Positions 1-64,000 of a DNA stretch of 64,000 nucleotides are shown one piece after another. The position numbers were made by a program, and so were the translations under genes. Where the stretch lies: assembly GCA_041662125.1 (NCBI GenBank), contig JBAZTA010000002.1:9064-73063 (forward strand). The letters are read 5' to 3'. Under the pieces are notes generated by a model. The model made no database searches. It had not been told where the DNA came from and saw nothing but the letters and a program-made list of their open reading frames with translations. Numbering within the stretch: position 1 is the stretch's first letter; the number at the start of each line of letters is the position of its first letter. Source of the stretch: Candidatus Omnitrophota bacterium (GTDB taxonomy: Bacteria; Omnitrophota; Gorgyraeia; Gygaellales; Profunditerraquicolaceae).

Positions 1-2
1 TA

Positions 3-3000
3 GAAGCTAGCAGTTCAATCTGTATTGATAATGCAATAAACCAGCTCCTTGTTTTAAGAAAGATTAATGTGACGAGTATCCATCCCGATGCATTGAAGGT
101 AATTGAACAAGAAGCGAAGGCATTATATACAAATAACATAGAGTGGGTGATTAAAAGTATTCTAGGGAAAAACTCACAAGATCAAGTCACTGATGCGGAG
201 ATAAAGCTTTTACTGGAAAACGCAGAGATTGAGTTAGCCGTTATGCTTTATTCGCCTGTCCTCCGGCCGGATAATTTACTTCATCCCAATACATTGAAGA
301 AAGATATTCCCGTTAAAGGAGGGATACGTATTTTATCGCCCGTGATTGCTGAAGCAGTGATTGCTGAAATTGTAAAAGAACTAGAAGTAACATTCTCTTT
401 AAGCAAACTCTTAAACGAGTATAGAAGTAACAATAAAAGATTGTCAGTGGTAGGTAAGTATACTGGTGGCTTAATAACAGGGTTGCTTCTTGCACAGAAG
501 CTCAACTTGCCTTTCGATACACTTACTAAGCGACCTTTTAACTTTGAAACTTGTAATTTAGTGGTCACTAAGGTCGAAGAGCCCCACCTTCCAATTGATA
601 GTCCAGAATACTATTCTCATATGGTAGTTTATCCTGGCACAGGCGCTATAGTCGTAGATGATGAAATGACTAAAGGTAATGTCATTGTTAATACAAATAG
701 AGCTTTGGATGCGCTTGGAGTTAAGGTTGAGGCGAATGTGATAGTTCTGCAATCTACGGTGGAATCCGGAGTAAGGTTACGGGAGGAAGGATTAGACTAT
801 TACGTAATGGGGAGTATGGATTATGACCAAAAAGCAAACTTAGAAAGGCCAATGTTCCTGCCACTTAAGAAAATCAAAATAAATAGTAATCAGCAATTAT
901 TTTTCGGAGAATTCAATGCACATAGAGATATCCCATTAGTTGCATATGCCTTAAAAGAGCAATGTGGCAAGAAACACTATTTCGTCGATCATCCGCTTAG
1001 GGGTATGACCATGGCATTGGATGCAGATTTCTATGCTTGCTTCGCACAAATGATAAACGAAGAAATAGGTAAAATTGTCGGGAATATAGGTGCAGCAAGA
1101 AAGAGATATTATGAAAAAGGAAACAGTTTGTATATACTTGGACTAACGCCATCAGGGTTATATCCTGCATTGGCTGCTTCAATGGTTTCTCGGATTCCTC
1201 TCATAGGAGTAACGAATCAATCAGAACCCAGGGGATATCCAGGAGAAGTGATTACCTATATTACTTTAGGTGGTTCTGAATATTCTATTTACAATCTTAT
1301 TAAAGATGACGGTGTAATATTAGTTACAGGAGAGGTTATTAATGGAGAAGAACAGCTAAGAGTTATAAAAGCGTTGAAAGATAAGCAAATAGATGTATTA
1401 GGAGTAGTCTCTGCCATTGAAAATGCTAATTATAATGGGCAGGAGTGTATAGAAAAAATTACTGGAGTGCATTCAAATTCTTTCTATCATTATTCCTACG
1501 ATGAAAAAATATACTCAATAAATTTCTCTGACAAAGTTTGGAGTGCTTTGAAATATGCTGTTAAAGAAATAGAAAGGCAAATAAAAATTCTTAATCCAGA
1601 AGCAGGGATACTAAAAATACAAGTAATGCCATGTTCTTTAACTAGAGGGTTAATGCTTTATGGCAGTGATATTGATCACATGTATATATATATCAATGGG
1701 TTGAGTCAGGTCCAATTAGCAAAGCTAAATACTTTATTTTCTGGTTTATTAAGAATAGAAGGCTTAAATCTTGCAGATACTAATGAGAGCGCCCCCGTAT
1801 TATTATCAACGGAAAATTTAGAGGCTTACGAAGCTAAATATGAATTAAATGATATTCCGCAAATAGTTATCTATAGAAACGGTAAGTTTAGAGATATTTT
1901 GGAACTGGCCGAAGAAAGCAATGTTATGGAGTCAATGCGATTTTTTGAAAGAAACGCTGCACGAGTAAAGCTGCTTTTATTATTAAATGAACTGGATCCT
2001 TTATTGGGGAAGGCTTTTCTTAGATTTAGTTCAGTTAATAAGTATCAGCAAGATCTGGCGAGCTTTATGGATAATGCGCATCAGTATATATTGTCAGAAC
2101 CTGCCAAACAACTTGTGATTACCTTGGATGGCCTGTATAGAAGAAAACAGTGGCAATATAAGATTAATCATGAAGAAAGCGAAGTTTTGGGAGAGGTTTT
2201 GAATGAGTTAACCGAATTCGGTTTAGTAAGAATATATCATAATGCAATTATTCCTTTATGGAGATTGCATGGGATAAGATGGACAAAGCGTTTCTGGGAG
2301 CGTCAGATTAAAATTTCTAGCGATGAAGTCAATATTGAGGAAATATTAAACAAGGTGCAAGAAAAAAATGTGCTCTTTTTATCAGATATAAGTGACGATG
2401 ATCTTATTAAATTATTCCGTTCTGATGAGCCGCTTAAGGTAGAGCAAGCTATAAATGAAATTGGTCACCGCGATAACTTAGTTTCTCAGCTAGCCGAAGA
2501 GCTTATCGATAAGCTAATGTATCCTTCTGTGTTCGTGATAGCCGCTGCAATCAATGTGATTAAAAACCACGGGATAGTATTCCTACCCAAACTAAATAAA
2601 CAGCTTTTTGAGGTAACAAAATCTGGAAAGTTAAATGATATCTTTGGTCCTATGCAAGGGAAGGCACATTTAATTATCAATATACTATTTGATTTAGCTG
2701 TTGAAAATGTTGGGTTAACCGACCAAGTGGTTAGTTTTATATATGAAGATGTATTATCAGAAATTGAGAGGTTTTCAATTCCTCATATTTTGCCGGTTGC
2801 CCTTATGCAAGAGATTAGTATTCATTTAGGCAATATATTTAATAGTATATCTAATATTCAATTGAAAGAGAACGTCTACAGATTGCTTGTTAGGGCACGA
2901 GAAAGTAACGTGGCACGTACAAAAATGGTTGCTTCCGAAGCATTGGCTAAGGTAAAAAATAAGTCCCCTATTGCGGTAAATCATAATGTCGAGATAAGCA

Positions 3001-6000
3001 TAGATGTGAATTCAACCGAAGACGAAAGAGCATTAATTTTTAATGAATTGGAGAATAGAAGAAAAGCGGGTCAGTCTATTGAAATGATTATCGCTGACTA
3101 CGATGAAACCTTAATTAGATACATCCCTGGGGAAAACCGAACTCTCAAGCCTCAAGTATGTTTCTGGCTTAATTGGCTTATGAATAATGGCAGGCGTTTG
3201 ATAATTGCAACTGGCTCTACCTACGAGAGATTCTTTAATACCGCTTTAGATGAAAGGCTACCGATTCCTTTGATAAACTTAAAAGAACTGCATGTGTTCA
3301 CAGAAAACTGTAAATTTTATAATAATAGGGTGACTAAATTTGAAATTATCCCTAGAAAACTGAAAGAACATATTGCCGGTATGCTTAATGTTGAAGGATG
3401 GTATGAGTTAGACGATAAAAAACGTCCAGGAATTCGATTTGTAAAAGCAAATTTAAATAGATCTGAAACAATGACAGTGGCTAGAAGGCTGAACAACGAA
3501 CTTTTACGTTTAGGTTATAATTATGAAGTTATTGTTAATCGTTTAAGCGGACTGGGTGATCTGTGGGCAATAGGTATCTATACAATTACAAAATCAATCA
3601 TATTTGACCCTGCATTTTCATTAGGTATTAATAGCAACAAATCAATGCTTATATTTGACGATGCAGGAGAATTTGGGGTTGATAGATCTTTAAGTGTGCA
3701 TGCAAATGGCGCAATAATGGTGAATGTAGGAGAAGAAATAGCCACACCTATAGGGATGTATCAACTAAAAACCAAGAATGAAGATGGGGCAATTTTAGCA
3801 ATAGAGGCTTTGGTTGCCGCTACTATGAAAGAAATGTATGGAAGAAATTTGAATAATTTATTTCAAGAGTTAAGAATGAGATTGATTCAAACCAAGATAT
3901 TCGAGAACTCCGAAGTGGATTTGATTCTTCGACCTGTCAAAGCATTAACTTTAAAATGGTCATCATCAGCAATAACTATTACCGGGCACACTGGTGACAT
4001 CGGAACTGAGCTGGCACGATTTATCCTTAACAGAAATTTACCAATACGAGTGCTCGTAAGAGAAGAATCTATCCAAAAATCCCTCATGCGATTCAAAGAA
4101 GACGCGGAACTTATAAGGTATTATATCGGCGATTTATTATCTTTCTCGACAATAAGAGAGATGGTGTCTTCTACTACTAAAGTATTTTACCATCTTGGCG
4201 CAATGGTGAGTCAAGAATTTAGTTCTGAACAAAAAGCGTTAGTGTTAGCAATAAATGGTTTCGCAACAGGGTTGATTGTGAAGGCAATAAAAGATTCTAA
4301 TAGAGATATTAAATTAATTTATGCATCTAGTCAAAGAGTCTATCAGCTCTATAACCGGAAAGATGTAGTGGGTTTCATCCAGATTGCATACGATATGTTT
4401 AATAAAGAAATAGGATGTTTTTTTGATCCCTTAAATGCCGAAGTTAAAAGAAGAATATTAGCGGTAAGTCAGGCCTTATTAGATAAACTTCCGCCCGGAG
4501 TAAATATTTACGATATTTCAAAATTACTTGGAGAAAAGTTTGCTAGCGATCTCTCCAATATGACGATAGTCCGTATCAGTAATGTGTATGGCCCAGGACT
4601 TACAGGAAATAGATTGGTACGAAGGCTTATGGGAGGAAGGTTCTCTATTCAAGGTATTGAAATAGTTAATGAAGAAAGAAATTATATTTATTCTAATGAT
4701 TTGATTGAAATATTATTTAAGATTGGCGTTAATGTTAATTCGCCAAGAATCATAGATATTGCAACAGGAGCACAACTTGCCATTGAACAATTGATTAATG
4801 TTATATATAAGTTTACTCCGGACTGCTCAGGCATATTAACTCCGGTTGGTTTACACAAGCCTACTTCTGAGCAGGACGGTGATATTGCCAGGGAAATATT
4901 GGGCAGAGATTTTGTAGATTTGGAGACTGGGTTAAGAAATACTATAGATGATTATAGGTTAAGCGAAACGGATAATTACGTTCACTCGGATCCTGATATC
5001 ATTGTTTTTGATATCGGGGGAACTTCAGTGCGAGCAGGAATTTATAATAGAACAAAAGGAATTTTTAGCTTTATCAAAGAACATTCTCCAAACTTTTTCC
5101 TTTTAAATAGTGATGTTGAGAAAATGCAGGAAACGTTAATCCGTATATTAATCGACACAATCCAATATTTAAGGCTAGAGAATCCGAACAAGACACTGAA
5201 TTATGTAGGCATTGCTTTTCCTGGACCGGTGAATAACGATGGATTTATTACTGGTGCGGCTACTTTGTGGGGCAAAGCAGGAGAGGGCATTTATTATAAT
5301 TTAGCCACACATCTGAAGAAGACTATGCCTGATTTAAAGGAAGTGTTTGTATTAAACGATAATAGTGCGGCTACTTTTAGATATGTATACGAAAAAGATA
5401 TTGAAAAGATTTGTTTGGTTACAATTGGCTCTGGAGTAAGTAATAAGATAAATGATAAGAAGCAGGGGTTGTTAATGGACAAAACTGGGCTTACTGGAGA
5501 AATTGGACATTTGAAAGTCGATTTTTCACGCAATGCTTCTTTATGTGATTGTGGCGGAAGAGGCCATTTGGGTAGTGTAGCGAGTGGGAGGGCGGCTGAA
5601 AGGTTAGTAAAGAAAATGGCAGCACAACAACGTTATCGGATTCTATTTGAAAATTCTTTACTCTTCAAGTTAAGTGGTGGTGTCCCATCCATAATCGATA
5701 ATTCTATGTTAGTTAAGGCTATCAAGAATAATGATAAATTCGCCACGATAATCTTAGATAGGTTCACTTTTTATATGGCCTTGGCGATAGTGCACATTAA
5801 TTGTTCTCAAGTAATAGAAAAATTCTTTATCACTGGTGGCTTTGCTAACGCCTTAGGTCAGCATTATATAGAGTCATTGAAAAGAAACCTTAATAAGCAT
5901 GATTTTTATGGGAGAAAAGAAAACTATGTTGATTCTCTCGTTGAGTTAGGATATTCTGATGATTTAGATTGTTTAATTGGAATGGGATATTACGTAGATA

Positions 6001-9000
6001 ATCATCTGTTAACAAGAAAGCAATCTCTTATCGCTTACAAAGGAGATTTAAAAGAGTCAGCAGGTCAGCATAATAGTGTGCTTATTGAAGCAAGTGCTTC
6101 AGAAAAAATTGAATTTACGAATTATTTTACTACAAATATATTTAGTGAAACGAATACTATATTAGCTTCCTTATGTGAAGGTAGAAGTATTACAGTTGTC
6201 GTTGATGAAGTTATATTTGATTTATATAAAGATGCGGTGAGGAACTATTTAGAAAAACATAAGATTGCATTCACTTTGTATCCTTGGGCAGGGGCAGAAA
6301 GTAATAAGAATTTAGATTCAGTTTTAAGAATGATTAGTAAAGCAATAGAAGATAAAAGGGATCGCAAATCAATTTTTGTGGCAATAGGTGGTGGAGCATT
6401 AATGGATGTTGTAGGATTAGCAGCTCAGCTTTACAGAAGACAAATAGATTACATTAGAATTCCTACTACTTTGCTAGGGCTTGTTGATGCAGCGGTTGGT
6501 GTCAAAGTGGGAGTTAACTATGAAGGGCATAAGAACTTCGTCGGTAGTTTCCATGCCCCTTATGCCGTTATTAGCGATTCAGCTTTTCTTAGTACTTTAG
6601 ATGCAAGACAAATGAGGGCGGGTGTAGCAGAAATATTAAAAATAGCGATAGTATCCGATAAGGAGCTTTTTGAGCAAATTGAACAATGGGGTAAACAGTT
6701 AATTAATAATGAGCCATTTCATAAGAAAGATGGGATTATTAAACGGGCAGCTGTTGAATTATTGAAGCATCTTCAGCGCGACTTTTATGAAAGAGATTTA
6801 ATGAGACATGTAGATTTTGGCCATACTTTTGCCCATCAAATGGAAGATATGAGTAGATATTCATTATTGCATGGAGAAGCGGTAGGTATAGATATATTGT
6901 TCTCTAGTTATATTGCATTGCGGAGAGGTATTCTGCCAATTCTTGTTTTCCATAGGATTGTCAATTTGATTAAAAGTTTGGGATTACCTTTATTTGATGT
7001 CTCAATTAATTTTAATGAAATATGGAATGGTATAGAGAAAGCTAAAGCTCATAAGGGCGGCAAGCTTACAATGGTAATTCCTAAAGAAATCGGGCAGACG
7101 GTATTTATCAATTCTTTATCTAAACAGGAGATTAATGGAACCCTGGTTTATTTTAAGAAATTAAATGAAAACACGTTTCAACAAGATTCAAGTAGCCCGG
7201 TAAAATCAGAAAGGCGAGTTAAGATTGAAGAAAAACTAGCGGCGCAAGATCTGGAGCATAAGGTATATCTGATAGAACAAAAGCATATTAAACAAGTAAA
7301 AGATTTGTTTGTAAGGGGTTATGACTTTGATGTAGTTTATCATCCTGTGGAGGACTGGGATTCTGGTAAGCTATTCTCGTACTATGGAGAATTTGAACAG
7401 GTAGAAGACCCGGATGCTGGTAAGCCGTTCTCTCACTATGCAGAATTTGAATCTGCTGATAGGCCGGAAAGATTAGAAATTGTGGTCAAATCAAGCAGCG
7501 GGATAATATGGGCTTTGCCTCCAGAATTGCTGGAAATAGCATTAACTATTAGGTGTAACTTAAAGTGTCTTATTTGCTCAAGGTTTAACAATGACTGGCG
7601 TAAACAAAAATTAGCATATATATCTTTAAAGCATTTCGAGCATATTTTTTCCTCATATGATTATCCATTTCCTCGCATCCAGTTTTGTGGCACCTCAGAG
7701 CCAACGCTTAATCCTCAATTGGTGGATTTTATTCACTATGCTGCAACAAAAATGGCTTCCGGAAAAGAAATAGAGCTTATTACTAATGCTATATTACTCA
7801 CTCCTGCTCTTAGTATGGCATTAAAGGATGCAGGATTAACTTTATTAAAGGCGAGTATTGACGGCCCGGTTGAAGAAAGGTCACAAGGCGCCCCTCGACA
7901 AGCTCGGGGTAAACAGGTCTCAGGTCGCATGTTACAAGATTTTGGGTGTTTGGTGGGAGCAAGAAGCTCGACTTCACCCTTACGCGCTATAGATCAGGTT
8001 TTAAATAGTGAAAATAGAGTGTTTGGAAAGAGTATGATCCAATCGGTTATGCCTCGCGCTCCTCCGGCTATATATTCATCCGCTATTTCTATAGAAGCGA
8101 TTGGTAGGACGTTAAACCATTCAAGCAGCGCGATCACTGAAGCTCGCAACCGGCGCATATTACAGAGAGTGGTGAATTTCTTGTCAGTGAGAAATGAGTT
8201 AGAAAAAGTTGAATTGATGATGGTGTTGGGAAGTCCTGATTTGCGAATCCCGGAAGTTGCCGCTGAACTGTATAAGCAGGGTTATGCATTTAAGATAATT
8301 ACTTCCGGAGCCAGAGGCAGATGGGGTAATCAAGATTGGAAACTGACAGAAGCGCAGATTTTTAAGAAGATAATGGTAGAGAGAGGCGTGCCGAAGAAAG
8401 TTTTCTTACCGATGGATAGAAAAGCTACTAATACGGGAGCGAATTTGAGGAATATTATTGCTATTCTGAAGAAAAAGGAGATAAAGCCGGAGAGTATTTT
8501 ATTGCTTCAGACGCCTATTTCACAGAGAAGGACATGGGCTAATTTTACCCATGATTTTGAAGCGGAAAAAGGTTATTTCGGAGCAGTTAAATGTGTCAGT
8601 TATGCGCCGTATATCCCTGATGTGGCAGCAATGAGTTATGAGGAATTCTACAAGTTGCTTATTTTTACCTGGGGAGAAATAGAGCGGCTTGTTGAATATA
8701 CCTATAACGGTTGGTTAGATAAAAAGTTATCTAGAGTTTCTAAGAAAATGGTGATGCAAACAGCCGCAGCTTACATGGATGAACGAAAGAAAGAATTAGC
8801 TAAAAAGTTAGTTTCCAGTAGCCCGATACAATATACCGTTAATCGGTACCAACCTCAGGTTTATAGTGTTGATATGTGGGTTAATAAAGTTCCGAATGGA
8901 AGATATTATTTCAATAGAAAAACCAGCGTGGTTGAAACAACTATGCCTCATGATCCCAAAGCGCATGTTACAAAAATTGTAGGCAAACCAATAGAAGAAG

Positions 9001-12000
9001 CATTGGCTCAATATCAAAAGGGATTAGATAAGGATAGAATGTTGGTTAACCTTATCTTAGATGGTGACCTTTATAATAATGATTATTCCTGGACTTTTGT
9101 AAACGGGAAAATATATACTAATACCGAAGAAACAATTGAATATGCGGAGAACTTATGGTTAAAAGATATATATTTTTCCTTGATCATTCTCGAAAATGGC
9201 AGCTGGTCTATTGAAGATGTGAGAGTTAGAAACTTTGAGAAAATAGTCCATGATGATGGTTCTATAGAGTTTGTCGGCGCCAGGGTCTATCGTTTGGGTG
9301 GATCAGAGATAGAAAACGTTAAATATGCCAAATCGTTGAAAAGAAGGGTAGTCAATGGGCAGGTTGTAGATGTTGCTGATGTAGCGCTAGATTGCGCGGA
9401 TATGAATTGGCTGTTCAGGCTGCCGTTATTTAAGAAATTACAGACTGAAAAATATCGCGAGCTGTATTTTGGGACTGCAGAGTTGGCTACGGATAAGAAA
9501 AAGAGAGTTTTAGCGGCAGGCGGAGAAACTGTTGAACTTGGTTTAGCCGAATTAGACACTTTAGTATTCGGAAATAATTTAGCTGAAGAATATAAAGAAG
9601 CATTAATTGAAAAGGTGTTTGGAGATTGGGGATACGAGCGGGTAAAAGAAACAAGTGATATCATTGCCAGAGGCCAGTATGTTCTCGACCAGCAGAATAA
9701 CAAAGTTATTCTCAAGTTATTAGAAGGTATCAATCCTTTGAATCTGATCGGTATTGATAATGATGGTAATTTAGTCACTGTCGAGATCCATGGGGAAGCT
9801 CGTAAAGCAGGTGATTTGAGCACCGGGACAACCATGAATAAAGCCGCTCTTCTGATGAAGGAATTAGGTATTGTTAACGGCGGCATGTTGTCAGAGAGTA
9901 AAGATGTAAAGTGGTATAACTCGGATGGTACTTGGAAGTTCCAGTATGAAAATACTACTGCTATGGTATTTGTGACGAAAACAAAATCTGCCGGCAGCCC
10001 GATCCGCGCATTACTAGTTATAGTTGGTTTATGGGGTATAGTTTTTATTATTTGGCGTATATTCAAGAAATTGAACAGCCACTTGTTAGTAAAGCAAGTA
10101 GATATGTTGTTAGATAATACAATCCTAAGTTTATTTTCAAATCTGCACTATATTAATACCGAGATATTACAGATAGTTGAGCCGGGAACGGTTATTTTGT
10201 CAGAAACTGTAATTTTTGTGCCTAATTTATTGGCTGAATTTGATGATTCGCGTGTGGCTATAGTACATGGAGAAGGTAAAGGTAATGCTTTTATACGAGT
10301 GTCAGCGTTAAGGCAAGTTAATCCAGACAGAATTAATGATTACCATACACTTGTTTGGGAACTCCAGCGAATGGGATATACCATTAAGCATGTGGGATAT
10401 GTAGCATTTGAGAACGTTGATCTTAGTTCAGGGAAAACAAGCAGCCCGATTTTAGGAGAGTTTAGAATTAAGTGGTATCTCTGGAAACTAAGTAGTTCTG
10501 ATTCGTTCATTCAAGAAAGGGCATATAAAACTTTAAGTGAATTAGGTATAACTGTGTTACAGGTGATTCAGCGTTATAAAAAGGACGATAAAATATTAGA
10601 GGTTATTAATCGTAACATAGATTTCTTAAACTGGTATTTTAAGCGGGAATCTGTTTACAAGATTACTTGTGAATCTGGGGAGCGATGGGGAAGCGATGGG
10701 GAAGGGACAGGAGGAGCTTGTTTAAAGTCTTATTTTAATGCTAGTAGGGAGTTGGTTTATAAAGGGTATATGCGTAAGGGTGTTGGAGCAGAGGTGGACT
10801 TTGAGGAGTATGGGGAAGAGGTGGAATATCATAGTGCTGATGAATCTGAGCCTTGGTCAACTCCTTGGAAAGTGGAGACTTTTTATCGCCGTAAGATTGA
10901 ATTAGCTTTAGTGGAATTGAAAGAATTCGCTTTATCTCTTACACAGGAAAATGTGCAAGTAAAAATACACGAGTTGATGGTGAAGGCGAAATCCAGTAGT
11001 CCGATTGAGGATATACAGCAGATCACAAGCTGGGAGTCTTCTGAGGCAGTGTTTGTGTCAGAAATGCCGCTGGCCGAGGCGCCGGAATTGCTTGAGATAG
11101 AGACGTCCAATAAGTGTAATCTAGGCTGTGTCATCTGTTTCCATTCAACCAAAGAAATTAAGCAGGAGAAGCCTGCATATTTGCCTTTGCAGGATTTTAA
11201 ACGTATTCTGGATTCCTATGATTATCCTTTACCGAAGGTCCAGTTCTGCGGTTCTTCAGAGCCGACACTTCATCCTGAATTGCCGGGTTTTGTTGCTCAT
11301 GCAGCAATAATGGATCAAGGTAAAGGAGTGGAGTTGATCACGAACGCCACGCTCCTTACGGCTGAACTTGCAAAAGCTTTGAGCGATGCAGGGTTGACTT
11401 TATTGAAAGCAAGTATAGACGGTCCTGATGAGGTATCATACCGGGCGATCAGGGGACATGATCTTTATCCTGTATTGCGAAATCTTACAAGACTTTCTGA
11501 AATAACCAGTATCCCACTTTGGATAAATTGTGTGGTTACTCAGTATAATTTTAACAAACTCGCTCATATGCCTGCTCTTATTGCTTCTGTCGGTGCAAAA
11601 TATCTTGCTTTTAGGCTCTTTGAATGGCAGACCTCTAAGATTGGTACAGTAGGTTATTATGATAGCAAAGAGCTTAAAAATATGCTCGCGGCCGTGAAGG
11701 AAGAATGTGTAAAGAGAGATATCGTATTGATCTATCCGGATATAACAGAGACAGTAAATAAGGAATGTTTCTTGCAAAAAGAAGCGAATGTTAATCATCG
11801 CGGATTCTTGACACCTTGTTATTATCAACCTCGGGAATCCGTGGGTGAGAAATTAGGAGCTCGAGAGTTCTCTCAGGTCTGGAACAGCGAGGTAATGCGG
11901 AGAATCAGGGCGAATATCAATAATGGCATATATCTGCCTGAATGTTGTTGTTTGGATGCGATCTTCGCTCAGACTCAAACTGATCCTCAATTTCATTATC

Positions 12001-15000
12001 GTTCCAGCAGCGCGATGATGGGTGCCCATATAGGTAAAGGCGGGGACACTCTTGCAATAGTTGCAAGAAATGATGAGCGAGGAGTGACTCCTGCTACTTT
12101 ATCTTTACAGCTTGAGGTGAAGGATTATGTAGCGGGAGATGTTTCTGTCCCGGAGAAGAATTTTAGAATGCCTCACCAGGAACTTATATTTGTGGAAAAG
12201 GGTATAGCTAAAGTAATGCTTAAGGATATCTTGCCTAAATCTAAGGCTCAGTCAACGGAATTGTTCCAAGGAGATTCTGTCCTTAGCTTAAAGGATTTTA
12301 GGCTCAGCTTTAAAGAGCCCTCCACAGTTTCTGTCGTAAGGCAAACCCTTGAATTGAATGTTCAGAGGAACTTATCTGAAGAATTACCTGTAAGAGAGTT
12401 TAATGGGATACAGTTTCCAGAATTTATCTATGATGACAAAGGTGAATTGCTAGGTCTTGTGTTAAGGAGAAATATCGAGCCGCAGATATTCAATGTAATC
12501 ACGACAGCCTCATTTCCGATAGGCGTGGGAGTAAAACTGCCTCCAGAAACTAAGTATGCGGATAAAGCAATAGTACAGTGTCCTCGTGATAGACAAAAGG
12601 CCAAGATATTATTTTCTACAAAAGGCAGCTTAAGCGTACGTGTTTTTGACCGGGATGATACGCTTTTTAGTGTAGAAACTTTATATCCAGGAGATAAGAT
12701 CATTCTGTTGAGCGGGCATAATGTTAAATTCAATGATACAGTAAATAAACTTCTTGAAGCCGTGGAAGGGCCGTTTGAAGGAAAAGAGTTTTTTATAGAC
12801 AAGGGATTGATAGCCAGCAGCCCGATTGAAGGCGTACTATTTACCAAAATATTGAAAGCAGAAGAGTTTGAGAGTTCTGAAGAACTGCCGTTAATCGTAG
12901 AGACTATTTTTCTATTAAAGAAGGAACAGCTGCCTTTGTCAGGGCGTACACAAAAAGTAGTATATGTAGAAACTGGAAGCCTTGTTGTGACTCTGAAAGA
13001 TACTAAAACAATGTGCACCGTAGATACCGCGGACATAATCACAGTTTTTGAGCCGGCTAGCTTATATGCATTGAGAGATTCATTTATTACCATAATTAGA
13101 GAAGGCAAAGCAAATTTAAAACGCGGCCCTCCGGCAGATTCAAAGATAATTCCTGATTTAACACAACGTCCTCGTCAGTCTCCTGAAGGTGTCGCCTATC
13201 CTGAGCTTATCTTGGATACTCAAGATAAGCTATCCGCAATAATTTACAGAGCTGCCAATATATATCCAGAAAAAATGTATCCGGTCAGTATTCCTTCCGG
13301 CGCGATCGGTATTGGCGTAAAAACTGTCAACGGACCGGAAAAGCTGCATATCGAGCCGGATAACTATATGGAAGTTCTGATCGTTGTCAACGGCAGATCA
13401 CAAGCTGCATTTACCGATTCAAATTGGAACAATCCAATCTCAACAATAATTAAATCCGGCGAAAAAGTGATCATTTATCCTAACACCGGGCATGGATTTA
13501 TCTATACGGGTTGCAAGATGCTCGTTGTTATGCAAGGCCCCTTTACCGGTAATCCTAAAACGTATCCTTTAGAAAAATCCAGCAGCCCGGTACTTACTTC
13601 TGATGCGATTGTTTCACAGTGGCTTAAGTTTAATCATCCTCCTCAGAGCGTTATCCTTGGTGATGCTTTGGTGAATGTTTTTGTGACCCGGCAGGGCGTG
13701 AGCGGTTGGAATAATCATATTGCCGGCGGCACCGGACTCTACGCGAAGATCATTCCTTCCTTAACGCTTGAAGATGGTCGTTCCATTATATTTGTTGTGG
13801 GAGATATATTAGCGGTCAAGGATATTAAGCTATTGTATAAGGATGCGGAATTCTCTGAAAGTGTTAATGCTTTTGAACGCAAGGCGCGCAGGCTGCAAAC
13901 TCTTGAGCAGATGCGTTGGCCTCATGAAAGGGTTCTTTTACCCATTGTCAGACTTATGGGCTTGATGGCAGAAAAGTACCGTTTGAACGGCCGTAGTGTC
14001 ACCTTCGATTACGACGATGATAATTCCATGATACAAGCTATTGCAAGGAAAACGCTCATCTCGCTTTTATGGATACTCAAAGAAAATAATGATTCTGAGT
14101 TAGCTATTTACTTAAGCCAACGGCGTATGGATTTTGAAAAGCTCATCGCGCTTCCTGAATATGAGCTGCGCAAGTTTCCCCCTCACTTGTTTTTAAGAGC
14201 TGATCATATCCGTTGGCAGCACTATTATGAAAGCCGTAAGCATGCAGCAAATGATGATTTTCGGCAGTTGGCAGCTTTGAGAATGGAAAGCTATCCGCTG
14301 ACAGTAAAACATTTTGATATTGAGATGGTGAAATGGTTTGAGGCTTATCAGAAGCTCGGCGATTATTTGGATATTGGCTTTGAATCAGTATTCTCTCCGA
14401 TGCAAGAAGAACATGTTTCTCTGAGCCTGGCCACAGCTGCTCTGCGCGCTTTCCTTACAATTCTTTTTGAACGTCAAGACATGGTATTGCTGACTTTCGA
14501 ACGGATGAAAGGAATATCCTATGAACAGCTCTTATCTTTGTCTCGTCAAGAGCTCTTGTCTTTGCGCCTTGATCAGGTATGGTTAAGGGCTGAAGAGCTG
14601 CTTTGGCAGGAATATTCCGCAGGCAGGGATACTGATCAAGAAATCTTGCAATTTTCCCGCGAGCGTGAATTTATTTTGCGCAAGAATGAAGAGATCAGGC
14701 TTATGTCTGAGATCAATGCTTTTATTTCACAAGGCATGGGAGAACGCTTGGCAAAGAATATGGATGTGGAAGTAGAGATTGTTCAGTTGACCGATGAGCA
14801 GATAGAAAGTTCTTTAGGGATAGAGAGGTTGCGATCTGATAATGGGCAGCCAATTCAATTGAACGCCTGCACTTTCCCAGGGCTTGTTGGAAGATTAGCA
14901 TTTTTGTATGGAGACGGTGGTTATGTGCAGGGTGTTTCAGAATCAGGGGCGCTCTTCCCGATAGATTCTCAGGCTGATTTTGTAGAGGCTTTGGCGCGCG

Positions 15001-18000
15001 GTTATACTTTAGAGTTTGTGCCTGGCCGTTTTGATATCAAGGCTTTTGGCACGGTCAATCCTAAACTGCATAAGTTTGTGCATGACGGTAGAGTAGTGAC
15101 CATCCGTCAGGATGGAACGCTGGAAGGGCCCACTCAGGCTCTTCAGGAACATTTCGGCGCAAATATAACCGGTAATTTCCGTTTAGTTTTGAGCCGCGGG
15201 AATCAATCAAAAGAAGTTTCTGTAACCGAGCTCCTGGAAATACCGGGCATAATGTTTGCCAGTAAATACCAGCCGTCTTTCCCATCTCCTTCAGGAACAG
15301 AGATAGTCGATTATTCCGCGGAAGGTATGCTCGCTCAGAAGCGTTTTAATGAACTGGGAGGAGAAAGCCAGTATCACACCTTTAGTAGATTTTCTTTTGG
15401 CAGCGCTCTTAACGACGGGAAAGAAGTTGCCGGAAGCCTCAGGTTTACCAGGCTTGATCGCGGACATTCGTTGCGGTTGGTAGAAGCGCTTCAGGAATAC
15501 GCGTTAGATAAAGAAAACAGCTTGATCGGTGAGTGGAAAAATAGCGGTATGATCGATACGCGGATTGAAGAATTCTTCCGCGGGCTGGGCGTAAATTATT
15601 TTGCTCTTCTGGCGACAGGTAAGCTGTTGATCATTCTGGGCTCTGGCCGTATTTTGCATATGACGCTTCCTGTCAGGATTATGCCTCTGGATGAGACCTA
15701 TAAGTTCTTCCTCTATAACGTTGATATTATCAAAGGCCGTTTAGCAGACCTGGGCGATTATCTGGATATAAAAGAAAGTACTAATGATGTTGATACCCTA
15801 AGAGATATCCGTGAATCGACCGCGATCATGCTGGCTATGGTTTCTCAGTTGATACGTGATCTAGAAACAGCCGGAATAACTCAGGCTGATGATGCCCGCA
15901 GGCAGAAGTTCCTGGGAGCTTTTGCGGAAGGCTTTGCCAATAAAATCGTGCAAAAAGAGCTTCTTCCTGCTCCTGTTATGTTGAATGATATTACCTATAT
16001 ACGTAATGAAGAGAAGGTGCTGTATCATCGTTTGCAGCGCATATCCCGCCAGAAACTTTCAGATAATTTTGAGAATTTAGTCCATCTTCTTACTGCAAGT
16101 ATTCAGCCGGTGATGGCGCAGTGGCCGGTATTAGATTTCTCAGATCCCTTAGCTTTTAACATGAATGCCAGTGTTCCTTATCGTTTCAGCCCTTACGAAG
16201 ATTACACAGACAGAACAAAATATCCCGATCTTTGGTCAGAAACCAGGTCCGCGCTTAAGCTGCTTGCTGAGAGCCAAAGGCCTCAAGGCTACCCGGCTTA
16301 TTTCTGGAAGATCCGGGGAGAAGAGCTTGCTGAAAGAAAAGATCTTTTGGGTAATGGAGGGCGTTTGGCAAAATTGACGGGCGCTCTTCATGAAGCGTTT
16401 AGCGCGCAGAAGAATACGGTTTACGTCGATGAGCAGAAAGTATCTTTATTTGAGGCTTTAGATGAGCTTAATGTTTTGATCAAAGAGTCCAAGAAGGCTT
16501 ATCAGTCTTCCTCGAGTGCGATAGAGGCAGAAAAGGATCAGGGCTGGAACAGTGAAGGTATCTGTATCGCGGCGCAGACGTTATACCGAAACACGCAGTA
16601 CGGATGGGCGCGGCGGTTTGTTGAGGACATATATCGGGCGAACGCGGGGAGCGAGTTATTTGTGGCAGCGGCAGAGCGAGCGTTAGGGCGGTTAATGTTT
16701 GTGAAGCATTACCGAGCAGGGGTGGGATATATCACGCATCAGGTAGGGTTATTGGAAAGTGTGCCGATCGAGAAGTGGGATGAAGACAGGTCGGTGATGA
16801 AGGTATTGAAATGGTATGGGAATGGAGAGGCAGTGAGGAACGCAGAAGCGATAGAATTTATCGTATCATTTTACGGGATACTGAAGTATTGTCAAGAAGG
16901 GCAGAATCAGAGGAAATGGTTTGTAGGTGAGATATTGAGCATGTTGGCGTGCGAGGAAACAGAAAGCGTGGCGTACCACCGAGCGTTAGGGGTGTGGGAA
17001 TTGATCAAAGGGAGGGTGAGCGAAGAGCATAAGGTATGGTGGAATAAAGTAGCAGGAGAAGCTCGGTTAGATCAGGCGGTGATGAACCGGTTGAGGATAT
17101 TGCTTGGGCAGAAAGAACCGCGGGGTAAGATCAACAGAAGATCGGAATATGAGTTAGATGGTGCGCGATCGTTTAGAGAGCGGTTAGGGATATTAAAGGA
17201 AGCGATCGTGGTGGAAGGCGTTGAAGGAGTGGTATTGCAGAAGGCAAGCGGAGATTACCAGGTGACGATAGGAGCGGACCTGTTGACGCATTCAGATTGG
17301 GAGTTAGACGCGAGAGTTCGGTGGCGAAGGAAAGGCCAGCAGCAGTGGCAGAGGACAAAGATGTATAGTATTGGCGCATACCGATGGCAGGGGGTATGCG
17401 AGATAGGAAAAGATGATCCTGAGGATTACGAGTATACGTTGACGGCCTGGGTGAATGTGGGGGAGACCTGGAGACAGAATATCCGTGAGCGATGTGTGCT
17501 TGCGCCTGAAGAGATCAATGATATCAAGAGCGATGTGCTGCTGGGGATAGAGTTATTAAAGCAGATGATCACGGAATACGGGTTAGAGGGCGAAGAGGCG
17601 GGGAAGGTGAATAAGCATATTGCGTCATTAGAGATGGAAGCGCAGTACGCGGGAGATATCTGTGTGATCTCAGAGCGGGACGAGTTGAAGGAATTGATGG
17701 TGAAGTATCCGTTACGAGACCATTTGATCAGGTATGAAACATACGGGCCGCAGCTGAAGGTGGTAGGGGATAAGGTGGTCAAGAACGATAAATTGGTATG
17801 GTTATGGAATGAAAAGCCGATGGTAGATGACGGAGAGTATTCGGCAAAGAGGATTGTAGGAGAAGTAATAGAGGTAGAGATAGATACGATCATTATAGAT
17901 ACGAAACGGGTAATGTTAAAGTACCGCAGGAAGTGGCAGGCAGAGCCGTGGCAGCAGACAGTGATGGAATGTGTGAGTAGGGATGGGGTATACCGGTGGA

Positions 18001-21000
18001 AAGGTAAATTTAAGGCAGAAGAAGTTGGTCGGTATGAGGTAAGTTTTGAGATAGAAGATGGCTCAGGGTTAGTGTACCGGTATGAAGATGAGATCACGGC
18101 GCTCGAAGTGATGGTGAGCCCGGAAGTGGCGCGGTTCGGGACGTGGTATGCATCGTTCCCGAGATCGTTTGGCGGGTTTCGTGGGTTGATCAAAGATATT
18201 GAGCGGGTAGCAGGAATGGGATTTGATGTTTGGTATTTACCTCCGATCTATCCGATCGGGATAACCAATAGGAAAGGGCGTAACAACAGTTTAGTAGCAG
18301 GAGCGAATGATCCAGGGTCACCGTGGGCGATCGGGAACATTTATGAAGAAGTAGAAGGAGACCGCGGCCATAAATCAGTGCATCCCGGATTAGGGACAAT
18401 AGAAGATTTCAGGAATTTCAGGGAAGCGGCAGAGTCAAAGGGGATGAATGTCGCGTTAGATCTGGCGTTCCAGTGTTCACCGGAGCATCCATATGTAAGG
18501 GATCATCCGGAATGGTTTTATTTGCGTCCGGATAAGAGCATCAAATACGCGGAGAACCCGCCGAAGAAGTACCAGGATGTATACCCGCTTAATTTTTATC
18601 CTGAAAATAACGGGGATATGGAAGCGTTATGGAATGAGTTGAAGAGCGTGGTAGAGTTCTGGGTCGTGCAGGGGGTGAAGATATTCCGGGTGAACAGTCC
18701 GTATAAGAACCCGTTTCGGTTCTGGCAATGGCTGATCGATGAGATCCATAAGGTGAATCCAGAGGTAGTGTTTTTATCAGCGGCATTGACGAATCCTAAG
18801 GCGCAGCGGTTATTAGCGAAAGCAGGGTTCCAGTTGTCGTATACGGATTATCCGGCGCGCAACGACCGTGCGCAGTTAGAGGAACTTATCAGCGATGCGC
18901 AAACAGGGATAGCGACGTGTCAGACAAAGGAATACTTAAGAGGGTTATTGCCGGCCAATACGCCTGACATATTATCGAATTGGTTGAGCCGTGTGCCCAA
19001 GACAAAGGTAGAATTAGAACGGGCGTTTAAGATAAAGTATTTGTTGATGTTTTTGTCTCCGAGCGTGATGATCTATGGGCCGGCGTATGAATTGTGCTGG
19101 AACCAGCAGGTAGAACAGGGCGGGGTGCGGGAGTACGAGGATTCAGAGAAGTACCGGATCTACAACTGGCCAGAGATCATAAAAGAGGCACAAGAGAATA
19201 ACCAAGCGGATATCAGCGGGTTTATCGCGATGGTGAACCGGATCAGGAGAGAACATCCGGCGTTACAGTCTGATGAGGTACGATTCATAAAAATAGAGGG
19301 ACAGGAGCACCGGCCGGAAGACCAGCATCATATGGTGGTGTTCATGAAACGCTCGGAGGATAAGACTGAGACGATGATCGTGGCGGTGAACATCGATGTG
19401 TCGGGCGCGATGCGCTGGGTGAACGCGACGATACCGGTACAGGAGATGGGGATCGGCTGGGGCCAGACGTATGTGTTGGAAGATGTATTGAACCAGGGGG
19501 AATCCTACACCAAGAACAGCGCGGTCGTTGGTATTGGCCGTGGCGGAGAAAAAGATATCGCCCATATCTTTATCGTGAAAAAATCCTCTTCGGCAATTTC
19601 TGGTTTTGATGCTGAAAAACTCTGTCTTACCGCGCAGTTGTGGTATGCCAAAGACCGTTTTACCTGGGCTGAGAGATTCAGCCAATACTATTGGGAGAAT
19701 GCGCAGTCGGAATTCTTCGTGCCTGCGGCGGAAATTGCCCTCGCAAGGTTGCTTTTTGATAAGAACTTCTACGAAGGGGTAGCGTATGTCTTGCACAGGG
19801 TTAACTTATTGGATCCTGCTCCTATATCTGCGTGGGGGGATGATAAGTCAGTCGTTAATGTCCTGAAATTGTATGGGAATGGTTCAGAGGGAAGAAGTAA
19901 TACCGAGATAGAAAGATTAAGTAATGAAATAGTTGATTTTATGGTTTCTTTTTACGGATTACTTGCGCACCGTAAAGAGGGACAGCGGCAGAGAAAGTGG
20001 TTTATAGGGCAGGTTTTGAGCATACTGGCCAATGAAGAGCCGCAGAGCGTTGCCTATGAACGGGCATTGTCCGTATGGCTGGGAATAAAAACTAAGGTTA
20101 ATGATGAACATATAACATTCTGGAATGAGATAGTAAGCGGGATCCCGCTTGAAGAAAATATCAATAACCGCATAAAAATATTCCTGGGTAAGAGAGATGT
20201 TCGGTCAAGAATCATCCGCAGGGCAGATTATGATGAAGCAAGCGTTAAACCCTTCAGGCAACGGTTAGGTATTTTAAAGGAAGCTATCGTTTTTGATAAT
20301 ATGGAAGGCGGGGTTGAGCAGTTGGGTGATGGCCGGTATAACGTTATTATCGATGTGGATATGCTGGTCCATGAAAGCTGGGAATTAGGAGCCAAGATAA
20401 AGTGGAGTTTAAAAGGGCAGGACCAGTGGCAAGAAGCCTCTATGTTTGGCATCGGAGCCTATCGCTGGAAAGGGATCTGTTATATCGATCAAGAAGCTCC
20501 CCAGGATTATGAGTATTCGATAGAAGCCTGGGTAAATGTCGGTGAGACCTGGAGGCAGGAAATTATCAAGCGCTGCCTGGCTGCTCCTCAAGAGACCGTT
20601 GATATTAAGAGCGATGTGTTGCAGGGTATTAAGTTGTTAAAGCAATTGAGCAGTGATCGTTGTTTTGAAGCAGGTCAACTTCCGCGGATCGATAATCTTA
20701 TCAGGCAGTTCGAGGATAAAAATGCTTCTTTACCGCAAGGTGAGCTCAGTTTTGAGGTAAGGCAGGATTACTCCAAGAGCGTTTGTCAGCTTGCGGATAG
20801 TGACGATATCAAAGGATTGATGTTTGAGTATCCGTTGCGCCAGCATCTGATCCGGTATGACGTGTACGGCCCGCAGATAAAGGTAACGGGAAATAAAGTC
20901 GTCAAAAATGATCAATTGACTTGGATATGGAATGAAACTCCGGTTGTCAATGGCGGAGAATATCCTGTTAAGCGGATCGTAGGAGAGCCGATAACTGCTA

Positions 21001-24000
21001 CGATGGAGACGATCATTATCGATTCTCAATCGGTATTGTTAAAGTATCGCCAAAAGTGGGGAGAAACTCTCTGGCATACGGTTGAAATGGAATGTATTAA
21101 TAAAGACAGGGCGTACCGGTGGCGGGGTGAGTTTATTCCTTTAGAAGTGGGGCGCTATGAGATCAGCTTTGAAATCCGAGATATCGCCGGGCAGGTATAC
21201 AAATATGAAGAAGAGATAACGCCGTTAGAAGTAATGGTAAGTCCTGTGGCAGCGCGCTTCGGGACCTGGTATGAATCGTTCCCGCGGTCGTTTGGCGGGT
21301 TTAAAGGGATGATAAATGATGTAGATCGTGTCGCAGGGATGGGATTTGATATATGGTATTTGCCTCCGATACATCCGATCGGAGAGACTAAGCGTAAAGG
21401 AAAGAATGGCAGCCTTACCCCCGAGCCTGGTGCTCCGGGTTCCCCATGGGCAATAGGTAATATTTCTGTAGCAGTTGAAGGGGACCGGGGACATAAGTCA
21501 GTACATCCTGATTTAGGGACAATGGATGATTTTAGAGATTTTGTCGCTGCGGCGCAAGCAGTCGGAATTAAAGTTTCCCTGGATTTCGCGTGTAATTATT
21601 CCCCGGACCATCCGTATGTGCATGATCACCCTGAATGGTTCAACCGTAGGCCTGACGGCAGTATTAAATACGCGGAGAACCCTCCGAAAAAATATGAAGA
21701 TATTTATCCTTTGAATTTTTATCCCGAAAAAGACGAGGATATGGAAGCGCTGTGGTTTGCTATTAAGGACGCGTTTGAATTCTGGATCGAGCAGGGCGTT
21801 ACCGTTTTCAGGGTCGATAACCCTCATAAAAAACCATACGGCTTCTGGCGCTGGCTCATCGATGAGATACATAAAAGACATCCGGAGACGATCTTCCTGG
21901 CTGAGGCTTTTACCAACGCCAAGATCATGAGGCTTTTAGCCAAATCGGGATTCCAATTATCGTATACCTATTATCCGTGGAAGAATAGCAAGCCTCAATT
22001 GGAAGAATTTATTTTAAATCCGGAAATAGGGATCATGACCTGCCGGACAAAAGAATATTTCAGAGGGCTTTTGTCGGCGAATACTCCGGATATACTCCCT
22101 GAGTGGCTCAGCCGTATTCCCAGAAATAAGGAAGAACTCGAGCGGGCGTTCATGATCCGCTATATCCTCATGCTTATGTCGCCGAGCGTGATGATCTACG
22201 GGCCGGCGTATGAATTATGCTGGAATATGCAAGAAAAAGAAGGCGGTTCTACGGAATACCGCGATTCCGAGAAATTTGAAGTAAAACGCTGTAAAGAATT
22301 TTTGCAAGCCGCAAAAGAAGATGCCTTGAAGTCTCCCGAGGAAAGATCTATCCCCGACATCAGCGGCTTTATTACCGCGGTCAACCGGGTGAGAAAAGAG
22401 CATCCCGCGTTACAATCAGACGATATCCGTTTCATCAGAATAGAAGAACAGAAGCGCCGTCCTGAGGACCAGCATTATATGGTCGGTTTTATAAAGAAGT
22501 CGGTTGATAAGAATGAAGTTGTCCTGGTCATCGTAAATATTGATCCTTCAGGTACCGAACGCTGGGTGAATGCGACAATACCGATTGAAGAGTTAGGCAT
22601 CGACTGGGGAGAGTCATATGAATTAGTTGATGTGTTGAATCCCGGAGAGAAGTATACCAGAGACAGCGCGGTCATTGAGCTCATCCGCGGCGGTAAGAAT
22701 AGGCCCCTTGCTCATATCTTCGTGCTTAAGAAATTGCAAGATAAGGCATCTTCAGCAATTGTAGCCGCCTCCAGTGCAATAGGGGCAGAAGAAGATTCCT
22801 GGAGCAGCGAGGGGATCTGTATCGCGGCGCAGACGTTGTACCGAAGTGCGCAGTACGGATGGGCATTGCGGTTTGTGGAAGACATTTACCGGCCGAACGC
22901 GGGGAGCGAGGGATTTGTGATGGCGGCGGAGCGCGCGTTAGGGCGGTTGTTGTTTGTGCGGCATTACCGCGCGGGAGTGGGGTATATCACGCATCAGGCG
23001 GGGTTATTGGAAAGTGTGCCGATCGAGAAGTGGGATGAAGACAAGTCGGTGATGAAGGTATTGAAATGGTATGGTAACGGTGAGGCGGGCAGGAACGCGG
23101 AAGCGGTGGATTTCATCGTATCATTTTACGGGATCCTGAAGCATTGTAAAGAAGGGCAGAATCAGCGGAAATGGTTTGTGGGGCAGATTTTGAGTTTACT
23201 GGCGTGCGAGGAGAGCGATAGCGTGGCGTACCACCGAGCGCTGGGGGTATGGGATCTGATCAAAGGGCGGGTGAGCGAAGAGCAAAAGGTGTGGTGGAAC
23301 AAGGTGATCGGGGAGGCGCGGTTAGACCAGGCGATATTGAACCGGATGAGGATCCTTCTTGGGCAGAAAGAACCCCGGGGGAAGATCCTGAGACGGGCAG
23401 AGTATAAAGAGGAAGCAGGGAAATCGTTCAGGGATAGGTTAGGGATATTAAAGGAAGCGATCGTGGTAGAAGGAGTGGATGGAGTGGTATCGCAGAAGTC
23501 AAGCGGGGATTACCAGGTAGTGATCGGGGCGGACCTGTTGACGCATTCAGACTGGGAGTTAGACGCGAGAGTGCGGTGGCGCAGGCGAGGGCAGCAGCAG
23601 TGGCAGGGTGCGAAGATGTATAGTATCGGAGCGTACCGGTGGCAGGGGGTTTGCGATATCGGGAAAGACGATCCTGAGGATTACGAATATACGCTATCGG
23701 CATGGGTGAATGTGGGAGAGACCTGGAGGCAGAGTATCCATGAACGCTGTGTGCTGGCGCCGGAAGAGATCGCTGATATCAAGAGCGATGTATTGCTGGG
23801 GATCGAGTTATTAAAGCAGATGATCACGGAATACGGGTTAGGGGGCGCAGAGGCGCTGAAGGTGAATAAGCATATTGCGTCATTAGAGATGGAAGCGCAA
23901 TACGCGGGAGATATCTGTATGATCACCGACCGTGAGGAGTTGAAGGAATTGATGGTGAAGTACCCGTTACGAGACCACCTGATCAGGTATGAAAATTACG

Positions 24001-27000
24001 GCCCGCAGTTGAAGGTGGTGGGCGAGAAAGTGGTGAAGAACGATAAATTGGTATGGTTATGGAATGAAAAGCCGATGGTCAATGACGGGGAGTACGCGGT
24101 CAAGCGGATCGTGGGAGAGACAGTCGAGATAGAGATAGATACGATCATCATAGACGCGAAGAGGGTCATGTTAAAGTACCGCAGGAAGTGGCAGGGCGAG
24201 GATTGGCAGCGCACGGTGATGGAATGTGTAAGCAAGGATGGGGTGTACCGGTGGAAAGGGGCATTTAAGGCAGAAGAAGTTGGGCGGTATGAGGTAAGTT
24301 TCGAGGTAGAAGACAGTGCGGGGTTAGTGTACCGGTATGAAGATGAGATCACGGCGCTGGAAGTGATGGTGAGTGCGGAAGTGGCGCGTTTCGGGACGTG
24401 GTACGCGTCGTTCCCGAGATCGTTCGGCGGGTTTAAGGGGATGATCAAGGATGTTGAGCGTGTCGCGGGTATGGGATTTGATGTATGGTATTTGCCTCCG
24501 ATCTATCCGATCGGGATAAGCAATAGGAAAGGGCGTAATAATAGTTTGGTAGCAGGGGAGAATGATCCCGGTTCACCATGGGCGATCGGGAACATCTATG
24601 AAGATGTGGAAGGAGACCGCGGTCATAAATCAGTGCATCCGGGTTTAGGGACAATCGAAGATTTCAGGATGTTCAGGGAAGCGGCAGAGTCAAAAGGAGT
24701 GAATGTGGCGCTGGATTTGGCGTTCCAGTGTTCGCCGGAGCATCCGTATGTAAGGGACCATCCGGAATGGTTTTACCTGCGGCCGGACAAGAGCATCAAA
24801 TACGCGGAGAACCCGCCGAAGAAGTACCAGGATGTGTACCCGCTTAACTTTTATCCTGAGAATAACGGGGACATGGAATCGTTATGGAAGGAATTGAGGA
24901 GCGTGGTGGAGTTCTGGGTCGCTCAGGGGGTGAAGATATTCAGGGTGAACAGCCCGTATAAGAACCCGTTCCGGTTCTGGCAGTGGCTGATCGATGAGAT
25001 CCATAAGAATAATCCTGAGGTGGTGTTTTTATCTGCGGCGTTGACGAACGCGAAGGCGCAGCGGATGCTGGCGAAGGCAGGGTTCCAGTTATCGTATACG
25101 AATTATCCTGCCCGGAACGACCGCGCGCAGTTAGAGGAGCTGATCAGCGACGCGCAGACAGGGATAGCGACGTGCCAGACAAAGGAATATTTAAGAGGGT
25201 TATTGCCGGCCAATACGCCTGACATATTATCGAATTGGTTGAGCCGGGTGCCGAAGACGAAGGTAGAGTTGGAACGGGCGTTCAAGATAAAGTATTTGTT
25301 GATGTTATTGTCGCCGAGCGTGATGATCTACGGGCCGGTATATGAGTTATGCTGGAACAACCAGGTAGAACAGGGCGGGGTGCGGGAATATGTCGATTCG
25401 GAGAAGTACCGGGTCTACGACTGGCCGGAGGTTATAAGGCAAGCGCACGAGAATGATGATGCGGACATCAGCGGGTTTATCGCGAAAGTCAACCGGATCA
25501 GGAAAGAACATCCGGCGTTACAGTCTGACGATGTGCGGTTCATCAAACTGGAGGGCCAGGCGCACCGTCCGGAAGACCAGCATTATATGGTGGTGTTCAT
25601 GAAACGGTCAATGGATAAGTCTGAGGCGATGATCGTGGCGGTGAACATCGATGTATCCGGGGCGATGCGCTGGGTGAACGTGACGGTGCCGGTGCAGGAG
25701 CTGGGGATCGGCTGGGGCGAGACGTATGTGTTGGAAGATGTATTGAACCAGGGTGAATCCTACACCAAGAACAGCGCGGTGGTGGGTATCGGCCGTGGCG
25801 GAGAAAAAGATATTGCCCATATCTTAATCGTGAAAAAATCCTCTTCGGCAATTGTGGTTGAAGATGCTCTGCGTGCCCGGATAAGCGAACTTGGGATAGA
25901 AAGAGATGGAATTGGAAAAATTTTAACAGTTCGAATCAAAGAATGGGAAAACATTCAGGCAGTAATCGTTTCTTTAAAGTCTGAACATAGAACAAAATCC
26001 GGCGAAGCTGACAGGATCTGGGCAAAGACGGCAGATGTAAGAGCAAAAATACGGCTTTATTCTGAAGGGCTTGTTTTTTGGAAAAAGTTTTTGCGTTTTT
26101 TCTGGCCGTCTTCAGAACAAAGAGAAGTAAGGATAAAGGAACGTCTTTGGAAGAATTTGGTAAAGCAACGCGATGCCTTAATGAAGGATATTCGGAAAGC
26201 GCAGGCGGAAGAAAAAACTTTTGCAGGTGGGGTTAAACAGTTACAAGGCAACGTCTTTGTTATTAATGGTGAAATAGAAAAGCTTCAGAGGCAGCTTGAT
26301 GCCTTTAATAGTCCTATCCCACAGAAAATATTGGCTCCTGCAGTGGCTGATGTTTTGTCTGAAGCTGCTGCTGGTGTTTGCGTTGCTCAAAAGACGAGAG
26401 TTCCTGTGTGCCAGGAAGCTTCAAGAGCAGCCGCGCAGGGAAAACCCGTTATTCGCGTTTCGGCGAAACAGGCAAAAGCTTTGGTAGAGAATTTGACAGA
26501 ACATATCACCTTGTCCTATATCAAGGCGAATCAAGAAAACATGGTTGAACTTCTTGCGGCAGTTTGCGGAGAGTTGCCTTTAGAGCGCCTGGCAAAGCTT
26601 TTGGCTCAATACATGTGGCTTGACCCTTCTCAAAAACATATTATAGATGCGATCATGGACCGATTCACCAGCTTTGATCTTGGTATCTTTCAAGGTGTCT
26701 TTCAGGCGTGGGATACGCTTGAGAATATCGCTTTCGCCGAAAATACTTTCCAGGTTTATCTCCTCAAGAGGAATAGTGGAAATAATAGCCAATGGAAACA
26801 AGAACAACTGTTAAATGATTTAGCCGAGCAGCTTAAAAAGCAGCCGGGAACCAAAAGGTCAAAGAGTTCTTTAAAGATCGATAATAGTCATTTTGGACTG
26901 TATCATGCCCGCATCGATTCTAATAATTGGCGTATATTCTTCCGGATCAATTGTGATGAGAAAATAATCATTATTGTGGATATAGTTACGAGAGCGGAGT

Positions 27001-30000
27001 TAGATAAAACAGGGGCATATGATGAAAAAATAATCGTATTATTGGCAGGTAAATCAGCAGTGGTTTTGTTGCAGGAATATGATGTTATTCCTTACGGCAA
27101 TCTCGTTATTCCTGAACAGGCATTAATCAGGAAAGTCCAGCAAACAAGGGTTTCTGCTTCGCCTATTTCGAAAAATTTTTACGCTGAAAAGAAAACGTTT
27201 ACAAATTTAGTTGGGTTGCGGAGGTATGTTTTGGGCTTACCTCTTCCGTGGCTGGTGGGGGGCCTTTACTCCGCAGCCCATACTAATAATCAAGGAGGTT
27301 TCGGATGCTTAGTCAATATCAATTCAGTCAGTTACAGGTCTTACAGCTCAGGGTTTTATCTTCCCGCGATGTGGTTGTCTATACATGTGTTCCTGATTGC
27401 CAAACAGTATTTGAGTTTATCCTCTCGCCTTTGGGGTACGCGTGGGGAAAATCACCGGGCGGCTGGCTTGAGCTTACCTATGAATGCGCCGAGCAGATCA
27501 GGGAATTACTCCACGGACAAATTAAAGAAATCCCTATATATTTTGAAGGGCAGTCCTTGGGCAGCGCGTAATCGGGCTTATGCTGTTTTTGCCAGCAGCG
27601 CGCTTGAACATAATAGTTCAGCAGCACCTTATTCTTTAATTACTTCAGGCAAGCTTAAGCAATATGCTCGTTTCTGGTCGTTTTTGAGCCTTGGTTTGGG
27701 TGCTTTATGTGGCTTCTATAAGTTTGATTTTGTTAATTTGCCTTTTGTTTTTGTAACGATACTTTTGCTTGCGGTAATTATATCCACACAAGCATATGTC
27801 GTGCGCAGTTTGGAGGAGGTAATTACAGTTTATAATAAAGGAATAGAGGCTGATAACGGGAGTATTTGTTTCTTAGATGCTGCTCAAAATATTGTTGTTC
27901 ATCCGGCGATCCTTGCTGCCTCCCAGGAGAAGATACTGTCCCGTATCCTGATAACATTCTTGTCTCCCCTTTTGATCCTGCATAAAATAAACAATAAAAT
28001 TGTTTCTGCTATCTTACGCAGGGTATCTTTAACGCATCAACCTGTAAAGATGCTTTTACCCGTAGTTGATAGAACAGGAAGCTTCTTGTCATATACTTTG
28101 GGCGGCTATGTTTATGTTATGGCGCTGGAAGCGCTCACGATGATCATTACCTTACCATACGGAGTATTGCCTGCTTTCTTGTATCTTTTTGTTGTCAGTA
28201 TAGTGCCTTATTCCTTGGTGAGTGAATATCTTAATTCTCTTTGGATGAGCCGGTATTTAAGCCAGCAGTTAGGCAAAGCGTTGGTGGAAAAGGCAGAAGC
28301 GCGAGAATCGGCGATACGGGATCCTTTGACCGGCGCCTATAATCGTAGGTACCTTGATGAGGAATTGCCGAAATGGACTGCACGCGTCAGAAGAGGCAAA
28401 GATGAACTTTCGATCCTGATGCTCGATATCGATTTCTTTAAGAAAGTCAATGATACCTATGGCCATACAGCAGGAGATGTTATCTTGAAGGGAGTTTCTC
28501 GATTGATCCATGATTCGATCCGTACCAATGATTCATTATTCCGTTACGGAGGGGAAGAGTTTTGCCTTGCCTTGTCATGTAAATTAGCGGATGCCGTTGT
28601 GAAGGCGGAAAAGATACGGAGGGTGATAGAGGAATATGCGTTTAATCATCGTGGCGTTGAAATCAGTGTTACGGTCAGTATTGGGGTAAGCGAGTTTGAT
28701 AAAGAAAATATCGATGACAGCCATAAGGATGTTATTGAGCGGGCGGACAGAGCGCTTTATGAAGCTAAAGAAAGCGGCAGGAATAAAGTAGTGGCAAATA
28801 CCTTCGGCTCCAGCAGCTCTGCAATAAATAATAATCAGCTTAAAAAATATTTTATGAGTCTTTATTCGTATGCCGCAGGGCGAGCAGTTATATTGAATAC
28901 TAACGCGGCTCAGGCGCATATGGTATCATTGCCGATTGTCAGGGTTACAAACTTGCCCGAAGCACTCAAGATATTGGCAGATGAATCCTTTGGAAGATGG
29001 TTGGATATACAGGGGGCGTGGCGCGCTGAGCATACCATGGATATAGATGATTATCGGGGTTTTCTTACGGGTAAAGCAGAAGAGCCGGGGGAGTTATACC
29101 TTGTCTTTTCGTTACAGCCTTCTGTTATAGATGTTGAAGGTTTTGTGAATCTTAAGGTTTCCTTGTTGGGGCAGGATATGCGCGTTGTCCATGAATACGC
29201 GTTTCTGGAAATAGCGCCATGGAACCGGTGTCCGGTGGATCAGCGACGCTATTCAGGGCTCGGGCATGAATTGAGAATTTTTGGTATTCAGGAATTATTA
29301 TCACATGACCAAAAAATAGTACAGCAGGTTACCCGTGATAAAATCAGGGTTTTAGGCCACCGGGATGTTGCAGGGGATATTTTTGAGGATGGCATACACC
29401 GGGGGTATGTGGAGGAATATCTAACCGTTCAAGCAGAGAAAAGGCGTTTATGTATTGAAATGTTCGGCTTACAAGATGAAGCTGATATTCCGAGTTCATC
29501 TCCGATTAAAATTCCAGAAAAGGCGCAAGGAAAGGCTGAAGCTGTTTATGGTAAGAATAAAGTTTTATTCAAAAGACAACTCAAAGGTTTTGATATCGGC
29601 CTTCCTGGCGCTTTCTATAATGAAAAACATTACCATGTAATAAAAGATGGCCTGGAGAAGTTTGCTCCTCTTAGTTTGCGCGCGCCTCCTCTGTGGGCTT
29701 TGGAGATCACAACTTCTCTGTCATCCACCGGCGGAGAATATATTGCTTTAGATGCACTTTCTAGAACCGTTATTATTCATCCTGCCTATTTTGACCTTCC
29801 GCAAAAAAGCCAATTAGTGGCCCTGGCTAGTAAGCTTATTTTGATATTCTTGGGGATAGAACATAAATCATTATCAGAAACCGCGGCAGAGTCACTGGTG
29901 TCCAATAATAAGAATATGCTCCGGTTACTTTCTTCTCTTATCAACCTTCGTACTAAGCTTACCTATAGTTGCCTGTCACTCCATGATATTGAAGCAGCGC

Positions 30001-33000
30001 TGGAAGTTTATCTTTCAATCAGCGCGCCTCGGTACGCAGCAGCCTATTTTGAAATCGGATTAAGCGTATTAACACATATTCTGGACGTTTTGGAGATCTA
30101 TGTTGAATTCGTGGATCATGTGTCGTTTAATGCCCAAGCGCTTGTCGCGTTATTAATACATATTAATCCGACAAGGGAAACTAATTCCTTAAGCAGGTAT
30201 TTAAAGAAAAAATATATTAATGATAAGGCTACCAGAGACTATGTAGTATTAATGCAGCGGTTTAATTCTTTGCCTGCTTTACGGATCGTCAGAGGTGAGG
30301 ATGCTTTAGAAAAATATATCTGTATGATTTTAATGTTGTCAGGTGTTCATGGGATCATATTGGTGCTCGCCGATAAGCTTGCTTCCGGCAGGCATCTAGA
30401 GACAGTTGAGGAGAGGATCTCGTGGGCAAATGAAGTGCATTGTATTTACGCGCCTTTAGCTGAATTTTTGAAACTAGAAGGCCTTGATCGGCAATTCAGG
30501 GAAGTCGTTTTTTCTTATACGCATATCTATGAGCAAGTTGTTGCTGCGGTCCAGGAAATTATGGGAGGCAGGAATTTCCTGGAAGCACAGGATTTCCTGA
30601 AGGCAAAATCAGAAGAAATACAGCTTGGCCTGGCAGGAAAAACCATTTTTATTGAAGAGATTTTGTTCCGCGTGAAAGACGCTTATACCTGCTGGAAAAA
30701 GGCAATGACAAAGAAAGAATATGACAAAGATATCAAAAGGTTGAAAGATGTTTTTGGGGTCACGATCATCAGCAGGCAAAGGAATGATGTGTATCATATC
30801 TTGAGTTATTTATTAAGTAATTTCCCTTTGCAGGATCTTTCTGAAGAAAATCCCGAGTATAAACATCATAATAAGGAATTCGCAGGCATCCAAGCTCAAT
30901 GGAACGAGCATGTTGTTTTTATCAATATTGAAGGTGTGCCTTGCGAGGTCCAAATATTCTCCCGGGAAGATTGGAAAGCAAAGCAAATGTTTGACCGTCC
31001 GCATTGGGTATATAAATTAAGCCGTGAAAGCGCCGGCAAACATTACGCAAAGAACAATGTGGCTGATATTGAAATTGTATCCGGCCATATGAAAGGCATG
31101 AGGAGAGGTGCAGTCTTATTGCGCATGCCTCCGCAAAAATATGATTTGATTTCTTCCTGGCAAAGTATAAGCATGGAACAATACGAGGAAGTCATAGCGC
31201 TGATACGTAATAATACTTATTCAATGGTAATTCATCGGTCTCGTAAATATCCCGGGGTCCTGGAATTAACTTTCTCCGCGCTTGAAAATAAGCCGGGAAA
31301 TTTGAGAAGCCTTTTTGCTTTATTTGGCACACAGATGAAGAAAGTAGTCCCGGCGTATGGGCAGAATTTTAACTTAAGATCATCGCGGTTGTTCTTACTT
31401 CCTGTCCAAGGAAAAGTCGAAACCGGGGACATATTCTTGTCGGAAGCCGAGCATATGGTTGCCGGATCTGCGATCCATGCGCAAAGCAGCTCAAGCATTG
31501 TTAAGGAATTATTGCGGCCGTTGCGGTTCAAACGATTTGGTTTACCTTCCGTGGCTGGTGGGGGCCGGATCGCCGCAGCGGCCGTATTTATTTCGTCTTC
31601 CCCGATTTCTGCGCCGGTTGATGGGCTGATCTTTGGGTTTATCATTGCCGCAGGGTATCAAATTGGAGATGAAACTGTTTCGAGGAATTATTTTATCCCT
31701 CTCCATGTCTCTTTTGACCCGTATAAGACAATCAGCGGCAGTGAAGAAGAACGCCTTATCAATAATCTCCCTGAAATAATTATTGAGCAGGTTGAATGGT
31801 TAAGGCAGCAAAGATGGTTTATTGATAAAGGCAATAGCAAGCAGTACGCTCTGGAAATAAAAGATTTCTTTGTCTTGAGATGTAAAAACAGCATCAGCGA
31901 TAGTGATTTTATAAAGCAATTAGGCGGGATGTATGTTAATAAAATAAATGATCTCTGTCTGGTATTGGCGGAATATACGGATAGTTATTATCAGTCCTTG
32001 TTTGAGTGTATGGCCAGGGGAGCCAGTATTTTGACGCGCAATGATAATGTCGTTGAATTTAGGCATTTTAATGCCGTCTCAGGCATCGAAGAAGTTGAAA
32101 TTGAGAAAACTGATACGTTAGGACTGCCTTCTTCAAATGTGTTAATCCCGCTTCTTGGAAGGCAGGGTATCAAAGTATTATATAAGACATATAAAGTAGT
32201 TGGTATTAATCCGGAAGCAGAGCTTTTATCTGTGCTTACTGAACAGGGTTATTCTGCTATTCCGCGGTTACTTGGGACAGTTGTTTATCGTAAGGGTGGT
32301 GAGGTGGAAATGCCTTTAGGTATATGTATGCAGAGGATTGAGAATCAAGGTGATGGGGGTGGCGTTATCTGGGGTTGTTACGATCAGGTGATCGGAAATC
32401 ATGCGCCGGCGCAAAATGAAATAGTGAAGCAGTCTACAATAACACAACTGAAAAAAATGGCTCAAACTCTGGCATCATTCCATATTGCTTTGGCGCGGGT
32501 AAATGATGATAAATATATTCCCCTTGTATCGTCTCAAGAAGATAGGGGGCTCTGGGTTTCCGGAGGAAGCACGTATTTGAAACAAGCGACCCGTCTGCTC
32601 CGGGAAACAAAAGGTTCGGATACAATTGATTCGGTGAAATCACGGCTGCAGAGTTGCGAAGACAGTTTTGATGCTGCTTTAAGCGGAATAGTCGGTGCGC
32701 GAACTTTAGTCAAGGGGCGTATCCATGGTGATTTTCATTTTAGCCAGATACTCCGCAGTACCACAGGCCAGTATATCATTATAGATCTGGAAGGAGAGCC
32801 GTTGGCAAGCCCGCATCAGCGCTGGGAAAAGAAAACTCCTTTGCAGGATGTGGCAGGAGCAATAAGGTCATTTGGGTACATCAAACATCTGATCTACGCG
32901 ATCAAAGCCGGTTATATTAAAGGAGAGGAGATCGGACAGGAAATAAATGGAGAAGCAAAATATAAAGCGTCAATTGACTTCTTGGAAAAGAAGAATGATC

Positions 33001-36000
33001 CATTAGTTCAGGAAGTTAATACCTTAACGCAGCAATTAGTGAGCGCTTGGGTCGATGCTTATTTAGATACGATAGAAAAAGAAGAAATGACCGGGATTCT
33101 ATTCTCTGCCCAGTATTCGCGTGCCGAGGCTAAAAAGGTTATTTATGGGTTTGTGTTAACCAAGGCCGCTTATGAATTTAAGTATGAAATGGACGTGCGG
33201 CCGGGTATAGGGATGGAGTTGATCCCGGTTGAAGGGATCATAGATGCTTTACAACAGTATTATTCTTCTGAAAGTGGCAGCAGCCCCATAAGAACAAGGG
33301 GCAGTGAAAGTGATTTATATCAAATCGATACGGCTTCCCGTCCTTTCCTGGGTATTCGCTCTTTAGGTGTTTTTGCCCCGCTTGCTTATTGGAGAAGTGA
33401 ACATGATTGGGGTACGGGAGATATTGATGTCCTGTTAAAAGTCGTTGATTTCTCAAAAGGCATGAATTTATCTCCGCTGCAGCTGCTTCCTTTGAATTAT
33501 CCTCTCGGTGATAACTGTCCGTACCATATTGCCAGCACGTATTATTTGGACCCGGTATATATCGGTATCAATACTATGCTGGACTATTTGAATATTCCTC
33601 ACCAGGAAAGGACAGTGATGCTTGAGGGGTTAAGCGCGGACATAAAATCTTTACGAAAGCAGGCGTTTGAAAAATCAAAAAATGATGAAACGAGGGCGTT
33701 AAAGTACCCTGTATTTAAATTAGCCTACGAATACTTTAAAAACCGCTATCGAGAAGGATATTGTGACGCGATCTTCTCTTCTTTCACGCAGTACCTCTCT
33801 GATAACCATTTTTGGCTCAGCGACCATATTTTGTATTTTATTTTATCGAAACAATTCGGGAGTTATGATTTCCGGGAATGGGATAATAAAAATATTGTAT
33901 TACGGGATCGGGAGATGATCGAGTATTATAAAATGCTGCATAAGGAAGAAATAGAGTTTGAAGCGTTTTTGCAGTGGATATTGACCGGACAATTATTTCT
34001 CGTCAATAGACATGCTTATGAGGGGGATACTAAGGTTGATATTATGCTTGACCAGCCTTTCGCGTTTGGATACGCGGATGTCTGGTGTAACCCCGCGGCA
34101 TTTGTTATGGACCCTGATACCTACCAGCGGTATTTTACCCAGGGCGCTCCGCCTCACCGGCTCGATATTCCCCAACACTGGCAATTCCCCTTGCTTGATT
34201 TTAATAGCCCTGCGGCAAAGGAACTTCTTTTATCAAGGCTTAATTTCTTTTTACAGTTTTCATCAATACTGCGCATCGATCATCTCTTAGGGTATTATAG
34301 GATTTATCATATGTTTGATGATCCGAAATGGGAGATGACCTTGGCTCGGATGGGGATATGGGAAGAGATCGCCAAGATATACGAAAGCCAGATGAGCATC
34401 CTCGAGAAAAGAAAGGCCATATATGCGGTAATTCTTGAAGGGTTAAAAAAGAATTTACCGTATAGCATGGCGCGGCAGTTGTTCAATAGCTCCATGGATG
34501 ATCTTCAGCATGCGCATGTCATCCTTGCGGCACGCAAAGATTTTGCTTCTCTTCCAGCTAAGCGCGAGGAAAGTGGCTGGTACGCGCAGTACTCGACTGA
34601 ACATAAACAGGAGCTTTTATGTTCCATGCTTAATCCTAGCGAATACGGCGAAATAGATTATCTGGAATTGCTTATCAAGGATCCTGAAATGTTCTTGAAG
34701 CCTGACGATAGCATCCGCTGGTGCTATTTTAAAATGGGGTTGGGCGAAGAGATCATATCTGAGTTTATGGCAGCAGCTCAGAAGCAGGGAAAAGTTCTGG
34801 TCATGGAAAATCTGGGTGTCGTCCCTCAGGAAATTGATAAGTCGCTTTTTGAACTTGGCTCTTCGGTGTTTCGGCCGCTCTATTTCGGGTATAAATATTT
34901 TATCGGAGATAATAATCCGTATTGGTTCCCTAAAATAAACGCTCATGATTACGCTTGTTTTATGATACATGATTCGGTGACGTTACGCTGCTTCTGGGAG
35001 GCAAAAGGGAAATGGGGGGCAATCAAGAATTATTTTAAAGGTGGCCATGAAAAAGAAAACGTTGTGTCTTGGTTAAAAGAAAACGGATATTTGGCGCAGA
35101 AATCACCGGTTGACCTGTCTTGTTTAAACGGACACCTTCATTTTGCTGTTCTTGCTTCAGTGGCGGATTGCAATGCGAGTATGTGTGTTTTAATGATGCC
35201 GGATATATTCGGCTCAGGAGAAGAAGGCATTATCAATATGCCGGGTAATTCAGGCTTTTGGACCGCGCGCTCCCTGGTGACAATAGAAGATTTATTGTTT
35301 GAACTACAGAATGAATCACATCTTAAGACCAACGTTCCGGCTGCGCAGGCTGTGTCGATGCTTAAAGAATTAGCATATTATAGACAGCGGGATAGTTTCA
35401 TAAAGCAAGTGCCCTTATTGCCGGACAATACTGCTGCGCTTATTACGACCAATCCGTTGATGGGAGACGGTTTTAAGCAAATACGTTTCCAGGGCCAGGA
35501 TTTCCTTGTTGATGTGGTAGTCTATGGCCGGGCCCAAAAAGTAAAGCTTGTGCTTGATAATAAAACAGATATTGTTATGAAGAGGCTGGAAGTAAAATAT
35601 GGCTTGCCCGCAGGATTTTCAGTATACCGGGCAAACTTTCGCATTGATGCTGCGGCTACGGCGACAGTTTCCTATCGGATCAAAATTAATGGCAATACCC
35701 ATCATCTCGCCGGGTATCTGGTTTCCATGCCGCAGGGGACGGATACTAATCCCTTATCATATGATTATGGAAAGATAAAACAAGAGTCTTCTTCTCCTCT
35801 CCAGTCTCCTGTTTTCTTAGGTGCGTTGGTTAGTATCCGCAGTTGGCAAAGACAGAGCGCGTTGTTTTCCGTGGGAAGGTTAAATAAATCAACATCCAGC
35901 CCGCTTGTGAAGGTCGAGCCGATTGCAAGGATAGAGGAAATGCTCAAAACCTTCCCCGCAGAGTGTATTGATTGGTGGAATTGGGAAGAGCGAAAGTCTG

Positions 36001-39000
36001 AAAACGCCATTCTCAAATCAGGGCATATTTTAATGATTAGTAATCTGTATCCATTTCAGGTATATTTACGCCAAGAGTTAACAGGCCAGGACCAGTATAT
36101 ATCTTCTGTTGCCACGACTAAGCAAGAAAACGTCGTAATGCTCTATGGTTTAGCTCTGGGTGCCTATACCTTGAGTTTTCAATGGCCGGGGAATCGAGAA
36201 AATGGCGGTTGGGAAGGGCGTGGTTATCGCTTGTGGGTACTTGATCAAGGGGAAGATATTTGTTTTGACACTACGTTACTGTCTGCGTTTAATCGCAAGC
36301 TTAATACGATACAAGAGGATAATTTGGGTTTAATATTAGGCGTTAATCTTGCAGACCTGGGCGCGCGGGTAAAGGTTGATACAGGACTTCAGGGAGCCAG
36401 GCTTGTAATTAACAAAAATATCGCTGTCCGGGAAACGAGGAAGCTTATCAATGCCTTTCCAATAAATAATACTCCCGTTTCGTTCTATCTTTTTAATGTT
36501 TTAAAGACTTCCTATATCTCACGTTTGGTGCACGGCTTAAACTATCCTGAGATCACTCAATGGAATGAAGATAAAATACGTGCTCATATAGAGGAAAAGA
36601 TAGCTGAATTTGGGATCCATAATACGCAGGTAAAAAGTGTTCTCGTGCTGGCTGATTCTTACCTTTTGTTAAGGTTGGTAATTGATGGTAATGAGTTTTC
36701 GCTGCCCATGGGATATCATACCAAACAGGTTACCTATCGGCTGGGAAGTAAGAAGAGCCCTGTTACGTTCTGTGAACAATTCGGGAATCCATTCTCTCCC
36801 CGGGGGATCGTTGATGTTGAAAATTATATTGATGATTATCAGCTGCGGGGTATCATTGCAGCATTGCATCAGCGCGGGAAAAAAGCTCTCGGTGATTTCT
36901 ATGGATGGCGTATTGAAGGTTTGAGAGAAGATGCCTATAAATATTTCAGCCATAAAGTAATTGATAATACCGCTTTGAATTACCAGGAGATTACCCGTAG
37001 CTTTGGCCGCGGGATTGTATGGCATTTCAGCGATAAACAGGTATTGTTGTATTTTCGGGGTGATTCACAAGACCAGTTATTCCCTGATTTGGGAGAGAAA
37101 TATGGAAGTACGCAAGAACGGGAGAAATACGATTTCTGGAAAAACGCGTATTTGCGCTATTTAAAACAACGTATTGACCTTGGCTTTGACGGCTTTAGGG
37201 TTGATTTAGCCTATGAACTATGCAAATCAAAAGTAGGCGCAGGCAGGGACCATTCGCTTTTAAAAGAAGTATTGTTTGAAGCTATTGCGTATGCCCGCCA
37301 AAGCTATGGAAGAAAGATTTATTTTGTACTTGAGGTGTATGGCGAAGTTCCCCGAAATTATTTCAGGAGTTGGAATAATGAATTAGATTATGTGGCAATA
37401 AAAACTTATTTTGACGATGTTATGAAAACATTGCTTAAAAATGATTCTGCAACTCATAAGATATCCAATTTATATAACTCATTGCGTTGGGTCATGGCAA
37501 ATCCGCAGGGAGCATTAGCGGAAGTCTTGTTCTTGAGCAACTATGACGAATTGAGTTTAAAAGATATTATTCCCGACCCTGTTTTACGCAGGTTATATAT
37601 TAAGATGGCGCTTTTTATGGCTAAAAGCGGTTATAATGTGTTCTTTTGCCTGCGTGATTTTATCGAACATGCGGGTGAATTGGTCCCGGTGGCCGGCGGT
37701 GAACGCCACGGGAGCCGCTGGTACAGCCATAAATACCCGACGTTAATAGAATTAGATGAACGAAACAGAAATAAATCAGTGGTTTCTCTAGTCAAACAGT
37801 CTTTTGCCTGGCATGAATTTGTGTCGCCGGAACCTGTCGAAAGGCATTTGTTACGCAAAAAAGAACTGTTGTTTTTTACCCGTAATGGAAAGAGCAGGTT
37901 TAATCTGGCGTATATGGTGCATAGGCTTTCGTTTCTTTCCCGGGGCAAACGGTTTGTGATAACAGGGTCTTTTGCAAAGGCATTGCTTAAGTTAGAAAGA
38001 CACGTGCAGTCCCTTATTGATAAAGGTAAGGTGCCGGTTATTTTCCTGGATCTTGATTATACGTTGAGCGAGCATTTTTGGTCATCTCTGGCTGAAGGTA
38101 TCCCGGAACTTTTAGAGAAAATTGATGCTGCCGGCGGTATTATCGGGTTAAATACCGGTTGTGATATTGATATCTCGTGGGTCGGGCAACGGGTGTTACA
38201 ATCTACCCAGAAACTATTTTCTTGGAAGGTCATGATTCTGGAGAACGGGAAAAGAATATATGTCTGGGATAAAGAAGCTAAGGCTTATCAGGAGTTGCCT
38301 CTGACTGCGAGAAATAAGGCGGCGGCGATGGAACAAGTAGCTTTATCTCTTGGAATTTCACTGCGTGATTTTATTTACCTGGCAGATTTCCCGGAGAATG
38401 GCCATATTAATATTCCAGGCGAGGATGATCTTGTTCTGGATTATCCTTTGGGAGTTGTTATTTGCCAAGGCATGAGGAATAAGTTTCCGCTGCATTATAA
38501 AAACACTTTGTTTATTAAGCCTAAATATTTAAAGCAGCCTTGGGTGGGGCCTGCGGCTACCACAGAGTATTTAAGAAGTATCAATCTTGTTATGGGTAAT
38601 AATAGTGCTAAGCTTGTTCCTCAACAAAAAGAATTGCTGGGTTTTTTAAGCGTTAAAGTACCGTTCGAGCATCTTAAGGATGTTATTCCCATGGTGTGGA
38701 CATTTGATAATGCGGAAAGTATGAGCGTGGTTAATCAGGGTGTGCCGGTATGTGTTTCTGTCGGAGCTCCGGGAATGGTACATGCGGGAGTTAAAAGCAA
38801 AACCGGTGAATGGATACGTACGTATGACCAGCCATTGATATTTAATGAAAACCGGCGCATTTGGGAAGCATTATTACGTGATCCTGATATAAATGAATTT
38901 ACGTTCATCTGGTATGATCAAAAGGGAACCCAGGTTAAATGGGAAGGCAGGACTTTTTCGCTTGTCAGAGGAATAGAGTGGGATTGGAAACAGCATGCGG

Positions 39001-42000
39001 ATGCAGAAGTAGCAGTGCCGCTTGCTATGCCGCTGTTCATAAGAAATAAATTCAAGTTTAAAGCGTATATTTATAGGCAGTCTGATGGTAAAGAATGGTT
39101 CGTTGAACCTTCCTTTATACGGGGAAATAGAGAGTATGTCGCTCTTATTTATCCGGACCAACCAGGGCAATATACTTTAAGTTTTCGCTGGCCGGAAAAG
39201 CAGACAAATTCCGGATGGGAAGGCAGGGATTATTATTTCCGCGTTTTAGGGGAAAATGAATCGGGAAGCCCTGTTTCAAGCCCCATTACGTTGGATGATG
39301 TTGCGCAGATTTACCATAAAGGCAGAGGCTTACTTGCTGAATCTAAATTTGCAGAAGCATTAGTTGTCTTTGACCATGCAGTAGCGCAATGCAGGAGTAT
39401 TTCTTTAGGAAAGAATGAAAAGGTTTTCTTTGTGGATATTTTAGCTAATAAAGGTTTGTGTTTTGCGCATATGTCCCGCCTTGATGAAGCCCTTGTCGTG
39501 TATGAAGAAGCCTTGCGTATTGCCTCTGATAATTATGCTAAAGCTCAAGTAAGCAGCCTTTTGGCGAATACGTTATTTCTTATTGCAGAACGCACTGCTT
39601 CTGACATTGCGCCTAAAGCCTGGAATTACCTTGATGTTGCATTGAAAGCCCTTACTACTGAATTAAATACAAGAGGCATTACTCCTGAACAGGTTTTGAG
39701 AGTCAAAAGTAAGCAAATAGAGATGTTGTTGTTGCGGGGATATATGTATCAGTATAGCGGTAAAGATGATAAAGCTCTGAATAGCTTTAGCCAGGTGCTT
39801 TCGATATATCCTTTAGCTCCTGCGGAAAAACTGGAAGCGCAATATCATGGAGGGCGCTCTGCGCTGCGATTAGGAAAATATGATGTGGTCCGTGTTTATA
39901 TGGGGGAGGCACTGCAACATCTTTCCGGCTTTAACAGGGTAATTGCTTTGATCGCTCTGAGTGAAACCTATAGTTATAGCGAAGAAAATATTGATAAAGC
40001 ATTAGAGTTATTGCAGGAAGCTATGTCTCTTGAGCAGTCATTGCCCGAAGATGTAAGATTGAAGAAAAACAAGGGTGGCGAATATGGGTCTGATATGCTC
40101 CTGGGTAATATATATTTAGAAATCGTAAAAGCATATTATTTAAAGAAGGACAATCAGAAAAGCCTGCGTAACGCGATGCTCGGTTTAACGCAATTAGTCC
40201 CGGGGAAAAGTGTTGTTTCAGAGGAAAACCTGGAGAACTTTTTAGCAATGGTACCGTATATGGATTTTACCGTAGATCCTGAGTTGGAAAATATGCTGGC
40301 GCGCACTATTCTGCTTATGGCAGGCAGCTATTTAAATGCCGGCCTTTATTCCCAGGCAATCGCCGCAGGATCTGTTGCGGTGTTGCTTACTGACAACGAT
40401 ATAAGCCGTAAAGGTACTGCTCACCGGATAATCGGCGATTCTCTCTTATATCAGGCAGAAAACATGAAAGAGCAGGAGCCTGAATTAGCGCGTTTTTGTG
40501 CTTTTGAAGCAAGACGCGAGTTCCTTCGCGCGACGAATCTTGGATATTTCAATAAAGAATTCTATAATAATTATCTTTTGTCTGAGTTGTTAAGCGGTAT
40601 TTTGATCCGATCGGCGAGGGAAAGGTTTGTTAAGACTATCGTAAAGGCCAAGCGCCCCGATAGGTCAGTATATGAAACCTTCCAAATGGCTTTGGAATTC
40701 ATCGCTGCGCACGGGCAGGAGCTTGGCATTGAGGAAACCCAGGAATTGAAAATATTCTTAAGAGTGCTTGGTAATAGCGAATATATGAAAAAGTCAAAAG
40801 CCCGCGCGCAGATTGAACCGCTCGTGAGTGCTTTAGGATCTCTGGATGCTGAAATGGAAAGTAGAAAGCTTCGGCAGATTGAAGACAGCTATGAAGCGCA
40901 GGCGCGGTTATCAGCCAAGGGGATCCCGAGCAGGGAAACACTTGAACAGGATTTATTGAATGCGCGCCAGGCTGCGGCAGTCGAACTCGATCGCCAGTTG
41001 AAGGTTGAAATCGCAGGGTATACTGCTGTTTGTGATGCGGCTTATAGAAATGAGCAACAACAGTTAAAGCGGTTGGCGGAAGGCATCTACTTGCGTAAGC
41101 AAAACCGAAAATATACTCAAGAGTTTGAAATGTTGCGAAAATACAAGCCAGCTGAAACCTTGGATTTCCTGGGCGTTGTGCTGGATTATTGCCGGAATAA
41201 GAATTGGAATATTGCTCAGACTGATGCCTTTATAAAAGAGGTCCTTGAGCCCGGCAAAAGTATGATGCATAGCTTCGCGTTATTCCTGCATCAGATATAT
41301 CCGAATATTATCTCAGAGATATATAAAATAGTAGTTGAAACGCGTAAGAGAGGCTTTGATTACGCGGCAGTCTTAGATTTTATTGATTTTTGGAATGACC
41401 TGCGAGTATCTTTTAAAGAAGGGAAAGCCGTATTACCTGAAATTTTTAAGGCAGCAGATACGTATGGCCTGAGTGCACAAGATGTCATAAAGATGTTAGC
41501 TGATTTAAAAGATTTAGGGGTCAGTTCGAAAAATGACCTATTGCAGTCATATGAACTTATTTTTTCCGCTTCATCTGCTGCAAAGAGCAGCTCTGCGGTT
41601 TCGCAACGGATTTTCTCCGGAGTAAATAATTATGAAGCAGGCAGTCCGATAGAAGCAAATACGGCCGTTTCATATTATGATTTGAATAATTCTTCTATAC
41701 CTCAGAACGGATGGTGGGGGCAGTTTATTGCCCATTCCGGTGAAATAAACTCTTCCTTAGTAGCACAAGGGAATTATAACAAACAATGGCGGCAGCATTA
41801 CCTGAATCTGGAAAAAGGCTTTACCCAGGCAATAGCGCAAAGCCAGGGTAATTCCAATGCGCTTGTTTTTGGTTTAGGGATGCACGGCGATATTAATATC
41901 CACTTATTAAGCAATAAATTTCAAACGGTAAATGTTATTGATATCAATCGGAACGTCTTTGAGCAGGTTTATCGTCGTTTGCCGCTGGAATCGCGTTCTC

Positions 42001-45000
42001 GTTTAATCTTCACTCACGAGGATGCTTCTTTGGTAACTTTTGAACTGATCAAAGAAATTGAAAGCATAGTTCGTGAATACCATGAGGGAATAGTAAGCTA
42101 TAAAGAACTGATTTCTTTTGTTGCCGCTGGTTATCGGCGTTTAGTGAATGGGCAGCCTCTTGCCCTTATTGATAACAATGTCCTGCTTCTTCAGCGGATC
42201 ATTGATCTTATCAAGTATGCGAAGATCTCAAGAAAACTTCCTTTTAAAAATAATAGTATGGACCTGGTCCTTTCGAGCATGGTGCTCACCGTCATGCTGC
42301 CGGGTTATTTCCTTGATTTTGTGGAATCGAAATTAAAGAAAGAGTTAGGTATTAAACGCAAGAGTTATGAGAAAGAGTTTATTGCGCTGTATAATGCCTT
42401 CGCGTCTTTGGAAAGAAAGGCCGTTGCCGCGCATATCCGCGAACTTGTTCGTGTCACCAAGCCGGGAAGTACAATATACCTTGCCACAGACACTAAAAGT
42501 ATTAGAAAAGAGCGGGAAGATGTTTTATTTGAAAAGGATATTGTCGGTGAACGCAAGATTAATTCGTTCTGGCCTGGCAATGTTACACGGGTTTATAGGG
42601 ATAATTGGTTATGGGAGTTAACTCAGGTTTGGAGTCTTAGAAAATACCAGGAAGTACATTTTTGGGGGATGAAGAAAACAGATGGGCAAGTGCGCTCCAG
42701 CTCAGCAATAAATGAAGATCAGGATAAACCGGAGTTGCCGGTCGAGGTGCGCGAGAAAAGCCATATGCTTGAAGGGATCGCAGAGGAGGTAGCGCTGATC
42801 CAGAAAGCATTGCCTCAGATAGGGGCTTTGGGAGCGTCTATTAAAGATTTTAGAGTGAGAAATCGCCAGCTGAATATGTTCCAAATAGAGCAAGTCCAGC
42901 AAGAGCGCGAGTCGTTTGTGCAAGCCCTGGATGAAATAATTACGTTATTAAAGCTTGAAAGAGCGCGTGAAGCAATTAAAAAGAATAAAGTATATCCGGC
43001 GCTGCAAGAAGTTCGCGCCAAGTTGTTGTCGGGAGATTTTAGGGTTATTAAACTCTTGGAATCAGCCGGCGCCGCGCTTAAGGTCCGTTTGAATAATCTG
43101 CGAGCGCAGCAGCAGCGTATAACCGCGCATGTTAAGAAACTTATTATTGAAAGTCCTGCTCCGGCCGGCAAATCGTCAGAAAATACGCTTCCTGCAGTTG
43201 TGGGCGCGCAGTACCGGTTATGGCTTGCGGAAAATACGGGCAAGACTATTGTTGAGCAGATGGTCGCATATCTTACGATACGCGGTAACCTGGGTATCCG
43301 CGGCCCTCCTGCGGCGGCAGAGCTCAAACAATTCTTTGATCATTCTGCTATAAATTATTTATCTGAAATACTTGATCCCCGCTTTTTCCAATTGGAACCC
43401 CTTGCCAGAGCAGTGATCCTCAAGAAGATTAAAAAAGAACAAAAACTTACTGAGAGTGATAAGTATTTACTTCATTTGATCACTTTGACACCAAACTATT
43501 ATTGGTCAAGCAATGTCCCGCCTCAGGCGCGCGCCTATATTGCTGAGATCGTAGACCAGGAACATTTTGGCGTATTGTTCTCTGCCAGCCGGGGAAGAGT
43601 TGAAATCGGGTATGTAGGAGATAAGTCAGAACATGACAGGTTCCTTCAATTAAGTTTGAGGGAATTGACTACTGATGACTGCGGTAAGCCTATGTATTGG
43701 GTCCCTTCCACCAAAAGGCAATTGGCAAAAGAGCTTTCCAGGATGTATGGCGAAACGCAAGCGTCTTACTTAGTATTGTTCCAGGATCAAAAAGAATTTG
43801 TGCGGCACCAGCAAATATATATCAAGGAACGTCAATTAGGGATATTACATGATCGCATTATGGAACGTCTCGAACAAGTTTACGAGGTGGCTTATGACGG
43901 GCAAAAGGAAAAGCAAACACTGCGTATTATGTTGTTGGGTAAAAGGCCTGCGAAAACATTGCCAGAATTCCCTGTTACATTTTATGATTATCGAGTTTTG
44001 GAGGCTTCTTCTCCGATTGGTATCGATATATCACAACTGCCCAAAATCGATCTTCCGCTAAAAGATAAACTTCCCCAGATCAAGCGTGTTTTGATCCTGA
44101 CCATTCCTAAAATGGATTACGGCGCGGAATTGGTCTGGAGCCTGATCATGAATGTGCTGGCAATGCATAATCAGATAGAAGAAGTGGTGGTGGCTGCTCA
44201 TCAAAATAAAAAGAGCATTTGGCAGGCGCGTGAGAAAAAATTCTCTCATACGGTATATGGCTATAATGAGATCGATATATTTAAGGTACATTTTCGACAG
44301 GATACCAGTACGACTGATTATCAATACAATGCTAAGTTGCTTGCCAATTACCTGAAACAAGAGAAATTCGACCTGGTTATTTCAGCTAATCCCTTCCCGG
44401 ATGTGATAGGCGTTATAAAAGCCACTCATACGCCGGCTATATTTTATCTACCTGCGGAACAATCGCTTCATACCGATTATTATATTCTCATGAAACAAGA
44501 TATCCTTTATTTTGACGGGGCTCAAATGTTTCTTGTTAAAAGGAAAGCCGCTCATATCAATATCTATACGCAGCTGCAGCAATCATATAGAAATATCGGG
44601 TTTTTAGGGAAAAATGAATATATAAAAAAGTCGTTCCTGCCTGAATCATTTTGCCTCGAAGAAAACCGGGTTATGGTCTTGTTCAATAATTTCAGTTCCA
44701 GCGAACGCAAGGACTATGATTATGGCGATATGGTAGATGTTGTCGCGGGGTTGCTCTTTACCTTTAATGAGCGGATAGGGTTATTATTTGATTCCGGTGA
44801 GACTGCGCTTAAACATCAAGTAGCCGGTGAATTCTGGGCGCAGTTGAGCAAACGTATCGGTAAATTAAAGTTAAACAAAAGTTTGATGTTGCATTTCGCG
44901 GAGCAGAATATCGCAGGCTTGCTTCGTTTTATCGGGTCTGCTGATATCGTGGTCACTCCCGACACCTTTGTCATGCATGCGGCAATAGCCGCAGGCAAGT

Positions 45001-48000
45001 GGGTCATTACTCCCTGGGGCAATTGTATCGAGAATGCCTTTTTACGCTGGGCGCCGCAATCAAACCGCTATTTACCTTTGATCACTCATTCTGTGAGCGC
45101 GGAACATAAGCGAAAACCCCTGGTTGATAAGGCGCTTTTAGAAAAAGCCATTGAATTAGCGGTTAGAGCCGTAATGATTCAGAAAAGTTCGAAGGTATCG
45201 AATGCCGGCACTCTCGATTATATATTTAAAGAAAACAAGGTTAATCAGGGCAAAAGAGTCCTGGCAGATATTATGAATCTGCAGGCAAAGCTTTTAAAAT
45301 CATGGAAAACCGGGAATAGCTCGAGGGTCAGAAAGAACATTTTCCTACTGCTTGCTTCTCTGGTTGATTTCGAGGAAAGCATGCATCCTGATTACCGCAG
45401 GCTAGCTTTTCACCAATTTGAAGATGGCCGAGATTATTGGCGGGAAGGGGTAATGCATTTTCTCGTCCGCAAAAAAGCGCCTATGGCGGTGGAATTATTA
45501 TTAGGCAGTACCATGATGCGGTTCGCTAACTTTTTAAATGCGCATTTAGAATTGATCCGTCGATCAAGCTCTCCGGCCAATGCGTCGTCATCATCTGCCC
45601 TTGACGCAGGGCTTCTGTATAAATTGAACGGGACGTATGTCTCTCGTTATCTGGATTCCCGCTTGAAATTTCCGGAAGAATTCAAGAAACAGCTTCCTGA
45701 TGTGGTAAGGTTCGTTTTGATCAAGAGGCAAAACTGCGTTATCGGGTATCCTGTTACTGAATGCCTGAGGCTGATGCACATACGCGCGCGCAGGGTCATC
45801 CTTCAGTTATTAAATTCAAGAGCAAAATATATTTTTGACCCTTCCCTCGGTGAAGTATATGTCAGCGCTTTAGATGAGCAGGGAAATTTAATGATAGAGC
45901 CGGAATTAGCGAAAAGCCTTGGAATATCGGAAAGCGATGATGTTGTTTTCACAGGCAAAGACCTCAGCTTTGAAATCTCTCCGCGCTCAAGCTCTCCTGT
46001 AATTCTTTTTGCTGCCTCCCGGAGAAAAGGTAACAGAATAGAAAATGTGCCTGTTGAAAATACCGCGTTAGACCTATTGATACGCTATGAAACAGAAGAA
46101 AGCAATGAGGCCAGGACATTACAGGCAATAAGAAGTTCCGGGGTAACGGATAAGTATTTGAATATTCTTATCCGGGTGTTGAGTGGCGAGAAACTTAAAA
46201 TAATAGCCGCTGATTATAATAATGTATCTGTTGTGCGTATCAGTGATATTGCTCTGAAAACGAAAGAAAGAGTGATTAAAGTCCTCTGGTCCCTTGGCTA
46301 TGATATAACCGCATTTATGTCTCAAGAGGAGCTGAAGAATATTCCTGAAGCAAGTTTGTCTGTCTATAGAAATGAAAATAGGCGCTTGTGGGATGCTTTA
46401 CGGGGAACCAAAGATAAATCATCTTCTCCTGTTAAATCCGGAGAATGGTTCATGGGTATGGTTATGGGAACGTTCATTGGGGTTATTATTTGTGATATCC
46501 TTAAATTCTCAATGCTGTCTTTTTCTTATGACTTGAAGCCGGTCTATGTTGTATATATCATTGGAGCCTGCGCTTTGTTGGGAATAGTGATCTACTCATT
46601 CATTGATAATGCCCAAGGAAATAAAACAAATAATAAAGAGCAAGAAGAGGATAGCGATGAATCTTCCGGTTCCCCAATAGTAATACGCGAAGAAACTATA
46701 CCTATCGAGACGACATACGCTAAACACCACGAAGGTTATCGCCGGTTTATTATGCAGCAAGTCGGCAGGGATAATTTTGTGCTCTCGGTTGGTTGCGGAG
46801 ACGCTACCTTGGAATCGCTTTTACTTTCGCAAAGAAATAGAGTTATTGGCGCGGATAAATCAGCTTACGCGTTATCTCAGGCCGGCAATAAAGGATTGGA
46901 TTTATTAGTGAGAGTAAATGCAGAGGTGCTTGCTTTCGCGAAAAATTCCTTTGATGTGGTGCTTTTTCCTGAATTGATCGGCCATCTGGAAATCCCGCTC
47001 GCGTTAGAAGAGGCCAGCCGGGTTTTAAAAGAGGGGGGCAGGATCATTATTGCAACGGATCCTCCTCGGGACGGTTCCGACAGGCAGGTCGTTAATGATT
47101 ATGTACGGATCGCGCTCTGTGATTTAGAACTTTTAGTTAAACAAGCAGGGTTTCGTATTATCAAGGCTTTGGAAATTTTTCTTCCTATGGAGGATCTTTT
47201 AATGACATTGCCGGGCCACGTGCTTTTTATTATTGGAGAAAAAGGCTTGAAGCAAGAAAAGCGGAATATATTTTATTTCTCCGGCTCTCCGGTTACGAAT
47301 CATAATTTTGCGAGCAGTGCAATAAAAAGCAATAATGCCGAGTCCAAAGTGGTAAAACACGCCTGGGGAATGATGGGATATGTCGCGCATGAGGATGTTC
47401 ATATTAAAGAACATGATGGGATGAGATATTCGTGGAATGATGAAAAGCATATGAGTAGCACCGTGTTTGAAAAATGTGTTAAAGCAGCGTTGGGCAATTT
47501 AGATTTATCTGACCTTTTTGAGGCTGTAGAGGTTGCTGAAGCATTAAGGAAGTTAATTGTTACGATAAGGAGAAAAGGATACGCTGATGATAATTTGACT
47601 GAATCATTACCGGTTATGGCTAAAGCTATTCGTGATCCTCAGGGTTTTCTCAAGGCTCTTTCTTTGGAATTAAAATTATATAAAGTATTGTTAACTGACA
47701 CAAGGAAGTATCAATATGATTGGCAGTGTAGGGATCAGGATTCTTATAGCGGTACTGATAGCGAGGTAGTAAGGGCTGTTTCAAAATCTGTTTTCTCTGT
47801 TTATCAAGGATTATGCGCAAGTGAAAACGAATTGAAAGATTTGATTGAGAGGGTTCTTGAGTTTTTTGAGGAAGATCCTATTCTGGTAGATGAGCTGGAT
47901 AATGAAGCTAAGTTGTACGTATTTTTTATGAGTAAAGCCAAAAAATTGCCTGATTCTATAGTTAAATGTGTTGTGGTTGATGCCGATGGAGTTTTATGGG

Positions 48001-51000
48001 GAGGGATTGTTGGAGAAGATGGCATAGAAGGCGTAGAATTGACAGAACCATATATAGCATTTCAGAAAGAATTAGTTGCGCTTAAACTGAAAGGATTTTT
48101 GTTAGCCATTAATAGTAAAAATAATCCTATTGACATATTTGAGAGGGATTTAAGATGGAATAGGGGAATATTCGCGAAACGCCAGGAAATGGTATTAAGG
48201 GGAGAAGATTTCGCAGTTATGCAGGTTAATTGGCAAGATAAAGCGGAGAATTTAAGGAAAATAGCGTTGGAATTAAATATAGGTTTAGAGAGCCTGCTTT
48301 TCCTAGATGATAGCGTTCATGAGCGTGAATTGGTAAGGCAAATGTGTCCTGAAGTGTTTACTCCTGAATTTCCCACTGATCCTGAGCAATATGCTGATTT
48401 TATTAAAAATTTAGCTGTTTTACAGAAAGATATCGTTACTGTCGAGGATAGGAGGAGGTCAGAGTTATATCTAATACAGCGGGAAAGGCAAGAGTCAAGA
48501 GCAAGGGCTGGTTCATACGAAGAATTCTGCCGTTCTTTAAATATTAGAATTATTATTAGAGAAGGAGCTGAAAACCTTCCCTATCTATCCCGATTGTCAC
48601 AGCTTACTCAGAGAACGAATCAGTTTAATGTCAGGGGTAGCAGGTATGATGAAGTAACAATTACTTCATTCATAGATAACCAGGATTATTTGGTTTATAG
48701 CTTGGAGTTGATGGATCGTTTCGGAAATGATGGGATTGTTGGCTTGATTATTGTCCGTAAGTTTGAAAGAGTCTATTGGATAACGGCTGAAGAGAATGCT
48801 TGGATTATAGATACGTTTTGTTTAAGTTGTCGAGCAATAGGCAGGACTGTAGAATGGGCATTTATGAGTAATGTTGTTGACCGGTTAAAAAGTAAGGGAG
48901 TAAATCTTTTAATAGGAGAGTATGTTCGTACGGAAAGGAATGAATTAGTTAAAGATATCTATGGAAAGTTTGGTTTCTCAAGACGTAACGATACATGTTT
49001 CTGGAAAGCGCAGGTTGCTTGTTTAACTGTTAAGGCGCCGGATTGGGTAAAGATTGAACGATCCAGTTCTCCGATCCTGGTAACTCAAAATAAAACCATG
49101 CCTGCCTGCCGGCAAGGCATGGACTATCGACCATGGACTATCGACCCGAAGAACAATATTAACACCAGAGGAGCTCTGATGACTACGTGCGGCACGCAGC
49201 GTGTTCTTGGCCGGCAGTGGAGTTCTTCAGCTATTCGCAGAGTAACAAAAGATGAGCAGGACAGTAAAGTCCTTGCCGGCGTCCCGGTTATATTGAATCA
49301 AGCCGAAGAAACGGTGCAGGGTAAGATTGAAGAACTCAGCAGTGAGCATCTTCCTTTGTTCCGTGATTGGTATCATTCCTCGTGGATTTCGTTCGGGAAG
49401 CTTAATTTATTTGATCAGGGCCATGTAGAGTCGTTATTTCGATATTCCTCGCCCCGTCAGAAAACTTTTGTTGCCTTAACAGAGATCCCGGGCTTTGATG
49501 AGATACTGTATAACAGATTCGGTTTTTTAAAGAATAGGTTTGTGGTTTCAGGGCAAAAGCAGGTCCAAGGCGCTGTCAATATCAGTATTAATTATAAGAG
49601 TGTTATTATCGATCAAATCGAGACTGCGCCATGGAATCAATTCAGGAAAAATCCAGTTGTTTCTTTAGTGGGGAGTAGTTTAATTTGGTTTGTTTGCTCT
49701 CGGTATATAAAGGCAACCAATCGAGTCCTTCGTATTCGTGACCCATCGCCTCAAGGGATAGAATTCTTTAAACACTTATTCTTCCGCCAATCTTTGCACT
49801 ATACCGCTGATGAAGTTGGGAGTTTTATACGACGATACGAAAACCTTTATAAATCTTTTTATCATCTTTCTTCTTCCAGTATTCAAACTATTCAGTTAGT
49901 CAAGAGTATTTCAGCGTCTCCTGTAAGAAAAGTTAAGGTTGATTCTATCAGCGAACTTGCTGAGGGGCATGATTTTTGGGTTTATGATTTTCGCCTGCAA
50001 TTCAGGCATTACCGTTTGGGCCTGCTTCATGAAGTCTTTCAAGCTTTAGGGAAAGAGGGTAAATTCTATTGGATCGAATGGCGCCAGCATTTGAAGCCGC
50101 AGGTGATCCATTTGGGAGTTGAAGCCCAGACAGTGGAAGACGCGCTCATGATCAAAGAGCGGTTATCCGGGATCGAGGACAGGATAGATCAAGATTTCGA
50201 AACATCGTATAAAGACCGGGAAAAATGGATCATGGAGTTTCGCATTCCTCATGACATGGAGCAGGTCAGGGCAATAACGCAGTATTTATATAAACAGGAT
50301 ATTAATATCAGCGCTTTCTTTACTCCCCGCCTGAGTGATGGCTGGGATGAAAAGAAGAGAAAAGCGGATTTTCTTTTTGAAATACAGTCTCCTCATGATT
50401 TCCAACCGGAAAGAATAATCAGGAACATTAAAAAGATGATCGGCTCCGATAAATTCTCTCTTGAACGCAGGGACCTGATCGGTAAGATAATTTCCTTGTT
50501 ATCAGCTCAGTGTAATATAGCTTTCAATAATGACGAGAGAGAGCTGATGAGGAAGGCATTTGAGGTAGTCGCCTCCAAGCATGCCAGTCAATCAAGAAAA
50601 GACAAGGTAAACCCGTATTTTTCTCATTTGATCGATGTCGTTAAAATGCTCCTGGTTGATTGTAAGCTTCGGGATATTGACCGTAAGCTTCGTCAGGTCA
50701 TTATTATCGCCGCTATACTCCATGATAGCCTTGAGGAAAAAGATATTACTGATGAAGTCCTCCTGGAGATTTTCGGGCCGCGCGTATATAGGATAGTTAA
50801 ATTACTCACGAAGCATTCTAAGAATGGCGCTCTTAATTTGAAAGAATATTATACGAAATTAAACCGGGCAGAAGGAATAGAAGGCGTTATCGCTCGGCTA
50901 ATAAAAATGGTTGACCGTATTCAAAATGTGGCGACCATGACAGGCAGGTTCTTGAAACCTGATTTTGTGACCCAGAATTTTATCGAAACCCAGGAAGTTT

Positions 51001-54000
51001 TTATCCCTGTTTTTATGGAGCCGGCCTATACCCGGATAATGTTTACCCTTGGGCTTAATGAGTATACCCGGTATTTCCTGGTAGCCTTTGGCGAAGCGTT
51101 GGAATTGTTCTCCCGGACATTTTTCTGGACCGGCGGGCATCCGATCTGGCGGTATGTCAGGCAGGACCGCAGGGACCGAATTATCGGGTGGTTCAGGGAA
51201 AAATCAGATTCCGTATGGTATTTAAAGTTTAAGATCTGGTTAGAGGTATTTAGTCCTTCAGGGGAATTTTCTTTACCGCAGGAATTTCGCGGCACTGAGG
51301 GCAAAGCGATAGAATTATATATTATCGATAATTTCGACCAGTTTGTCACTAAGGCCGCCCGGAAGATCATTCAGGCAGAGAAAGAAAAAAATAAACGGTT
51401 TTCGGGAGAAAGGGGAAGTTCTCCTCTTACAATAAAACTTATTCTCCTTGATATGGATCAAACACTCTATACCTGCCCTCAGTTGACCCGCTCAATCCTT
51501 GAATTGAGCTATTCTTTCGCTCTTTCATTTGGCATAACCGCTTCTGAGTTAGCGCAAAGAATAAGGATTTCCGGAGGGAGCATGACGGCCGCGATCAAGT
51601 CGTTCGGGTTATCGATCGATGAGTATTTCTATTATATAGGAAAGAATTCTGTTTTCAGCGAACTCAAGCCTGAGCCGGGTTTATGGGAATTGTTTGCGCA
51701 GCTTCGCCAGGAAGGGTATTATCTGGCTATCGCTACCAACAATGGTTTGATATTAACGGACAAGATCCTGGAACGGTTGCGGCTTAAGGAGTTTATCGAT
51801 TTTACCATAACACAACAACAGACAGGCCGGGGAAAGCCTGATGAGTTGATGTTCGAGATAATATGCGAGCATTTCCATCGGCTCACCGGGGGCAATAATG
51901 AGCGGATAGTTTCAATCGGTGACCGAAAAGAGTTTGATCTGTATAGTGCGGCTCGTATCGGTATCGCGGGAATATTAGTTAAGGGGCCGCGTGATCTGGT
52001 AGAGAAACTAAAGAGAAAAATAACCGAAATAATGTTACTGCGGGCAGGGCTGTCGGCGGCAGTTCCGCACGATTTGGTCATTCCCGGCATTAACTTTGCT
52101 TCTTCTTCTGTCGTAGATCATTCATCTTCGCCGCTCGGGCCGGAAAATAGAACCGTTCCCATTTCTAAAGATTGTTTTGAAAAGGTTCAAAAAAGCGCCT
52201 TTAGCGTCATTCCGGAATATCTTTCCCTTTTCGCGACCGTTAACTTTACGGCAGCCTCACCGGTTATTACTCGAGAACTTAAAGCGATAAAAGAATTAGT
52301 GGGTTATTTAAGGGAAGGAAACGTTAAGTCCATGGGAGAGATGGAACCGTTACTCTTATTATTAAGAAGTAACTTAACCGGTTTATCCATAGAAAGCCAA
52401 GATATTGAAGTAATGTTGCAGCAGATAGAGCAAGATAAGTATAGGGTACGTCAAGAAACAAAGATTATCAAATATTTGAGGGGAGAATTTGCGGATATTG
52501 TTGATCAAGACGATAAAGAAATCGGAGTGACTGAGGTTGGATTCGCGCATATATTCGGATTAAGGCATAGAACTACAAATGCTTTTGTAGTGACTCCCGA
52601 AAATAAGATCTTATTACAGCGAAGAGCTCCGGGCCGCGCTTATGAACTATACCTTTCTATTTTTGGCGGACACCTAAAAGCTGGCCAGGGATATGTCGAG
52701 GCAATAAGGGAGGAATTACAACAAGAGTTGCATTTGGCAGGTTTACCAAAAGGCCGATTGGTCGAATTAGGTAAAGAAAGGTATGAGGTTGAAGGAGACA
52801 AAAACCGTGAATTCAGGGCGTTGTTTATCTATTTTTTGACCGATGAGGAATATCGAGAAGTAATGGATTACGCGTTGTTATTGAAGGATATTGTAAAAGT
52901 TAATACCCGGGAAGCGTTCGTTCAATATTTTGATGGAGAAAGTAAGAATATCGGTTATGGGGAAGTATGGAGTTATTGCGAGTTTGATTTGAAGGAAGTT
53001 ATCAATGCTCCTGCGAGAATGCAAAAAATAAGGGAATGGGGACAATATGCAAGCTTACATTACCTTCTTTGTAGAGATGAGTTTAAAAACGGGGCAGTTA
53101 TCTTACGGTCTTTCTTTACGCCTGATCTATTGGAACGGCTAATCCTTAATGAAAAAATATTATTATTGTTGCAAGATAATATTAGAAAACGCGATGTTAG
53201 CTCTGCTTTAGCGGCTATGCAGGATAGCAATATTATAAGTGACGATTTGCAAAAGTTTATTGAAACATTAATTGAATTATTAGGCAAAGAAAATACCATT
53301 TCGTTAATGAAACGCTTAGAAATTGCGCGGAAATTATTGTATTTCGCAAGTATAGATGAGAGCAATGTGAATATTGCCCTTTCGCTTTTTAATATCAGTT
53401 TAGCAGAAATCATAAGCAGGTTGGTAGACTACCCGTCAGGCTACTTTCTCTCTGAGGTGTCTTTTACAAAAATGCATTTTTGCCACCCCGCAAATATAGA
53501 GAAGATATTGGGTATAGAAAATATTTGTTTCGAAAGGAAGGAGGCGGATATTGTGGTAGTGGGAGCCGGTAAGATTGGAACAATGGCGGGGGGGATAATC
53601 GGAAGAATGATTAATAATAAAGCAGAAGGCATAAATCTTATAGGAGTTGTGGAGCCGTCGTTAGAAAACTCCAATAGGTTCGTTGAACATTTCAGGCGAG
53701 TAAACCATACTCAGTATGCCCCTGATATTTTTAGGAATGAAGATGAATTGAGCAAGTGTGGAAATTTTTGTCCTGATAAAACAATTGCATATATTGCGAC
53801 ACCGGATCATATGCACTACGGTTCGATCCGGCGTTTATCAGATATAGGGGTTAAAAAATTCATTTTAGAAAAACCTGTCTCCGGTTCAGTGGAAGAACTA
53901 AGAGATATGGTTGAATTTATTACAAGTAAAAAGCTCGTCGTTGTGGTTAATGAACAATATTTTTATTCTCTGGCTATGGGGATATTACAGGAGTATTTAA

Positions 54001-57000
54001 GCAGAAATATGAATATCGTTCCTTTGTTTGGAATAAATTATTGGACGAAAGATCGCAGGGAAGACGCCGCGCGCGGGAGAAATACTAATACGGCTAGTAT
54101 TTTTAATTACGATATTTTTCATCAAATTTCAACATTTTACAGTTTGTTAGGGGCACCTGCGGCGATTTCGGCTTTAAGCGAAGATATGGTGTTGGATAGA
54201 AAGGTTATCCCCGGACATGGTCAGGGAGTTGTATTTTTGCAGCATATTGCTTTTAATGGAACCGGCTCCATTTCCATGATGGACCACGAAAGAAAAGGTA
54301 AATACCATCCTACTGAGAGGGTACTAAATCTATTCGTGAGGGATTTAAAAGACGGCAAGGTTAAAGTTATAAGAGTCAACTTTGGATATGCCGATTATCT
54401 TTATAGCTATATAGATATTGCCGATGATGAAGGAAACACGCAAGTTATATCAGAAGGTATCAGGGATGATTCTATAGCTAGTTCAATGTACTATTCTATT
54501 AGAGGGTTGATAGGTCAATATAGGGTCCCGGGAGTTTTGGATAAGGTGCTCCCGATTCATGAGATAATTGCTGCAGCTGAAAAAAAGAATAGACAAGCGG
54601 TATCGAAATTTCCTCCTGTGATGAAAATTAAATCGAATGATTTTAAATCAGTGAAAAAGTTGCAAAGTGCTATTTGCGTTGTTTATCCCTCATGTGCCGT
54701 TGATGTTAAGGGAGTAAACGGAAATGTCGGCTTAGGTAATAAATGCGCTGTTACCATCCTGTGGCTGTTGGAAGGCAATGCTTGGTTGATGCATAAGGAT
54801 GTTGATACTCTTGTTTCTGTGGGCGACCAGATTGTGATAAGCGCAGGAGATAGTTTAAGGCTTTCTGGCCGGTTCAAATACCTGTCTATAGTACTGAATG
54901 TAGGAAACCCGGAAACTTGGGTCACCTCAATAACTCTTGTAAAAGATTTACCGGATGTTCCTGGGGGGTGTAATATCGCTGGAGAGAACGTGTTTAGAAG
55001 GTTATTACTGTCTTACGACCCAACAGGTATGAGGCAAGGAGTGAACGCGCACTTAGTAAGAATAAATAAGAATACGTCGGTCCCGCATTTTCATGTTAAG
55101 CAGCAGGATGAATTGTATTTAATAATGAGATCTGAAGAGTTTAGCTCGGATAATTGCTCCATCCGGGGAACCCTGGATTTATACCTGCCGAGTAATGATT
55201 TTAATAAGTATGAGCGTATCAGAGTTAAAGCTGAACCGGGAGAAATTATTTATATACCCACAGGAATAGGCCATCAGGCAGATAATATGTGGGCGTTGGT
55301 GATTGCAATTCCCGGATTTATTCCCGGTAATGAAATACCTATAGTACAGGAAAGGTTGCCTGAACTTATCGTGTGCTCTTCTGCGATACGAAAGGATGTT
55401 TTTGATGATTTTATTATTGCTCCATTTACCGGAAAAGAAAAAACGCAAGGTATGGAAGTGTTTAGTTTAATAGAACGTATGAGGGTTGAAGATTATATGG
55501 CGATAATTAGGCCGATTTTACGCACAGAACAGAGTTTCAATAAGAGCCGCGAGCTATCAAAATTAGCTGCTTCAGGAGAGTTGTTTAGGATATTCCCTTT
55601 TCTTGTAATGTTAGCGTCAAAAGAAATGCTGGGTCATCCTGCGGTTTGGGAATTTTTTGATGCGCTTGATAGGATCATGCGTTTGGATGATGAAATATTT
55701 GAAGAGAAAAGAAGATCAACGTATGTTCGGGCAGGAGGAGTGGAAAATGACCTTAAACCATTGGATTTATCAAAGAATGAGATTTTAGCCGTTTTAATAA
55801 AGCGCTTGTGGGCGGATATGAAGGAGCAGGAGAGAGAACTGTTGTTTCTAATGCCGCTTGTTATAGATATAGGTAGATGTGTGAAGCCTCAGGCGCATCC
55901 GGAAATAGCCGCAAGATATTTTATTCCTTTGGTATTAGCAAAGTTGGGCTTTAGTGATACAAAAACTGAATTAGGAGTAAATTTAGCGTTTAGTCATACA
56001 GATATCGGGACTGTGATTACTTCGGAGGCAATTCCTTCAAGGTTAAGCAGGTGGCCTCTTAGTAATCAGCGGGAATTGGATATGCTTACGGTTATTTCCA
56101 TAGCCGATAGAAGTTATGGCGCAAGAGCGGCTGATTTGACGCCTGAATTACTCGATCAGTATTTGATGTGGGGTGACTTTAAGCTAAGAAAAACTATCCT
56201 TCTTGAAGATTGGCATTTAAGAAGGTTAGGGCGTTATCTTGCATTATCTCTCGCGCAAACAAAGGAAAGGTTGACTTTTTTCATGCAACAAGAAGGGGTA
56301 TCTTATGATGATTTGTTGATCTTGGAAAGATTCTTTGGCTGGCAAATCGAATTTATCGACTATGGAGAAGCAGTGTTTAAATATTTAGCCTCACAAGATA
56401 ACAGCGGATTACTTTTAATTAAAGCGTTCTTCATTTTATCAAAGACGGTGGTTGAACTTTTAGAGAATGTTAGTCGTCTTAATTTAGTGAAAGAACGTTC
56501 TCAAATAGAACGTTTAAGCGAGGCAATAGTTCGTGCAGATGTGAATAATCCGCCTGCTTGGCATTTAAAACACTTTGCAGAATACGGGGTTCATCTTAAA
56601 GCGGCAGGAGATAAAATCGTCAATATTATCGCCGCAAGCAGTGCTATCAAAGTCGTTCATGTTTCATACCAGGATCCAAGCCATCTCGCCGGAGGCCAGG
56701 GGGTTGCCGTTTTAAATATATGCGAAGCATTGGTGCTAAAAGGGTATGAAACGGTTTGGATTTCTCCATGCGTTAAGGATGAGTTCCCGGGAGAGTTTCG
56801 ATATCTGGATGGTAAATTAAAAGTTGTAAAGATCAAGTTAGGCGATAACCCCCTTTCGCTTTTCGCAAGCAATGAAGCGACACAGGCGTATAGGGAAATC
56901 TTTGGAGATAAGTTTGTGCAATACATAAAACGTCATTATCATCCCCGGGAATGTTATATCCATCTGCATGGTTTCTTGGAGGAGCCCAGAAGAGCAAAAG

Positions 57001-60000
57001 GTTTAATGGAAAGCGGCTATAATGTTACCTCTACTTTTCACATGTTTCTTTCTCCGAGGTTAGAAGAAACAAGGGAACAACAACCGTTCCTTGCCAGATT
57101 AATAGAATTGGAGCGAGAAGCCATCGCGGCAAATGCAAAAATAATCGTAAACAGTGTAATGATGAAAAGAGAACTCCTAAGATTATGCCCTGATTACATG
57201 GGAGATTTGTTTGTTATCCCTAATGGCGTCGATGAATATCATTTCGAGATGAAAGAATTTCCTCAGAACAAAACACCGATAATATCTACTTACGGCAGGA
57301 TTTCCCCGGAAAAAGGTTTTGATATTTTTATAGAAGCGGCGAAGATTATAACCGAAAGAAGGCGCGCAGATGGTAAGCAGCCGGTTGATTTCTTGTTGTT
57401 CGGTAAGACTGATGATAGTATAGAAATTAGAAGGAAGTATAAGGAGAAATTGGAAAAATCAGCTGCTGGTTTTGATAATATCAGGCTTATTATGACGCCA
57501 GAAGGCGTGTGGGGGGCAAATAGAATAAGGCTTATCGATGAGAGTTGGGTAGGAGTAGTGCCGTCACTCTATGAGCCGTTTGGTTTGGTTTTGACGGAAT
57601 ATATGTCACGAAGAAAAGCTGTAGTAAGCACTTTGACGTATGGGGCAAGAGATATACTGGGAAAAAACAGCTTAGGAGAGAAAGGTATAGAAGAAACACT
57701 GTTTGGCCTGGTGGTAAAAACCGACGCGGTTTTTATTGCTGAAGCTATTGAACAGTTATTGAGTGATACTCGGGGAAGGATAGAGAAAGGCAATGCCGCC
57801 GGAAGAAGAGCCCTGGAGATGTATAGATGGCCAAGGATAATCAAAGACATAATTAAGGTGTATCAAAATCATGCGGCGGATCATACTCGCCCAGGAACTG
57901 GGGGGGATTTGTTTGTTTTGCGTCAAGATATTGAACACCGGTGGAATGAGTTAGTAAACAAGGAATTAGCAGAGAGAGTGGAAAATCAAGGGATACGTGA
58001 GGTTGAAACTACTGGGGATTTGAGTAAAGAAGATGGGATTATATGGTTCCCAAGATTGTTAAAATATAAAGTTTTGGATAAACCGGGTGAAATTGTAGAA
58101 TTGCCGGGTCCTTTAGCGTATCAAGAAGGAGAGTGGTTAGTACAATACAATTTGAGCAGGGGCGTCCCGCGCGGCGAAGGACAGGATAAGGCTCCTGTAG
58201 TGAAAGACCAATGTGTATTTTGCAGAATGGTAGGTAATGCTGATAATAAATTTTTGCTTATTGATTTAGAAGAGTACTTTGGCCTGCCATATAAACTTGT
58301 GGCCGACTCGCGCCCATTCTTTGATAGGCATATGCTTATTTTGGAAAAAGGGCATACAGGAGGTATTACTGTTAAAGGTATGAAAGACCTGTTGTATATA
58401 TTTAACAGATTATTCCCCGGCAGGAGAGGTAACATCGGCACCGGTAATCAAGCCGCGCATTTACATATCCATGTTTATGATATCGCTTTTCCTATTGAGC
58501 GTCAGAAGCGTGAGTGGTTATGGCAGGCTCAAGGAGTTAAAATCGGTTTGTTGGAGAACGGAATTGGTACCGCGGGATTTGTGGTGGAAGGAATTGATGC
58601 CGGTAGCTTGGCAATTAATTCATTTTGGCTTTTGGGCGAATTAGAAGCTTTGGGTTGGCTCATGGTGGTTATGACTGCCCCTCACCAGGTTTACATTATA
58701 CCGCAGAAAAGCAAGGAAATAGGCGATGCCTATCCGCCGATATTAGATGCATTTAAAAAGAACAGGCCAATTGGTATGCGGCCGCGTTATGTTGGCCCGG
58801 TCGAAGTAGCGGGTATTTGGCTTTGTTACAGCCGCGGGGATATCCACGCGATGGAAATAATGTATGAAACAATAGATTTGGAAATATATAAAAATATTTT
58901 GCGGGATACCGGAGTTAACAAAAGTGACCCGGGTGTAATAGATATAATTAATAAAATCTCTGCAAGGCAAGCATCTTCCAGTATTAAAACCGATCAAATT
59001 AAACATTTGCCGATTGATCATTTAATTGACGAAAAATGCATCTTTTTAGAGTTACACTTGACGAACCAATGCAACCAAGATTGTGATTGGTGCAGCTATA
59101 AAGAGGTCAGAAACTTTGAATATATCAAATTCGAAGATTTAGATAACGTGGCTTCTCTATCTCCGGAAGAAATCTTGATTGTTGGCGGAGGAGAGCCTAC
59201 TCTGTATGAAGACGCAGGTAAGGATTTTAATGATGCGGTGTTACGGTTAAGAAAGCTTTTGCCAATGGTAAAAATCAGGCTTATAACCAACGGAACATAC
59301 ATCCCGGAAGGGCTATGGTATAAGGAAATATCAGAAGTCAGCATATCCTTAGATGCGACCACGAGGGAAGATTATTTCAGAACGAAGAAAGTAGATTTAT
59401 TCGTTAAAGTTTGGGATAAGATTAATTGGTATTTCCGGATAAGCCGTATACCCATCGTGAGAGTTACCATGATCTATAATAAAGATAATTTGAGTAATGC
59501 GATTATCTTGGCAAGAAAACTCTGGGAGGTAGTTACAACACAAAAAGAGGGGGCTCCGGCCAATACGTCAACGTTGTGGTTTATGATATTTCCTATGGCA
59601 AATGATAAAAATTTCGCCGCGCCATACGAATCGACCGAATTGAACGATAAAGAGAAAGAAGATTGGAAAGAGAAGCTGGAAGAAATCAAGAAAACAAACT
59701 ATCCTTTTTGGGTTTTCTTAACTCAAAATACTAATCTTGCCACTCAACCATTTCGGAGGCTTTTCGTACGGCCGGCTCACTGGTGTTGGCAGGTTTCAAA
59801 TTATGTGATAGTGGGCGCGGATGGTAATTTCTATCCTTGTTTCGCAGTGTGCGAAACGCATAGAATAAATCATTTAGGATCATTGAACCAAAGCGCCAGA
59901 CAGCTTAGGGATAAGAGGGTGCAAATATTCAGAAATCCTCCTATGGAATGTAGAAAGGGTTGCAGGCCGATTACTACTTTTTACGGGATAAAATCAATGG

Positions 60001-63000
60001 GAGCATTAATTGATAGGTTTAAGCGGGATATTTTACCTATGGATGCCTATGTAATTAGCTTTTTTGACAAACGCGCAGAAAATGTTGAGGTCGCAGGCGG
60101 CAAGGGTAGTAATCTTTATCGGCTGAGCACATTGGCCCATACCAAGAAAGATTTATATATTCCTGAAGGGTACATTTTAACGTCGGAATTATTCTGCGAT
60201 ATGGTTGTGGAACAGGAAGGGCTTAAGGGGAAACTTGTGAAATTGGAAAGTTTATTTGAGGAATCAAAGATGCTTCCCGCGGGTGATAAGGTAAAAATAC
60301 AAAGCCAAATTAAAGAAATCTCAGAAATGATACAGCAGGTAATCTTAAAAATAAGTATACCAGAAGAAATTCAGGACAGGGTATTCATTTTGTTTAAGAT
60401 TCTAGGAGAGAGAGTCGCAGTAAGGAGTTCGGCTAATATTGAGGATGCTAATAATATTTCTTGTGCTGGTCAGGCAAAGACTATTTTAAATGTTATCGAT
60501 GAGGGGCAACTGTTAGAAGCTATTAAGGCAGTATGGGCAAGTTTATATGATTATAGTTTTTTAGTTTATTGTAAGGAAAATAATGTTTTATTAGAGAATA
60601 TAAAAATGTCAGTTATTATTCAGGAAATGGTTGATTCAATTGCCGCGGGGGTTGTCTTGTCTGTTGATGAGCAATCAAAACGTCCCGCTTTTATCATTAA
60701 TGCCAACTTTGGCTTCGGGGAATCGGTAGTGAGGGGGAATATTATCCCCGATAGTTTTCTGGTAGGTCCTGATGCAAAGCACATCTTAGATGTAAAAATA
60801 GGCTCTAAAAATAAAAGAGTCGTGAGTGATGAAAAGGGAGGAATAAAAGAAATAGATGCCGTGGGGCAAGATGTTGTTTCTTTGGATGATACAATGGTCT
60901 TAAGAATAGCTGCTGTTGTTCGGTCTATTAGGGATTATTATAGAGAACGAGGTTTCGCAAAACACGTAGATGTCGAGTTTGCTTTAGAAGAAGGCGCTGT
61001 TAAGGTATATATTCTTCAGTGTCGCCCGGTAACATCACTCCAGAATAGAAAAAGAATAAAAATAAAAACGGCGGTGCACGATTATTGCCCGGAAATCCCT
61101 CGGATAGAATTTCGCTCAGGTGTAATAAGCAACAAAGGTGCTGTGTATGGTAGATTGCAAGTGATCTATGATTCTGAAGGGTACGATAATGTAGAGGAAG
61201 GGGCGATATTGGTTACATCTTTTACCACAAACAGATGGAATGATGCGTTTAGGAAAATAAAAGGCGCTATTTCTGATTTAGGTGATAACGGAAGCCATAC
61301 GGCTATAGCTTCTAGAGAGTCATGGTGCAACGTGCCTTCTTTAGTGGGGACTTCTCATGCAACAGCGCTATTGCGGGAATGGGATGGAAAGATGGTTACT
61401 TTTGATTCGCGTTTGAAAACTGTGTTTCTAGGCTGGTTATCCATAGAAATAAGGGAAATAGATATTTCTTTTTGGGAAGATGACGATGCTTTGGAAACAA
61501 CTCAAGATGATTTTGATGCTGATTCATGGGATCAGCTTAGTAAAAGGCAGAATGCTCGATTAGACTTTGAGGGGGCATGGTTTGCTAAGCCACTAAAAGA
61601 ATACAGTTACTTTCAGCTTAGTTATTATGATAGGGCATTTGACGTTATTTACGAAATACACAAAAGATTTAATTGGCCAAATAATGCTTTTCAAAACAGG
61701 GATACCGTTATTGAGCCGAGGAAAAGAAAAATCAGAAACGGGATTATTTATGTTGAAATAGATCCTTCTCAAATAATTGGAGCGTTGGGTAAGTTTTTCT
61801 TTAGCTTAACGTTGGAGGGTTATGAGTATTTATTGGAGAGAAGATGGGAGTTCTATAAGCAACTGGAAAGTTTTTCCGGTGAATTGCAGGAAATAAACGC
61901 TTCTAACGTAGAAGTAGTCGTCAATATGTTGGTTGATGTTTTGTCTTGGAGTACTATGGTATTTGAATTAGATCATGTTTTCAAATATAGGTTTCTTAAT
62001 CCGCAAAAACGGTGCATTTCTCATGAGGGGGACTGTAATTATCAGGAATTAGCTTCTAAATTCGCTTTACTTAGGTTATTCCCGGAAAGGGCCAGGAGTT
62101 TAATTAAAGAAAAGACAAAGCAACTACGGATAATCGCTGAGATCGTCAATAGAGACCTTGAGGCTAAGGAGATTTTTCAAGCAAATGACAGTGAAGTGTT
62201 TAAAATAGAAAAACCCGAAATTTGTAAAAGAATCAACAGCCTTTCCCGCCAATATAAGCTTAATTCAGAGGATATCAGAATAAGTTGTGATTTTGAGGGG
62301 AACTTTAATCTTGTAGGCGAATATTTGAATAAAAAGATGCCCTTTGAAGAACTTGTTGATTATTGTGAGAGTTATTTTAAGAAAACAGACGCTGGTTTAT
62401 TAAACTCCGCCGTGTGTTCGGAAAAAGAAATTAGTTTGTTGTTAAGCGGTTATCTGCGGATCAATGAAAACCTTAGTGCCCAGGACCGAATATCTGAACG
62501 CATCCCCGGCTTAGTCGATGAAATAAAAACTAAAATTAGGAAAAATGAAAGACATGCGGAAACAGTAATAGATGCGTTAAAAACATATCCCCGCATGGCA
62601 AGAGTACTTGCTATAGGAAAACAGAATGAAATTATTAGAAACGATGCGCACCATATTATATCTCGATATCAGCGAAAAATATGCCCTATGATGTTAGCGG
62701 TGGCGCGAAGGCATAGGCATGTTTTGGGTGATGAATTACATATTTTTGATTTAAGTATAGAAGAATTTGTTGCTTTGTTAAAAGAAAAAGACCCTTCATA
62801 TCTCAAACATACATTTGAGAGAAACAAAAGAATTGAAGTAATTGAAGAAGCGCTGGAAATAACTTGGGAAAAGAATAGAATCCTAGCCGTAGAAAACTAT
62901 GAGAAAGGTCTTCAGGGGGTATTCAATATTTTAGATATGCAATTAAGCCAATCTGCTGAAGTCAATGTTTCGGGGTATTACAATAAATTAAAAGTAAAGT

Positions 63001-63920
63001 ATATTTCTCGTCTAGGAACATTAAGATTACTAGCGGATTCTATGAGTATCCAAGAAAAAGAGTGTTTAGATGATGTTCAAAAAGAAAAAGTATTTTCCAC
63101 ATCGTCTCCGGTCAAATATGCGAATTTGCCAAGAGTTAAAGACAGGTTTTCCGTCACGGCGTTTTTATCAGTCAATAGACAATGGTTAGTTTATCAAGGT
63201 CAAGCAACTTCGCCTTTGGCAATTCCTGAACGGGGTTTTTCATCATATGTTCTTGTTTTTATTCTAAGCTTTTTGAACGCTTGCGCTCCTCCTGCTTTTA
63301 TTCGCAATATTCCGACTTCTCCGTATCATATTCCTGCGTCTATTGAACGCAAGCCCGCTAAAGACATAACTTCGGTTTTGACTCCCCGGAAATCTAAATT
63401 GCAATCTGGCATTTTTACTCTCCACGATATTAGACAAAGAAAGGGTAGTTTAAGTATAGATGAATCTTCCAAGGTCATTGGCAGGCTTTGCGGTATTGAT
63501 TGGCGTTTTGTAGCTGAACGTCTCGGAAGAAAGCCGTTGATCGTCCCCGCGTATATCCCGGATTATCTGCAGTATAGCCCGCTGCCTCCAGTTATCAATA
63601 AAATAAAAAGCCATCACAAATTTGTCCTTATCGTGAAATTTATTCACCATAAAAATATTGAAGGAAAAGCGTATCCGTTCCCGGTTTCTTTCCTTGGTAT
63701 GTATGCGCGAGGAAAACTTGTGCGCTCGTTTCAGGTGGGGATCGGAGAAAATCCCGGAAATACACCATTAGGCTGGCACAGGATCACCCGGTTTGACCGC
63801 TGGCATAAATCAAGCTCATATAAGACGCCTGACGGGCTTCCCGCGCCGATGTATTGGGGCCTACAATTGGACGGTAGCCGTATATGGTTACATCAGGGGA
63901 CGATTGCCGCTCCTCTTTTA
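3..63920 (+). CDS. Giant multidomain protein, 5'-partial. At least 21,305 codons lie in the window, ending at TAG 63918-63920, which is probably not the true terminus.
   Basis: No stop codon in frame 0 (codon starts divisible by 3) from nt 3 to 63917. The frame was confirmed by direct codon reading at 3-13140, 16500, 18120, 19584, 22740, 25833, 27183-27700, 28020-28560, 30300, 30900, 31539-31620, 32700, 33360, 37182, 44952, 46779, 52662, 53544, 57555, 58452, 59040, 60084 and 63720-63920. Every listed + strand ORF is in frames 1/2 and 92 aa or shorter. Conserved catalytic motifs occur in frame 0 throughout. Confidence 0.9.
438..770 (+). other. Type I phosphoribosyltransferase (orotate/purine PRTase-like) domain
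   Basis: Translation RLSVVGKYTGGLITGLLLAQKLNLPF ... GAIVVDDEMTKGNVIVNTNRALDALGVKVEANVIVLQS. The PRPP-binding motif is the acidic-hydrophobic VVDDxxTxG (645-690). Confidence 0.6.
3972..4960 (+). other. NAD(P)-dependent epimerase/dehydratase (extended SDR) domain
   Basis: Rossmann motif ITITGHTGDIGTELARF at 3972-4020. Later IYASSQRVY (4320) and RISNVYGPG (4572-4598) match the NVYGP motif typical of NAD-dependent epimerases. Confidence 0.6.
4995..6000 (+). other. ROK-family sugar kinase-like domain
   Basis: N-terminal DIIVFDIGGTSVRAGIYN (ATP-binding DxGGT) at about 5001-5040. A zinc-motif-like SLCDCGGRGHLGSVASGRAAE lies at 5541-5600; the ROK consensus is CxCGxxGCxE and the second Cys is His here. 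Confidence 0.6.
6150..7100 (+). other. Dehydroquinate-synthase-like sugar phosphate cyclase domain (DHQS / 2-deoxy-scyllo-inosose synthase / EEVS superfamily)
   Basis: SIFVAIGGGALMDVVGLAAQLYRRQIDYIRIPTTLLGLVDAAVGVKVGVNYEGHKNFVGSFHAPYAVISD...RAGVAEILKIA at 6372-6660. Metal-binding FGHTFAHQME...LLHGEAVGIDI at about 6810-6900. These match the DHQS hallmarks GGGxxxD, IPTTLL, KN.G.F, GHT.GH and HGEAV. Confidence 0.75.
7500..7885 (+). other. Radical SAM core domain, copy 1
   Basis: IRCNLKCLICS at 7548-7580 (C-x3-C-x2-C), then YDYPFPRIQFCGTSEPTLNP, GKEIELITNAILLTP and AGLTLLKASIDGP. Confidence 0.7.
8210..8550 (+). other. DUF218 (YdcF/ElyC/SanA-like) domain
   Basis: VELMMVLGSPDLRIPEVAAELYKQGYAFKIITSGARGRW ... 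GVPKKVFLPMDRKATNTGANLRNI ... ILLLQTPISQRR resembles the DUF218 pattern (vvLG...R...a..ly..g....ii.SGg ... S.nT.eNa ... vlvT...H..R). Confidence 0.45.
10008..10076 (+). other. Predicted single transmembrane helix inside the giant ORF
   Basis: ALLVIVGLWGIVFIIWRIFKK: about 20 consecutive hydrophobic residues followed by basic residues. Confidence 0.5.
11080..11960 (+). other. Radical SAM core domain, copy 2 (paralogue of 7500-7885), with a C-terminal Cys-rich extension
   Basis: ETSNKCNLGCVICFH at 11100-11145 (C-x3-C-x2-C). YDYPLPKVQFCGSSEPTLHP, GVELITNATLLTAELAKALSDAGLTLLKASIDGP are about 60% identical to copy 1. Downstream Cys cluster LPECCCLDAIF (about 11935), possibly SPASM-like. Confidence 0.7.
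16500..19600 (+). repeat. Tandem module A (~3.1 kb): N-terminal helical/beta region plus a GlgE-like alpha-1,4-glucan:maltose-1-phosphate maltosyltransferase (GH13_3) catalytic domain
   Basis: GlgE hallmarks in frame 0: PEVARFGTWYASFPRSFGGF (18120-18180), [80 protein letters not shown]. The module starts with QSSSSAIE (16503) and ends with KKSSSAIS (19584). Confidence 0.8.
19600..22760 (+). repeat. Tandem module B (diverged copy) with a GlgE-like catalytic domain
   Basis: Collinear with A and C at about 60-70% aa identity: ARFGTWYESFPRSFGGF (21250), [66 protein letters not shown]. Ends at ASSAIVAASSAI (22746-22781). Confidence 0.8.
22760..25860 (+). repeat. Tandem module C (about 90% nt identity to A) with a GlgE-like catalytic domain
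   Basis: 22801-22920 is nearly identical to 16541-16660. VARFGTWYASFPRSFGGF (24370), [35 protein letters not shown]. Ends at KKSSSAIV (25839). The A to C offset is about 6255 nt, also mirrored by duplicated antisense ORFs in the track. Confidence 0.85.
27305..27571 (+). other. Embedded alternative-frame (frame 2) ORF with a canonical RBS inside the giant ORF. Status uncertain: possible overlapping gene or chance ORF.
   Basis: TAATAA (27284-27289, frame 2), then AAGGAGG (27292-27298), a 6-nt spacer, and ATG 27305. 88 codons to TAA 27571. Frame 0 stays open across the whole interval. Confidence 0.25.
27640..28260 (+). other. Cluster of about 5 predicted transmembrane helices (membrane anchor preceding GGDEF)
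   Basis: Hydrophobic stretches FLSLGLGALCGFYKFDFVNLPFVFVTILLLAVIIS, ILITFLSPLLILHKI, GGYVYVMALEALTMIITLPYGVLPAFLYLFVVSIVPYSL. Confidence 0.55.
28290..28800 (+). other. GGDEF diguanylate cyclase domain
   Basis: RDPLTGAYNRRYLDEEL ... [30 protein letters not shown] ... DSLFRYGGEEFCLAL (GGEEF at 28548-28562) ... RADRALYEAKESGRNKVV. Confidence 0.85.
30250..31110 (+). other. RelA/SpoT-homologue module: HD (hydrolase-type) domain plus (p)ppGpp synthetase-like domain
   Basis: HD part: GVHGIILVLADKLASGRHLETVEERISWANEVHCIYAPLAEFLKLEGL (30345-30480; compare IKLADRLHNMRTL and IYAPLAxRLG). Synthetase part: DVFGVTIISRQRNDVYHILSYL and GIQAQWNEHVVFINIEGVPCEVQIFSREDWKAKQMFDRPHWVYKL (30890-31020; compare EVQIRT...HW.YK). 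Confidence 0.7.
32180..33230 (+). other. Maltokinase (Mak/Pep2)-like aminoglycoside-phosphotransferase-fold kinase domain
   Basis: RIHGDFHFSQILR at 32721-32759 (Mak catalytic RIHGDLHLGQVLR). YIIIDLEGEPLASPHQRWEKKTPLQDVAGAIRSFGY at 32770-32880 (Mak: IDFEGEP...PLRDVAGMLRSFDY). Confidence 0.7.
33360..35330 (+). other. GH77 4-alpha-glucanotransferase (amylomaltase / MalQ-like) domain
   Basis: GVFAPLAYWRSEHDWGTGDIDVLLKVVDFSKGMNLSPLQLLPLNYPLGDNCPYHIASTYYLDPVYI at 33366-33560 matches the GH77 N-terminal signature (G.F.PL.SL.S..WGIGDF ... Q.LPL......SPY.S.S.FA.NP..I). LRIDHLLGYYRIY and VMENLGVVPQE fit later GH77 motifs. Confidence 0.75.
36160..36260 (+). repeat. About 33-aa beta-strand motif, copy 1 (YTLSFQWPGNRENGGWEGRGYRLWVLDQGE)
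   Basis: Second copy at 39165-39265 (YTLSFRWPEKQTNSGWEGRDYYFRVLGENE). Looser relatives occur in the N-terminal parts of the GlgE modules, so this is possibly a carbohydrate-binding / domain-S-like unit. Confidence 0.5.
36640..37720 (+). other. GH13 (alpha-amylase superfamily)-like catalytic region
   Basis: Conserved region II GFDGFRVDLAYEL at 37182-37220. YFVLEVYGEVP follows, consistent with region III (E). The rest is uncharacterised, so subfamily and activity are unknown. Confidence 0.45.
39300..40640 (+). other. TPR-like helical repeat region
   Basis: Recurrent 34-aa amphipathic patterns, e.g. AEALVVFDHAVAQ...LDEALVVYEEALRIASDNYAKAQ and DDKALNSFSQVLSIYP, with W/LG/Y/A/F/A/P-type spacing. 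Confidence 0.5.
44060..45060 (+). other. GT9 (heptosyltransferase-like) glycosyltransferase domain
   Basis: KRVLILTIPKMDYGAELVWSLIMNVLAMHN near the N-terminus. C-terminal VVTPDTFVMHAAIAAGKWVITPWGN at 44949-45020 resembles the GT9 DSGPMHLAAALGTPTVALFGPT motif. Confidence 0.45.
46440..46600 (+). other. Two predicted transmembrane helices
   Basis: WFMGMVMGTFIGVIICDILKF and VYVVYIIGACALLGIVIYSFI. Confidence 0.5.
46690..47110 (+). other. Class I SAM-dependent methyltransferase domain
   Basis: Motif I VLSVGCGDATL at 46779-46811. Acidic end of strand 2 (VIGADKS), FDVVLFPELIGHL, and post-motif LKEGGRIIIAT. Confidence 0.65.
47950..49020 (+). other. FkbH-like HAD domain followed by a GNAT-like acyltransferase region
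   Basis: VKCVVVDADGVLWGGIVGEDG at 47958-48020 (FkbH: DLDNTLWGGVIGEDG). LAINSKNN and LFLDDSVHERE match HAD motifs II/III. C-terminal IIDTFCLSCRAIGRTVEWAFMSNVVD is GNAT-like. Confidence 0.5.
50560..50960 (+). other. Second RelA/SpoT-type HD (metal-dependent phosphohydrolase) domain
   Basis: YFSHLIDVVKMLLVDCKL...VIIIAAILHDSLEEKDITDEVLLEIFGPRVYRIVKLLTK...IARLIKMVDRIQNVATM (compare AALLHDvvEDT...FG..va.lV.gvTK...IKLADRLHNMRTL). Confidence 0.6.
51430..51960 (+). other. HAD-superfamily hydrolase domain
   Basis: Motif I ILLDMDQTLY at 51442-51471. Motif II LAIATNN. Motif IV SIGDRKEFDLYSAARIGIAGI. Confidence 0.65.
52540..52900 (+). other. Nudix-like hydrolase domain with a degenerate Nudix box
   Basis: AFVVTPENKILLQRRAPGRAYELYLSIFGGHLKAGQGYVEAIREELQQELHL (box-like at 52662-52730; canonical Gx5Ex7REUxEExGU is only partly satisfied). 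Confidence 0.4.
53540..54560 (+). other. Gfo/Idh/MocA-type NAD(P)-binding oxidoreductase domain
   Basis: ADIVVVGAGKIGTMAGGIIG at 53544-53603 (Rossmann). TPDHMHYGSIRRLSDIGVKKFILEKPVS matches the EKP motif of the family. Confidence 0.55.
54940..55330 (+). other. Cupin-like beta-barrel domain
   Basis: GVNAHLVRINKNTSVPHFHVKQQDELYLIM ... GEIIYIPTGIGHQADN (two-His/Glu spacing typical of cupins). Confidence 0.35.
56640..57900 (+). other. GT4/GT5-type (GT-B) glycosyltransferase domain
   Basis: N-terminal IKVVHVSYQDPSHLAGGQGVAVLNICEALVLKGYE. C-terminal VVPSLYEPFGLVLTEYMSRRKAVVSTLTYGARDIL at 57555-57660 (E-x7-E motif). Confidence 0.65.
58180..58510 (+). other. HIT-like (histidine triad / GalT-like) domain
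   Basis: CVFCRMVGNADNKFLLIDLEEYFGLPYKLVADSRPFF ... NQAAHLHIHVYD (HxHxHxx at 58458-58478). Confidence 0.5.
59040..59990 (+). other. Radical SAM core domain, copy 3, with a C-terminal Cys-rich region
   Basis: LHLTNQCNQDCDWCSY at 59055-59100 (C-x3-C-x2-C). ILIVGGGEPTLYED at 59175-59215. Downstream cysteines AHWCWQ...YPCFAVCE...MECRKGC, possibly SPASM-like. Confidence 0.7.
60050..61060 (+). other. PEP-utilising-enzyme ATP-grasp N-terminal domain (PPDK_N-like; pyruvate-phosphate dikinase / PEP synthase / glucan-water-dikinase type)
   Basis: VEVAGGKGSNLYRLS...IPEGYILTSELF (60084-60190) and VAVRSSANIEDANNISCAGQAKTILNV (60418-60500) match the vGGKganL / VAVRSSa.EDl..sfAGq.dT.ln signatures. Confidence 0.6.
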
Positions 63921-64000
63921 GAGAAGCGTGAAAATAGCCTTTATCGCGGCTCACACGGGTGTATCCGCGAACAGGAGGAAGATGCCTCACGGTTGTTCAA
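63738..64000 (+). other. L,D-transpeptidase (YkuD/ErfK) catalytic domain, interrupted by the frame-0 TAG at 63918. The catalytic Cys motif lies in the -1 (frame 2) reading.
   Basis: Frame 0: IGENPGNTPLGWHRITRFDRWHKSSSYKTPDGLPAPMYWGLQLDGSRIWLHQG then RLPLLF*. Frame 2 from 63899: EIAAPLLEKRENSLYRGSHGCIREQEEDASRLF (compare YGIHGT...SHGCIRMxNEDxxELF). The junction is at the GGGG run 63896-63899. Confidence 0.65.

Follow-up and report, generated by a model that had tools for sequence, protein, structure and literature searches.

A 64-kb stretch of Omnitrophota DNA is probably an internal slice of one giant multi-enzyme gene with modules joined by a recurring pentapeptide

Giant proteins of Omnitrophota have been described at 85,804 aa (bioRxiv 10.1101/2023.11.21.568195) and, for KR0015B_u4168876_114, at 147,155 aa with 43 Pfams (bioRxiv 10.64898/2026.06.07.730766). 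The latter work catalogued 5,761 proteins that are 10 kAA or longer. The type of the Archaeovorin family is a 39,678-aa protein of Velamenicoccus archaeovorus LiM, and the criteria for the family are a gene of more than 90,000 bp (protein > 30,000 aa) and numerous transmembrane helices. The Archaeovorin enzyme set comprises glycosyltransferases, methyltransferases, glycoside hydrolases, peptidases, radical-SAM enzymes and NUDIX hydrolases. Other hallmarks are a divergent SecA DEAD helicase/preprotein-binding domain, HEAT as the most frequent domain, and an N-terminal region with a signal peptide and a C39 or S8 peptidase (bioRxiv 10.1101/2023.11.21.568195). West-Roberts et al. described the cleavage points as unknown and left open whether cleavage takes place at all (bioRxiv 10.1101/2023.11.21.568195).

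Here we analyzed a stretch of 64,000 nucleotides assigned to Candidatus Omnitrophota bacterium, called the window below. The whole window lies inside a single giant protein-coding gene, which spans at least 21,332 codons and extends beyond both window ends.

nt 3..63998, + strand: single ORF of 21,332 codons, without start or stop in the window (stop counts, coding signature, chance estimate)

Stops were counted in all six frames. The frame from nt 3 of the plus strand contained 0 stops in 21,332 codons (nt 3–63998); the other five frames had 746–1,973 stops each, and the longest open run there was 858 nt. The chance of such an open frame, computed from base composition, is ~10^-645. All 4-kb bins of the open frame carry a coding signature (GC1 > GC2; 58–66% purine at codon position 1). 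No marker genes, no RNA families and no nucleotide tandem repeats of note were found within the window.

These counts uphold the initial annotation in its central claims, namely that a single uninterrupted frame is real, that its upkeep by chance is effectively impossible, that the gene starts outside the window and that the supplied ORF track misses it. The track shows only antisense ORFs of up to 259 aa, because ORFs reaching the window edge are dropped. The same annotation had placed the end of the frame at 63917/63920 and had considered the gene incomplete at the 5′ end alone. Both points have to be corrected: the stop triplet at nt 63919 belongs to another frame, and the final residues of the ORF are the YkuD active site SHGC. 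Since the frame is open through the last base of the window, the gene is cut at both ends and the ORF measures at least 63,996 nt. The gene had also been put among the largest known prokaryotic ORFs. It is large at 21,332 codons or more, but it is not record-sized, since published Omnitrophota giants, whose multi-enzyme content is of a similar kind, reach 85,804–147,155 aa.

Profile searches with Pfam and NCBIfam bore out the claim that many unrelated enzyme domains lie on one giant coding frame. Instead of the more than 30 unrelated families first proposed, we found ~23 non-redundant Pfam families at or above gathering scores, with ~19–20 recognisable enzymes. Pfam leaves roughly half of the polypeptide unmatched, and the highest copy number of any family is 3 (GlgE and Radical_SAM). 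The catalytic motifs had been called conserved. This holds for most enzymes, whose signatures are intact, but not for two of the three GlgE modules, nor for the NUDIX box and the Rel/SpoT-like module, both of which are degenerate. The product is a chain of ~30–35 protein-sized modules of ~100–1,900 aa each, many of which match a free-standing enzyme. It is neither a repeat protein nor a PKS/NRPS; a PKS/NRPS megasynthase was rejected on the lack of KS, AT, C, A and carrier motifs and of any such Pfam domain.

The enzymes include an alpha-glucan and sugar set (ROK kinase, SDR epimerase, DHQS-like cyclase, three GlgE, GH77 amylomaltase, GT4, PEP-utilising dikinase and HAD phosphatases) and a nucleotide-messenger set (GGDEF behind membrane helices, Rel/SpoT-like module, HD and NUDIX). 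Further domains are three radical-SAM domains, a methyltransferase, and PRTase-like, ParE-like and YkuD domains. The modules outside the GlgE block are as follows.

nt 9..1880, + strand: two phosphoribosyltransferase-like domains (aa 134–248 and 378–501; Pribosyltran E=6.7e-4; HPT/APRT-like; acidic loop AIVVDDEMTKG)
nt 3972..7037, + strand: junction-bounded module of three sugar enzymes (profile matches and motifs)
nt 3972–4760, + strand: SDR epimerase/dehydratase (GxxGxxG, YxxxK)
nt 5010–5939, + strand: ROK sugar kinase (DIGGT)
nt 6123–7037, + strand: 3-dehydroquinate-synthase-like sugar-phosphate cyclase (DHQS 1e-33 in Pfam, 2.7e-78 in NCBIfam; GGGxxxD)
nt 7512..7952, + strand: radical SAM domain a (profile match; CNLKCLIC), 52% identical to domain b across 97 aa
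nt 8220..8573, + strand: DUF218 domain (profile match) in a 231-aa module flanked on both sides by a junction motif
nt 9660..10064, + strand: NAGPA-like (phosphodiester glycosidase) domain, weakly matched (E=5e-5; 24 bits, cutoff 25), with a strong hydrophobic helix behind it at aa 3336–3354
nt 11097..11945, + strand: radical SAM domain b (profile match; CNLGCVIC) with a weak SPASM extension
nt 26799..26999, + strand: ParE-toxin-like domain within the giant frame (23.5 bits; gathering score 23)
nt 27729..28787, + strand: three hydrophobic helices, then a GGDEF diguanylate cyclase (1e-50; GGEEF, RxxD I-site)
nt 30027..31019, + strand: Rel/SpoT-like module with weak HD_4 and RelA_SpoT profile matches and degenerate motifs
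nt 33393..35270, + strand: GH77 4-alpha-glucanotransferase, amylomaltase (2e-54; RIDH)
nt 39297..40037, + strand: TPR repeats (profile matches)
nt 46446..47051, + strand: hydrophobic helix pair, then class I methyltransferase (Methyltransf_11), in a 297-aa junction-bounded module (profile, hydropathy)
nt 50556..51977, + strand: HD_4 phosphohydrolase and HAD phosphatase (profile matches; DMDQT), parted by a degenerate junction GSSPL at nt 51414–51428
nt 52563..53951, + strand: NUDIX with a degenerate box, and GFO/IDH/MocA oxidoreductase (profile matches, motif check)
nt 56691..57845, + strand: GT4 glycosyltransferase (profile match; EX7E), beginning 19 aa past a junction motif
nt 59058..61406, + strand: radical SAM domain c (CNQDCDWC), then PEP-utilising dikinase (3.6e-64) made of PPDK_N and a mobile phospho-His domain (GSH)
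nt 63246..63998, + strand: hydrophobic helix, then YkuD L,D-transpeptidase (profile, hydropathy; SHGC), cut by the window end

Transmembrane helices were called by a plain hydropathy window alone, which gave 14 candidates, ~10 of them credible; three precede GGDEF and one precedes YkuD. The ~10 helices would tether the giant protein to the membrane. Most cofactor-dependent modules (ATP, GTP, SAM, Fe-S) would then lie on the cytoplasmic face, and the YkuD domain, after the last helix, would face outward.

Relatives were sought in 5.8 billion protein clusters, GTDB genomes and JGI metagenomes. The only close relative in any of them, and the single match of the N-terminal 1,300-aa query, was P0001 on contig L001, which is 60% identical and collinear over aa 3–626. 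The similarity is confined to the PRTase-like module (nt 9..1880). L001 comes from the MAG 'Candidatus Omnitrophota bacterium QZM4_2.bins.366'. This 2,751-nt contig is open throughout in one frame, and the other two have ~100 stops each. An ATG at L001:447, ~137 codons upstream of the window, was considered as the gene start and rejected, since the frame is already open from the first base of L001. When genomes, metagenomes and viral contigs were scanned for related loci with profile guidance, nothing beyond the same 2.7-kb contig came up, and the motif-rich part at aa 15196–17374 gave generic FkbH/HAD-like matches alone (33–36% identity). Published Omnitrophota giants share Radical_SAM, TPR, PPDK_N, NUDIX, GGDEF, HAD_2, GT1/GT4, Methyltransf_11 and ROK with the window. 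We infer that the window belongs to the Omnitrophota giant-protein kind (Archaeovorin or 'multi-enzyme metabolic cluster'), on the grounds of the 60%-identical homologue from an Omnitrophota MAG and of the matching domain repertoire.

A pentapeptide, [S/A]-S-S-[A/P]-[I/V], links the modules in an almost seamless chain. It occurs at 35–36 sites, compared with 0.5 expected from a global shuffle and 1.25 from a local shuffle. The reversed motif is not enriched (3 sites, 1.2 expected), and the other five frames have 1–7. The 35 sites below follow the looser pattern [S/A]SS[A/P/S/G/V][I/V/L/M].

start nt 6, 3960, 7188, 7491, 8121, 8814, 10992, 12003, 12813, 13578, + strand: motif sites 1–10
start nt 16509, 19584, 22746, 22767, 25839, 27591, 28812, 29493, 31485, 31593, + strand: motif sites 11–20
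start nt 35787, 41586, 42696, 44004, 45588, 45987, 46419, 47310, 49062, 49221, + strand: motif sites 21–30
start nt 49869, 52101, 52122, 56634, 58971, + strand: motif sites 31–35
start nt 7968, 10437, 33276, 35892, 51414, 63099, 63204, + strand: degenerate sites
nt 3960..3974, + strand: SSSAI, 4 aa ahead of the epimerase Rossmann fold, representative of the 35 sites
nt 19584..19598, + strand: SSSAI between GlgE modules 1 and 2; the identical 15 nt recur at 25839–25853, at the end of module 3
nt 22746..22781, + strand: doubled motif ASSAIVAASSAI between GlgE modules 2 and 3

None of the 35 sites falls inside a recognised domain, and those domains cover 33% of the protein (P ~1e-6). Several sites lie 4–35 aa ahead of a domain start, and some are doubled, 7–53 aa apart. 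Some domain boundaries have no motif (epimerase to ROK to DHQS, and PRT1 to PRT2). The serine codons of the motif are a mixture of TCN and AGY, which points to selection on the peptide and not on the DNA. A DNA repeat or recombination scar was rejected on the mixed serine codons and the lack of enrichment in other frames. P0001 has the motif at the corresponding place, with different residues right beside it. In the stand-alone GlgE homologue P0002 it is absent after the conserved C-terminus. Neither West-Roberts et al. 2023 nor Nielsen & Lui 2026 mentions a linker or junction motif, and a literature search for one found nothing.

Three GlgE-like modules lie next to one another in the frame.

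nt 16509..19583, + strand: GlgE-like module 1, aa 5503–6527, predicted inactive (FRVNSPY / FLSAALT; GC3 0.59)
nt 19584..22766, + strand: GlgE-like module 2, aa 6528–7588, catalytic motifs intact (FRVDNPH / FLAEAFT / NTPDIL; GC3 0.49)
nt 22767..25838, + strand: GlgE-like module 3, aa 7589–8612, predicted inactive (motifs as in module 1; GC3 0.68)

Module 1 matched GlgE in PDB with E=3e-96. Modules 1 and 3 read FRVNSPY (Asp to Asn, D394 to N) and FLSAALT (Glu to Ala, E423 to A) and have lost the nucleophile and the acid/base; the numbering is that of S. coelicolor GlgEI, taken from the 4U2Y alignment. In module 2 the Asp nucleophile, the Glu acid/base and the third Asp (NTPDIL) are all present, and the module aligns across 915 aa with the 972-aa P0002. 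Modules 1 and 3 are 88% identical in amino acids and 87% in nucleotides (93–97% near the 3′ ends), with a dN/dS of ~0.12. Their homology begins at one motif, stops 2–3 aa past the next and does not extend into the flanks. The triplet is thus predicted to be dead–live–dead, with both dead copies under purifying selection. This selection indicates that the putative pseudo-enzyme modules are functional parts of these proteins, and they are probably glucan-binding.

Around the GlgE block, GC3 steps through 0.44, 0.59, 0.49, 0.68 and 0.40, each step within 19 aa of a motif. Across the window, the 12 strongest GC3 change points include 7 that are no more than 55 aa from a motif (1.95 expected), a number reached in 0 of 5,000 randomisations. 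At the sequence level, the motif is conserved as a peptide and marks the edges of units that have been duplicated and that differ in codon usage. A full HMMER scan of 1.84 billion representatives gave no sign of a recent foreign source of the GlgE block with its high GC3. The best relatives were 36–46% identical over comparable lengths, and the best GlgE matches were stand-alone enzymes of assorted phyla. A word-indexed search with GlgE module 1 returned nothing, despite its clear Pfam and PDB matches.

Taken as a whole, the window is best explained as an internal slice of a giant multi-enzyme gene of the Omnitrophota kind with modules joined by a pentapeptide, and we consider this explanation quite probable. 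An assembly artefact is very improbable. On that reading some or all of the 64 kb, with the GlgE triplet as the chief suspect, would combine several strains or genomes, or the repeats would be mis-resolved, and the true gene would be shorter or reordered. GC3 does range from 0.29 to 0.68 inside the one ORF, the GlgE block correlates with the ends in RSCU at just 0.1–0.3, and the nucleotide identity of modules 1 and 3 is high enough to tangle a short-read assembly graph. Exact 60-mers found no independent copy of the contig in GTDB genomes and JGI metagenomes. However, the frame is unbroken over every compositional step, the GC3 steps coincide with a motif used across the whole gene, and the first and last 12 kb are alike in codon usage (RSCU r = 0.7–0.84). 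Strain variants would also continue into the flanks, whereas the module 1/3 homology stops exactly at the module edges, and its dN/dS is typical of real diverged paralogues. The reading as an operon of ordinary genes, posing as one ORF through a non-standard code, stop loss or errors, or internal initiation, is effectively refuted. The modules do resemble free-standing proteins in size and content, and one can be aligned with a stand-alone protein over almost the full length. Nevertheless, TAA, TAG and TGA are all absent from the 21,332 in-frame codons, where a reassigned stop would still appear, and stop density in the other frames is normal. The ~35 junctions hold a conserved sense pentapeptide and not a stop, spacer, RBS and start, and the independent homologous contig is equally stop-free in the matching frame. 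The junctions are poor and not rich in Met and Shine-Dalgarno-like sequences, so the modules are not separate cistrons and internal initiation per module was rejected. A multi-enzyme giant of another lineage, with the homologous contig mis-binned, is improbable. The homologue is a single 2.7-kb MAG contig with a stated coverage of 0.64, and its binning may be wrong. Module relatives are scattered at 33–46% identity (GlgE in Alphaproteobacteria and Desulfobacterales, the HAD-IIIC-like part in Gammaproteobacteria), and the window showed none of the SecA_DEAD, C39 and HEAT hallmarks. On the other side, Omnitrophota are so far the phylum for which multi-enzyme giants with this Pfam repertoire have been described, far fewer detectable domains are reported for giants of other phyla, and the low GC (0.33) and GC3 (0.26) of the homologue match the 5′ part of the window.

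What the pentapeptide does may be processing or structure. Tentatively, we favour a recognition site for site-specific processing, which would make the giant product a polyprotein of bacterial origin; an uncleaved hinge is the chief alternative. A recurring short boundary motif, as expected of a processed polyprotein, was found: 35 sites, all outside recognised domains. It is somewhat unlikely that the motif is instead a short structural hinge or inter-module cap and that the product stays uncleaved, as a membrane-tethered 'beads-on-a-string' scaffold co-locating pathway enzymes. The hydrophobic helices scattered along the frame would fit such a scaffold, and 46% of long Omnitrophota proteins were read as TM-anchored with cytoplasmic domains in the 2026 preprint (bioRxiv 10.64898/2026.06.07.730766). 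Pfam scans detected no peptidase domain in the 21,332 aa that could serve as the cognate protease. The A/P-I/V residues often run directly into the first strand of the next domain, as in SSSAITITGHTGDIG. In addition, Pro follows the Ser run directly at 13 of the 35 sites, and many proteases, signal peptidase I included, disfavour Pro directly after the cut, if the cut follows SSS. To our knowledge, SSS-A/P-I/V matches no known protease specificity. On the other hand, passive linkers are normally variable in length and composition, whereas here five consecutive positions are constrained and the motif is directional. Its flanks are not linker-like in composition, and the doubled sites have no obvious hinge role.

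A broader version of the processing proposal is that the pentapeptide would be the missing 'punctuation' of Omnitrophota giants, serving both for processing of the megadalton translation product into ~30 ordinary enzymes and as a cassette boundary; we regard this as doubtful. At such boundaries whole modules would be duplicated, swapped between lineages and retired. The dead GlgE copies and the doubled motifs flanking 7–53-aa remnants would be traces of such retirement, and the stepwise GC3 would result from module exchange between lineages. The motif grammar suggests that giant genes may grow by accretion and exchange of cassettes, with duplication of whole modules. Both giant-protein papers leave open product cleavage and module limits, and the motif bears on both. 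If general, it would supply the cleavage or segmentation points that West-Roberts et al. called lacking. A candidate site makes the question of cleavage testable by neo-termini at SSS|A/P-I/V in existing proteomes, and it lets giants be split in silico into modules for structure prediction.

Compared with NRPS/PKS and with eukaryotic fusions (AROM, CAD, FAS), the giant likewise has many catalytic domains per polypeptide, presumably for co-localisation or fixed stoichiometry. Unlike NRPS/PKS, it has no carrier, KS, AT, C or A domains, and its modules are unrelated whole enzymes of several pathways that form no assembly line. Viral and retroelement polyproteins (picornavirus, nidovirus replicase) share with it the one ORF, many independent proteins and a short boundary motif, but the giant is cellular, metabolic, membrane-tethered as predicted, 10–100 times larger and known here from sequence alone. 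The three GlgE modules are homologous to known GlgE (GH13_3; Streptomyces/Mycobacterium, PDB 3ZSS, 4U2Y, 4CN4) over the catalytic and C-terminal domains; unlike these, they are embedded in a giant ORF, with a ~530-aa N-terminal extension and duplicated N/S domains.

Among the Archaeovorin enzyme classes, five of six are present in the window: GT4, Methyltransf_11, GH13 (GlgE) x3 with GH77, Radical_SAM x3 and NUDIX. The peptidase class is absent, with YkuD alone. Like Archaeovorin, the window is part of a giant ORF with GGDEF, HAD_2, PPDK_N, TPR and scattered candidate TM helices. Unlike it, the window showed no SecA_DEAD, C39/S8 peptidase, GT5 or lytic transglycosylase domain. By the plain hydropathy window it showed no high TM count either; SecA_DEAD, C39/S8 peptidase, HEAT repeats and further helices may lie outside it. 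Pfam scans of the 21,332 aa gave no match to the SecA family, which may lie outside the window or be too divergent, and no HEAT repeats were found in the window at E<=0.05, TPR being present instead.

The window also resembles the multi-enzyme class of Nielsen & Lui 2026, with at least 21,332 aa, ~23 Pfam families and a maximum of 3 copies. As in the multi-enzyme metabolic cluster, it has all six of PF00534, PF04055, PF00480, PF08241, PF13419 and HD, its repeats are diverged at the nucleotide level, and nucleotide tandems are almost lacking. It differs from that cluster in lacking PF08323 starch synthase, PGM/PMM, PF02518 (HATPase) and PF00072 (receiver), and in carrying GlgE x3, GH77, DHQS and YkuD. 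By our rough method it has ~10 TM candidates per 21 kAA, which is below the catalogue mean of ~22 for a protein of 10 kAA or more. The giant ORF alone is one more case of a phenomenon described since 2022–2023. Its junction motif, module-wise codon mosaic and predicted dead–live–dead GlgE triplet are features undescribed for the Archaeovorin family.

The window is one giant modular open reading frame with a conserved peptide junction. When stops were counted per frame, the forward frame from nt 3 contained no TAA, TAG or TGA over 21,332 consecutive codons, to nt 63998. The five alternative frames contain 746-1,973 stops each, and their longest stop-free stretch is 858 nt. From base composition, the probability of such an open frame by chance is about 10^-645. 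In all 4-kb bins GC1 exceeds GC2 and purines occupy 58-66% of first codon positions, which indicates that the frame is coding throughout. The initial annotation was right about the single uninterrupted frame, but its end at 63917/63920 is incorrect: the triplet at nt 63919 is a stop in a different frame, and the ORF exits the 3' end of the window within a YkuD domain (SHGC). Thus the gene is incomplete at both ends; the annotated 5' truncation stands, though not as the sole open end. The ORF lister returned antisense ORFs only, of up to 259 aa, because it drops ORFs running off the window edge, as the annotation had also recognized. Its observation therefore holds, and its interpretation only in part.

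Along the giant frame, Pfam and NCBIfam scans gave about 23 non-redundant families that reached their gathering scores, compared with the more than 30 initially claimed. Pfam leaves about half of the length unmatched. The domains follow in this order on the forward strand:

Two PRTase-like domains
SDR epimerase, ROK kinase and 3-dehydroquinate-synthase-like cyclase
Radical SAM, DUF218, a weak NAGPA match and radical SAM with SPASM
nt 16509-25838: three GlgE units, each with N/S domains, GH13 catalytic domain and GLGE_C
ParE-like domain
GGDEF, preceded by three hydrophobic helices
Rel/SpoT-like pair, GH77 and TPRs
Methyltransf_11, HD_4, HAD, NUDIX, GFO/IDH/MocA and GT4
Radical SAM, then PPDK_N with a PEP-utilizers domain
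A hydrophobic helix, then YkuD

Signature residues are intact in most enzymes, including GGEEF with RxxD, three CxxxCxxC clusters, DxDxT, GxxGxxG with YxxxK, SHGC, RIDH, EX7E, the GSH phospho-His and DIGGT. The NUDIX box is degenerate, as is the Rel/SpoT-like module. A motif search of the giant frame found neither PKS nor NRPS motifs, and that identity was dismissed. No Rfam family was present in the window, and nucleotide tandems were trivial. The ParE-toxin-like domain (nt 26799-26999) is just at the Pfam gathering score, and no antitoxin-like partner was recognized. Two radical SAM domains (nt 7512-7800 and 11073-11360) are internal paralogues, 52% identical over 97 aa. Weaker paralogous pairs are found at nt 12177-12827 and 12951-13592, and at nt 35976-36254 and 38979-39260, with identities of 23% and 32%.

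All three GlgE units are homologous to structurally characterized GlgE (E=3e-96 to PDB 4U2Y, 3ZSS and 4CN4). Module 2 retains FRVDNPH, FLAEAFT and NTPDIL. Modules 1 and 3 carry FRVNSPY and FLSAALT and have lost the residues aligned to D394 and E423, which in S. coelicolor GlgEI serve as nucleophile and acid/base, respectively. Modules 1 and 3 share 88% protein identity, with dN of 0.064, dS of 0.55 and a ratio of about 0.12, so the predicted-dead copies appear to be maintained by selection. This dead-live-dead order (nt 16509-25838) suggests that modules 1 and 3 are selected non-catalytic pseudo-enzymes, perhaps glucan-binding. Synonymous differences in module 3 are skewed to G/C (132 W to S versus 44 S to W). 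The final ~60 codons of modules 1 and 3 (nt 19,400-19,583 and 25,655-25,838) show 93-97% nucleotide identity versus 87% overall, and each is followed by the same 15 nt encoding SSSAI. Recent gene conversion may have acted at this 3' edge.

Aligning the three GlgE units first revealed a repeated short sequence at every unit boundary. The pattern [S/A]-S-S-[A/P/S/G/V]-[I/V/L/M] occurs at 35-36 sites in the ORF, compared with 0.5 expected from global shuffles and 1.25 (maximum 4) from 40-aa local shuffles. The strict form SSS[AP][IV] was found 18 times versus 0.13 expected. Reversing the motif abolishes the enrichment (3 versus 1.2 expected), and the five other frames hold 1-7 occurrences. Serine codons at the sites are a free mix of TCN and AGY, so the constraint acts on the peptide and not on the DNA. 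None of 35 sites falls inside a recognized domain, although domains make up 33% of the protein (P ~1e-6); for the GlgE portion this test is partly circular, because the GlgE edges came from self-alignment and were entered close to motif sites. Several sites lie 4-35 aa ahead of a domain start, as in SSSAI-TITGHTGDIG of the epimerase. A relaxed pattern gave 43 sites versus 4.2 expected and added sites at the boundaries that precede GH77, HAD and the YkuD region. The boundaries from epimerase to ROK to cyclase lack the motif, so some modules contain several domains. Flanking composition is not linker-like. P0001, a homologous protein on contig L001 (JAMWDA010000205.1), keeps the motif at the homologous position despite different immediate flanks, and it is the only site in the shared region of either sequence. 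In the stand-alone GlgE homologue P0002 (972 aa, 915 aa aligned to the GlgE module), the conserved core ends ...HIFRVKK and continues ASARTRP, without the motif. A degenerate junction, TSSPV, precedes the hydrophobic helix and YkuD at nt 63099-63998. Some motifs are paired at a distance of 7-53 aa, as in ASSAIVAASSAI and SSSVVDHSSSPL; such doublets may represent spacer peptides or what is left of deleted modules:

nt 22746-22781, forward strand, doublet junction
nt 45564-45602, forward strand, doublet junction
nt 52101-52136, forward strand, doublet junction
nt 31485-31607, forward strand, doublet junction
nt 49062-49235, forward strand, doublet junction

Codon usage forms a mosaic along the gene. 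GC3 is about 0.30 in nt 1-12,000, 0.53-0.56 in nt 16,000-28,000, 0.35-0.40 in nt 52,000-64,000 and 0.39-0.44 elsewhere. Within the one ORF it spans 0.29 to 0.68, stepwise at junction sites, and the RSCU correlation between the two ends of the window and the GlgE block is only 0.1-0.3. Steps are sharpest at nt ~16,500, 19,580, 22,770 and 25,840. Across the GlgE triplet, per-module GC3 runs 0.44, 0.59, 0.49, 0.68 and 0.40, with a motif at most 19 aa from every change point. Of the 12 strongest change points, seven are no farther than 55 aa from a junction versus 1.95 expected, a count that 5,000 randomizations never reached. Homology between GlgE modules 1 and 3 starts at one motif and stops 2-3 residues past the next; nucleotide identity between them falls from ~0.95 to ~0.3 inside ten codons. 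From these patterns we infer that duplication or transfer probably acted on whole modules bounded by motifs. No donor of the GlgE block was identifiable among 1.84 billion representatives, where the nearest relatives are stand-alone enzymes 36-46% identical. Import of modules from GC-richer relatives, biased gene conversion and selection are candidate causes of the mosaic.

An assembly chimera, which the 87% identity of the GlgE repeats would favor, is unlikely: no break interrupts the frame, steps in composition fall on the gene's own junction motif, and codon usage agrees between the two ends of the window. The total absence of in-frame stops excludes an operon or variant genetic code mimicking one ORF, as does the lack of start signals at junctions, where Met and Shine-Dalgarno-like sequences are depleted, not enriched.

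A fixed, directional junction of five residues argues for recognition by another factor, against a passive linker. We tentatively favor a putative site-specific processing site, which would make the product a bacterial polyprotein. Two points count against processing: Pfam scans of the window turned up no peptidase domain, and at 13 of 35 sites the serines are followed by Pro. A hinge in an uncleaved product is somewhat less probable, and what likelihood is left goes to a site of another modification. West-Roberts et al. (2023, bioRxiv 10.1101/2023.11.21.568195) stated the cleavage points of Archaeovorins as unknown; the motif makes that question testable. Neither that paper nor Nielsen & Lui (2026, bioRxiv 10.64898/2026.06.07.730766) mentions a linker or junction motif, and text searches of the literature for the motif returned nothing. 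The module-wise codon mosaic and selected pseudo-GlgE modules were likewise not found in the literature searched.

The product would be a membrane-tethered multi-enzyme centered on alpha-glucan and sugar-phosphate metabolism. GT4 with GlgE would presumably resemble the GlgM-GlgE route, and GH77, the dikinase, ROK and HAD would contribute to the same metabolic set. Second-messenger modules (GGDEF, Rel/SpoT-like, HD and NUDIX) would sit side by side with the metabolic ones. Cofactor-dependent modules are predicted to be cytoplasmic and YkuD, past the last helix, outward-facing; the order of helix then YkuD would place the membrane between the L,D-transpeptidase domain and the ATP-dependent dikinase before it.

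An exact 60-mer search for the window found no match in GTDB species genomes or JGI metagenomes. For the N-terminal 1,300 aa, P0001 was the one match among 5.8 billion protein clusters, collinear at 60% identity across aa 3-626; its source is 'Candidatus Omnitrophota bacterium QZM4_2.bins.366.Tibet'. Contig L001 (2,751 nt), from this Omnitrophota MAG, is another internal fragment of a giant ORF. It has one open frame with 0 stops versus ~100 in each of two other frames. Its annotated ATG at nt 447 is merely the gene caller's choice; the frame is open from base 1, with a hydrophobic helix upstream of the ATG. No further relatives came from profile-guided scans, which covered genomes, metagenomes and viral contigs. 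A word-indexed protein search with nt 16500-19712 returned no match for a GlgE module strongly matched by Pfam, PDB and a full HMMER scan, so negatives of that search are uninformative for divergent giant-gene modules. Omnitrophota assignment by homology hangs on one short binned contig, and a giant gene from another lineage is conceivable, if improbable.

By its domains, the window gene appears to fit the Omnitrophota-type multi-enzyme giant genes, a kind already known. The initial annotation placed it among the largest prokaryotic ORFs, but it is not among the largest even of its kind: Omnitrophota 'Archaeovorins' reach 85,804 aa (West-Roberts et al. 2023, bioRxiv 10.1101/2023.11.21.568195), and the 'multi-enzyme metabolic cluster' class, with 5,761 proteins of at least 10 kAA, reaches 147,155 aa (Nielsen & Lui 2026, bioRxiv 10.64898/2026.06.07.730766). 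Scans of the window's giant frame found no SecA_DEAD, C39/S8 or HEAT, which are hallmarks of full-length Archaeovorins. Archaeovorins are defined by glycosyltransferases, methyltransferases, glycoside hydrolases, peptidases, radical-SAM and NUDIX, and their domain figure also includes PPDK_N, GGDEF, HAD_2 and TPR (bioRxiv 10.1101/2023.11.21.568195). The Pfam modules of the multi-enzyme metabolic cluster class (Nielsen & Lui 2026) are the same as those of this Archaeovorin kind of gene.

Follow-up and report, generated by a model that had tools for sequence, protein, structure and literature searches.

The question raised by this locus is whether a series of domains flagged by the first-pass annotation as nucleotide-metabolism enzymes (PRTase, HIT, Nudix and HAD types) belongs to a single polypeptide and whether, as proposed there, the domains work together on shared intermediates much as the products of a multi-gene operon would. 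The window analysed here is the whole stretch of DNA, 64 kb in length.

A single giant reading frame

The six-frame stop count over the 64-kb window gave 0 stops in 21,332 codons in frame +2 (nt 3-63998), which is open at both window ends, and 746-1973 stops in each of the other five frames. What the window shows is an inner stretch of a single giant gene longer than 21,332 codons:

nt 3..63998, + strand: giant-gene reading frame, 21,332 codons, 0 stops, both ends beyond the window

All the flagged domains lie inside this one stop-free frame, as had been claimed, and the five motifs quoted for them were recovered in place, each string occurring once only. Further content of the giant protein comprises three GlgE repeats, a maltokinase, MalQ, an epimerase, a ROK kinase and a DHQS-like cyclase; the dikinase and kinase domains mentioned in the first-pass annotation are present as PPDK_N (216 bits), ROK and maltokinase. 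The closest loci, with 37-59% protein identity, are found in Omnitrophota MAGs and point to a probable Omnitrophota origin; three of the loci compared (L002, L003 and P0010) carry the label Candidatus Omnitrophota.

It is hardly credible that the long frame arose from chimeric assembly or from sequencing errors removing stops. The composition is mosaic, GC3 being very uneven between modules (0.25-0.67), and two of the GlgE repeats are so alike (87% DNA identity) that an assembler could go astray; however, 21,332 stop-free codons are impossible by chance or random joins, 746-1973 stops were counted in each of the other frames, a 3.5-kaa block is collinear in long ORFs of the independent contigs L003, L004 and P0004, and complete long-read genomes back giant ORFs in the phylum Omnitrophota.

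The flagged domains and their catalytic residues

The flagged nucleotide-handling domains are real protein domains, but they do not make up one nucleotide pathway. With a few further domains, they are as follows:

nt 396..809, + strand: PRTase-like domain 1, aa 132-269 (PF00156 17.6 bits, below GA 26.3)
nt 1134..1505, + strand: PRTase-like domain 2, aa 378-501 (NCBIfam HPT_Archaea E 2.4e-6, 27 bits; APRT 8.7e-6)
nt 3084..3722, + strand: weak HAD-IIB-like domain, aa 1028-1240 (TIGR01484 20.3 bits, below cut-off 41.8, E 4.4e-4)
nt 28308..31040, + strand: GGDEF (aa 9436-9600) and RelA/SpoT synthetase-like domain (aa 10106-10346) (Pfam 139.5 and 33.6 bits)
nt 47958..48980, + strand: FkbH domain (HAD-IIIC phosphatase and C-terminal part), aa 15986-16326 (TIGR01686, TIGR01681, PDB 3slr)
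nt 50556..51011, + strand: SpoT-type HD (HD_4) hydrolase domain, aa 16852-17003 (PF13328 36 bits; TIGR00691)
nt 51441..51998, + strand: HAD-IA phosphatase, aa 17147-17332 (HAD_2 59.5 bits, cut-off 23.8; Hydrolase 58 bits)
nt 52479..53144, + strand: Nudix-fold domain, YfcD/DR0079-like, aa 17493-17714 (PF00293 26.5 bits, above GA 21.1)
nt 57933..58916, + strand: Apa2-like HIT-superfamily module, aa 19311-19638 (landmarks CVFC, DSRPFFDRHML, HLHIHVY)

The FkbH-type HAD is firmly established, since the curated cut-off is passed (TIGR01686 244.4 bits against 146.65; TIGR01681 53 bits against 35.75) and all four HAD motifs are intact and aligned with PDB 3slr (E 1e-28), with VVVDADGVLWGGIVGEDG at aa 15990 (nt 47970) and the motif residues D15993/D15995, S16038, K16080 and D16102-D16103. 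The FkbH-like HAD-IIIC proteins (TIGR01686; BF1531, PDB 3slr) likewise have the four motifs and the C-terminal SCR—located here at aa 16275—whereas FkbH in the present case is a domain inside a giant protein; no acyl-carrier-protein domain was found within the window by Pfam profile search. The domain described as a classical HAD passes the HAD_2 cut-off as a HAD-IA member with four motifs, covering LLDMDQTLY at aa 17148 (nt 51444), GDRKEFD at aa 17306 (nt 51918) and the residues D17150/D17152/T17154, T17245, K17278 and D17307/D17312, and it matches PDB 2hoq (E 4e-7). It should be pointed out that DxDx[TV] alone occurs at eight sites in the giant protein, three of them backed by a domain call, and is therefore informative only with such a call. 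The top NCBIfam matches of both domains are far under the equivalog cut-offs; judged by sequence, FkbH and HAD-IA are predicted phosphatases without a specific nucleotide assignment. The HD_4 domain situated between them retains H, HD and DRxxN.

Concerning the Nudix domain, its fold is common with the YfcD/DR0079-type hydrolases, the alignments with PDB 2fkb (E 9e-5) and 1q27 (E 1.6e-3) spanning the box. That box (nt 52668-52736) had rightly been called degenerate: it reads G-x5-Q-x7-EELQQELHL, with EELQQELHL where REUXEEXGU is expected, so that four of the seven signature residues are altered (Q, E, Q and H replacing E, R, E and G of the YfcD/DR0079 type). Unlike it, the orthologs from the same cassette retain R/K-E-L-x-E-E (RELLEELGL in P0002/L002, KELREELF in P0004), the box of the L002 ortholog being canonical.

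The PRTase-like assignment holds at a sub-threshold level. A tandem pair is present, the first copy of which keeps the acidic pair, T and G of the PRPP-loop VVDDEMTKGNV (VVDDEMTKGN at aa 217, nt 651) but remains below the Pfam cut-off; it also matches NCBIfam OPRT/APRT (E 7e-4 to 5e-3) and the PDB APRT 5b6h (E 0.002), where VVDDEMTKGNV is aligned to VVDDLLATGGT. The second copy has GVILVTGEVINGEE in place of the acidic pair and is therefore probably not a catalytic PRTase; the PDB search gave no PRTase match for it, and the homology search detected no homologs of the pair anywhere. The weak HAD-IIB-like domain, with the candidate motifs DYDET, IIATGS, K1197 and IFDDAG and no match in the PDB search, is possibly the "second HAD" of the first-pass annotation. 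The GGDEF domain (TIGR00254 170 bits; GGEEF with the RxxD I-site intact) and the RelA/SpoT synthetase-like domain are second-messenger nucleotide domains missing from the earlier list.

The HIT-like module carries CVFC at aa 19404, DSRPFFDRHML at aa 19435 and the claimed triad HLHIHVY at aa 19486 (nt 58458). Pfam and NCBIfam searches gave no match, and the predicted HIT identity is confirmed at the level of the fold, by structural likeness to the yeast Ap4A phosphorylase Apa2 (PDB 4i5t/4i5v/4i5w; GalT family, HIT superfamily), with 12-15% sequence identity and no sequence-profile link. The pattern HxHxH plus two hydrophobic residues is found a single time in the giant protein, with ~0.03 occurrences expected from composition. 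In the GalT/Apa family, HxHxQ is the normal motif, whereas HLHIHVY, retained in nearly all homologs, keeps the third His; and, unlike Apa2, the module is in every case found linked with radical-SAM and PPDK-like partners. Comparison with the GDP-sugar/ADP-glucose phosphorylases of the GalT/HIT branch (GDPGP1/VTC2, i.e. Pfam DUF4922; At5g18200, PDB 1z84) gave sub-threshold scores and a different motif.

Domain by domain, the analysis leaves three domains robust, the HIT confirmed by structure and the PRTase sub-threshold, while the catalytic residues are intact in FkbH, HAD-IA and the HIT triad but changed in the Nudix box and PRTase-like copy 2, which bears out the earlier warning of possible degeneration in some domains. 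These last two changes (the former against an intact L002 ortholog), the sub-cut-off scores of PRTase-like domain 1 and the HAD-IIB-like domain, and the loss of the His triad in the relative P0014 would fit decayed remnants acting as scaffold or ligand-binding modules of a structural giant protein. That the domains are mostly such pseudo-enzymes is nevertheless very unlikely: all catalytic motifs are kept in FkbH and HAD-IA, and the GGEEF and I-site, three CxxxCxxC clusters and the PPDK swivel His are intact. In the HIT-like module, moreover, His 1 is invariant and His 2 and 3, CxFC and RPFF are nearly so across 12-15 sequences of 37-59% identity. What did not hold is nucleotide metabolism as the unifying theme, FkbH and HAD-IA having no specific nucleotide assignment, the PRTase-like pair no homologs, and the domains being dispersed in a mosaic.

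A conserved cassette in various states of fusion

The comparison with other loci shows at least the predicted Nudix and HIT-like domains to be members of a conserved cassette (aa ~17,493-21,010), the remaining parts of which are:

nt 53235..56621, + strand: GFO/IDH/MocA oxidoreductase region and unannotated "Y" region, aa 17745-18873 (PF01408 41 bits)
nt 56646..57866, + strand: GT4 glycosyltransferase, aa 18882-19288 (Glycos_transf_1 64.7 bits, Glyco_transf_4)
nt 59013..60032, + strand: radical SAM domain, aa 19671-20010 (PF04055 38.9 bits; CNQDCDWC at aa 19690, CxxxCxxC)
nt 60096..63032, + strand: PPDK/PEP-synthase-like phosphotransferase, aa 20032-21010 (PPDK_N 216 bits, PEP-utilizers 34.7 bits)

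Three CxxxCxxC clusters are intact in the giant protein as a whole. The GT4 also matches TIGR02149 glgA_Coryne (63.7 bits, sub-cut-off). The PPDK-like part consists of an ATP-grasp, a swivel-His domain (GSHTAIASR at aa 20430, His intact) and a conserved C-terminal region. With rifampin phosphotransferase, PigC/RedH and PEP-synthase-like enzymes it has in common PPDK_N and the phosphohistidine swivel domain with its conserved His, without the PEP/pyruvate TIM barrel, and its NCBIfam matches (PEP synthase, RPH, PigC, RedH) are all far under the equivalog cut-offs; the ~540-aa C-terminal region is cassette-specific and sets it apart from them.

Elsewhere, the cassette occurs as neighbouring genes with stop/start overlap, as fusions of 1.6-4.6 kaa, and within further giant ORFs from Omnitrophota MAGs. 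The unrelated contig L001 has four separate genes—PPDK-like, GT4, HIT-like and radical SAM—whose ends share 4 nt and which are collinear with aa 18882-21010 of the giant protein at 25-44% identity (GT4 43%, radical SAM 44%); the PPDK-like part is 25-37% identical to those of L001, L003, L004 and L005. For this one block the operon analogy is literal. The fused-operon evidence as a whole spans ~3,500 of the 21,332 residues, with the FkbH, HD, HAD-IA and PRTase segments outside it. Intermediate states are a GT4 gene followed by a rSAM-HIT-PPDK gene (L006), a NUDIX gene followed by a GT4-rSAM-HIT-PPDK gene (L007), HIT-PPDK fusions (L005, P0009/10/12), rSAM-HIT-PPDK fusions (P0006-8) and the order Nudix-GFO-Y-HIT-rSAM-PPDK-GT4 in P0004; the Nudix in these versions is encoded upstream in a gene of its own or fused at the N-terminus. 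L003 and L004 are giant ORFs in which the block recurs, and other giant ORFs also conserve the GFO/IDH/MocA and Y regions together with the cassette (blastp; L004 34-40%, P0004 34%).

Junctions in the giant protein measure 20-30 aa, which corresponds to the ends of the ancestral proteins put together. These short junctions, and the cassette working as separate proteins in L001, could also suit a polyprotein, translated once and cut by a protease into single enzymes, so that the precursor would be transient and without on-protein channelling; giant proteins might be cleaved by C39/S8 peptidase domains close to their N-termini (West-Roberts et al., 10.1101/2023.11.21.568195). Such processing is rather unlikely, since stable fusions of 1.6-4.6 kaa in many genomes indicate that covalent joining has recurred and is tolerated, no recurring cleavage motif was seen in an unsystematic look at the junctions, and the Pfam profile search found no peptidase domain in the window, which covers part of the gene.

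A role in conflict or predation, with the cassette making or destroying a modified nucleotide, viperin-like, for host attack or defence rather than housekeeping sugar metabolism, appears distinctly unlikely. The best radical-SAM profiles do include MoaA and viperin-type enzymes, acting on NTPs, and PADLOC pVip (38 bits), but the latter match is limited to ~110 residues of the generic N-terminal core. Similarly, the GT4 matches Pfam "GT4-conflict" (24 bits here, up to 51 bits in L002), although below the generic GT1-family scores, and PADLOC gave no match for the GT4, HIT-like module or PPDK. Omnitrophota have been described as predatory or episymbiotic, whereas the small-gene versions of the cassette adjoin the housekeeping/sugar genes PIG-L, UDPGP and EF-G.

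Proposed function and relation to known giant proteins

The probable explanation is that of an Omnitrophota multi-enzyme giant gene with real domains but no single pathway, a cassette welded in, and tethered glycan and sugar-phosphate enzymes. Such a gene may have grown by in-frame welding of whole translationally coupled gene clusters, almost without added linker. The HIT-like module would act, as HIT enzymes do, via a nucleotidyl group bound covalently to the second His (H19488), phosphorolysing or transferring NMP from an NDP-sugar or dinucleoside polyphosphate and so supplying or altering the pool of substrates for the adjoining GT4. The intact HAD-IA and FkbH may dephosphorylate sugar-phosphate or glycerate-type intermediates, while the Nudix and second PRTase-like domains of this copy, having lost signature residues, probably bind ligands instead of catalysing. 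The whole array would be one of tethered enzymes acting with the GlgE repeats, maltokinase, MalQ, epimerase, ROK and DHQS-like cyclase, presumably on the cytoplasmic side, because the radical-SAM, GGDEF, RelA/SpoT and ATP-/PRPP-dependent domains need cytoplasmic cofactors. A crude hydrophobicity scan marked 7 possible membrane segments, the implied topology of which would place some cytoplasm-dependent domains outside the cell.

Giant multi-enzyme Omnitrophota proteins with NUDIX, HIT and HAD are already known from two preprints, one defining a "multi-enzyme metabolic cluster" class with NUDIX, HIT, HAD, ROK and rSAM content (Nielsen & Lui 2026, 10.64898/2026.06.07.730766), the other "Archaeovorins" with NUDIX and PPDK domains (West-Roberts et al. 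2023). Like these, the present ORF exceeds 10 kaa, with many Pfam families tiling one polypeptide; methyltransferase, HAD, NUDIX, HIT, ROK, radical SAM, GT group 1, PPDK and TPR are common to both, as are a few hydrophobic segments and internal repeats, whereas SecA-DEAD, C39/S8 peptidase and HEAT were not found by Pfam in the window, an internal slice. The Nudix/GT4/rSAM/HIT-like/PPDK cassette is not described in either preprint, and the words "fusion" and "fused" are absent from the text of the former; what is new in detail is the cassette, with the various states of fusion in which it occurs.

The continuous reading frame and its domain map

Six-frame translation of the window revealed that frame +2 (nt 3-63998) runs through 21,332 codons without a stop and is open past both ends of the window, the remaining five frames containing 746-1973 stops. 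The first-pass annotation, which had placed a PRTase, a HIT, a Nudix-like, two HAD phosphatase and an FkbH-type HAD domain in the same polypeptide, is thus right as far as the reading frame goes. An alternative genetic code as the source of the long frame was rejected, since all three stop codons are missing from this one frame only. Each of the motifs quoted in that annotation is present just once in the protein, at the position stated there:

aa 217, plus strand: VVDDEMTKGN, PRTase-like motif
aa 15990, plus strand: DADGV...GEDG, FkbH-type motif
aa 17148 (LLDMDQTLY) and aa 17306 (GDRKEFD), plus strand: HAD motifs
nt 52668-52736, plus strand: Nudix box
aa 19486, plus strand: HLHIHVY, HIT triad

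The translated frame was scanned with Pfam in five overlapping pieces and with NCBIfam in 27 overlapping pieces of 1000 aa. According to Pfam, the ORF, longer than 21,332 aa, carries some 30 distinct families, none of them dominant, and recognisable domains cover an estimated half of the residues. The map starts with two PRTase-like domains, a weak HAD-IIB-like segment, an SDR epimerase/dehydratase, a ROK kinase and a DHQS-like cyclase, followed by a partial radical-SAM domain, DUF218, a radical SAM/SPASM domain and three GlgE-like units of ~1040 aa. Further on there are GGDEF, a RelA/SpoT synthetase-like domain, maltokinase, 4-alpha-glucanotransferase, TPR, a methyltransferase, FkbH, an HD domain of the SpoT type, HAD-IA, Nudix, a GFO/IDH/MocA oxidoreductase, GT4, an unannotated stretch containing the His triad, radical SAM, PPDK_N with PEP-utilizers and, finally, the start of a YkuD domain. 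The modules of this one ORF differ strongly in GC3 (DHQS 0.25, PRT 0.31, FkbH 0.31, HAD-IA 0.52, GlgE copy 1 0.59 and GlgE copy 3 0.67), which suggests a mosaic origin with segments that may have been acquired recently.

HAD, PRTase-like and Nudix domains

The FkbH domain scored 244.4 bits with TIGR01686 (cut-off 146.65) and 53.4 bits with TIGR01681 (HAD-IIIC; cut-off 35.75), and can be assigned to the family. Its alignment with the structure of BF1531 (PDB 3slr; E 1e-28) covers all four HAD motifs, represented by D15993/D15995, S16038, K16080 and D16102-D16103. A Pfam match to a PP-binding (acyl carrier protein) domain is absent within the window, beyond both ends of which the gene extends; an acyl carrier protein partner is required for the glyceryl transfer by FkbH, not for the domain membership. 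The second domain belongs to subfamily IA (HAD_2, 59.5 bits, gathering score 23.8), motifs II-IV being T17245, K17278 and D17307/D17312 in the alignment with PH1655 (PDB 2hoq), and motif I, D17150/D17152/T17154, being read directly from the sequence. The audit of catalytic residues proposed in the first-pass annotation therefore found both the FkbH and HAD-IA domains with all four HAD motifs and above the curated cut-offs. The second HAD of that annotation may be the HAD-IIB-like segment (aa 1028-1240), a weak match (20 bits vs 41.8) with plausible motifs, for which the search against PDB sequences returned spurious matches only.

The PRTase-like region is a tandem pair, with copy 1 at aa 132-269 and copy 2 at aa 378-501, the NCBIfam scores of 16-27 bits being far under the cut-offs. 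Copy 1 falls short of Pfam PF00156 (17.6 bits vs 26.3) and stays below the threshold everywhere, an APRT from the PDB matching it at E 0.002; its VVDDEMTKGNV, compared with VVDDLLATGGT of APRT, keeps the acidic pair, the Thr and the Gly and differs at two loop positions. Copy 2, found by the archaeal HPRT and APRT profiles of NCBIfam at E 2e-6 to 9e-6, reads LVTGEVINGEE, with T-G at the positions of the acidic pair, and gave only spurious matches against PDB sequences. For the entire region (aa 110-520), no homologue at E<=1e-3 was found among 5.8 billion proteins.

The Nudix domain, with 26.5 bits against the gathering score of 21.1, is a member of Pfam PF00293. Aligned to YfcD (2fkb) and DR0079 (1q27), its box reads G-x5-Q-x7-E-E-L-Q-Q-E-L-H-L, so that four residues of the canonical GX5EX7REUXEEXGU are replaced, namely the first Glu, the Arg, the Gly and one Glu of the pair, the earlier description "degenerate" thus being accurate. 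Orthologous domains from other versions of the cassette retain RELLEELGL (L002/P0002) or KELREELF (P0004), and the degeneracy is specific to the copy in the present ORF. A weak NCBIfam match prompted consideration of an isopentenyl-diphosphate isomerase (IDI); this identity was dropped because, in a manual alignment, the position of the catalytic Cys in the E. coli IDI is occupied by Gly (GGHL). At positions 4640-4770 of locus L002, the Nudix domain seems to run on upstream in a different frame (DVVDDADRVILKTEGG). This implies a frameshift or an error of sequencing, and the ORF may be longer and linked to a HEAT-repeat protein.

The HIT-like module and its cassette

HLHIHVY at aa 19486 is the sole HIT motif in the 21,332 aa; among the homologues the first His is invariant and the second and third are nearly so. 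No HIT model of Pfam or NCBIfam matched the module (aa 19311-19638), nine sequences of the family yielding in Pfam at E<=10 only a weak hit to DUF4922 (E 0.066). Searches of the PDB by sequence and profile gave marginal HIT matches (E 0.03-0.5), HIT proteins occupying four of the five top places (profile E 0.03). The structure predicted by AlphaFold from an alignment of 12 sequences exhibits the HIT alpha/beta fold, with the two-lobed HIT1/HIT2 core and the auxiliary domain as in Apa2, the yeast Ap4A phosphorylase. The HIT assignment thus finds no backing among the HMMs, but is upheld at the level of the predicted fold, which would be that of NDP-X phosphorylases and transferases. The nucleophile is the second His of the motif, which in the GalT/Apa family is normally HXHXQ (10.64898/2026.09.13.751320); the giant ORF, in contrast, has HLHIH, and its family retains the third His, Gln being present only in the relative P0010 (HQHIQ). 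Judged by the predicted fold, the module would form an Apa2-like branch of the HIT superfamily that has gone unrecognised so far, being missed by sequence models.

The family is very rare, with 14 matches among 1.84 billion representatives. In the word-indexed database, searches with a single sequence and with a profile of nine sequences found one homologue only, P0001, a free-standing gene of 348 aa. In its locus (L001), genes for a PPDK-like protein (917 aa), a GT4 (399 aa), the HIT-like protein and a radical SAM protein follow one another with overlaps of 4 nt between consecutive genes, and their products are 25-44% identical to aa 20032-21010, 18882-19288, 19311-19638 and 19671-20010 of the giant ORF, respectively. 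In length, the junctions of the giant ORF approximate the termini of the separate proteins that lie outside the alignments. Other loci and homologous proteins present the following arrangements (rSAM, radical SAM):

L006: GT4 gene, then rSAM-HIT-PPDK gene
L007: NUDIX gene, then GT4-rSAM-HIT-PPDK gene, then PIG-L
L005, P0009, P0010, P0012: HIT-PPDK fusions
P0006-P0008: rSAM-HIT-PPDK proteins of ~1650 aa
P0002 (L002): Nudix-GT4-HIT-rSAM
P0004: Nudix-GFO-Y-HIT-rSAM-PPDK-GT4 protein of 4637 aa, directly after a 9350-aa ORF (Y, conserved unannotated region)
L003, L004: giant ORFs carrying the same block with two or three tandem HIT-like copies

Covalent linkage of the parts of the cassette ranges from none to complete. 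Since the same cassette recurs as separate genes, as fusions and as segments of giant ORFs, Nudix and HIT, two of the five domains originally listed, belong to one conserved functional unit. The first-pass reading of the array as the counterpart of a multi-gene operon is directly supported for the cassette block, whose parts are separate neighbouring genes elsewhere; the interpretation as a whole is partly supported. The loci nearest to the giant ORF are from Omnitrophota MAGs (37-59% identity); L002, L003 and P0010 carry the label Candidatus Omnitrophota. A 60-mer taken from the window had no exact match in either the genome or the metagenome contigs.

GT4, Y, HIT and rSAM occur in different orders in different genomes. 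Two HIT-like copies are adjacent in L003 (10001-12091); L004 (7986-12140) has three, two of them adjacent and the third after the radical-SAM domain. In L008 (1-9455 and 24759-28295; GCA_053990915.1), a 43-aa ORF separates the 9350-aa ORF from the 4637-aa cassette protein, itself followed by a UDPGP-family protein of 1178 aa; the arrangement may be that of a larger giant gene that was split, or whose parts have yet to fuse.

Putative role and further features of the giant ORF

The GT4 is nearest to the GlgM/"glgA_Coryne" subfamily of NCBIfam (64 bits, under the cut-off), and the same protein contains enzymes of the GlgE pathway, i.e. maltokinase, three GlgE repeats and MalQ. The most economical reading is a putative role in which nucleotide-activated sugars and sugar phosphates are made or edited to supply glycan synthesis. 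A defence or conflict system is a weak candidate, PADLOC giving only a generic radical-SAM similarity to pVip, and the cassette has therefore not been filed as such.

Giant genes of Omnitrophota are largely unexplained, domain lists having been published without an account of how the architecture originated or what the modules do. Archaeovorin giant proteins with glycosyltransferase, methyltransferase, NUDIX and PPDK domains have been described (West-Roberts et al. 2023, 10.1101/2023.11.21.568195), as has a class named "multi-enzyme metabolic cluster", in which NUDIX, HIT, HAD, ROK, radical SAM and GT group 1 domains recur (Nielsen and Lui 2026, 10.64898/2026.06.07.730766). The present ORF is a further example of this multi-enzyme kind and, as a plain domain inventory, ordinary for such proteins. 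Neither the cassette nor the series from genes to giant is found in the texts of these two papers, nor is the identification of the HIT module as Apa2-like; the words "fusion" and "fused" are absent from the text of Nielsen and Lui. The main value lies in the block of 3.5 kaa having free-standing small-gene counterparts, through which its expression and assay apart from the giant protein would be possible, and the growth model, fusion of translationally coupled genes, is testable. It is conceivable, if rather doubtful, that the cassette constitutes an undescribed pathway based on nucleotidyl-histidine chemistry acting on an NDP-sugar or dinucleoside polyphosphate, the fusion series implying that giant genes of Omnitrophota grow by in-frame operon capture. 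Should this be true, the series from four overlapping genes to a giant segment would show growth by whole-operon capture directly, and such capture would yield covalently tethered metabolic assembly lines.

A cytoplasmic location is favoured by the radical-SAM, GGDEF and RelA/SpoT domains and by those that use ATP or PRPP. A Kyte-Doolittle scan found only seven strongly hydrophobic 19-residue segments in the 21,332 aa (aa 3336, 9243, 9380, 10105, 15482, 15516 and 21082); taking all seven as membrane helices would leave some cytoplasm-dependent domains outside the cell, an inconsistent topology from a scan too crude to define it. The YkuD L,D-transpeptidase domain begins at positions 63699-63998 of the window (aa 21233-21332), after the segment at aa 21082, a hint of a membrane crossing of the polypeptide at this point, with cell-wall enzymes to follow.

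Second-messenger enzymes are embedded in the giant ORF, as seen from the presence of GGDEF, RelA/SpoT and HD domains. The GGDEF domain, with an intact GGEEF and an RxxD I-site, precedes the RelA/SpoT synthetase-like domain (28308-31040; aa 9436-10346), in which the EXQXRT motif reads EVQIFS, the SpoT-type HD domain being located ~6,500 aa downstream. A partial radical-SAM core is duplicated with 57% identity (7512-7874 and 11073-11432; aa 2504-2624 and 3691-3810), and three CxxxCxxC clusters are found, at aa 2518, 3705 and 19690.

The three tandem GlgE-like units span positions 16500-25910 (aa ~5500-8636). Copies 1 and 3 share 84-92% protein identity and 87% DNA identity over 3.1 kb, which points to a recent duplication within the ORF or to gene conversion there; copy 2 is 47-66% identical to both. 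Just past the third unit (26799-26999; aa 8933-8999), there is a weak Pfam match to a ParE toxin (20.5 bits vs the gathering score of 23).

Follow-up and report, generated by a model that had tools for sequence, protein, structure and literature searches.

The window, which is the whole 64,000-nt stretch of DNA that was analysed, is read through by a single frame on the plus strand (aa i = nt 3+(i-1)*3). This frame has no stops in 21,332 codons, whereas the other five frames have 35-92 per 1000 codons, and the probability of such a stop-free frame arising by chance is about 1e-645. It is also the only frame in the window with a stop-free stretch of at least 300 aa. It contains over 25 different enzyme domains known to Pfam, no domain can be recognised in about 40% of the window, and the nearest named relatives are "Candidatus Omnitrophica/Omnitrophota bacterium". 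No Met with a Shine-Dalgarno-like site was found at the domain borders, and no minus-strand ORF of at least 80 aa was found to overlap the cassette region. The 64-kb frame represents part of a giant gene of the Omnitrophota multi-enzyme type, a type that has been described in preprints (West-Roberts et al., 2023; Nielsen & Lui, 2026). The features in the frame are listed in Table 1. The motif S-S-S-[A/P]-[I/V/L/M] occurs 22 times and marks the module borders.

Table 1. Features of the giant reading frame.
Feature	Position (nt)	Strand	Remarks
Single stop-free frame, 21,332 codons	3..63998	+	Runs off both window ends
Block A (aa 3-1319), cassette partner	9..3959	+	Collinear with seven homologs, 29-42% identity
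Type-I phosphoribosyltransferase (PRTase)-like domain (aa 134-273)	402..821	+	PRPP loop VVDDEMTKG at aa 217
Rare "unk494" family (aa 503-985)	1509..2957	+	Pol-beta-type nucleotidyltransferase (NTase) fold, winged helix, HEAT/ARM-like repeat
Block A3 (aa 986-1319)	2958..3959	+	Conserved at 0.26-0.40 identity, gap-free
SSSAI junction, block A/block B (aa 1320-1324)	3960..3974	+	SSSAL at aligned position in P0126
Extended-SDR "NAD-dependent epimerase/dehydratase" (aa 1324-1650)	3972..4952	+	Pfam Epimerase 53.7 bits, aa 1324-1586
ROK-family sugar or cyclitol kinase (aa 1664-1985)	4992..5957	+	Pfam ROK 73.5 bits, aa 1670-1979
EEVS-like sugar-phosphate cyclase (aa 2024-2390)	6072..7172	+	Metal ligands E2210, H2274, H2290; NAD motif GGGALMD
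SSSPV junction closing block B (aa 2396-2400)	7188..7202	+	End of homology to all relatives
Truncated radical SAM fragment (aa 2504-2624)	7512..7874	+	Keeps CxxxCxxC and GGE-like motif
Complete radical SAM/SPASM module (aa 3691-3974)	11073..11924	+	Parent or paralogue of the truncated copy

The initial annotation had proposed a cyclitol/aminosugar-like cassette at nt 3972-7885 that consists of an NAD-epimerase, a ROK kinase, a DHQS-like cyclase, and a radical SAM enzyme fused in frame. The four domains are borne out by Pfam in one frame at these positions, with nt 3972 corresponding exactly to aa 1324 and nt 7885 to roughly aa 2628, where the radical SAM homology ends. However, the conserved cassette begins about 1,320 aa further upstream and ends at about aa 2395. 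The in-frame fusion is correct and was understated, as the frame has no stops at all. Other organisms share the fusion of the SDR, ROK, and cyclase domains. The initial annotation did not recognise that the cassette forms one half of a larger super-module with upstream PRTase-like and NTase-fold domains, or that a single giant ORF of the multi-enzyme type spans the whole window. Blocks A and B together make up this conserved super-module of several enzymes, which is about 2,400 aa long and lies inside an Omnitrophota-type giant protein.

The homologs collinear with block A are P0126, P0122, P0127, P0123, P0129, P0136, and P0140. The block A homology of another protein, P0121, starts exactly after an SSSPV motif. 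The Pribosyltran Pfam match of the PRTase-like domain is weak, its homolog in P0127 is above the cut-off (27.5 vs 26.3 bits), and the domain matches the adenine PRTase 5b6h with an E of 0.002. Its GKYTGGL and DDExTxG motifs are kept in six of six homologs. The N-terminal NTase fold of unk494 spans about aa 509-625 with invariant S545 and S555-D556-x-D558, and is followed by the winged helix and then by the C-terminal helical repeat. The unk494 domain adjoins the cyclase gene in an operon at L001 and on the P0001 contig, and is fused directly with the cyclase in L002, P0124, P0125, and P0128. This NTase-fold domain is a near-obligate partner of the cyclase clade. The conserved neighbouring kinase in the stand-alone cyclase operons (two closest loci) belongs to the hexokinase family. 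Block A3 has no Pfam or PDB match.

The SDR domain carries the motifs TGHTGDIG (aa 1327), SSQR, and YDISK (aa 1503) and a conserved insertion of about 55 aa. Its GxxGxxG and S...YxxxK motifs are kept in six of six collinear homologs, and its similarity to any characterised SDR is only distant. The ROK domain carries FDIGGTS (aa 1669), LNDNSA, GEIGH, and the zinc motif CDCGGRGH (aa 1848). It scores 74 bits with the ROK glucokinase subfamily model, which is far under the cut-off, and its top PDB matches are ManNAc kinases and glucokinase (E 1e-10). Both domains have diverged too far for their specificity to be assigned.

The cyclase domain is matched by Pfam DHQ_synthase and DHQS_C at aa 2097-2345, and all the motifs that had been quoted for it (GGGALMD, IPTTLLGLVDAAVGVKVGVN, KNFVGSFHAPYAVI, GHTFAHQ, and HGEAV) were found. 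Its best matches among solved structures are DDGS 5TPR (219 bits) and the EEVS ValA 4P53 (218 bits), compared with 169 bits for the best true DHQS and 98 bits for the DOIS BtrC, by far the weakest of the solved cyclases. AROM gives just 88-118 bits. The residue fingerprint retains D146, K152, N162, E194, K197, H271, and H287. The DHQS residue K250 is replaced by L, K356 is lost, R264 is displaced one position like in ValA and DDGS, L267 is replaced by V, and N268 is replaced by D (D281 in ValA, A in DDGS). The site of ValA H360 is His in the cyclase and T in DDGS, and both sites that discriminate EEVS from DDGS agree with ValA. The cyclase clade exhibits His at the ValA P288 site, as at the DHQS H275 site and unlike ValA and DDGS, and Leu or Glu at the ValA Met site. 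Because of the differences at these two sites, the substrate or product of the clade may differ from that of ValA. The cyclase is about 35-38% identical to ValA-like proteins and, in an NJ tree rooted on DHQS and built without DOIS, EVS, aminoDHQS, and EboD references, is located in a separate 11-member clade inside the ValA/DDGS group. Many close stand-alone homologs carry the NCBI name "sedoheptulose 7-phosphate cyclase". Based on the structure scores, the fingerprint, the names of the NCBI homologs, and the NJ placement, the domain is assigned to the sugar-phosphate-cyclase side of the superfamily and not to AroB. This agrees with the initial annotation.

In block B (aa 1320-2395), three enzymes are covalently fused: an extended SDR, a ROK kinase, and a sugar-phosphate cyclase of the EEVS/DDGS branch that is predicted to be catalytically intact. 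The SDR-ROK-cyclase order is common to the long proteins P0122, P0126, P0127, P0129, and P0136 at 33-42% identity. The catalytic motifs checked in the SDR, ROK, cyclase, and PRTase-like domains are all intact and kept in these five homologs, except for the ROK zinc motif that is absent from P0129 and P0136. The alignment with the relatives is almost gap-free from block A up to about aa 2395. P0126 is a complete stand-alone gene of 2,787 aa on an independent contig that is collinear with both blocks. Since the order is the same in five relatives, the motifs are kept, the alignment is nearly gap-free, and a complete P0126 gene exists, the sequence comparison indicates that the fusion is real and selected. 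The N-terminus of P0126 is a signal-peptide-like segment; export of the module, if it occurs, would make chemistry that depends on ATP and NAD difficult to account for.

The sugar-modifying neighbours that had been proposed for the cyclase hold for the SDR and ROK domains with their intact motifs, but the radical SAM domain is a truncated duplicate outside the block. None of the relatives shows homology beyond about aa 2395. The fragment consists of the N-terminal 120 aa or so of the radical SAM domain, with CNLKCLIC at aa 2518, and is without the remaining barrel and the SPASM domain. It is 57% identical to aa 3691-3810 of the complete copy (67% DNA identity over 260 nt), and the homology ends after AGLTLLKASIDGP. 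No remnant of the missing half was found in the other frames. The complete module lies between the motifs SSSPI (aa 3664) and SSSAM (aa 4001), and in the relatives complete radical SAM modules recur adjoining the cassette. The truncated duplicate is probably inert.

The cassette product is probably a phosphorylated carbocyclic pseudo-sugar. The term "aminosugar" is not supported, as no aminotransferase was found in or adjoining the cassette. The proposed likeness to biosynthetic operons is upheld by the acarbose and validamycin pathways, which open with an EEVS followed by a ROK-type cyclitol kinase. In acarbose, AcbC (EEVS) is followed by AcbM (ROK-like cyclitol kinase), reductases, an NTase, and a pseudo-glycosyltransferase, and ValC is likewise ROK-like (PMC9200736). 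With somewhat more confidence than doubt, we favour a super-module in a giant protein that performs an acarbose-like early route from cyclase to ROK cyclitol kinase to SDR, with putative substrate and product. With NAD+ and a divalent metal, the cyclase would turn a sugar phosphate, most likely sedoheptulose 7-phosphate, into a keto-cyclitol, most likely a 2-epi-5-epi-valiolone-like C7 cyclitol. The ROK domain would re-phosphorylate the cyclitol as AcbM and ValC do, and the SDR would reduce or epimerise the ring ketone. Block A would then activate or conjugate the pseudo-sugar phosphate via nucleotidylylation or phosphoribosyl-type transfer. The pathway of smaller relatives would be completed by a GT2, a CofD-like transferase, and a hexokinase.

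Sequence alone cannot fix the substrate of the cyclase; EboD, a predicted SH7P cyclase that in fact uses mannose-6-P, is a precedent. We regard a hexose-6-phosphate route as doubtful. In this route, the kinase, which is ROK in the cassette and a hexokinase in the stand-alone operons, would supply Glc- or Man-6-P, the cyclase would form a C6 deoxy-inosose as DOIS and EboD/DEIS do, and the SDR would yield a deoxy-inositol. EboD shows that mannose-6-P use is possible among the SH7P-like cyclases of the tree, the families closest to the ROK domain are glucokinases and ManNAc kinases, and His is kept at the DHQS H275 site. The hexokinase gene in the two closest stand-alone loci fits a kinase that supplies hexose-6-P no less well than it fits a cyclitol kinase. 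However, the cyclase agrees with ValA at both EEVS-vs-DDGS sites and in the shifted Arg and the Val, BtrC is its weakest cyclase match among the solved structures, and partners of the EboA, B, C, E, and F types are missing. That the domain is a bona fide AroB for aromatic amino-acid synthesis, joined by chance to sugar enzymes, is highly improbable. The Pfam name and the JGI annotations read "3-dehydroquinate synthase" and the TIGR01357 aroB model scores 247 bits, but its cut-off is 305 bits, true DHQS structures score at least 50 bits lower than DDGS and ValA, and no shikimate-pathway domain besides the DHQS-like cyclase was found in 21,332 aa. The residue fingerprint already contradicts this identity, as none of the substrate residues specific to DHQS (K250, R264, N268, and K356) is retained.

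The cassette could also be a non-catalytic passenger in decay, in which case the ORF would be a patchwork of captured gene fragments that is kept open for another reason (scaffold or surface protein). The truncated radical SAM duplicate directly downstream, the share of the window that has no recognisable domain, and the strong difference in GC3 between modules (0.29 in nt 3972-7202 vs 0.57 in nt 16000-26000) are consistent with such decay, which is nevertheless unlikely against the retained motifs (apart from the ROK zinc motif), an almost gap-free alignment over 2,390 aa, and the stand-alone gene. An assembly or sequencing artefact, either a chimeric contig or lost stops that join separate genes, is hardly credible. 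GC content varies along the window, but a few errors cannot yield zero stops in 64 kb, the domain borders have no start signals, the same fusions are seen in independent ENA, JGI, and NCBI assemblies, and long reads have closed giant genes of this type (10.1101/2023.11.21.568195; 10.64898/2026.06.07.730766).

The window ORF resembles the giant "multi-enzyme metabolic" or Archaeovorin-type proteins of Omnitrophota in its length (more than 21,000 codons), its many unrelated enzyme domains, its scattered TM helices, and its nearest named relatives. The domains they share include ROK, radical SAM, HAD, NUDIX, PPDK_N, GGDEF, GT1/4, and TPR. Neither the 2023 nor the 2026 preprint mentions a dehydroquinate-synthase-like or sugar-phosphate cyclase domain, describes the super-module of blocks A and B, or reports the inter-module motif. 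The 2023 preprint states that the cleavage points are unknown, and the words polyprotein, cleavage, linker, and processing do not occur in the 2026 preprint.

The cassette cyclase resembles AROM as a DHQS-fold cyclase covalently joined to consecutive pathway enzymes, but AROM carries a true DHQS and shikimate-pathway enzymes whereas the cassette partners are an SDR and a ROK kinase. It resembles EboD, compared by description only, as a member of the SPC superfamily that is annotated as DHQS, lies near EEVS/DDGS, and belongs to a cryptic pathway whose end product is not known; however, the ebo partner genes (UbiA prenyltransferase, TIM-barrel, and phosphodiesterase) do not accompany the cassette. 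ValA and the acb and val clusters are also among the closest known systems. The cassette cyclase exhibits the same fold and cofactor sites and matches the shifted Arg, the Val, Asp281, and His360 of ValA, but it differs by its identity level, its separate clade, His for Pro at the P288 site, and Leu for Met. As in the acb and val clusters, the cyclase is accompanied by a ROK-family kinase and an NAD-dependent oxidoreductase, and plausibly by a nucleotidyltransferase step in the super-module. The cassette enzymes differ in being joined in one polypeptide instead of being encoded by separate genes, and their host is an uncultured ultrasmall lineage instead of an actinomycete. They are accompanied by a Pol-beta-type instead of a GlgC-like NTase in block A, and by neither an AcbO-type epimerase nor an aminotransferase.

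The window carries a single stop-free frame on the plus strand (giant frame) that starts at nt 3, covers 21,332 codons and is open at both window ends. The remaining five frames contain 35-92 stops per 1000 codons, and the chance probability of such an open frame at the base composition of the window is ~1e-645. The amino-acid composition of the giant frame is ordinary. The initial annotation had described an epimerase (SDR), a ROK kinase, a DHQS-like cyclase and a radical SAM domain at nt 3972-7885 (aa 1324-2628) as fused in-frame. All four domains were confirmed in one frame by Pfam, all the motifs that had been quoted are present, and the fusion extends over the entire window. Separate genes with internal starts at the domain borders were ruled out since no Met with an SD-like site was found there. 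No minus-strand ORF of at least 80 aa overlaps the cassette region.

Judged from the alignments with homologs, the cassette is larger than initially annotated, and the conserved block reaches from aa 1 to ~2395. It consists of block B (aa 1320-2395, SDR-ROK-cyclase) and of block A (aa 3-1319), which comprises a PRTase-like start (A1), a rare family (unk494, aa 503-985) and a last part (A3, aa 986-1319). Both blocks together are referred to as the super-module. The features of the giant frame and the arrangements in homologous proteins are shown in the table.

Features of the giant frame and arrangement of homologs relative to it (aa i corresponds to nt 3+(i-1)*3)
Feature	Position (aa) or order	Strand	Evidence or remark
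Epimerase	1324-1586	+	Pfam PF01370, 53.7 bits
ROK	1670-1979	+	Pfam PF00480, 73.5 bits
DHQ_synthase + DHQS_C	2097-2345	+	Pfam PF01761, 115.9 bits; PF24621, 87.1 bits
Radical_SAM stretch, same frame as SDR, ROK and cyclase	2504-2624	+	Pfam
SSS motif, sites 1-11	1320, 2396, 2707, 2938, 3664, 4001, 4526, 5503, 6528, 8613, 9604		
SSS motif, sites 12-22	9831, 10531, 11929, 13862, 14232, 15196, 15329, 15473, 16354, 16407, 17374		
P0126 (2,787 aa)	collinear with 11-2385		41.8% identity
P0122, P0127	block A (8-1322), two rSAM modules, block B (1322-2395)		
P0129, P0136	block order reversed, B then A		
P0124, P0125, P0128, L002	unk494 directly fused to cyclase		often with GT2, once with CofD

The closest stand-alone cyclases, the proteins P0001 and P0002, share 55% and 46% identity with the cyclase of the giant frame. 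Each adjoins a gene for hexokinase and another, unannotated one for a 494-aa protein that matches giant aa 503-983, and GT2 is also found in locus L001. The exhaustive HMMER search with the unk494 segment covered 1.84 billion proteins and returned only 28 representative clusters, mostly inside long proteins, and the word-indexed protein searches returned one match for unk494 and one match for SDR+ROK. The arrangement of the proteins bearing unk494 was determined by local BLAST against the giant frame. The gene of the collinear protein P0126 (L003 455-8818) is complete, lies on an independent contig and is followed by S1 and TyrRS genes. When six proteins are aligned, they stay conserved with essentially no gaps from aa 1 up to ~2395, where the conservation ends. 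The six collinear homologs all keep the PRTase motifs (GKYTGGL, DDExTxG), the SDR motifs (TGxxGDIG, SSQR...YxxxK) and the ROK motifs (FDIGGTSxR, ND, GEIGH), and four of them keep the zinc motif of ROK. SDR-ROK-cyclase is therefore regarded as a fusion that is real and selected, with block A as its regular companion, because of the conserved arrangement, the gap-free alignment and the kept motifs. Two close relatives are named, namely a 'Candidatus Omnitrophica bacterium' fragment with 60% identity to aa 3-626 and one 'Candidatus Omnitrophota bacterium' protein; there is no third named one.

Smaller versions that consist of unk494, cyclase and GT2 were also identified (P0124 aa 1350-1616; L001 11170-12435; L002 aa 301-406 of a 1,720-aa ORF), and P0124 additionally has a CofD-like phospho-transferase domain. 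The stand-alone operons have a hexokinase-family kinase instead of ROK. The cyclase scan of GTDB representative genomes found nothing, and the JGI metagenome scan found L002 as the single related locus.

The cyclase exhibits both superfamily hallmarks, GGGALMD (NAD motif GGGxxxD) and IPTTLLGLVDAAVG (TTLL..VD motif). Its active-site fingerprint was rebuilt from HMMER alignments to PDB sequences and from a 134-sequence MAFFT alignment. In the numbering of A. nidulans DHQS, we take Glu194, His271 and His287 to be the metal ligands and Asp146, Lys152, Asn162 and Lys197 to be the catalytic residues; this numbering reportedly goes back to Carpenter 1998 and Kean 2014. All seven residues are kept in the giant protein and in 8/8 fused homologs. 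The residues that bind the carboxylate and the phosphate of DAHP are replaced (K250 by L, N268 by D, K356 by A, and R264 by M, with an Arg found at +1 that ValA and DDGS share), and L267 is replaced by V. Kean 2014 is also said to describe a ValA fingerprint of 14 sites. At the mappable ones among these, the cyclase does not match ValA completely and departs from it at P288 (His), at the Met site (Leu) and at R361 (Lys). The His at the DHQS-H275 / ValA-P288 site is found in all eight fused homologs. Among the 120 best stand-alone matches, 74 have the ValA-like D/P/H pattern and four have D/H/H.

Several known classes were considered for this cyclase. Among the solved structures, it scores 219 bits against DDGS (5TPR), 218 bits against the EEVS ValA (4P53) and 169 bits against the best true DHQS. 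AroB identity was ruled out by this difference, by the replacement of K250, R264, N268 and K356, and by the score of 247 bits on the NCBIfam aroB model (TIGR01357), which is below the cut-off of 305, although NCBIfam does not separate the cyclase classes, as fragments of ValA and DDGS also score below the threshold on aroB and NF004852. DOIS (BtrC, 2D2X) was rejected as the closest class by its score of 98 bits, which is the second-lowest of 16 solved relatives and exceeds that of one AROM chain only. It has been reported that EEVS and DDGS differ at certain fingerprint sites (PMC4426668). The two sites used here (Asp281 and His360 in ValA numbering) were inferred from the 4P53/5TPR alignment, and the cyclase has the EEVS residues at both (Asp2271 and His2350) where DDGS has Ala and Thr, which speaks against DDGS identity. 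The neighbour-joining (NJ) tree rooted on three DHQS places the cyclase within the group of ValA and DDGS, in an 11-member clade that consists only of cyclases fused to unk494 or adjoining it (two stand-alone members with contigs read). Both the tree and the fingerprint agree with the initial annotation, which had assigned the domain to the superfamily of sugar phosphate cyclases (SPC) rather than to aroB. That assignment holds because the cyclase neither clusters with aroB nor is without the SPC residues. On these sequence features, the cyclase is EEVS-like but belongs to a distinct subfamily, and its substrate is a predicted one.

The SDR domain exhibits TGHTGDIG (GxxGxxG), SSQR and YDISK (Ser...YxxxK), and it is assigned to the extended SDRs (NAD-dependent epimerase/dehydratase). 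The ROK domain exhibits FDIGGTS (ATP motif DxGxT), LNDNSA (catalytic Asp) and GEIGH...CDCGGRGH (zinc motif GH...CxCGxxGC), where the last Cys of the zinc motif is His, and it is assigned by these motifs to the ROK kinase family.

The N-terminal domain of unk494 is likely a predicted NTase fold. AlphaFold modelled the full segment with a pLDDT of 89.7 and the N-terminal 295 aa with 87.2, both at high confidence, and the top Foldseek matches are all Pol-beta NTases (AAD(9), GLD-2, Cid1, CD-NTases, MNT) at E 5e-3 or weaker. S555-D556-x-D558 is invariant and compatible with the NTase catalytic motif G[SG]...[DE]x[DE], and Pfam NTP_transf_2 matches 2/16 members at E 0.08. Among PDB sequences, no match was found for unk494 by profile search and none for block A3. 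The first 500 aa (A1) gave a weak adenine PRTase match, E 0.002.

The radical SAM stretch at aa 2504-2624 shares 57% identity with the first third of a complete rSAM/SPASM module at aa 3691-3974, and at the DNA level the two are 67% identical over 260 nt. The homology stops after AGLTLLKASIDGP, where the domain ends at ~120 aa. CxxxCxxC is present and the complete partial-TIM-barrel core is absent. Continuation in another frame after a frameshift was ruled out, as the missing rest was sought in all frames and was found in none. The stretch is an old duplicate that is truncated and lies outside the conserved block, and it is probably inert. rSAM modules are associated with the super-module in the relatives P0122, P0127 and P0134. 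The region just after the fragment (nt 7875-8120, aa 2625-2706) is locally GC-richer (0.48-0.50) and has an unusual composition (GAPRQARGKQVSGRMLQDFGCLVGARSSTSPLRAID) with no similarity elsewhere in the window in any frame. The cyclitol-type cassette that had been proposed initially thus stands in its SDR-ROK-cyclase part, and the radical SAM domain drops out as a working member because it is a truncated duplicate outside the conserved block. Nothing was found in support of the aminosugar product that had also been suggested.

The motif S-S-S-[A/P]-[I/V/L/M] occurs in 22 copies in the giant frame compared with 0.19 expected (maximum 2 in 300 shuffles), and the Ser codons vary among the copies. 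It is found at the SDR start (aa 1320, nt 3960) and the cyclase end (aa 2396, nt 7188), on both sides of DUF218 (aa 2707, at nt 8121, and aa 2938) and of the rSAM/SPASM module (aa 3664 and 4001), around the GlgE units (aa 5503, 6528 and 8613) and just past GGDEF (aa 9604). These borders agree with the block borders deduced independently from the rearrangements. The close relative P0121 has SSSPV exactly where block A homology begins, and P0126 has the motif at the A/B junction; none was found in the more distant homologs. The cleavage points of giant proteins are stated to be unknown (10.1101/2023.11.21.568195). The motif is a candidate linker or proteolytic-processing signal.

The giant frame also contains three GlgE-like GH13 units, GGDEF, RelA/SpoT, GH77, TPR, methyltransferase, HD, HAD, NUDIX, GFO/IDH/MocA, GT4, additional radical SAM, PPDK, YkuD, DUF218 and the complete rSAM/SPASM. 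This list agrees with two preprints, one on 'Archaeovorin' giant proteins with Radical_SAM, PPDK_N, NUDIX, GGDEF, HAD_2 and TPR (10.1101/2023.11.21.568195) and one on a 'multi-enzyme metabolic cluster' class that has a sugar-metabolism module with ROK, radical SAM and hexokinase (10.64898/2026.06.07.730766). The giant-gene setting is thus already known from preprints; neither of the two mentions a dehydroquinate-synthase-like cyclase. The window exhibits the characteristics of the Omnitrophota giant-protein class, namely a frame of >21,332 aa, where 10,000 aa or more is taken as characteristic, enzyme domains of many unrelated kinds, TM helices, and close named relatives from Omnitrophota. The divergent SecA-DEAD and peptidase domains of such proteins were not found within the window, and the gene ends lie beyond it. 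Approximately seven strongly hydrophobic 19-residue segments (Kyte-Doolittle >=1.9) are scattered at aa 3336, 9243, 9380, 10105, 15482, 15516 and 21082, and are likely transmembrane helices. Relative to the first of these segments, the entire cassette (aa 1-3335) is on one side.

The GC skew of the coding strand is strongly positive (G > C, 0.07-0.38) across nt 1-64000, and the GC content, which is 0.35 at the 5' end, rises to 0.51 at nt 22-26 kb and drops again to ~0.40. Three tandem copies of a GlgE-like maltosyltransferase module of ~1,040 aa (GlgE_dom_N_S, Alpha-amylase, GLGE_C) were identified at nt 16500-25900 (aa ~5500-8635). Copies 1 and 3 share 85-91% identity, and copy 2 shares 45-65% with these. 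The GC3 of 0.57 in this stretch, compared with 0.29-0.31 in the first 7 kb, suggests mosaic origin or recent amplification. A weak ParE-toxin-like Pfam match under the gathering score (E 6e-4) was also observed at aa 8933-8999 (nt ~26800-27000).

EEVS converts SH7P (sedoheptulose 7-phosphate) into 2-epi-5-epi-valiolone. By analogy, the cyclase would form a keto-cyclitol with SH7P as the most likely substrate, the ROK domain would phosphorylate this cyclitol, the SDR would reduce or epimerise the phosphorylated cyclitol, and block A would activate or conjugate the product. In acarbose and validamycin biosynthesis, the ROK-like cyclitol kinase AcbM (likewise ValC) acts after the EEVS AcbC, and reductases, an NTase and a pseudo-glycosyltransferase come next (PMC9200736). 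The order of steps proposed here is taken from that precedent, which applies to the kinase at the family level, and the observed part is the domain identities, the motifs, the fusion order and the partner association. The main rival is a hexose-6-P route where the kinase step comes first and a deoxy-inosose is formed. It is favoured by the hexokinase neighbours of the stand-alone cyclases and by EboD (DEIS), which lies in the same part of the cyclase tree and was predicted to use SH7P but actually uses mannose-6-P. The ebo partner domains (UbiA, TIM-barrel, phosphodiesterase) are absent near the cassette among the Pfam matches. One tension with the proposed mechanism is unexplained. The N-terminus of P0126 is signal-peptide-like or TM-like (MKSRNIRTFVLFLVFIYLNIFGFSPYAQALA), which is odd for a chain of enzymes that need ATP and NAD+.

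Two linked readings may be put forward. The super-module would be an unrecognised assembly line for a nucleotide-activated or base-linked carbocyclic pseudo-sugar. Its parts would be a cyclase of a new EEVS-related subfamily, a cyclitol kinase, an SDR, a Pol-beta NTase and a PRTase of APRT-like type. It might serve ultrasmall predatory or episymbiotic Omnitrophota in making, e.g., a glycosidase-inhibiting pseudo-oligosaccharide, which might be made alongside the GlgE, GH77, GT4 and HAD modules of the same giant protein. The SSS motif that brackets the unit would be the long-sought processing or junction signal that divides giant proteins into functional enzymes. We consider these linked readings unlikely.

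The cyclase forms a small clade of its own and is located inside the giant multi-enzyme proteins of a lineage that is ultrasmall and uncultured, and it offers a new SPC subfamily for study. The tri-enzyme of ~1,075 aa is a concrete, expressible handle on what the 'metabolic modules' of giant proteins make, and the cassette together with the punctuation motif gives a testable proposal for where giant proteins split into working units. The EEVS-related subfamily, the fused SDR-ROK-cyclase unit and the NTase-fold partner appear to be undescribed in the literature searched. The cyclitol and pseudo-sugar pathways (acarbose, validamycin, gadusol, ebo) are known from actinomycetes, cyanobacteria and some eukaryotes, where their genes are free-standing. 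The EEVS-related cyclase identified in this work is fused to a kinase and a reductase, and is linked with a rare NTase-fold partner.

Follow-up and report, generated by a model that had tools for sequence, protein, structure and literature searches.

Giant genes of 30–440 kb are common in Omnitrophota, and published work raises the question of whether the products function uncut, as single chains, or are cleaved; according to West-Roberts et al. 2023 (10.1101/2023.11.21.568195), the cleavage points of giant proteins are unknown. A text search found no description of a junction motif in that paper, in Nielsen & Lui 2026 (10.64898/2026.06.07.730766) or in Seymour et al. 2023. In viral polyproteins (picorna-like 3C/3CL, potyvirus NIa, coronavirus Mpro), a motif of 4–6 residues recurs at most junctions and separates complete functional units; it is kept within a lineage and swapped in others. 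MARTX toxins are bacterial giants whose effector modules are exchanged among strains through recombination and freed by inter-module cleavage, and their internal cysteine protease domain (CPD) cuts after Leu. In multi-cassette RiPP precursors, such as cyanobactin PatE, identical recognition sequences flank variable cassettes and are read by dedicated proteases. To our knowledge, no fixed peptide recurs at the junctions of AROM or of the fatty-acid and polyketide synthases, whose modules serve a single pathway and keep a fixed order.

The window (the whole 64-kb stretch of DNA that was analyzed) is occupied by one stop-free ORF on the + strand (nt 3..63998, 21,332 codons) that is open at both ends; the frame of nt 3 contains 0 stops across 64 kb, and the other five frames contain 746–1973. 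Its product is a giant multi-enzyme protein, which, like AROM and the fatty-acid and polyketide synthases, holds several complete enzymes in one chain. In the Pfam scan (whole window at 1e-3, selected stretches again at 0.05), ~25 distinct families, none of them dominant, tile the ORF, and 34 envelopes cover 24% of the protein. The families include methyltransferase PF08241, HAD PF13419, HD, GT1 PF00534, radical SAM (rSAM) PF04055, ROK PF00480, NUDIX, GGDEF, RelA/SpoT, and YkuD. The DHQS-like part matches AROM structures in a PDB-sequence search, and ~7–8 strong hydrophobic segments are distributed along the ORF in a Kyte-Doolittle scan, a simple hydropathy method. The window belongs to a giant multi-enzyme gene like those reported from Omnitrophota. 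An ORF of >10,000 codons and the same recurring Pfam set are shared with the 'Archaeovorin'-type giants (10.1101/2023.11.21.568195) and the 'multi-enzyme metabolic cluster' class of Nielsen & Lui 2026 (10.64898/2026.06.07.730766), and the hydrophobic segments may correspond to the transmembrane (TM) helices scattered along such chains. Unlike the giants of West-Roberts et al. 2023, which have a SecA_DEAD-like domain and an N-terminal C39 or S8 peptidase, the window contains no SecA_DEAD, C39 or S8 domain by Pfam, and none was found by PDB-sequence search of nt 3–13580 and 25839–63998; as the ORF extends past both ends of the window, such domains may be located beyond it.

The peptide Ser-Ser-Ser-(Pro/Ala)-(Ile/Val) occurs ~40–50 times where enzyme modules of the ORF meet, with SS[PA][IVLM], SSS(S)[IV], and GSP[IV] as looser joint forms (Table 1). 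The form SSS[PAG][IVLM] occurs 23 times, compared with 0.27 expected from 2000 global shuffles (maximum 3) and 0.35–0.49 expected under shuffles inside 10–50-residue blocks, and SS[PA][IVLM] occurs 38 times, compared with 2.5–3.4 expected. The four most over-represented 4-mers protein-wide are SSSP, SSAI, SSPI, and SSSA (P 1e-13 to 1e-17). The proposal of a recurrent, >20-fold enriched motif, made in an earlier sequence-only reading, is borne out by these counts, which lie far above composition-matched shuffles, both global and local-block. The motif coordinates given in that reading are all in the ORF frame, with the named peptides present within a few nt; it overlooked at least the sites at 3960 (SSSAI), 29493 (SSSPI), and 41586 (SSSAV), and further those at 42696 (SSSAI), 45588 (SSSAL), and 47313 (SSAI). 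The Ser-Ser pair is specific, as ST, TS, TT, AS, and similar pairs before [PA][IVLM] occur at chance level. The flanks are nearly information-free, save for K/R at position −1 in 11 of the 23 sites. They are neither low-complexity nor clearly hydrophilic, with mild enrichment of Ser (1.4–1.6x) and Lys, and no disorder-like signature was found in them by hydropathy and composition.

Table 1. Junction sites along the ORF, with residue (aa) and nucleotide positions in the window. TM helices are predictions from hydropathy.
Site	Coordinates (nt)	Strand	Context
SSSI variant, aa 3	9..20	+	just upstream of PRTase-type module
SSSAI, aa 1320	3960..3974	+	start of epimerase
SSSPV, aa 2396	7188..7202	+	closes epimerase-ROK-DHQS unit; 51 aa past DHQS_C
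SSSGI, aa 2497	7491..7505	+	position 2 of full-length rSAM profiles maps 10 aa downstream; rSAM unit paralogous to that at aa 3664 begins after the motif
SSAI, aa 2692	8076..8087	+	end of homology block A with L001
SSSAI, aa 2707	8121..8135	+	ahead of DUF218 cassette absent from L001
SSSPI, aa 2938	8814..8828	+	L001 homology block B begins at the motif, at nucleotide level
GSPI variant (SAGSPI, aa 3329–3334)	9993..10004	+	L001 block B stops directly after; TM helix at aa 3336 just after (hydropathy scan)
SSPI, aa 3480	10440..10451	+	
SSSPI, aa 3664	10992..11006	+	positions 2–6 of full-length rSAM profile map ~30 aa downstream
SSSAM, aa 4001	12003..12017	+	
SSPI, aa 4272	12816..12827	+	start of L001 block C; end of internal paralog unit
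SSSPV, aa 4526	13578..13592	+	end of L001 block C; end of paralog unit
SSSAI, aa 5503	16509..16523	+	start of GlgE-like copy 1
SSSAI, aa 6528	19584..19598	+	joint of GlgE-like copies 1/2; 5 aa past GLGE_C end
SSAI-VAA-SSAI doublet, aa 7583 + 7590	22749..22781	+	joint of GlgE-like copies 2/3; 10 aa past GLGE_C
SSSAI, aa 8613	25839..25853	+	end of GlgE-like copy 3; 6 aa past GLGE_C
SSAL, aa 9198, relaxed match	27594..27605	+	TM helix 45 aa downstream
SSSAI, aa 9604	28812..28826	+	10 aa past GGDEF profile end (161/161)
SSSPI, aa 9831	29493..29507	+	
SSSSI variant, aa 10495	31485..31499	+	
SSSPI, aa 10531	31593..31607	+	upstream of maltokinase module
SSPI, aa 11093	33279..33290	+	between maltokinase (profile end, 525/529, 17 aa upstream) and MalQ (profile position 5 27 aa downstream)
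SSSPL, aa 11929	35787..35801	+	174 aa past GH77 envelope
SSPL, aa 11965	35895..35906	+	
GSPV-SSPI doublet, aa 13088–13095	39264..39287	+	4 aa upstream of TPR domain; end of internal paralog unit
SSSAV, aa 13862	41586..41600	+	
GSPI variant, aa 13880	41640..41651	+	
SSSAI, aa 14232	42696..42710	+	
SSPI, aa 14669	44007..44018	+	
SSSAL, aa 15196	45588..45602	+	preceded by SSSPA at nt 45564
SSSPV, aa 15329	45987..46001	+	
SSSPV, aa 15473	46419..46433	+	start of TM-TM-methyltransferase module; TM helices 8 and 42 aa downstream
GSPI variant, aa 15556	46668..46679	+	separates TM pair from methyltransferase
GSPV ... SSAI pair, aa 15761 + 15771	47283..47324	+	71 aa past methyltransferase envelope
SSSPI, aa 16354	49062..49076	+	
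SSSAI, aa 16407	49221..49235	+	
SSSSI variant, aa 16623	49869..49883	+	
SSPL, aa 17139	51417..51428	+	directly upstream of HAD module; HAD_2 profile position 1 5 aa past motif; positions 2–3 of full-length HAD models map at residues 5–9 of the module
SSSV ... SSSPL pair, aa 17367 + 17374	52101..52136	+	47 aa past HAD envelope, before NUDIX module
SSAL, aa 17733, relaxed match	53199..53210	+	could be chance
SSAI, aa 18459, relaxed match	55377..55388	+	could be chance
SSAI, aa 18879, relaxed match	56637..56648	+	
SSSI variant, aa 19658	58974..58985	+	28 aa upstream of rSAM Pfam start (aa 19686)
SSPV, aa 21034	63102..63113	+	upstream of module with lipoprotein-like signal and YkuD L,D-transpeptidase

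None of the 38 SS[PA][IVLM] sites is inside a Pfam envelope (9.0 expected, P ~1e-4), and several motif sites are located 0–10 residues from domain ends, which upholds the earlier claim that the motifs sit at domain boundaries. Position 1 of the epimerase Pfam profile coincides with the Ile of SSSAI at aa 1320, HAD begins 2–5 aa past its motif, and GLGE_C and GGDEF end 5–10 aa upstream of theirs. Positions 2–6 of full-length NCBIfam models map 5–34 aa past motifs, internal paralogous units begin or finish at motifs, and each joint of the three consecutive GlgE-like copies carries one. Long multi-domain stretches, namely the epimerase-ROK-DHQS unit (1,076 aa) and a GT-rSAM-PEP-synthase-like stretch (2,155 aa), are free of internal SS[PA][IVLM], so the motif delimits cassettes and not single domains. 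Each cassette resembles one full enzyme or a few enzymes fused together. A single-sequence AlphaFold2 prediction of aa 17040–17420 was uninformative (pLDDT 34).

The sole close relative of the window, L001 (3,714 aa; record titled 'uncultured Planctomycetales'), is 85–93% identical to it at the nucleotide level in the shared parts, and the homology between the two forms a mosaic of the same modules, with most differences at 8.1–13.6 kb. All six internal homology breakpoints are no more than 7 residues away from a motif (P ~3e-9). Cassettes are gained, lost, duplicated, and re-ordered among relatives, with breakpoints at the motif. A word-indexed protein search with aa 2376–3700 as query gave no match in a collection from which the lineage of the window is absent. 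A metagenome scan with an alignment of the GlgE-like module returned only free-standing GlgE genes without the motif (L002–L007; 650–680 aa), which lie in ordinary operons and are uninformative on junctions.

Further relatives are distant proteins, the closest in the database being named Candidatus Omnitrophota (P0009, P0011, and P0015). Seven top matches (P0001–P0005, P0010, and P0011) cover the whole epimerase-ROK-DHQS unit, and their alignments run from query residue 19–34 to 1096–1108, with motifs at 31–35 (SSSAI at aa 1320) and 1107–1111 (SSSPV at aa 2396). P0003, which is collinear over 2,415 aa at 42.5% identity, has SSSI at the pre-PRTase joint and SSSSAL aligned to SSSAI at aa 1320. 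SSPL is present at or near the joints of P0009 and P0001, in the latter ~20 residues past the end of the alignment that matches SSSPV at aa 2396. A different peptide is found in P0010 (four copies of RSE.R, 0.08 expected) and P0011 (six copies of RSELR, 0.017 expected). There, RSE.R occupies the pre-epimerase joint homologous to SSSAI at aa 1320, RSE[IL]R occupies the pre-PRTase joint homologous to SSSI at aa 3, and RSE.R also edges duplicated or rearranged blocks. The motif type thus differs by lineage (SSS-type in the window, L001, P0001, P0003, and P0009; RSE.R in P0010 and P0011) while its position is kept, and such replacement at the same joints is typical of co-evolving protease/site pairs. 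Distant proteins align motif-to-motif, some with SSS-type peptides at the same joints and two with RSE.R instead; P0002, P0004, P0005, and P0151 have no detectable punctuation motif, so motif-based processing is not universal in the family. The start of P0002 at the epimerase joint was considered as a natural N-terminus and rejected; the frame is open to the contig edge, and the start is thus a truncation. Based on domain limits, L001 breakpoints, and conservation or replacement at the joints of distant relatives, the interpretation of the motif as a conserved module-boundary marker is strongly supported.

We estimate a probability of roughly 0.5 that the motif, besides marking cassette joints, is recognized by a lineage-specific endopeptidase and that the chain is cut into cassette products. 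Such an endopeptidase, encoded outside the window or elsewhere in the genome, would read SSS[P/A][I/V], and the translated chain would be cut into cassette-sized products as viral proteases cut viral polyproteins. The gene would then be a stop-codon-free operon whose products are freed after translation, some of them equipped at the N-terminus with a membrane anchor or export signal of their own. Module starts after several motifs look like protein N-termini, and TM or signal-like segments are predicted by hydropathy right after several motifs (aa 3336, 15482, and 21080), the segment at aa 21080 carrying a lipobox-like LNAC ahead of YkuD. An uncut single chain would be awkward to reconcile with the lone TM helices predicted at aa 3336 and 10105, which separate modules that all depend on cofactors of the cytoplasm (rSAM, NAD, and ATP enzymes, GGDEF, and RelA/SpoT). 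As every joint encodes the same short peptide, in-frame recombination at joints would produce viable chimeras, which would explain the cassette mosaicism. Speaking against cleavage, a protease would have little space to act, since in many cases the following domain starts its first strand directly at the motif. The lack of obvious disorder in the flanks, the motif-free long stretches of the window, and the relatives that have no punctuation motif also count against it. Pfam detected no peptidase domain in the 21,332 aa of the window, the 3,714 aa of L001 or the first 1,550 residues of P0001, and PDB-sequence search of window nt 3–13580 and 25839–63998 was likewise negative. Among the roles offered by the sequence-only reading, the proteolytic processing site of a bacterial polyprotein is the putative mechanism that fits best. 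The short motif repeated between complete functional units, kept in one lineage and swapped in another, is shared with viral polyproteins. Unlike these, the ORF is a cellular gene for metabolic and signalling enzymes, no protease encoded in cis was detected in the searches above, cleavage is putative, and the product has ten times the size of any known viral polyprotein. It also differs from MARTX toxins, as neither CPD nor RTX repeats were found in the window by Pfam, the joint is SSS[PA][IV] and not the Leu site of CPD, and the modules are ordinary metabolic enzymes, unlike MARTX effectors. The cassettes of PatE are 8-residue peptides, whereas those of the window are enzymes of 200–2,000 residues, and no PatA/PatG-like protease was seen.

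A broader interpretation, in which giant Omnitrophota-type ORFs in general would be true cellular polyproteins, amounting to stop-less operons that are translated into a single chain and cut at lineage-specific punctuation peptides (SSS[P/A][I/V] or, in other lineages, RSELR) by a co-evolving endopeptidase, is possible but somewhat doubtful. If it is true, dozens of ordinary enzymes would be released, some with their own anchors or export signals, and recombination at the shared in-frame joint would let the gene expand and reorder as an array of cassettes. The motif is the first tangible candidate for a cutting or hinge site in Omnitrophota-type giant proteins; as a peptide-level feature of cassette joints it gives exact positions for testing, and the second motif does likewise in another lineage. 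Confirmed cleavage would mean a polyprotein mode of gene expression for ordinary bacterial cellular metabolism, and if cleavage is not confirmed, the motif nonetheless delimits the unit in which the largest known proteins evolve as modular chains. Giant proteins could be split at motifs for structure prediction, existing metaproteomes could be screened for peptides with a terminus at a motif, and motif type could be correlated with peptidase content across genomes.

It is rather unlikely, in our estimate, that the giant chain stays intact and the motif is an uncleaved inter-module linker, hinge or docking peptide, acting as a short spacer in the structure or as a binding site through which a partner (chaperone, scaffold or domain of the protein itself) would organize the modules along the chain. 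The boundary position and the peptide-level conservation fit this as well as they fit cleavage, no protease was found, unprocessed multi-enzyme fusions exist (AROM polypeptide, for example, is among the PDB matches), and P0004, P0005, and P0151 join modules without the motif. However, a spacer with a merely passive role could have any sequence, whereas the motif is near-invariant between free flanks, and the unrelated but equally fixed motif of another lineage at the same joints argues for specific recognition; the single TM helices amid cytoplasmic-type modules are likewise hard to fit with one chain. A site of post-translational modification, with the serines O-glycosylated or phosphorylated and thereby regulating or protecting the joints, is improbable, although a run of three serines ahead of Pro is reminiscent of targets of Ser-Pro kinases or of glycosylation and Ser/Thr phosphatase domains have been reported in giant Omnitrophota proteins (10.1101/2023.11.21.568195). 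Thr does not replace Ser, Pro and Ala are interchangeable, the SSSI variants have neither, and RSELR contains a single Ser in very different surroundings. Moreover, no kinase or glycosyltransferase is specifically tied to the motif, which, unlike Ser/Thr/Pro-rich glycosylated linkers, is a fixed 4–5-mer with near-background flanks and no low-complexity S/T/P tract, and the earlier suggestion of O-glycosylation or phosphorylation linkers gains no positive support.

The remaining alternatives place the signal in the nucleic acid. The joint could be a DNA-level recombination joint or scar, with AGCAGCCCGAT as a recombinase site or microhomology and a functionless peptide, since the motif codons are only a few nt away from the breakpoints relative to L001 and AGCAGCCCGAT is matched with ≤1 mismatch at eight sites, seven of them between 8.1 and 13.6 kb, where L001 differs most. 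This is very improbable. AGCAGCCCGAT has only two exact copies, so that the earlier statement that the motif often lies on this shared core was exaggerated, and it occurs solely in frame and never on the opposite strand. Most sites use other codons: the motif serines are encoded by AGC (28%), TCT (24%), TCA (16%), TCC (13%), AGT (12%), and TCG (6%), similar to the remaining ORF, and this mixture of the unrelated AGY and TCN families indicates selection on the peptide and not on DNA. Integron attC-like cassette joints differ in the same respect, as the window shows no nucleotide-level conservation. Homologous joints retain the motif even where protein identity is down to 42%, too low for any nucleotide signal to have persisted, and the six RSELR copies of P0011 are six different codon strings. 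Nucleotide-signal readings (shared core, RNA element or recombinase site) were rejected because of this codon diversity. We find it barely credible that the motif is translational punctuation, i.e. that internal initiation or termination-like events yield separate proteins from one stop-less mRNA. We know of no bacterial mechanism that frees a chain without a stop codon, no conserved RBS-like nucleotides were found upstream of the motifs, and RSELR does not fit. Use of the final I/V/L/M as a start codon was rejected by codon identity, many last-position codons (GTA, GTT, CTT, CTC, and TTA) not being start codons. In favor of translational punctuation, near-cognate start codons encode just this set of residues (I/V/L/M), module starts coincide with N-termini of free-standing homologues, and L001 has Met (ATG) in the motif at two sites, one of which is homologous to the SSSPI at 8814 in the window.

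The window holds no stop codon in the frame from nt 3 (0 over 64,000 nt; 746-1,973 stops in each of the remaining frames of a six-frame translation), so it must be an interior segment of a single open reading frame (ORF) with a length of no less than 21,332 codons. Ordinary enzymes tile the ORF according to Pfam, NCBIfam and PDB-sequence searches, and the same domain repertoire has been described for giant Omnitrophota proteins of the multi-enzyme class.

Modules and features of the giant ORF and of related loci (nt unless aa is stated)
Feature	Sequence	Coordinates	Remark
PRTase-type module	window ORF		
NAD-epimerase, ROK kinase, sugar-phosphate cyclase (DHQS-like) unit	window ORF		
Radical-SAM (rSAM) modules; DUF218; NAGPA-like domain	window ORF		three or four rSAM modules
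GlgE-like modules	window ORF		three in tandem, ~1,020 aa each
ParE-like segment; GGDEF module	window ORF		GGDEF with two TM
RelA/SpoT synthetase, maltokinase, MalQ, TPR repeats	window ORF		
TM-TM-methyltransferase, HD (ppGpp hydrolase-like), HAD, NUDIX, GFO/IDH/MocA	window ORF		
GlgM-like GT4, PEP-synthase/rifampin-phosphotransferase-like module, YkuD	window ORF		
GlgE-pathway set	window	16509-25853, 31593-35801, 57000-58000	three GlgE-like modules, maltokinase, MalQ 4-alpha-glucanotransferase, GlgM-like GT4
Second-messenger enzymes	window	28311-28787, 30669-31019, 50556-50942	separate cassettes: GGDEF cyclase with two TM helices, RelA/SpoT-type synthetase, HD ppGpp-hydrolase-like domain
ParE/RelE-type toxin-like segment	window	26799-26999	Pfam PF05016, E 1e-4
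Short rSAM module	window	7491-8135	only ~215 aa, flanked by SSSGI and SSSAI
Hydrophobic helix, aa 3336	window	10008-10067	
Hydrophobic helix, aa 10105	window	30315-30371	
Lipoprotein-like signal (YVLVFILSFLNAC)	window	63240-63290	45 residues past a motif
YkuD L,D-transpeptidase domain	window	63699-63998	after the lipoprotein-like signal
Shared block	L001	aa 519-583	window aa 2635-2699
Shared block	L001	aa 582-979	window aa 2938-3335
Maf-like, ARMT1-like phosphatase, dihydrouridine synthase (Dus) modules	L001	aa 980-2441 (2940-7325)	no window counterpart
Shared block	L001	aa 2442-2701	window aa 4265-4527
Shared block	L001	aa 2693-3714	window GlgE-like modules
P0003 gene	L012	455-8818	
P0011 gene	L008	6693-23552	

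The positions at which the sequence-only reading had placed a serine-rich peptide were all in frame and encoded the peptide stated. The strict form, SSS[PAG][IVLM], occurs 23 times in the ORF, against 0.27 in global shuffles (maximum 3 in 2,000) and 0.35-0.49 when residues were shuffled inside blocks of 10, 20 or 50, which preserves local composition; the enrichment exceeds that originally described. The looser form, SS[PA][IVLM], is found 38 times (2.5-3.4 expected), and the tetrapeptides of the protein, ranked by over-representation, are headed by SSSP, SSAI, SSPI and SSSA. The ORF has 37 SSS tripeptides; a motif site contains or directly follows 26 of them, and another 7 are part of the SSS(S)[IV] variant. 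With Thr, Ala, Gly or Asn in place of either serine, the counts fall to chance, barring a modest excess of GSP[IV], and the flanks are nearly uninformative except for Lys or Arg at position -1 in 11 of the 23 sites. The conserved unit is the peptide, because across all sites the serines are encoded by AGC, AGT, TCA, TCC, TCG and TCT, all near ORF background frequencies, and the AGY and TCN families have no base in common. A shared nucleotide core, AGCAGCCCGAT, had been thought frequent at the motif and proved to be a minority feature (two exact copies and eight with at most one mismatch, seven of these eight within 8.1-13.6 kb). A signal acting on DNA or in translation can accordingly be given little weight, since codon diversity contradicts it.

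The motif had also been described as lying between domains, and the 34 Pfam envelopes, which span 24% of the chain, contain none of the 38 sites (9.0 expected; P ~1e-4). Joints are tight wherever both neighboring domains are recognizable: the epimerase profile starts at the Ile of the motif, HAD starts 5 residues after SSPL, TPR starts 4 residues after SSPI, and SSSAI follows the end of GLGE_C by 5-10 residues in all three GlgE-like copies and that of GGDEF (profile 161/161) by 10. In full-length NCBIfam models of HAD, two rSAM modules and MalQ, positions 2-6 map 5-34 residues past a motif, and the maltokinase model ends 17 residues upstream of the next one, so a motif-to-motif segment (cassette) corresponds to an entire protein or to a small set of proteins in fixed fusion. 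Domain boundaries without a motif also exist, and SS[PA][IVLM] is absent within the epimerase-ROK-DHQS unit (1,076 aa) and the GT-rSAM-PEP-synthase-like stretch (2,155 aa). The short rSAM module covers approximately the first third of full-length rSAM/SPASM models (e.g. positions 2-147 of 423) and seems to be a truncated cassette.

A scan of the genome collection returned a single close relative of the window, L001 (contig CAZPNW010000011.1, 11,146 nt), which is likewise one stop-free frame and resembles the window as a mosaic with 85-93% nucleotide identity. In nucleotide alignments, identity begins or ends a few bases from motif codons, and all six internal block ends lie at most 7 residues from a motif (P ~3e-9; just 3.75% of positions are 10 residues or fewer away from a motif). 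L001 carries six SS[PA][IVLM] sites (0.41 expected); the domains that it does not share with the window are housekeeping-type enzymes. Paralogous units of the window (rSAM, a ~215-aa unit, the GlgE-like copies and a 90-aa unit) also start or end at motifs. Motif-delimited segments differ in G+C content (0.35-0.53), as would fit cassettes with distinct histories; the content is 0.35 at window 3-7187 and 0.50-0.53 in two GlgE-like copies.

More distant relatives came from an exhaustive HMMER search in which the query was the epimerase-ROK-DHQS unit, extended by 30 residues per flank. The matches are multi-enzyme proteins of 1.7-5.6 kaa, those with names being called 'Candidatus Omnitrophota bacterium', and the alignments run from query positions 19-34 to 1096-1108 (query motifs at 31-35 and 1107-1111). 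Window aa 1-2415 are collinear with P0003, a complete gene product of 2,787 aa that has a signal peptide and is 42.5% identical over this stretch. P0003 retains SSSI ahead of the PRTase-type module, and its SSSSAL aligns exactly to the window SSSAI within differing linker residues. A conserved domain ~360 aa long lies upstream of its first SSSI, and the protein ends ~60 residues past the DHQS unit. From this layout, the start of the window ORF may lie no more than a few hundred codons upstream of the window, and the ORF looks like the P0003 gene with many cassettes added. The expectation that relatives carry the same punctuation was borne out in part: L001, P0003, P0009 (SSPL ahead of the epimerase) and P0001 (SSPL ~20 residues past the DHQS unit) have it, and no SSS-type motif was found in P0002, P0004, P0005 or P0151. 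Another protein, P0152, a 'carbamoyltransferase' of Candidatus Magnetomorum sp. HK-1 (3,218 aa; not Omnitrophota), aligns at 32% identity with 39% of window aa 1-2415, so related multi-enzyme fusions occur outside Omnitrophota too.

Two relatives, P0010 and P0011, use another peptide, RSE.R. P0011 is a complete gene product of 5,619 aa from an NCBI MAG labelled Omnitrophota (GCA_030698625.1), with six copies of RSELR, also as (D)RSELR (0.017 expected), in six distinct codon strings; RSELR strings are absent from the flanking genes and other frames of its 33.5-kb locus. P0010 has four copies of RSE[TISM]R (0.08 expected). In both proteins one copy lies 12 residues upstream of the epimerase and another ahead of the PRTase-type module, the joints that hold SSSAI and SSSI in the window, where RSE.R does not occur (0.37 expected). 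Duplicated blocks of P0011, and blocks whose arrangement differs between P0011 and P0010, also have RSE.R at an edge. Homologous joints in different lineages thus hold two unrelated fixed peptides, which argues for specific recognition of the junction motif by a co-evolving partner. The motif marks junctions at the level of the peptide and sets the limits of a unit of modular evolution. Three lines of evidence, independent of one another, support its junction role: the domain limits, the recombination breakpoints, and the retention or replacement of the motif among relatives.

Polyprotein cleavage sites show this combination: a short fixed site with free flanks, present at most joints and replaced in a lineage-specific manner. 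We give a probability of about 0.5 to the SSS[PA][IV]-type motif being a site for a dedicated protease, which would read it and cut the single translation product at the joints. TM anchors at aa 3336 and 15482 directly follow motifs, and these anchors and the lipoprotein-like signal are of the kind found at the N-termini of separate proteins, a hint of processing. YkuD, a periplasmic enzyme type, sits deep inside the ORF, downstream of ATP-dependent cytoplasmic-type modules. The single strong hydrophobic helices at aa 3336 and 10105, located by hydropathy scan only, lie between modules all of which depend on cytoplasmic cofactors. Such an arrangement would be at odds with the topology of an uncut chain; it may likewise hint at processing and would weigh against the idea of an uncleaved hinge or docking peptide, a role that we consider rather doubtful. 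Counting against processing, Pfam scans of the window and of L001 and PDB-sequence searches of window nt 3-13580 and 25839-63998 revealed no peptidase, relatives without any motif exist, and the motif flanks do not look disordered. That the serines are instead a post-translational modification site appears improbable.

Autoproteolysis through C39 or S8 domains has been considered possible for giant Omnitrophota proteins, with cleavage points unknown (West-Roberts et al., 10.1101/2023.11.21.568195), and their ORFs have been called poorly understood (Seymour et al.). The multi-enzyme class and its topology were described by Nielsen & Lui (10.64898/2026.06.07.730766), whose text does not mention motifs, linkers, cleavage or junctions, and no account of this junction punctuation appeared in the literature searched, the coverage of which was incomplete. 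Proteolysis at the motif is plausible, and the exact motif positions make it directly testable.

The GlgE-pathway set is almost complete in this one ORF, which suggests alpha-glucan metabolism as one of its themes. The ParE/RelE-type segment is located after the last GlgE-like copy and ahead of the GGDEF module. GC skew on the coding strand is positive across the whole window (0.07-0.38).

Follow-up and report, generated by a model that had tools for sequence, protein, structure and literature searches.

Three CxxxCxxC motifs of the radical-SAM type lie along a 64,000-nucleotide stretch of Candidatus Omnitrophota DNA (the window), and the locus raises the question of whether they are real radical-SAM cores of one protein and, if so, whether they work together. 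The first-pass annotation had placed all three in one protein and proposed a multi-core unit for complex chemistry or for maturation of a peptide or of the protein itself. The features discussed below are listed in Table 1, where the modules around cores 1, 2 and 3 are named rSAM1, rSAM2 and rSAM3.

Table 1. Features of the window, with nucleotide positions counted from its first letter and residues from the start of the open frame.
Feature	Residues	Position (nt)	Strand	Basis
Single ORF, 21,332 codons		3..63998	+	Open at both window ends
Sugar-phosphate cyclase module	2041-2346	6123..7040	+	Pfam DHQ_synthase N and C domains
SSS junction KSSSGI, opens rSAM1 module		7491..7499	+	Motif search
rSAM1, truncated N-terminal half of rSAM2-type domain	2506-2635	7518..7907	+	Pfam, family HMM
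Decayed rSAM1 tail	2636-2706	7908..8120	+	Ends at next SSS junction
SSS junction HSSSAI, closes rSAM1 module, opens DUF218 module		8121..8129	+	Motif search
Candidate transmembrane helix, ALLVIVGLWGIVFIIWRIF	3336-3354	10008..10064	+	Kyte-Doolittle 19-residue mean 2.46, heuristic only
SSS junction KSSSPI, opens rSAM2 module		10992..11000	+	Motif search
rSAM2, complete radical-SAM core with twitch-like auxiliary-cluster domain	3690-3992	11070..11978	+	Pfam, family HMM, AF2, Foldseek
SSS junction RSSSAM, closes rSAM2 module		12003..12011	+	Motif search
SSS junction ASSSIK, opens rSAM3 module		58974..58982	+	Motif search
rSAM3, complete radical-SAM core of a different subfamily with twitch-like region	19677-20005	59031..60017	+	Pfam, AF2, Foldseek
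PPDK_N ATP-grasp and PEP-utilizers swivel domain	20029-20468	60087..61406	+	Pfam, 219 and 37 bits

One open frame and three cores

The placement in a single protein was borne out, as frame 3 of the + strand contains no stop codon between nt 3 and 63998, while the other five frames hold 746-1973 each. The frame is missing from the + strand ORF listing because it runs off both ends of the window. Hits to more than 25 different Pfam families, most of them sugar, alpha-glucan or cyclitol enzymes, cover its length in a mosaic that includes recent duplications. What the window shows is an inner part of a giant multi-enzyme protein (>21,332 aa), one of the class known from Omnitrophota. No orthologue of the ORF was found among GTDB representatives, JGI metagenome contigs and the protein database. 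The lack of any match for the window in the public collections searched, together with the stop codons between some modules of a related contig (L084), would fit an artefact of assembly or annotation in which separate genes were joined into a chimera. This is extremely improbable, as neither chance nor the concatenation of genes with intergenic DNA can yield so many unbroken sense codons against the stop counts of the other frames. At the junctions, moreover, short linkers continue the frame and carry a peptide motif that is conserved although its codons vary, and complete long-read genomes contain comparable ORFs.

Exactly three CxxxCxxC motifs occur in this frame, compared with 0.015 expected by chance (0.88% Cys; 2000 shuffles), and all three lie where they had been reported: CNLKCLIC (nt 7554-7577, aa 2518), CNLGCVIC (nt 11115-11138, aa 3705) and CNQDCDWC (nt 59070-59093, aa 19690). 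Each core exceeds the gathering threshold of Pfam Radical_SAM (29.5 bits; profile length 166), with 31.2 bits over profile positions 3-115 for core 1, 64.3 bits over 1-150 for core 2 and 41.0 bits over 3-133 for core 3, and the matches thus extend well past the Cys triad. The glycine-rich SAM-binding motif is likewise present in all three, as CG(T/S)SEPTL in cores 1 and 2 and as GGGEPTL in core 3. All three are therefore genuine modules of the superfamily, although core 1 is merely a truncated half-domain.

The suggested paralogy of cores 1 and 2 is real, with 58% identity (68/117 aa; BLASTP E = 1e-43) between residues 2507-2624 and 3694-3810, but it spans about 120 aa rather than 130 and ends abruptly past ASIDGP(V/D)E. 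Core 3 is of separate lineage, as had been thought, and rSAM2 and rSAM3 come from two different, sparsely populated subfamilies. No NCBIfam model reached its cut-off (best 92.6 bits, cut-off 380), and no functional equivalog was therefore assigned.

Two complete modules and a truncated copy

The cluster cysteines of rSAM2 are Cys3705, 3709 and 3712. The module scores 379-415 bits on its family HMM (415 over positions 5-307 of 309), and its AF2 model (pLDDT 81.5) contains six beta strands, with SkfB, SuiB, BlsE, DesII, MoaA, PqqE, viperin and BtrN as best Foldseek matches. Each residue that is invariant across 21 family members is present in rSAM2, the auxiliary Cys among them. The family is small: 1.84 billion proteins yielded about 21 representatives scoring above 240 bits, some of them standalone (~300 aa) and others part of long proteins, and the close genome matches of rSAM2 are three Omnitrophota MAGs, one MAG labelled Planctomycetia and one labelled Woesearchaeota. 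In rSAM3 the cluster is formed by Cys19690, 19694 and 19697. Its AF2 model is of moderate confidence (pLDDT 67.6), again with six strands, and matches viperin, SkfB, MoaA, CteB, BlsE and DesII. The rSAM3 Cys are conserved in eight homologues, and every position invariant among the homologues is kept. The Foldseek neighbours mix peptide maturases (SkfB, SuiB, PqqE, CteB) with sugar or nucleotide enzymes, which runs counter to a carbohydrate reading.

Candidate auxiliary-cluster ligands were located in both modules: Cys3922, Cys3939, Cys3981 and Cys3983 in rSAM2 (Cx11Gx4C...CxC), and Cys19928, Cys19946 and Cys19987, plus 19950 and 19983, in rSAM3 (Cx12Gx4C...Cx3C). The SPASM-like stretches described after core 3 are thus Cys-rich as claimed, but form a twitch-like partial motif. 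The Pfam SPASM model likewise failed on rSAM2 (18.1 bits against a threshold of 21.5), while the rSAM2 homologue in another giant ORF (L004) just exceeds it with 22.0 bits; against the NCBIfam twitch subfamily N_Twi_rSAM, rSAM2 scores 59 bits. Judged from their sequences, rSAM2 and rSAM3 each carry one predicted twitch-like auxiliary-cluster motif (Cx11-12Gx4C plus two to three Cys), not a full SPASM domain.

Both modules resemble the twitch radical SAM enzymes BtrN, SpeY, MoaA, SkfB and BlsE, all structural neighbours of the models, in that a (beta/alpha)6 core leads into a short C-terminal domain in which CX9-15GX4C and additional Cys would bind one auxiliary cluster. They differ from them in identity (only 13-20% by Foldseek), in scoring below the family cut-offs and, for the rSAM2 type, in a G(T/S)SEP rather than GGE motif. 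With the SPASM maturases (anSME, PqqE, SuiB, CteB; PF13186/TIGR04085) they share the first SPASM half, CX9-15GX4C, but not the second, CX2CX5CX3C...C, in place of which stand CxC/CCC (rSAM2) and Cx3C (rSAM3), enough for one auxiliary cluster but not two; the RRE domain of those maturases is also lacking.

Each of the two modules would therefore combine, as predicted, a CX3CX2C [4Fe-4S] site, a SAM-binding GxxEP motif and a six-stranded partial TIM barrel with a C-terminal twitch-like domain whose conserved Cys would suffice for one auxiliary Fe-S cluster. By analogy with the mechanism of the superfamily, each would cleave SAM reductively to a 5'-deoxyadenosyl radical, which would abstract hydrogen from the module's own substrate.

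rSAM1 comprises only the N-terminal ~40% of the domain, with the motifs YDYP, QFCGTSEPTL, ELITNA and ASIDGP, and matches positions 8-138 of the 309-position family HMM; the same HMM found no C-terminal half in any frame. Within this half, 14 of the 14 residues invariant in the family are kept, the score is close to that of rSAM2 (158 vs 171 bits), and a dN/dS of 0.09-0.19 indicates that it is under purifying selection. Residues ~2625-2678 bear merely a vestigial resemblance to the alpha4-beta5 region of the family, and BLASTP against two relatives (P0001, P0031) extends weakly to residue ~2655-2671, with nothing further by HMM. Everything past strand beta4 is lost, and a full active site is therefore impossible; since strands beta5-beta6 and the entire auxiliary-cluster domain are missing, only two cores look catalytically complete. 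rSAM1 is most likely an old duplicate of the rSAM2 type, arisen within the gene or lineage; its present role is probably not that of a radical enzyme but a structural one or that of a putative Fe-S-binding element.

The truncation of rSAM1, its decayed tail and the mosaic nature of the ORF could also mean that no core is catalytic and that all are decaying relics or purely structural Fe-S-binding domains, carried in a frame that need do no more than stay open. This is very unlikely given the full-length family score of rSAM2, the invariant residues and auxiliary Cys that it retains, the homologue-invariant positions kept throughout rSAM3, and dN/dS far below 1.

Junctions, neighbours and substrates

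A recurring SSS-[P/A]-[I/V] junction motif bounds the radical-SAM cassettes. On the opening side, residues 1-17 of the rSAM2 module and 1-19 of the rSAM3 module have pLDDT <50, and for the closing side of rSAM2, standalone homologues finish ~10 aa past CxC. Past rSAM3 the PPDK_N module follows directly, with no junction motif between them; the next junction-type site is TSSPV at residue 21033 and the next strict SSS lies at residue 21270. The candidate transmembrane segment is the strongest hydrophobic segment and lies between rSAM1 and rSAM2.

All three cores share one polypeptide, rSAM1 is under purifying selection, and metagenomic proteins with several radical-SAM domains per polypeptide exist (P0093, P0083, P0049, P0106), as would suit a concerted, assembly-line-like unit acting sequentially on one product with a contribution from rSAM1. 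Such a unit is nevertheless distinctly unlikely. Core 2 lies 1,187 residues from core 1 and ~16,000 from core 3, the intervening sequence holds unrelated domains, junction motifs and predicted TM segments, and half the barrel is missing from rSAM1. In other giant ORFs the rSAM2-type cassette stands alone, and it also exists as a separate gene, while contig L084 carries a 60%-identical DUF218 module preceded by the same junction, without rSAM1 upstream. FbiC, a CofG+CofH fusion, is a naturally fused two-domain radical SAM protein whose adjacent cores serve one pathway step sequence. The giant protein resembles it in having more than one core per polypeptide, but thousands of residues and unrelated enzymes lie between its cores, one of which is truncated.

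Peptide or protein maturation, which would introduce thioether, C-C or epimerised residues into either a small precursor peptide or the giant protein itself, is unlikely as well. It draws on SkfB, SuiB, PqqE, CteB and anSME among the best Foldseek matches and on the best NCBIfam scores, which are W_rSAM_matur and rSAM_Geo_metal for rSAM2 and W_rSAM_matur, HxsC and PapB (29.6 bits, near full length) for rSAM3, but every one of these scores is far under its cut-off. An RRE/PqqD-like domain is absent and has no room: ~30-40 residues separate the module start from CX3CX2C (~10-25 in standalone homologues), and no Pfam domain lies upstream of either core within its module at E<=0.01. Most RiPP maturases, moreover, typically have a 7-Cys SPASM where these modules have a single twitch-like auxiliary site, an unsystematic look through the ORF lists of L006-L008 showed no short gene resembling a precursor, and the genomic and intragenic context is one of carbohydrate enzymes and LacI regulators. 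With rSAM1 incomplete, the cores far apart and the surroundings of carbohydrate and cyclitol type, the multi-core unit first proposed for complex chemistry or maturation was not upheld.

The neighbouring modules comprise SDR, ROK, an EEVS/DDGS-like cyclase, three GlgE-like modules, GH77, GT4, HAD, NUDIX, GFO_IDH and the PPDK-like dikinase. The cyclase, ~170 aa upstream of rSAM1, has ValA EEVS 4p53 (217 bits) and DDGS 5tpr (212 bits) as best PDB matches, while true DHQS reach at most 169 bits and the NCBIfam aroB cut-offs are not attained; by these scores it is nearer the sedoheptulose-7-phosphate cyclases than AroB. In both L006 and L008 the rSAM gene is directly preceded by one for a LacI-family regulator, L008 also has a GlmU-like gene downstream, and P0012, a distant relative, is a fusion with sugar nucleotidyltransferase domains. 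Because of these neighbours and this fusion, the substrates of rSAM2 and rSAM3 are most likely small carbohydrate-type molecules (sugar, nucleotide-sugar or cyclitol) rather than peptides. Adjacency is weak evidence of substrate, as the rSAM cassettes of other giant ORFs lie beside other modules. The best overall explanation, to which we give a probability of roughly 60%, is a giant multi-enzyme protein in which rSAM2 and rSAM3, as independent cassettes of different small subfamilies, would act on carbohydrate-type molecules while rSAM1 is a truncated duplicate.

Radical-SAM modules in giant Omnitrophota proteins

Like the multi-enzyme giants of Omnitrophota, the window is one ORF without stops, longer than 10,000 aa and covered by many different enzyme Pfams, with a few TM segments. 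Common to both are Radical_SAM, ROK, GT1/GT4, HAD_2, NUDIX, GGDEF, PPDK_N, methyltransferase, TPR and HD, and the closest genome matches of the rSAM2-type cassette are mostly Omnitrophota MAGs. One of these lies inside a multi-enzyme ORF of at least 4,574 aa (L004), which shares no other cassette with the window and, unlike it, has no SSS-[P/A]-[I/V] junction motif. A search for related terms turned up no mention of the motif in the text of either 10.1101/2023.11.21.568195 or 10.64898/2026.06.07.730766.

Radical SAM domains in giant Omnitrophota proteins have already been published. West-Roberts et al. 2023 (10.1101/2023.11.21.568195) depict giant proteins that carry Radical_SAM, PPDK_N, NUDIX, GGDEF and HAD_2, and PF04055 was found in 90 of 779 Pfam-positive long (at least 10,000 aa) Omnitrophota proteins, where it clusters with sugar-metabolism domains, in the work that names a "multi-enzyme metabolic cluster" class (10.64898/2026.06.07.730766). 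The radical-SAM modules, two complete and one a truncated copy, are a real and fairly ordinary feature of such giant genes.

Three radical-SAM cores in one giant reading frame

Frame 3 of the + strand runs from nt 3 to 63998 with 0 stops (21,332 codons) and is open at both ends; the other five frames contain 746-1973 stops each. As the giant ORF extends past the window on either side, no + strand ORF appeared in the ORF listing. Purines are strongly favoured on the coding strand (G 16,162 vs C 10,774, GC skew +0.20) at an overall GC of 42% in the window. The first-pass annotation had reported three CxxxCxxC cores in one protein, and translation reproduced its strings exactly where it had placed them, all in this frame. 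Since the frame is single and stop-free, all three cores lie in one protein, which is longer than 21,332 aa. No further CxxxCxxC was found by a regular-expression search of these 21,332 aa, in which ~0.015 would be expected at 0.88% Cys (analytical estimate and 2000 shuffles).

All three cores scored above the gathering threshold (29.5 bits) of Pfam Radical_SAM (PF04055, 166 profile positions). The modules around them, termed rSAM1, rSAM2, and rSAM3, reached 31.2 (positions 3-115), 64.3 (1-150), and 41.0 bits (3-133), respectively. The matches extend past the Cys triad and the glycine-rich SAM-binding motifs are present (CG(T/S)SEPTL in rSAM1 and rSAM2, GGGEPTL in rSAM3), so neither a failure of the HMM beyond the triad nor a missing glycine-rich motif speaks against the annotation. 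Giant multi-enzyme proteins are defined by an ORF length of 10,000 aa or more, many distinct enzyme Pfams, and no dominant repeat. The frame fits this definition, being longer than 21,332 aa and containing over 25 Pfam families; its sole large internal repeat consists of three GlgE-like modules.

Modules and features along the giant reading frame, with nucleotide (nt) and residue (aa) positions
Feature	nt	aa	Strand	Basis or remark
Upstream of rSAM1: PRTase-like (weak), SDR epimerase/dehydratase, ROK kinase, DHQS-like cyclase			+	Pfam tiling
rSAM1 to rSAM2: rSAM1, DUF218, NAGPA (weak), strong hydrophobic segment, rSAM2			+	Pfam tiling
After rSAM2: two cupin-like repeats (no Pfam call), three GlgE-like modules, ParE-like (weak)			+	Pfam tiling
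Signalling and glucan block: membrane segments, GGDEF, RelA_SpoT, GH77, TPR			+	Pfam tiling
Before rSAM3: methyltransferase, HD_4, HAD, NUDIX, GFO_IDH_MocA, GT4			+	Pfam tiling
rSAM3 onward: rSAM3, PPDK_N plus PEP-utilizers, YkuD			+	Pfam tiling
SDR, ROK, DHQS-like cyclase	3972-7040	1324-2346	+	consecutive, directly upstream of truncated rSAM1
rSAM1		2506-2635	+	CxxxCxxC at aa 2518
rSAM2		3690-3992	+	CxxxCxxC at aa 3705
Two repeats, cupin-like by eye	~12177-13592	4059-4275, 4317-4530	+	right after rSAM2
Three tandem GlgE-like modules	16506-25961	5501-8653	+	GlgE_dom_N_S + alpha-amylase + GLGE_C
ParE-toxin-like match	~26799-26999	8933-8999	+	after third GlgE module
GGDEF (142 bits)		9437-9595	+	second-messenger module among metabolic enzymes
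RelA_SpoT synthetase		10223-10339	+	second-messenger module among metabolic enzymes
GH77 amylomaltase		11131-11756	+	downstream of GlgE-like modules
HD_4 hydrolase		16852-16987	+	second-messenger module among metabolic enzymes
rSAM3		19677-20005	+	CxxxCxxC at aa 19690
PPDK_N ATP-grasp + PEP-utilizers swivel domain	60087-61406	20029-20468	+	directly after rSAM3
Candidate TM helices	~10008, 27729, 28164, 30315, 46446, 46548, 63246	3336, 9243, 9388, 10105, 15482, 15516, 21082	+	hydropathy scan
Junction motif, examples	3960, 7188, 8121, 8814, 10992, 12003, 13578, 19584, 25839, 29493, 49062		+	motif scan

In its domain content, the frame centres on carbohydrate, alpha-glucan, and cyclitol metabolism together with nucleotide second-messenger signalling. 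The DHQS-like module scored 217 bits against ValA (EEVS) and 212 bits against DDGS vs at most 169 bits against true DHQS, below the aroB cut-offs, and by these scores is closer to sedoheptulose-7-phosphate cyclases than to true DHQS/AroB. Together with the SDR and ROK modules it forms a trio that we take to resemble the start of C7-cyclitol (carbasugar) pathways. Copies 1 and 3 of the GlgE-like maltosyltransferase modules are 86% identical, and copy 2 shares ~48-62% with the two others, which suggests a recent internal duplication. No PEP-utilizers_C barrel was detected with the PPDK_N and PEP-utilizers module, the architecture of which presumably resembles that of glucan/water-dikinase or rifampicin-phosphotransferase-type enzymes.

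A crude hydropathy scan, which gave an inconsistent topology around GGDEF, picked out seven strongly hydrophobic 19-mers as candidate TM helices. The weak NAGPA match is closely followed by one of them, located between rSAM1 and rSAM2, a cluster precedes GGDEF, and another is found ahead of the C-terminal YkuD L,D-transpeptidase domain. The ParE-toxin-like match was weak (22.1 bits vs a threshold of 23). The two repeats behind rSAM2 are 23% similar to each other and had no match in Pfam; one of them aligned at 28% with a segment of L084, a related metagenome contig.

Two complete twitch architectures and one half-domain

The first two cores had been described as a paralogous pair. This relationship stands, as aa 2507-2624 and aa 3694-3810 aligned by BLASTP with 58% identity (E = 1e-43), but the first member of the pair is truncated. 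Self-comparison of the full frame limited the duplication to a block of ~121 aa, ruling out a larger segmental duplication, and the similarity stops directly past ASIDGP(V/D)E. A frameshift behind the truncation was likewise rejected: tblastn with rSAM2 and searches with the family HMM through three frames of nt 7440-8300 returned nothing past HMM position ~138. What is left there is a vestigial likeness to the alpha4-beta5 region up to ~aa 2670. No detached C-terminal half of rSAM1 was found by the 21-member family HMM in the whole 21,332 aa of an ORF that extends beyond the window. With no remainder nearby or elsewhere in the window, rSAM1 amounts to ~40% of the domain, counted from the N-terminus (HMM positions 8-138 of 309). 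The cluster loop is present, as are the SAM motif and the ELITN and SIDGP strands, but rSAM1 ends before beta5, beta6, and the auxiliary-cluster domain, which leaves it short of a complete (beta/alpha)6-type partial TIM barrel in any frame.

What is left of rSAM1 is well conserved. All 14 family-invariant residues of the N-terminal half are kept, and against a family HMM built without rSAM2 it scored 158 bits vs 171 bits for the same part of rSAM2. Mean identity to the other family members is 44.8% for rSAM1 and 45.6% for rSAM2. At the DNA level the two are 63% identical and use the same codon at 29 of 68 identical residues, with dN ~0.3, saturated dS, and dN/dS of 0.09-0.19. A near-randomly drifted tail beside a conserved head argues that selection has acted on the head through much of the period after the duplication, although the C-terminal part might conceivably have been deleted fairly recently. 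Judging from its predicted extent, rSAM1 cannot form a complete active site; the conservation of the head suggests a residual Fe-S-binding or structural role.

The two other modules are complete. The AF2 model of rSAM2, built on a 15-sequence alignment, reached a pLDDT of 81.5 and that of rSAM3 67.6; both contain the six beta strands of a complete barrel, followed in rSAM2 by a C-terminal beta-hairpin/helix domain. Foldseek neighbours of rSAM2 in the PDB were SkfB, SuiB, BlsE, DesII, GDGT-MAS, MoaA, PqqE, viperin, anSME, and BtrN, and those of rSAM3 were viperin, SkfB, MoaA, CteB, BlsE, and DesII. Across 21 members of the rSAM2-type family, the radical-SAM triad, Cys3749 in QFCG, and Cys3922, 3939, 3981, and 3983 are invariant or near-invariant. 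The auxiliary region of rSAM2 reads C3922-x11-G-x4-C3939 followed by CCC at 3981-3983 (family pattern Cx11Gx4C...CxC), and that of rSAM3 reads C19928-x12-G-x4-C19946 followed by C19983-x3-C19987, with Cys19928, Cys19946, and Cys19987 conserved among its few homologues (8).

For the third core the first-pass annotation had proposed Cys-rich, SPASM-like stretches. A Cys-rich auxiliary region is indeed present, but it is twitch-like. The SPASM signature (PF13186/TIGR04085) is CX9-15GX4C-gap-CX2CX5CX3C-gap-C, with seven Cys and two auxiliary clusters; rSAM2 and rSAM3 show its first half alone, without CX2CX5CX3C, and Pfam SPASM scored 18.1 bits in rSAM2, below its threshold of 21.5. A twitch domain is defined by CX9-15GX4C plus further Cys after the core and a single auxiliary cluster, and at the level of sequence motifs both modules display this pattern; NCBIfam N_Twi_rSAM scored 59.1 bits vs a cut-off of 170. 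Both are therefore classified as twitch-like with one predicted auxiliary cluster each, and the frame holds a single half-domain beside two modules in which a radical-SAM core and a twitch region are both complete. With these two corrections, a truncated first core and twitch-like instead of SPASM regions, the original observation is confirmed.

None of the NCBIfam equivalogs came near its cut-off (top score 92.6 bits vs 380). Viperin (viperin_w_prok 33-44 bits vs 180), MoaA (moaA 34-66 vs 284), and PqqE (30-50 vs 381) were rejected on score, as were HxsC, PapB, and BtrN, the last of which reached just E = 0.002 in the PDB sequence search. An RRE-dependent RiPP maturase would be recognized by an N-terminal PqqD-like element (~80-90 aa) or by a gene for a precursor peptide next to it. 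Only 30-41 aa separate the junction motif from CX3CX2C, and ~10-25 aa precede it in standalone homologues; no Pfam domain was found upstream of the cores at E<=0.01, and no precursor-like short gene was noticed on a look through the ORF lists of the loci L006-L008.

Relatives of the cassettes and the SSS junction motif

When 1.84 billion representative proteins were searched exhaustively by HMM, ~21 rSAM2-type proteins scored above 240 bits, sharply set apart from the remainder. Half of them are standalone proteins of ~300 aa and half lie inside proteins of 600-1,900 aa that are probably truncated by their contigs. Close members in GTDB species representatives occurred only in three Omnitrophota MAGs, one genome labelled Planctomycetia, and one labelled Woesearchaeota; the matches in Omnitrophota MAGs share 37-45% identity. 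Relatives of rSAM3 are rarer, the nearest being a 625-aa protein with 32% identity and non-canonical Cys spacing. No close relative of the giant gene itself was found in the GTDB, JGI metagenome, or protein searches, where the best matches were the cassette of L004 (45%) and a DUF218 module of L084 (60%).

L004 is an Omnitrophota locus in which the cassette lies inside a frame of at least 4,574 aa, accompanied by Ldh, Bac_transf, ribulose-phosphate epimerase, adenosine deaminase-like, uridine-kinase-like, and HD modules. As this ORF and the window have nothing in common except the rSAM cassette, the cassette is mobile between architectures. A common neighbourhood of rSAM2-type cassettes was not upheld, and the standalone loci gave just two hints: a LacI-family regulator immediately upstream of the rSAM2-type gene at two independent loci (L006, 7407-8438; L008, 5208-6251), and a gene for a GlmU-like nucleotidyl/acetyltransferase (hexapeptide) after the rSAM gene in L008. 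In P0012, a distant relative, sugar nucleotidyltransferase domains are part of the same protein. Like the LacI and GlmU-like genes, this fusion hints at the carbohydrate theme of the window.

On L001, the contig of the closest standalone homologue of rSAM2 (P0001), the gene upstream of the rSAM gene (1-546 vs 565-1473) encodes an HExxH protein with a KASSSI stretch; the two genes are in frame and separated by one stop codon and 18 nt. Four metagenomic proteins of 1,200-2,300 aa (P0093, P0083, P0049, and P0106) carry at least three radical-SAM cores per chain, ~400-800 residues apart, some also with an SDR domain or an apparent B12-type N-terminal radical-SAM domain. Several cores per polypeptide are thus not unique to the window.

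Each rSAM module is bracketed by an SSS tripeptide, which occurs 32 times in the frame vs ~6 expected. The next residue is nearly always P, A, or S, with I or V behind it (SSSP 12 vs 0.2 expected, SSSA 9 vs 0.37). The commonest forms are (K/R)SSSP(I/V) and SSSAI, the general form being [S/A/T/G]SS-[P/A]-[I/V/L], and a relaxed motif, [STAGN]SS[PA][IVLM] with variants, was counted 40 times vs 1.7 +/- 1.2 in shuffles. As many different Ser codons are used, the constraint acts on the peptide and not on the DNA. Of the strict sites, 30 of 31 fall outside Pfam envelopes (P about 0.001), and several lie a few residues before the first strand of a domain or past its last helix; SSS-AITITGHTGDIG, for example, opens the SDR Rossmann fold. 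In both AF2 models the motif sits in segments with a pLDDT below 50. No junction motif was found between rSAM3 and the PPDK_N module.

On L084 the same motif flanks the DUF218 module at the same junctions, with five occurrences on the contig, and it is absent from the L004 giant ORF. The module upstream of DUF218 on L084 is not an rSAM half-domain, and rSAM1 is therefore no fixed partner of DUF218. A literature search for SSSP[IV]/SSSAI found nothing relevant. The motif is read as a lineage-specific junction that would be either a linker or a processing site.

Proposed roles and significance

By analogy with the superfamily, rSAM2 and rSAM3 would each bind a site-differentiated [4Fe-4S] cluster and cleave SAM to a 5'-deoxyadenosyl radical that abstracts a substrate hydrogen. 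The auxiliary cluster may serve electron transfer or substrate binding, as in BtrN, MoaA, and anSME. The first-pass interpretation is partly supported, though not in its proposal of complex radical chemistry or peptide maturation by the three cores together. The lack of an RRE and of a full SPASM, together with sugar-enzyme neighbours, points weakly to carbohydrate-type substrates rather than peptides, and sugars, nucleotide-sugars, or cyclitols would be candidates. Separated in the frame and of different ancestry, the modules most likely act independently.

A more speculative and rather unlikely reading, to which we give a probability of roughly 0.2, is that the giant ORF encodes a bacterial polyprotein. 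The ~40 junction motifs, kept in the peptide and not the DNA, mostly between recognized domains and immediately before several of them, would be processing or hand-over sites. The two complete cassettes would be released or act as standalone-like twitch enzymes that tailor a C7-cyclitol or alpha-glucan-derived product of the neighbouring SDR, ROK, sedoheptulose-7-phosphate-cyclase, and GlgE/GH77 modules, and the conserved rSAM1 half-domain would have a docking or Fe-S function.

Giant multi-enzyme ORFs, an oddity that was recognized only recently, may work as one chain or be cut into pieces. West-Roberts et al. depict Radical_SAM, PPDK_N, NUDIX, GGDEF, and HAD_2 on giant proteins and describe the cleavage points of such proteins as unknown (10.1101/2023.11.21.568195). 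Among 779 Pfam-positive Omnitrophota proteins of >=10,000 aa, PF04055 was present in 90, and it belongs to a sugar-metabolism co-occurrence community with GT1 and ROK (10.64898/2026.06.07.730766). The published carbohydrate and signalling content of Omnitrophota long proteins matches the theme of the window, and the feature, a set of radical-SAM cassettes in a giant multi-enzyme protein of the Omnitrophota type, belongs to an already published class. Since radical-SAM content has been listed for giant proteins before, it contributes little here, and the finding as stated is of modest interest; further study is most deserved by the junction motif and by the half-domain under constraint. Three things could be of use to the field: a small twitch radical-SAM subfamily, its genome-assigned members mostly in Omnitrophota MAGs, that moves as a cassette between giant ORFs and standalone genes; a half-domain of radical-SAM type on which purifying selection appears to have persisted since the catalytic half was lost; and a sharply over-represented junction motif that offers concrete candidate module boundaries or cleavage sites.
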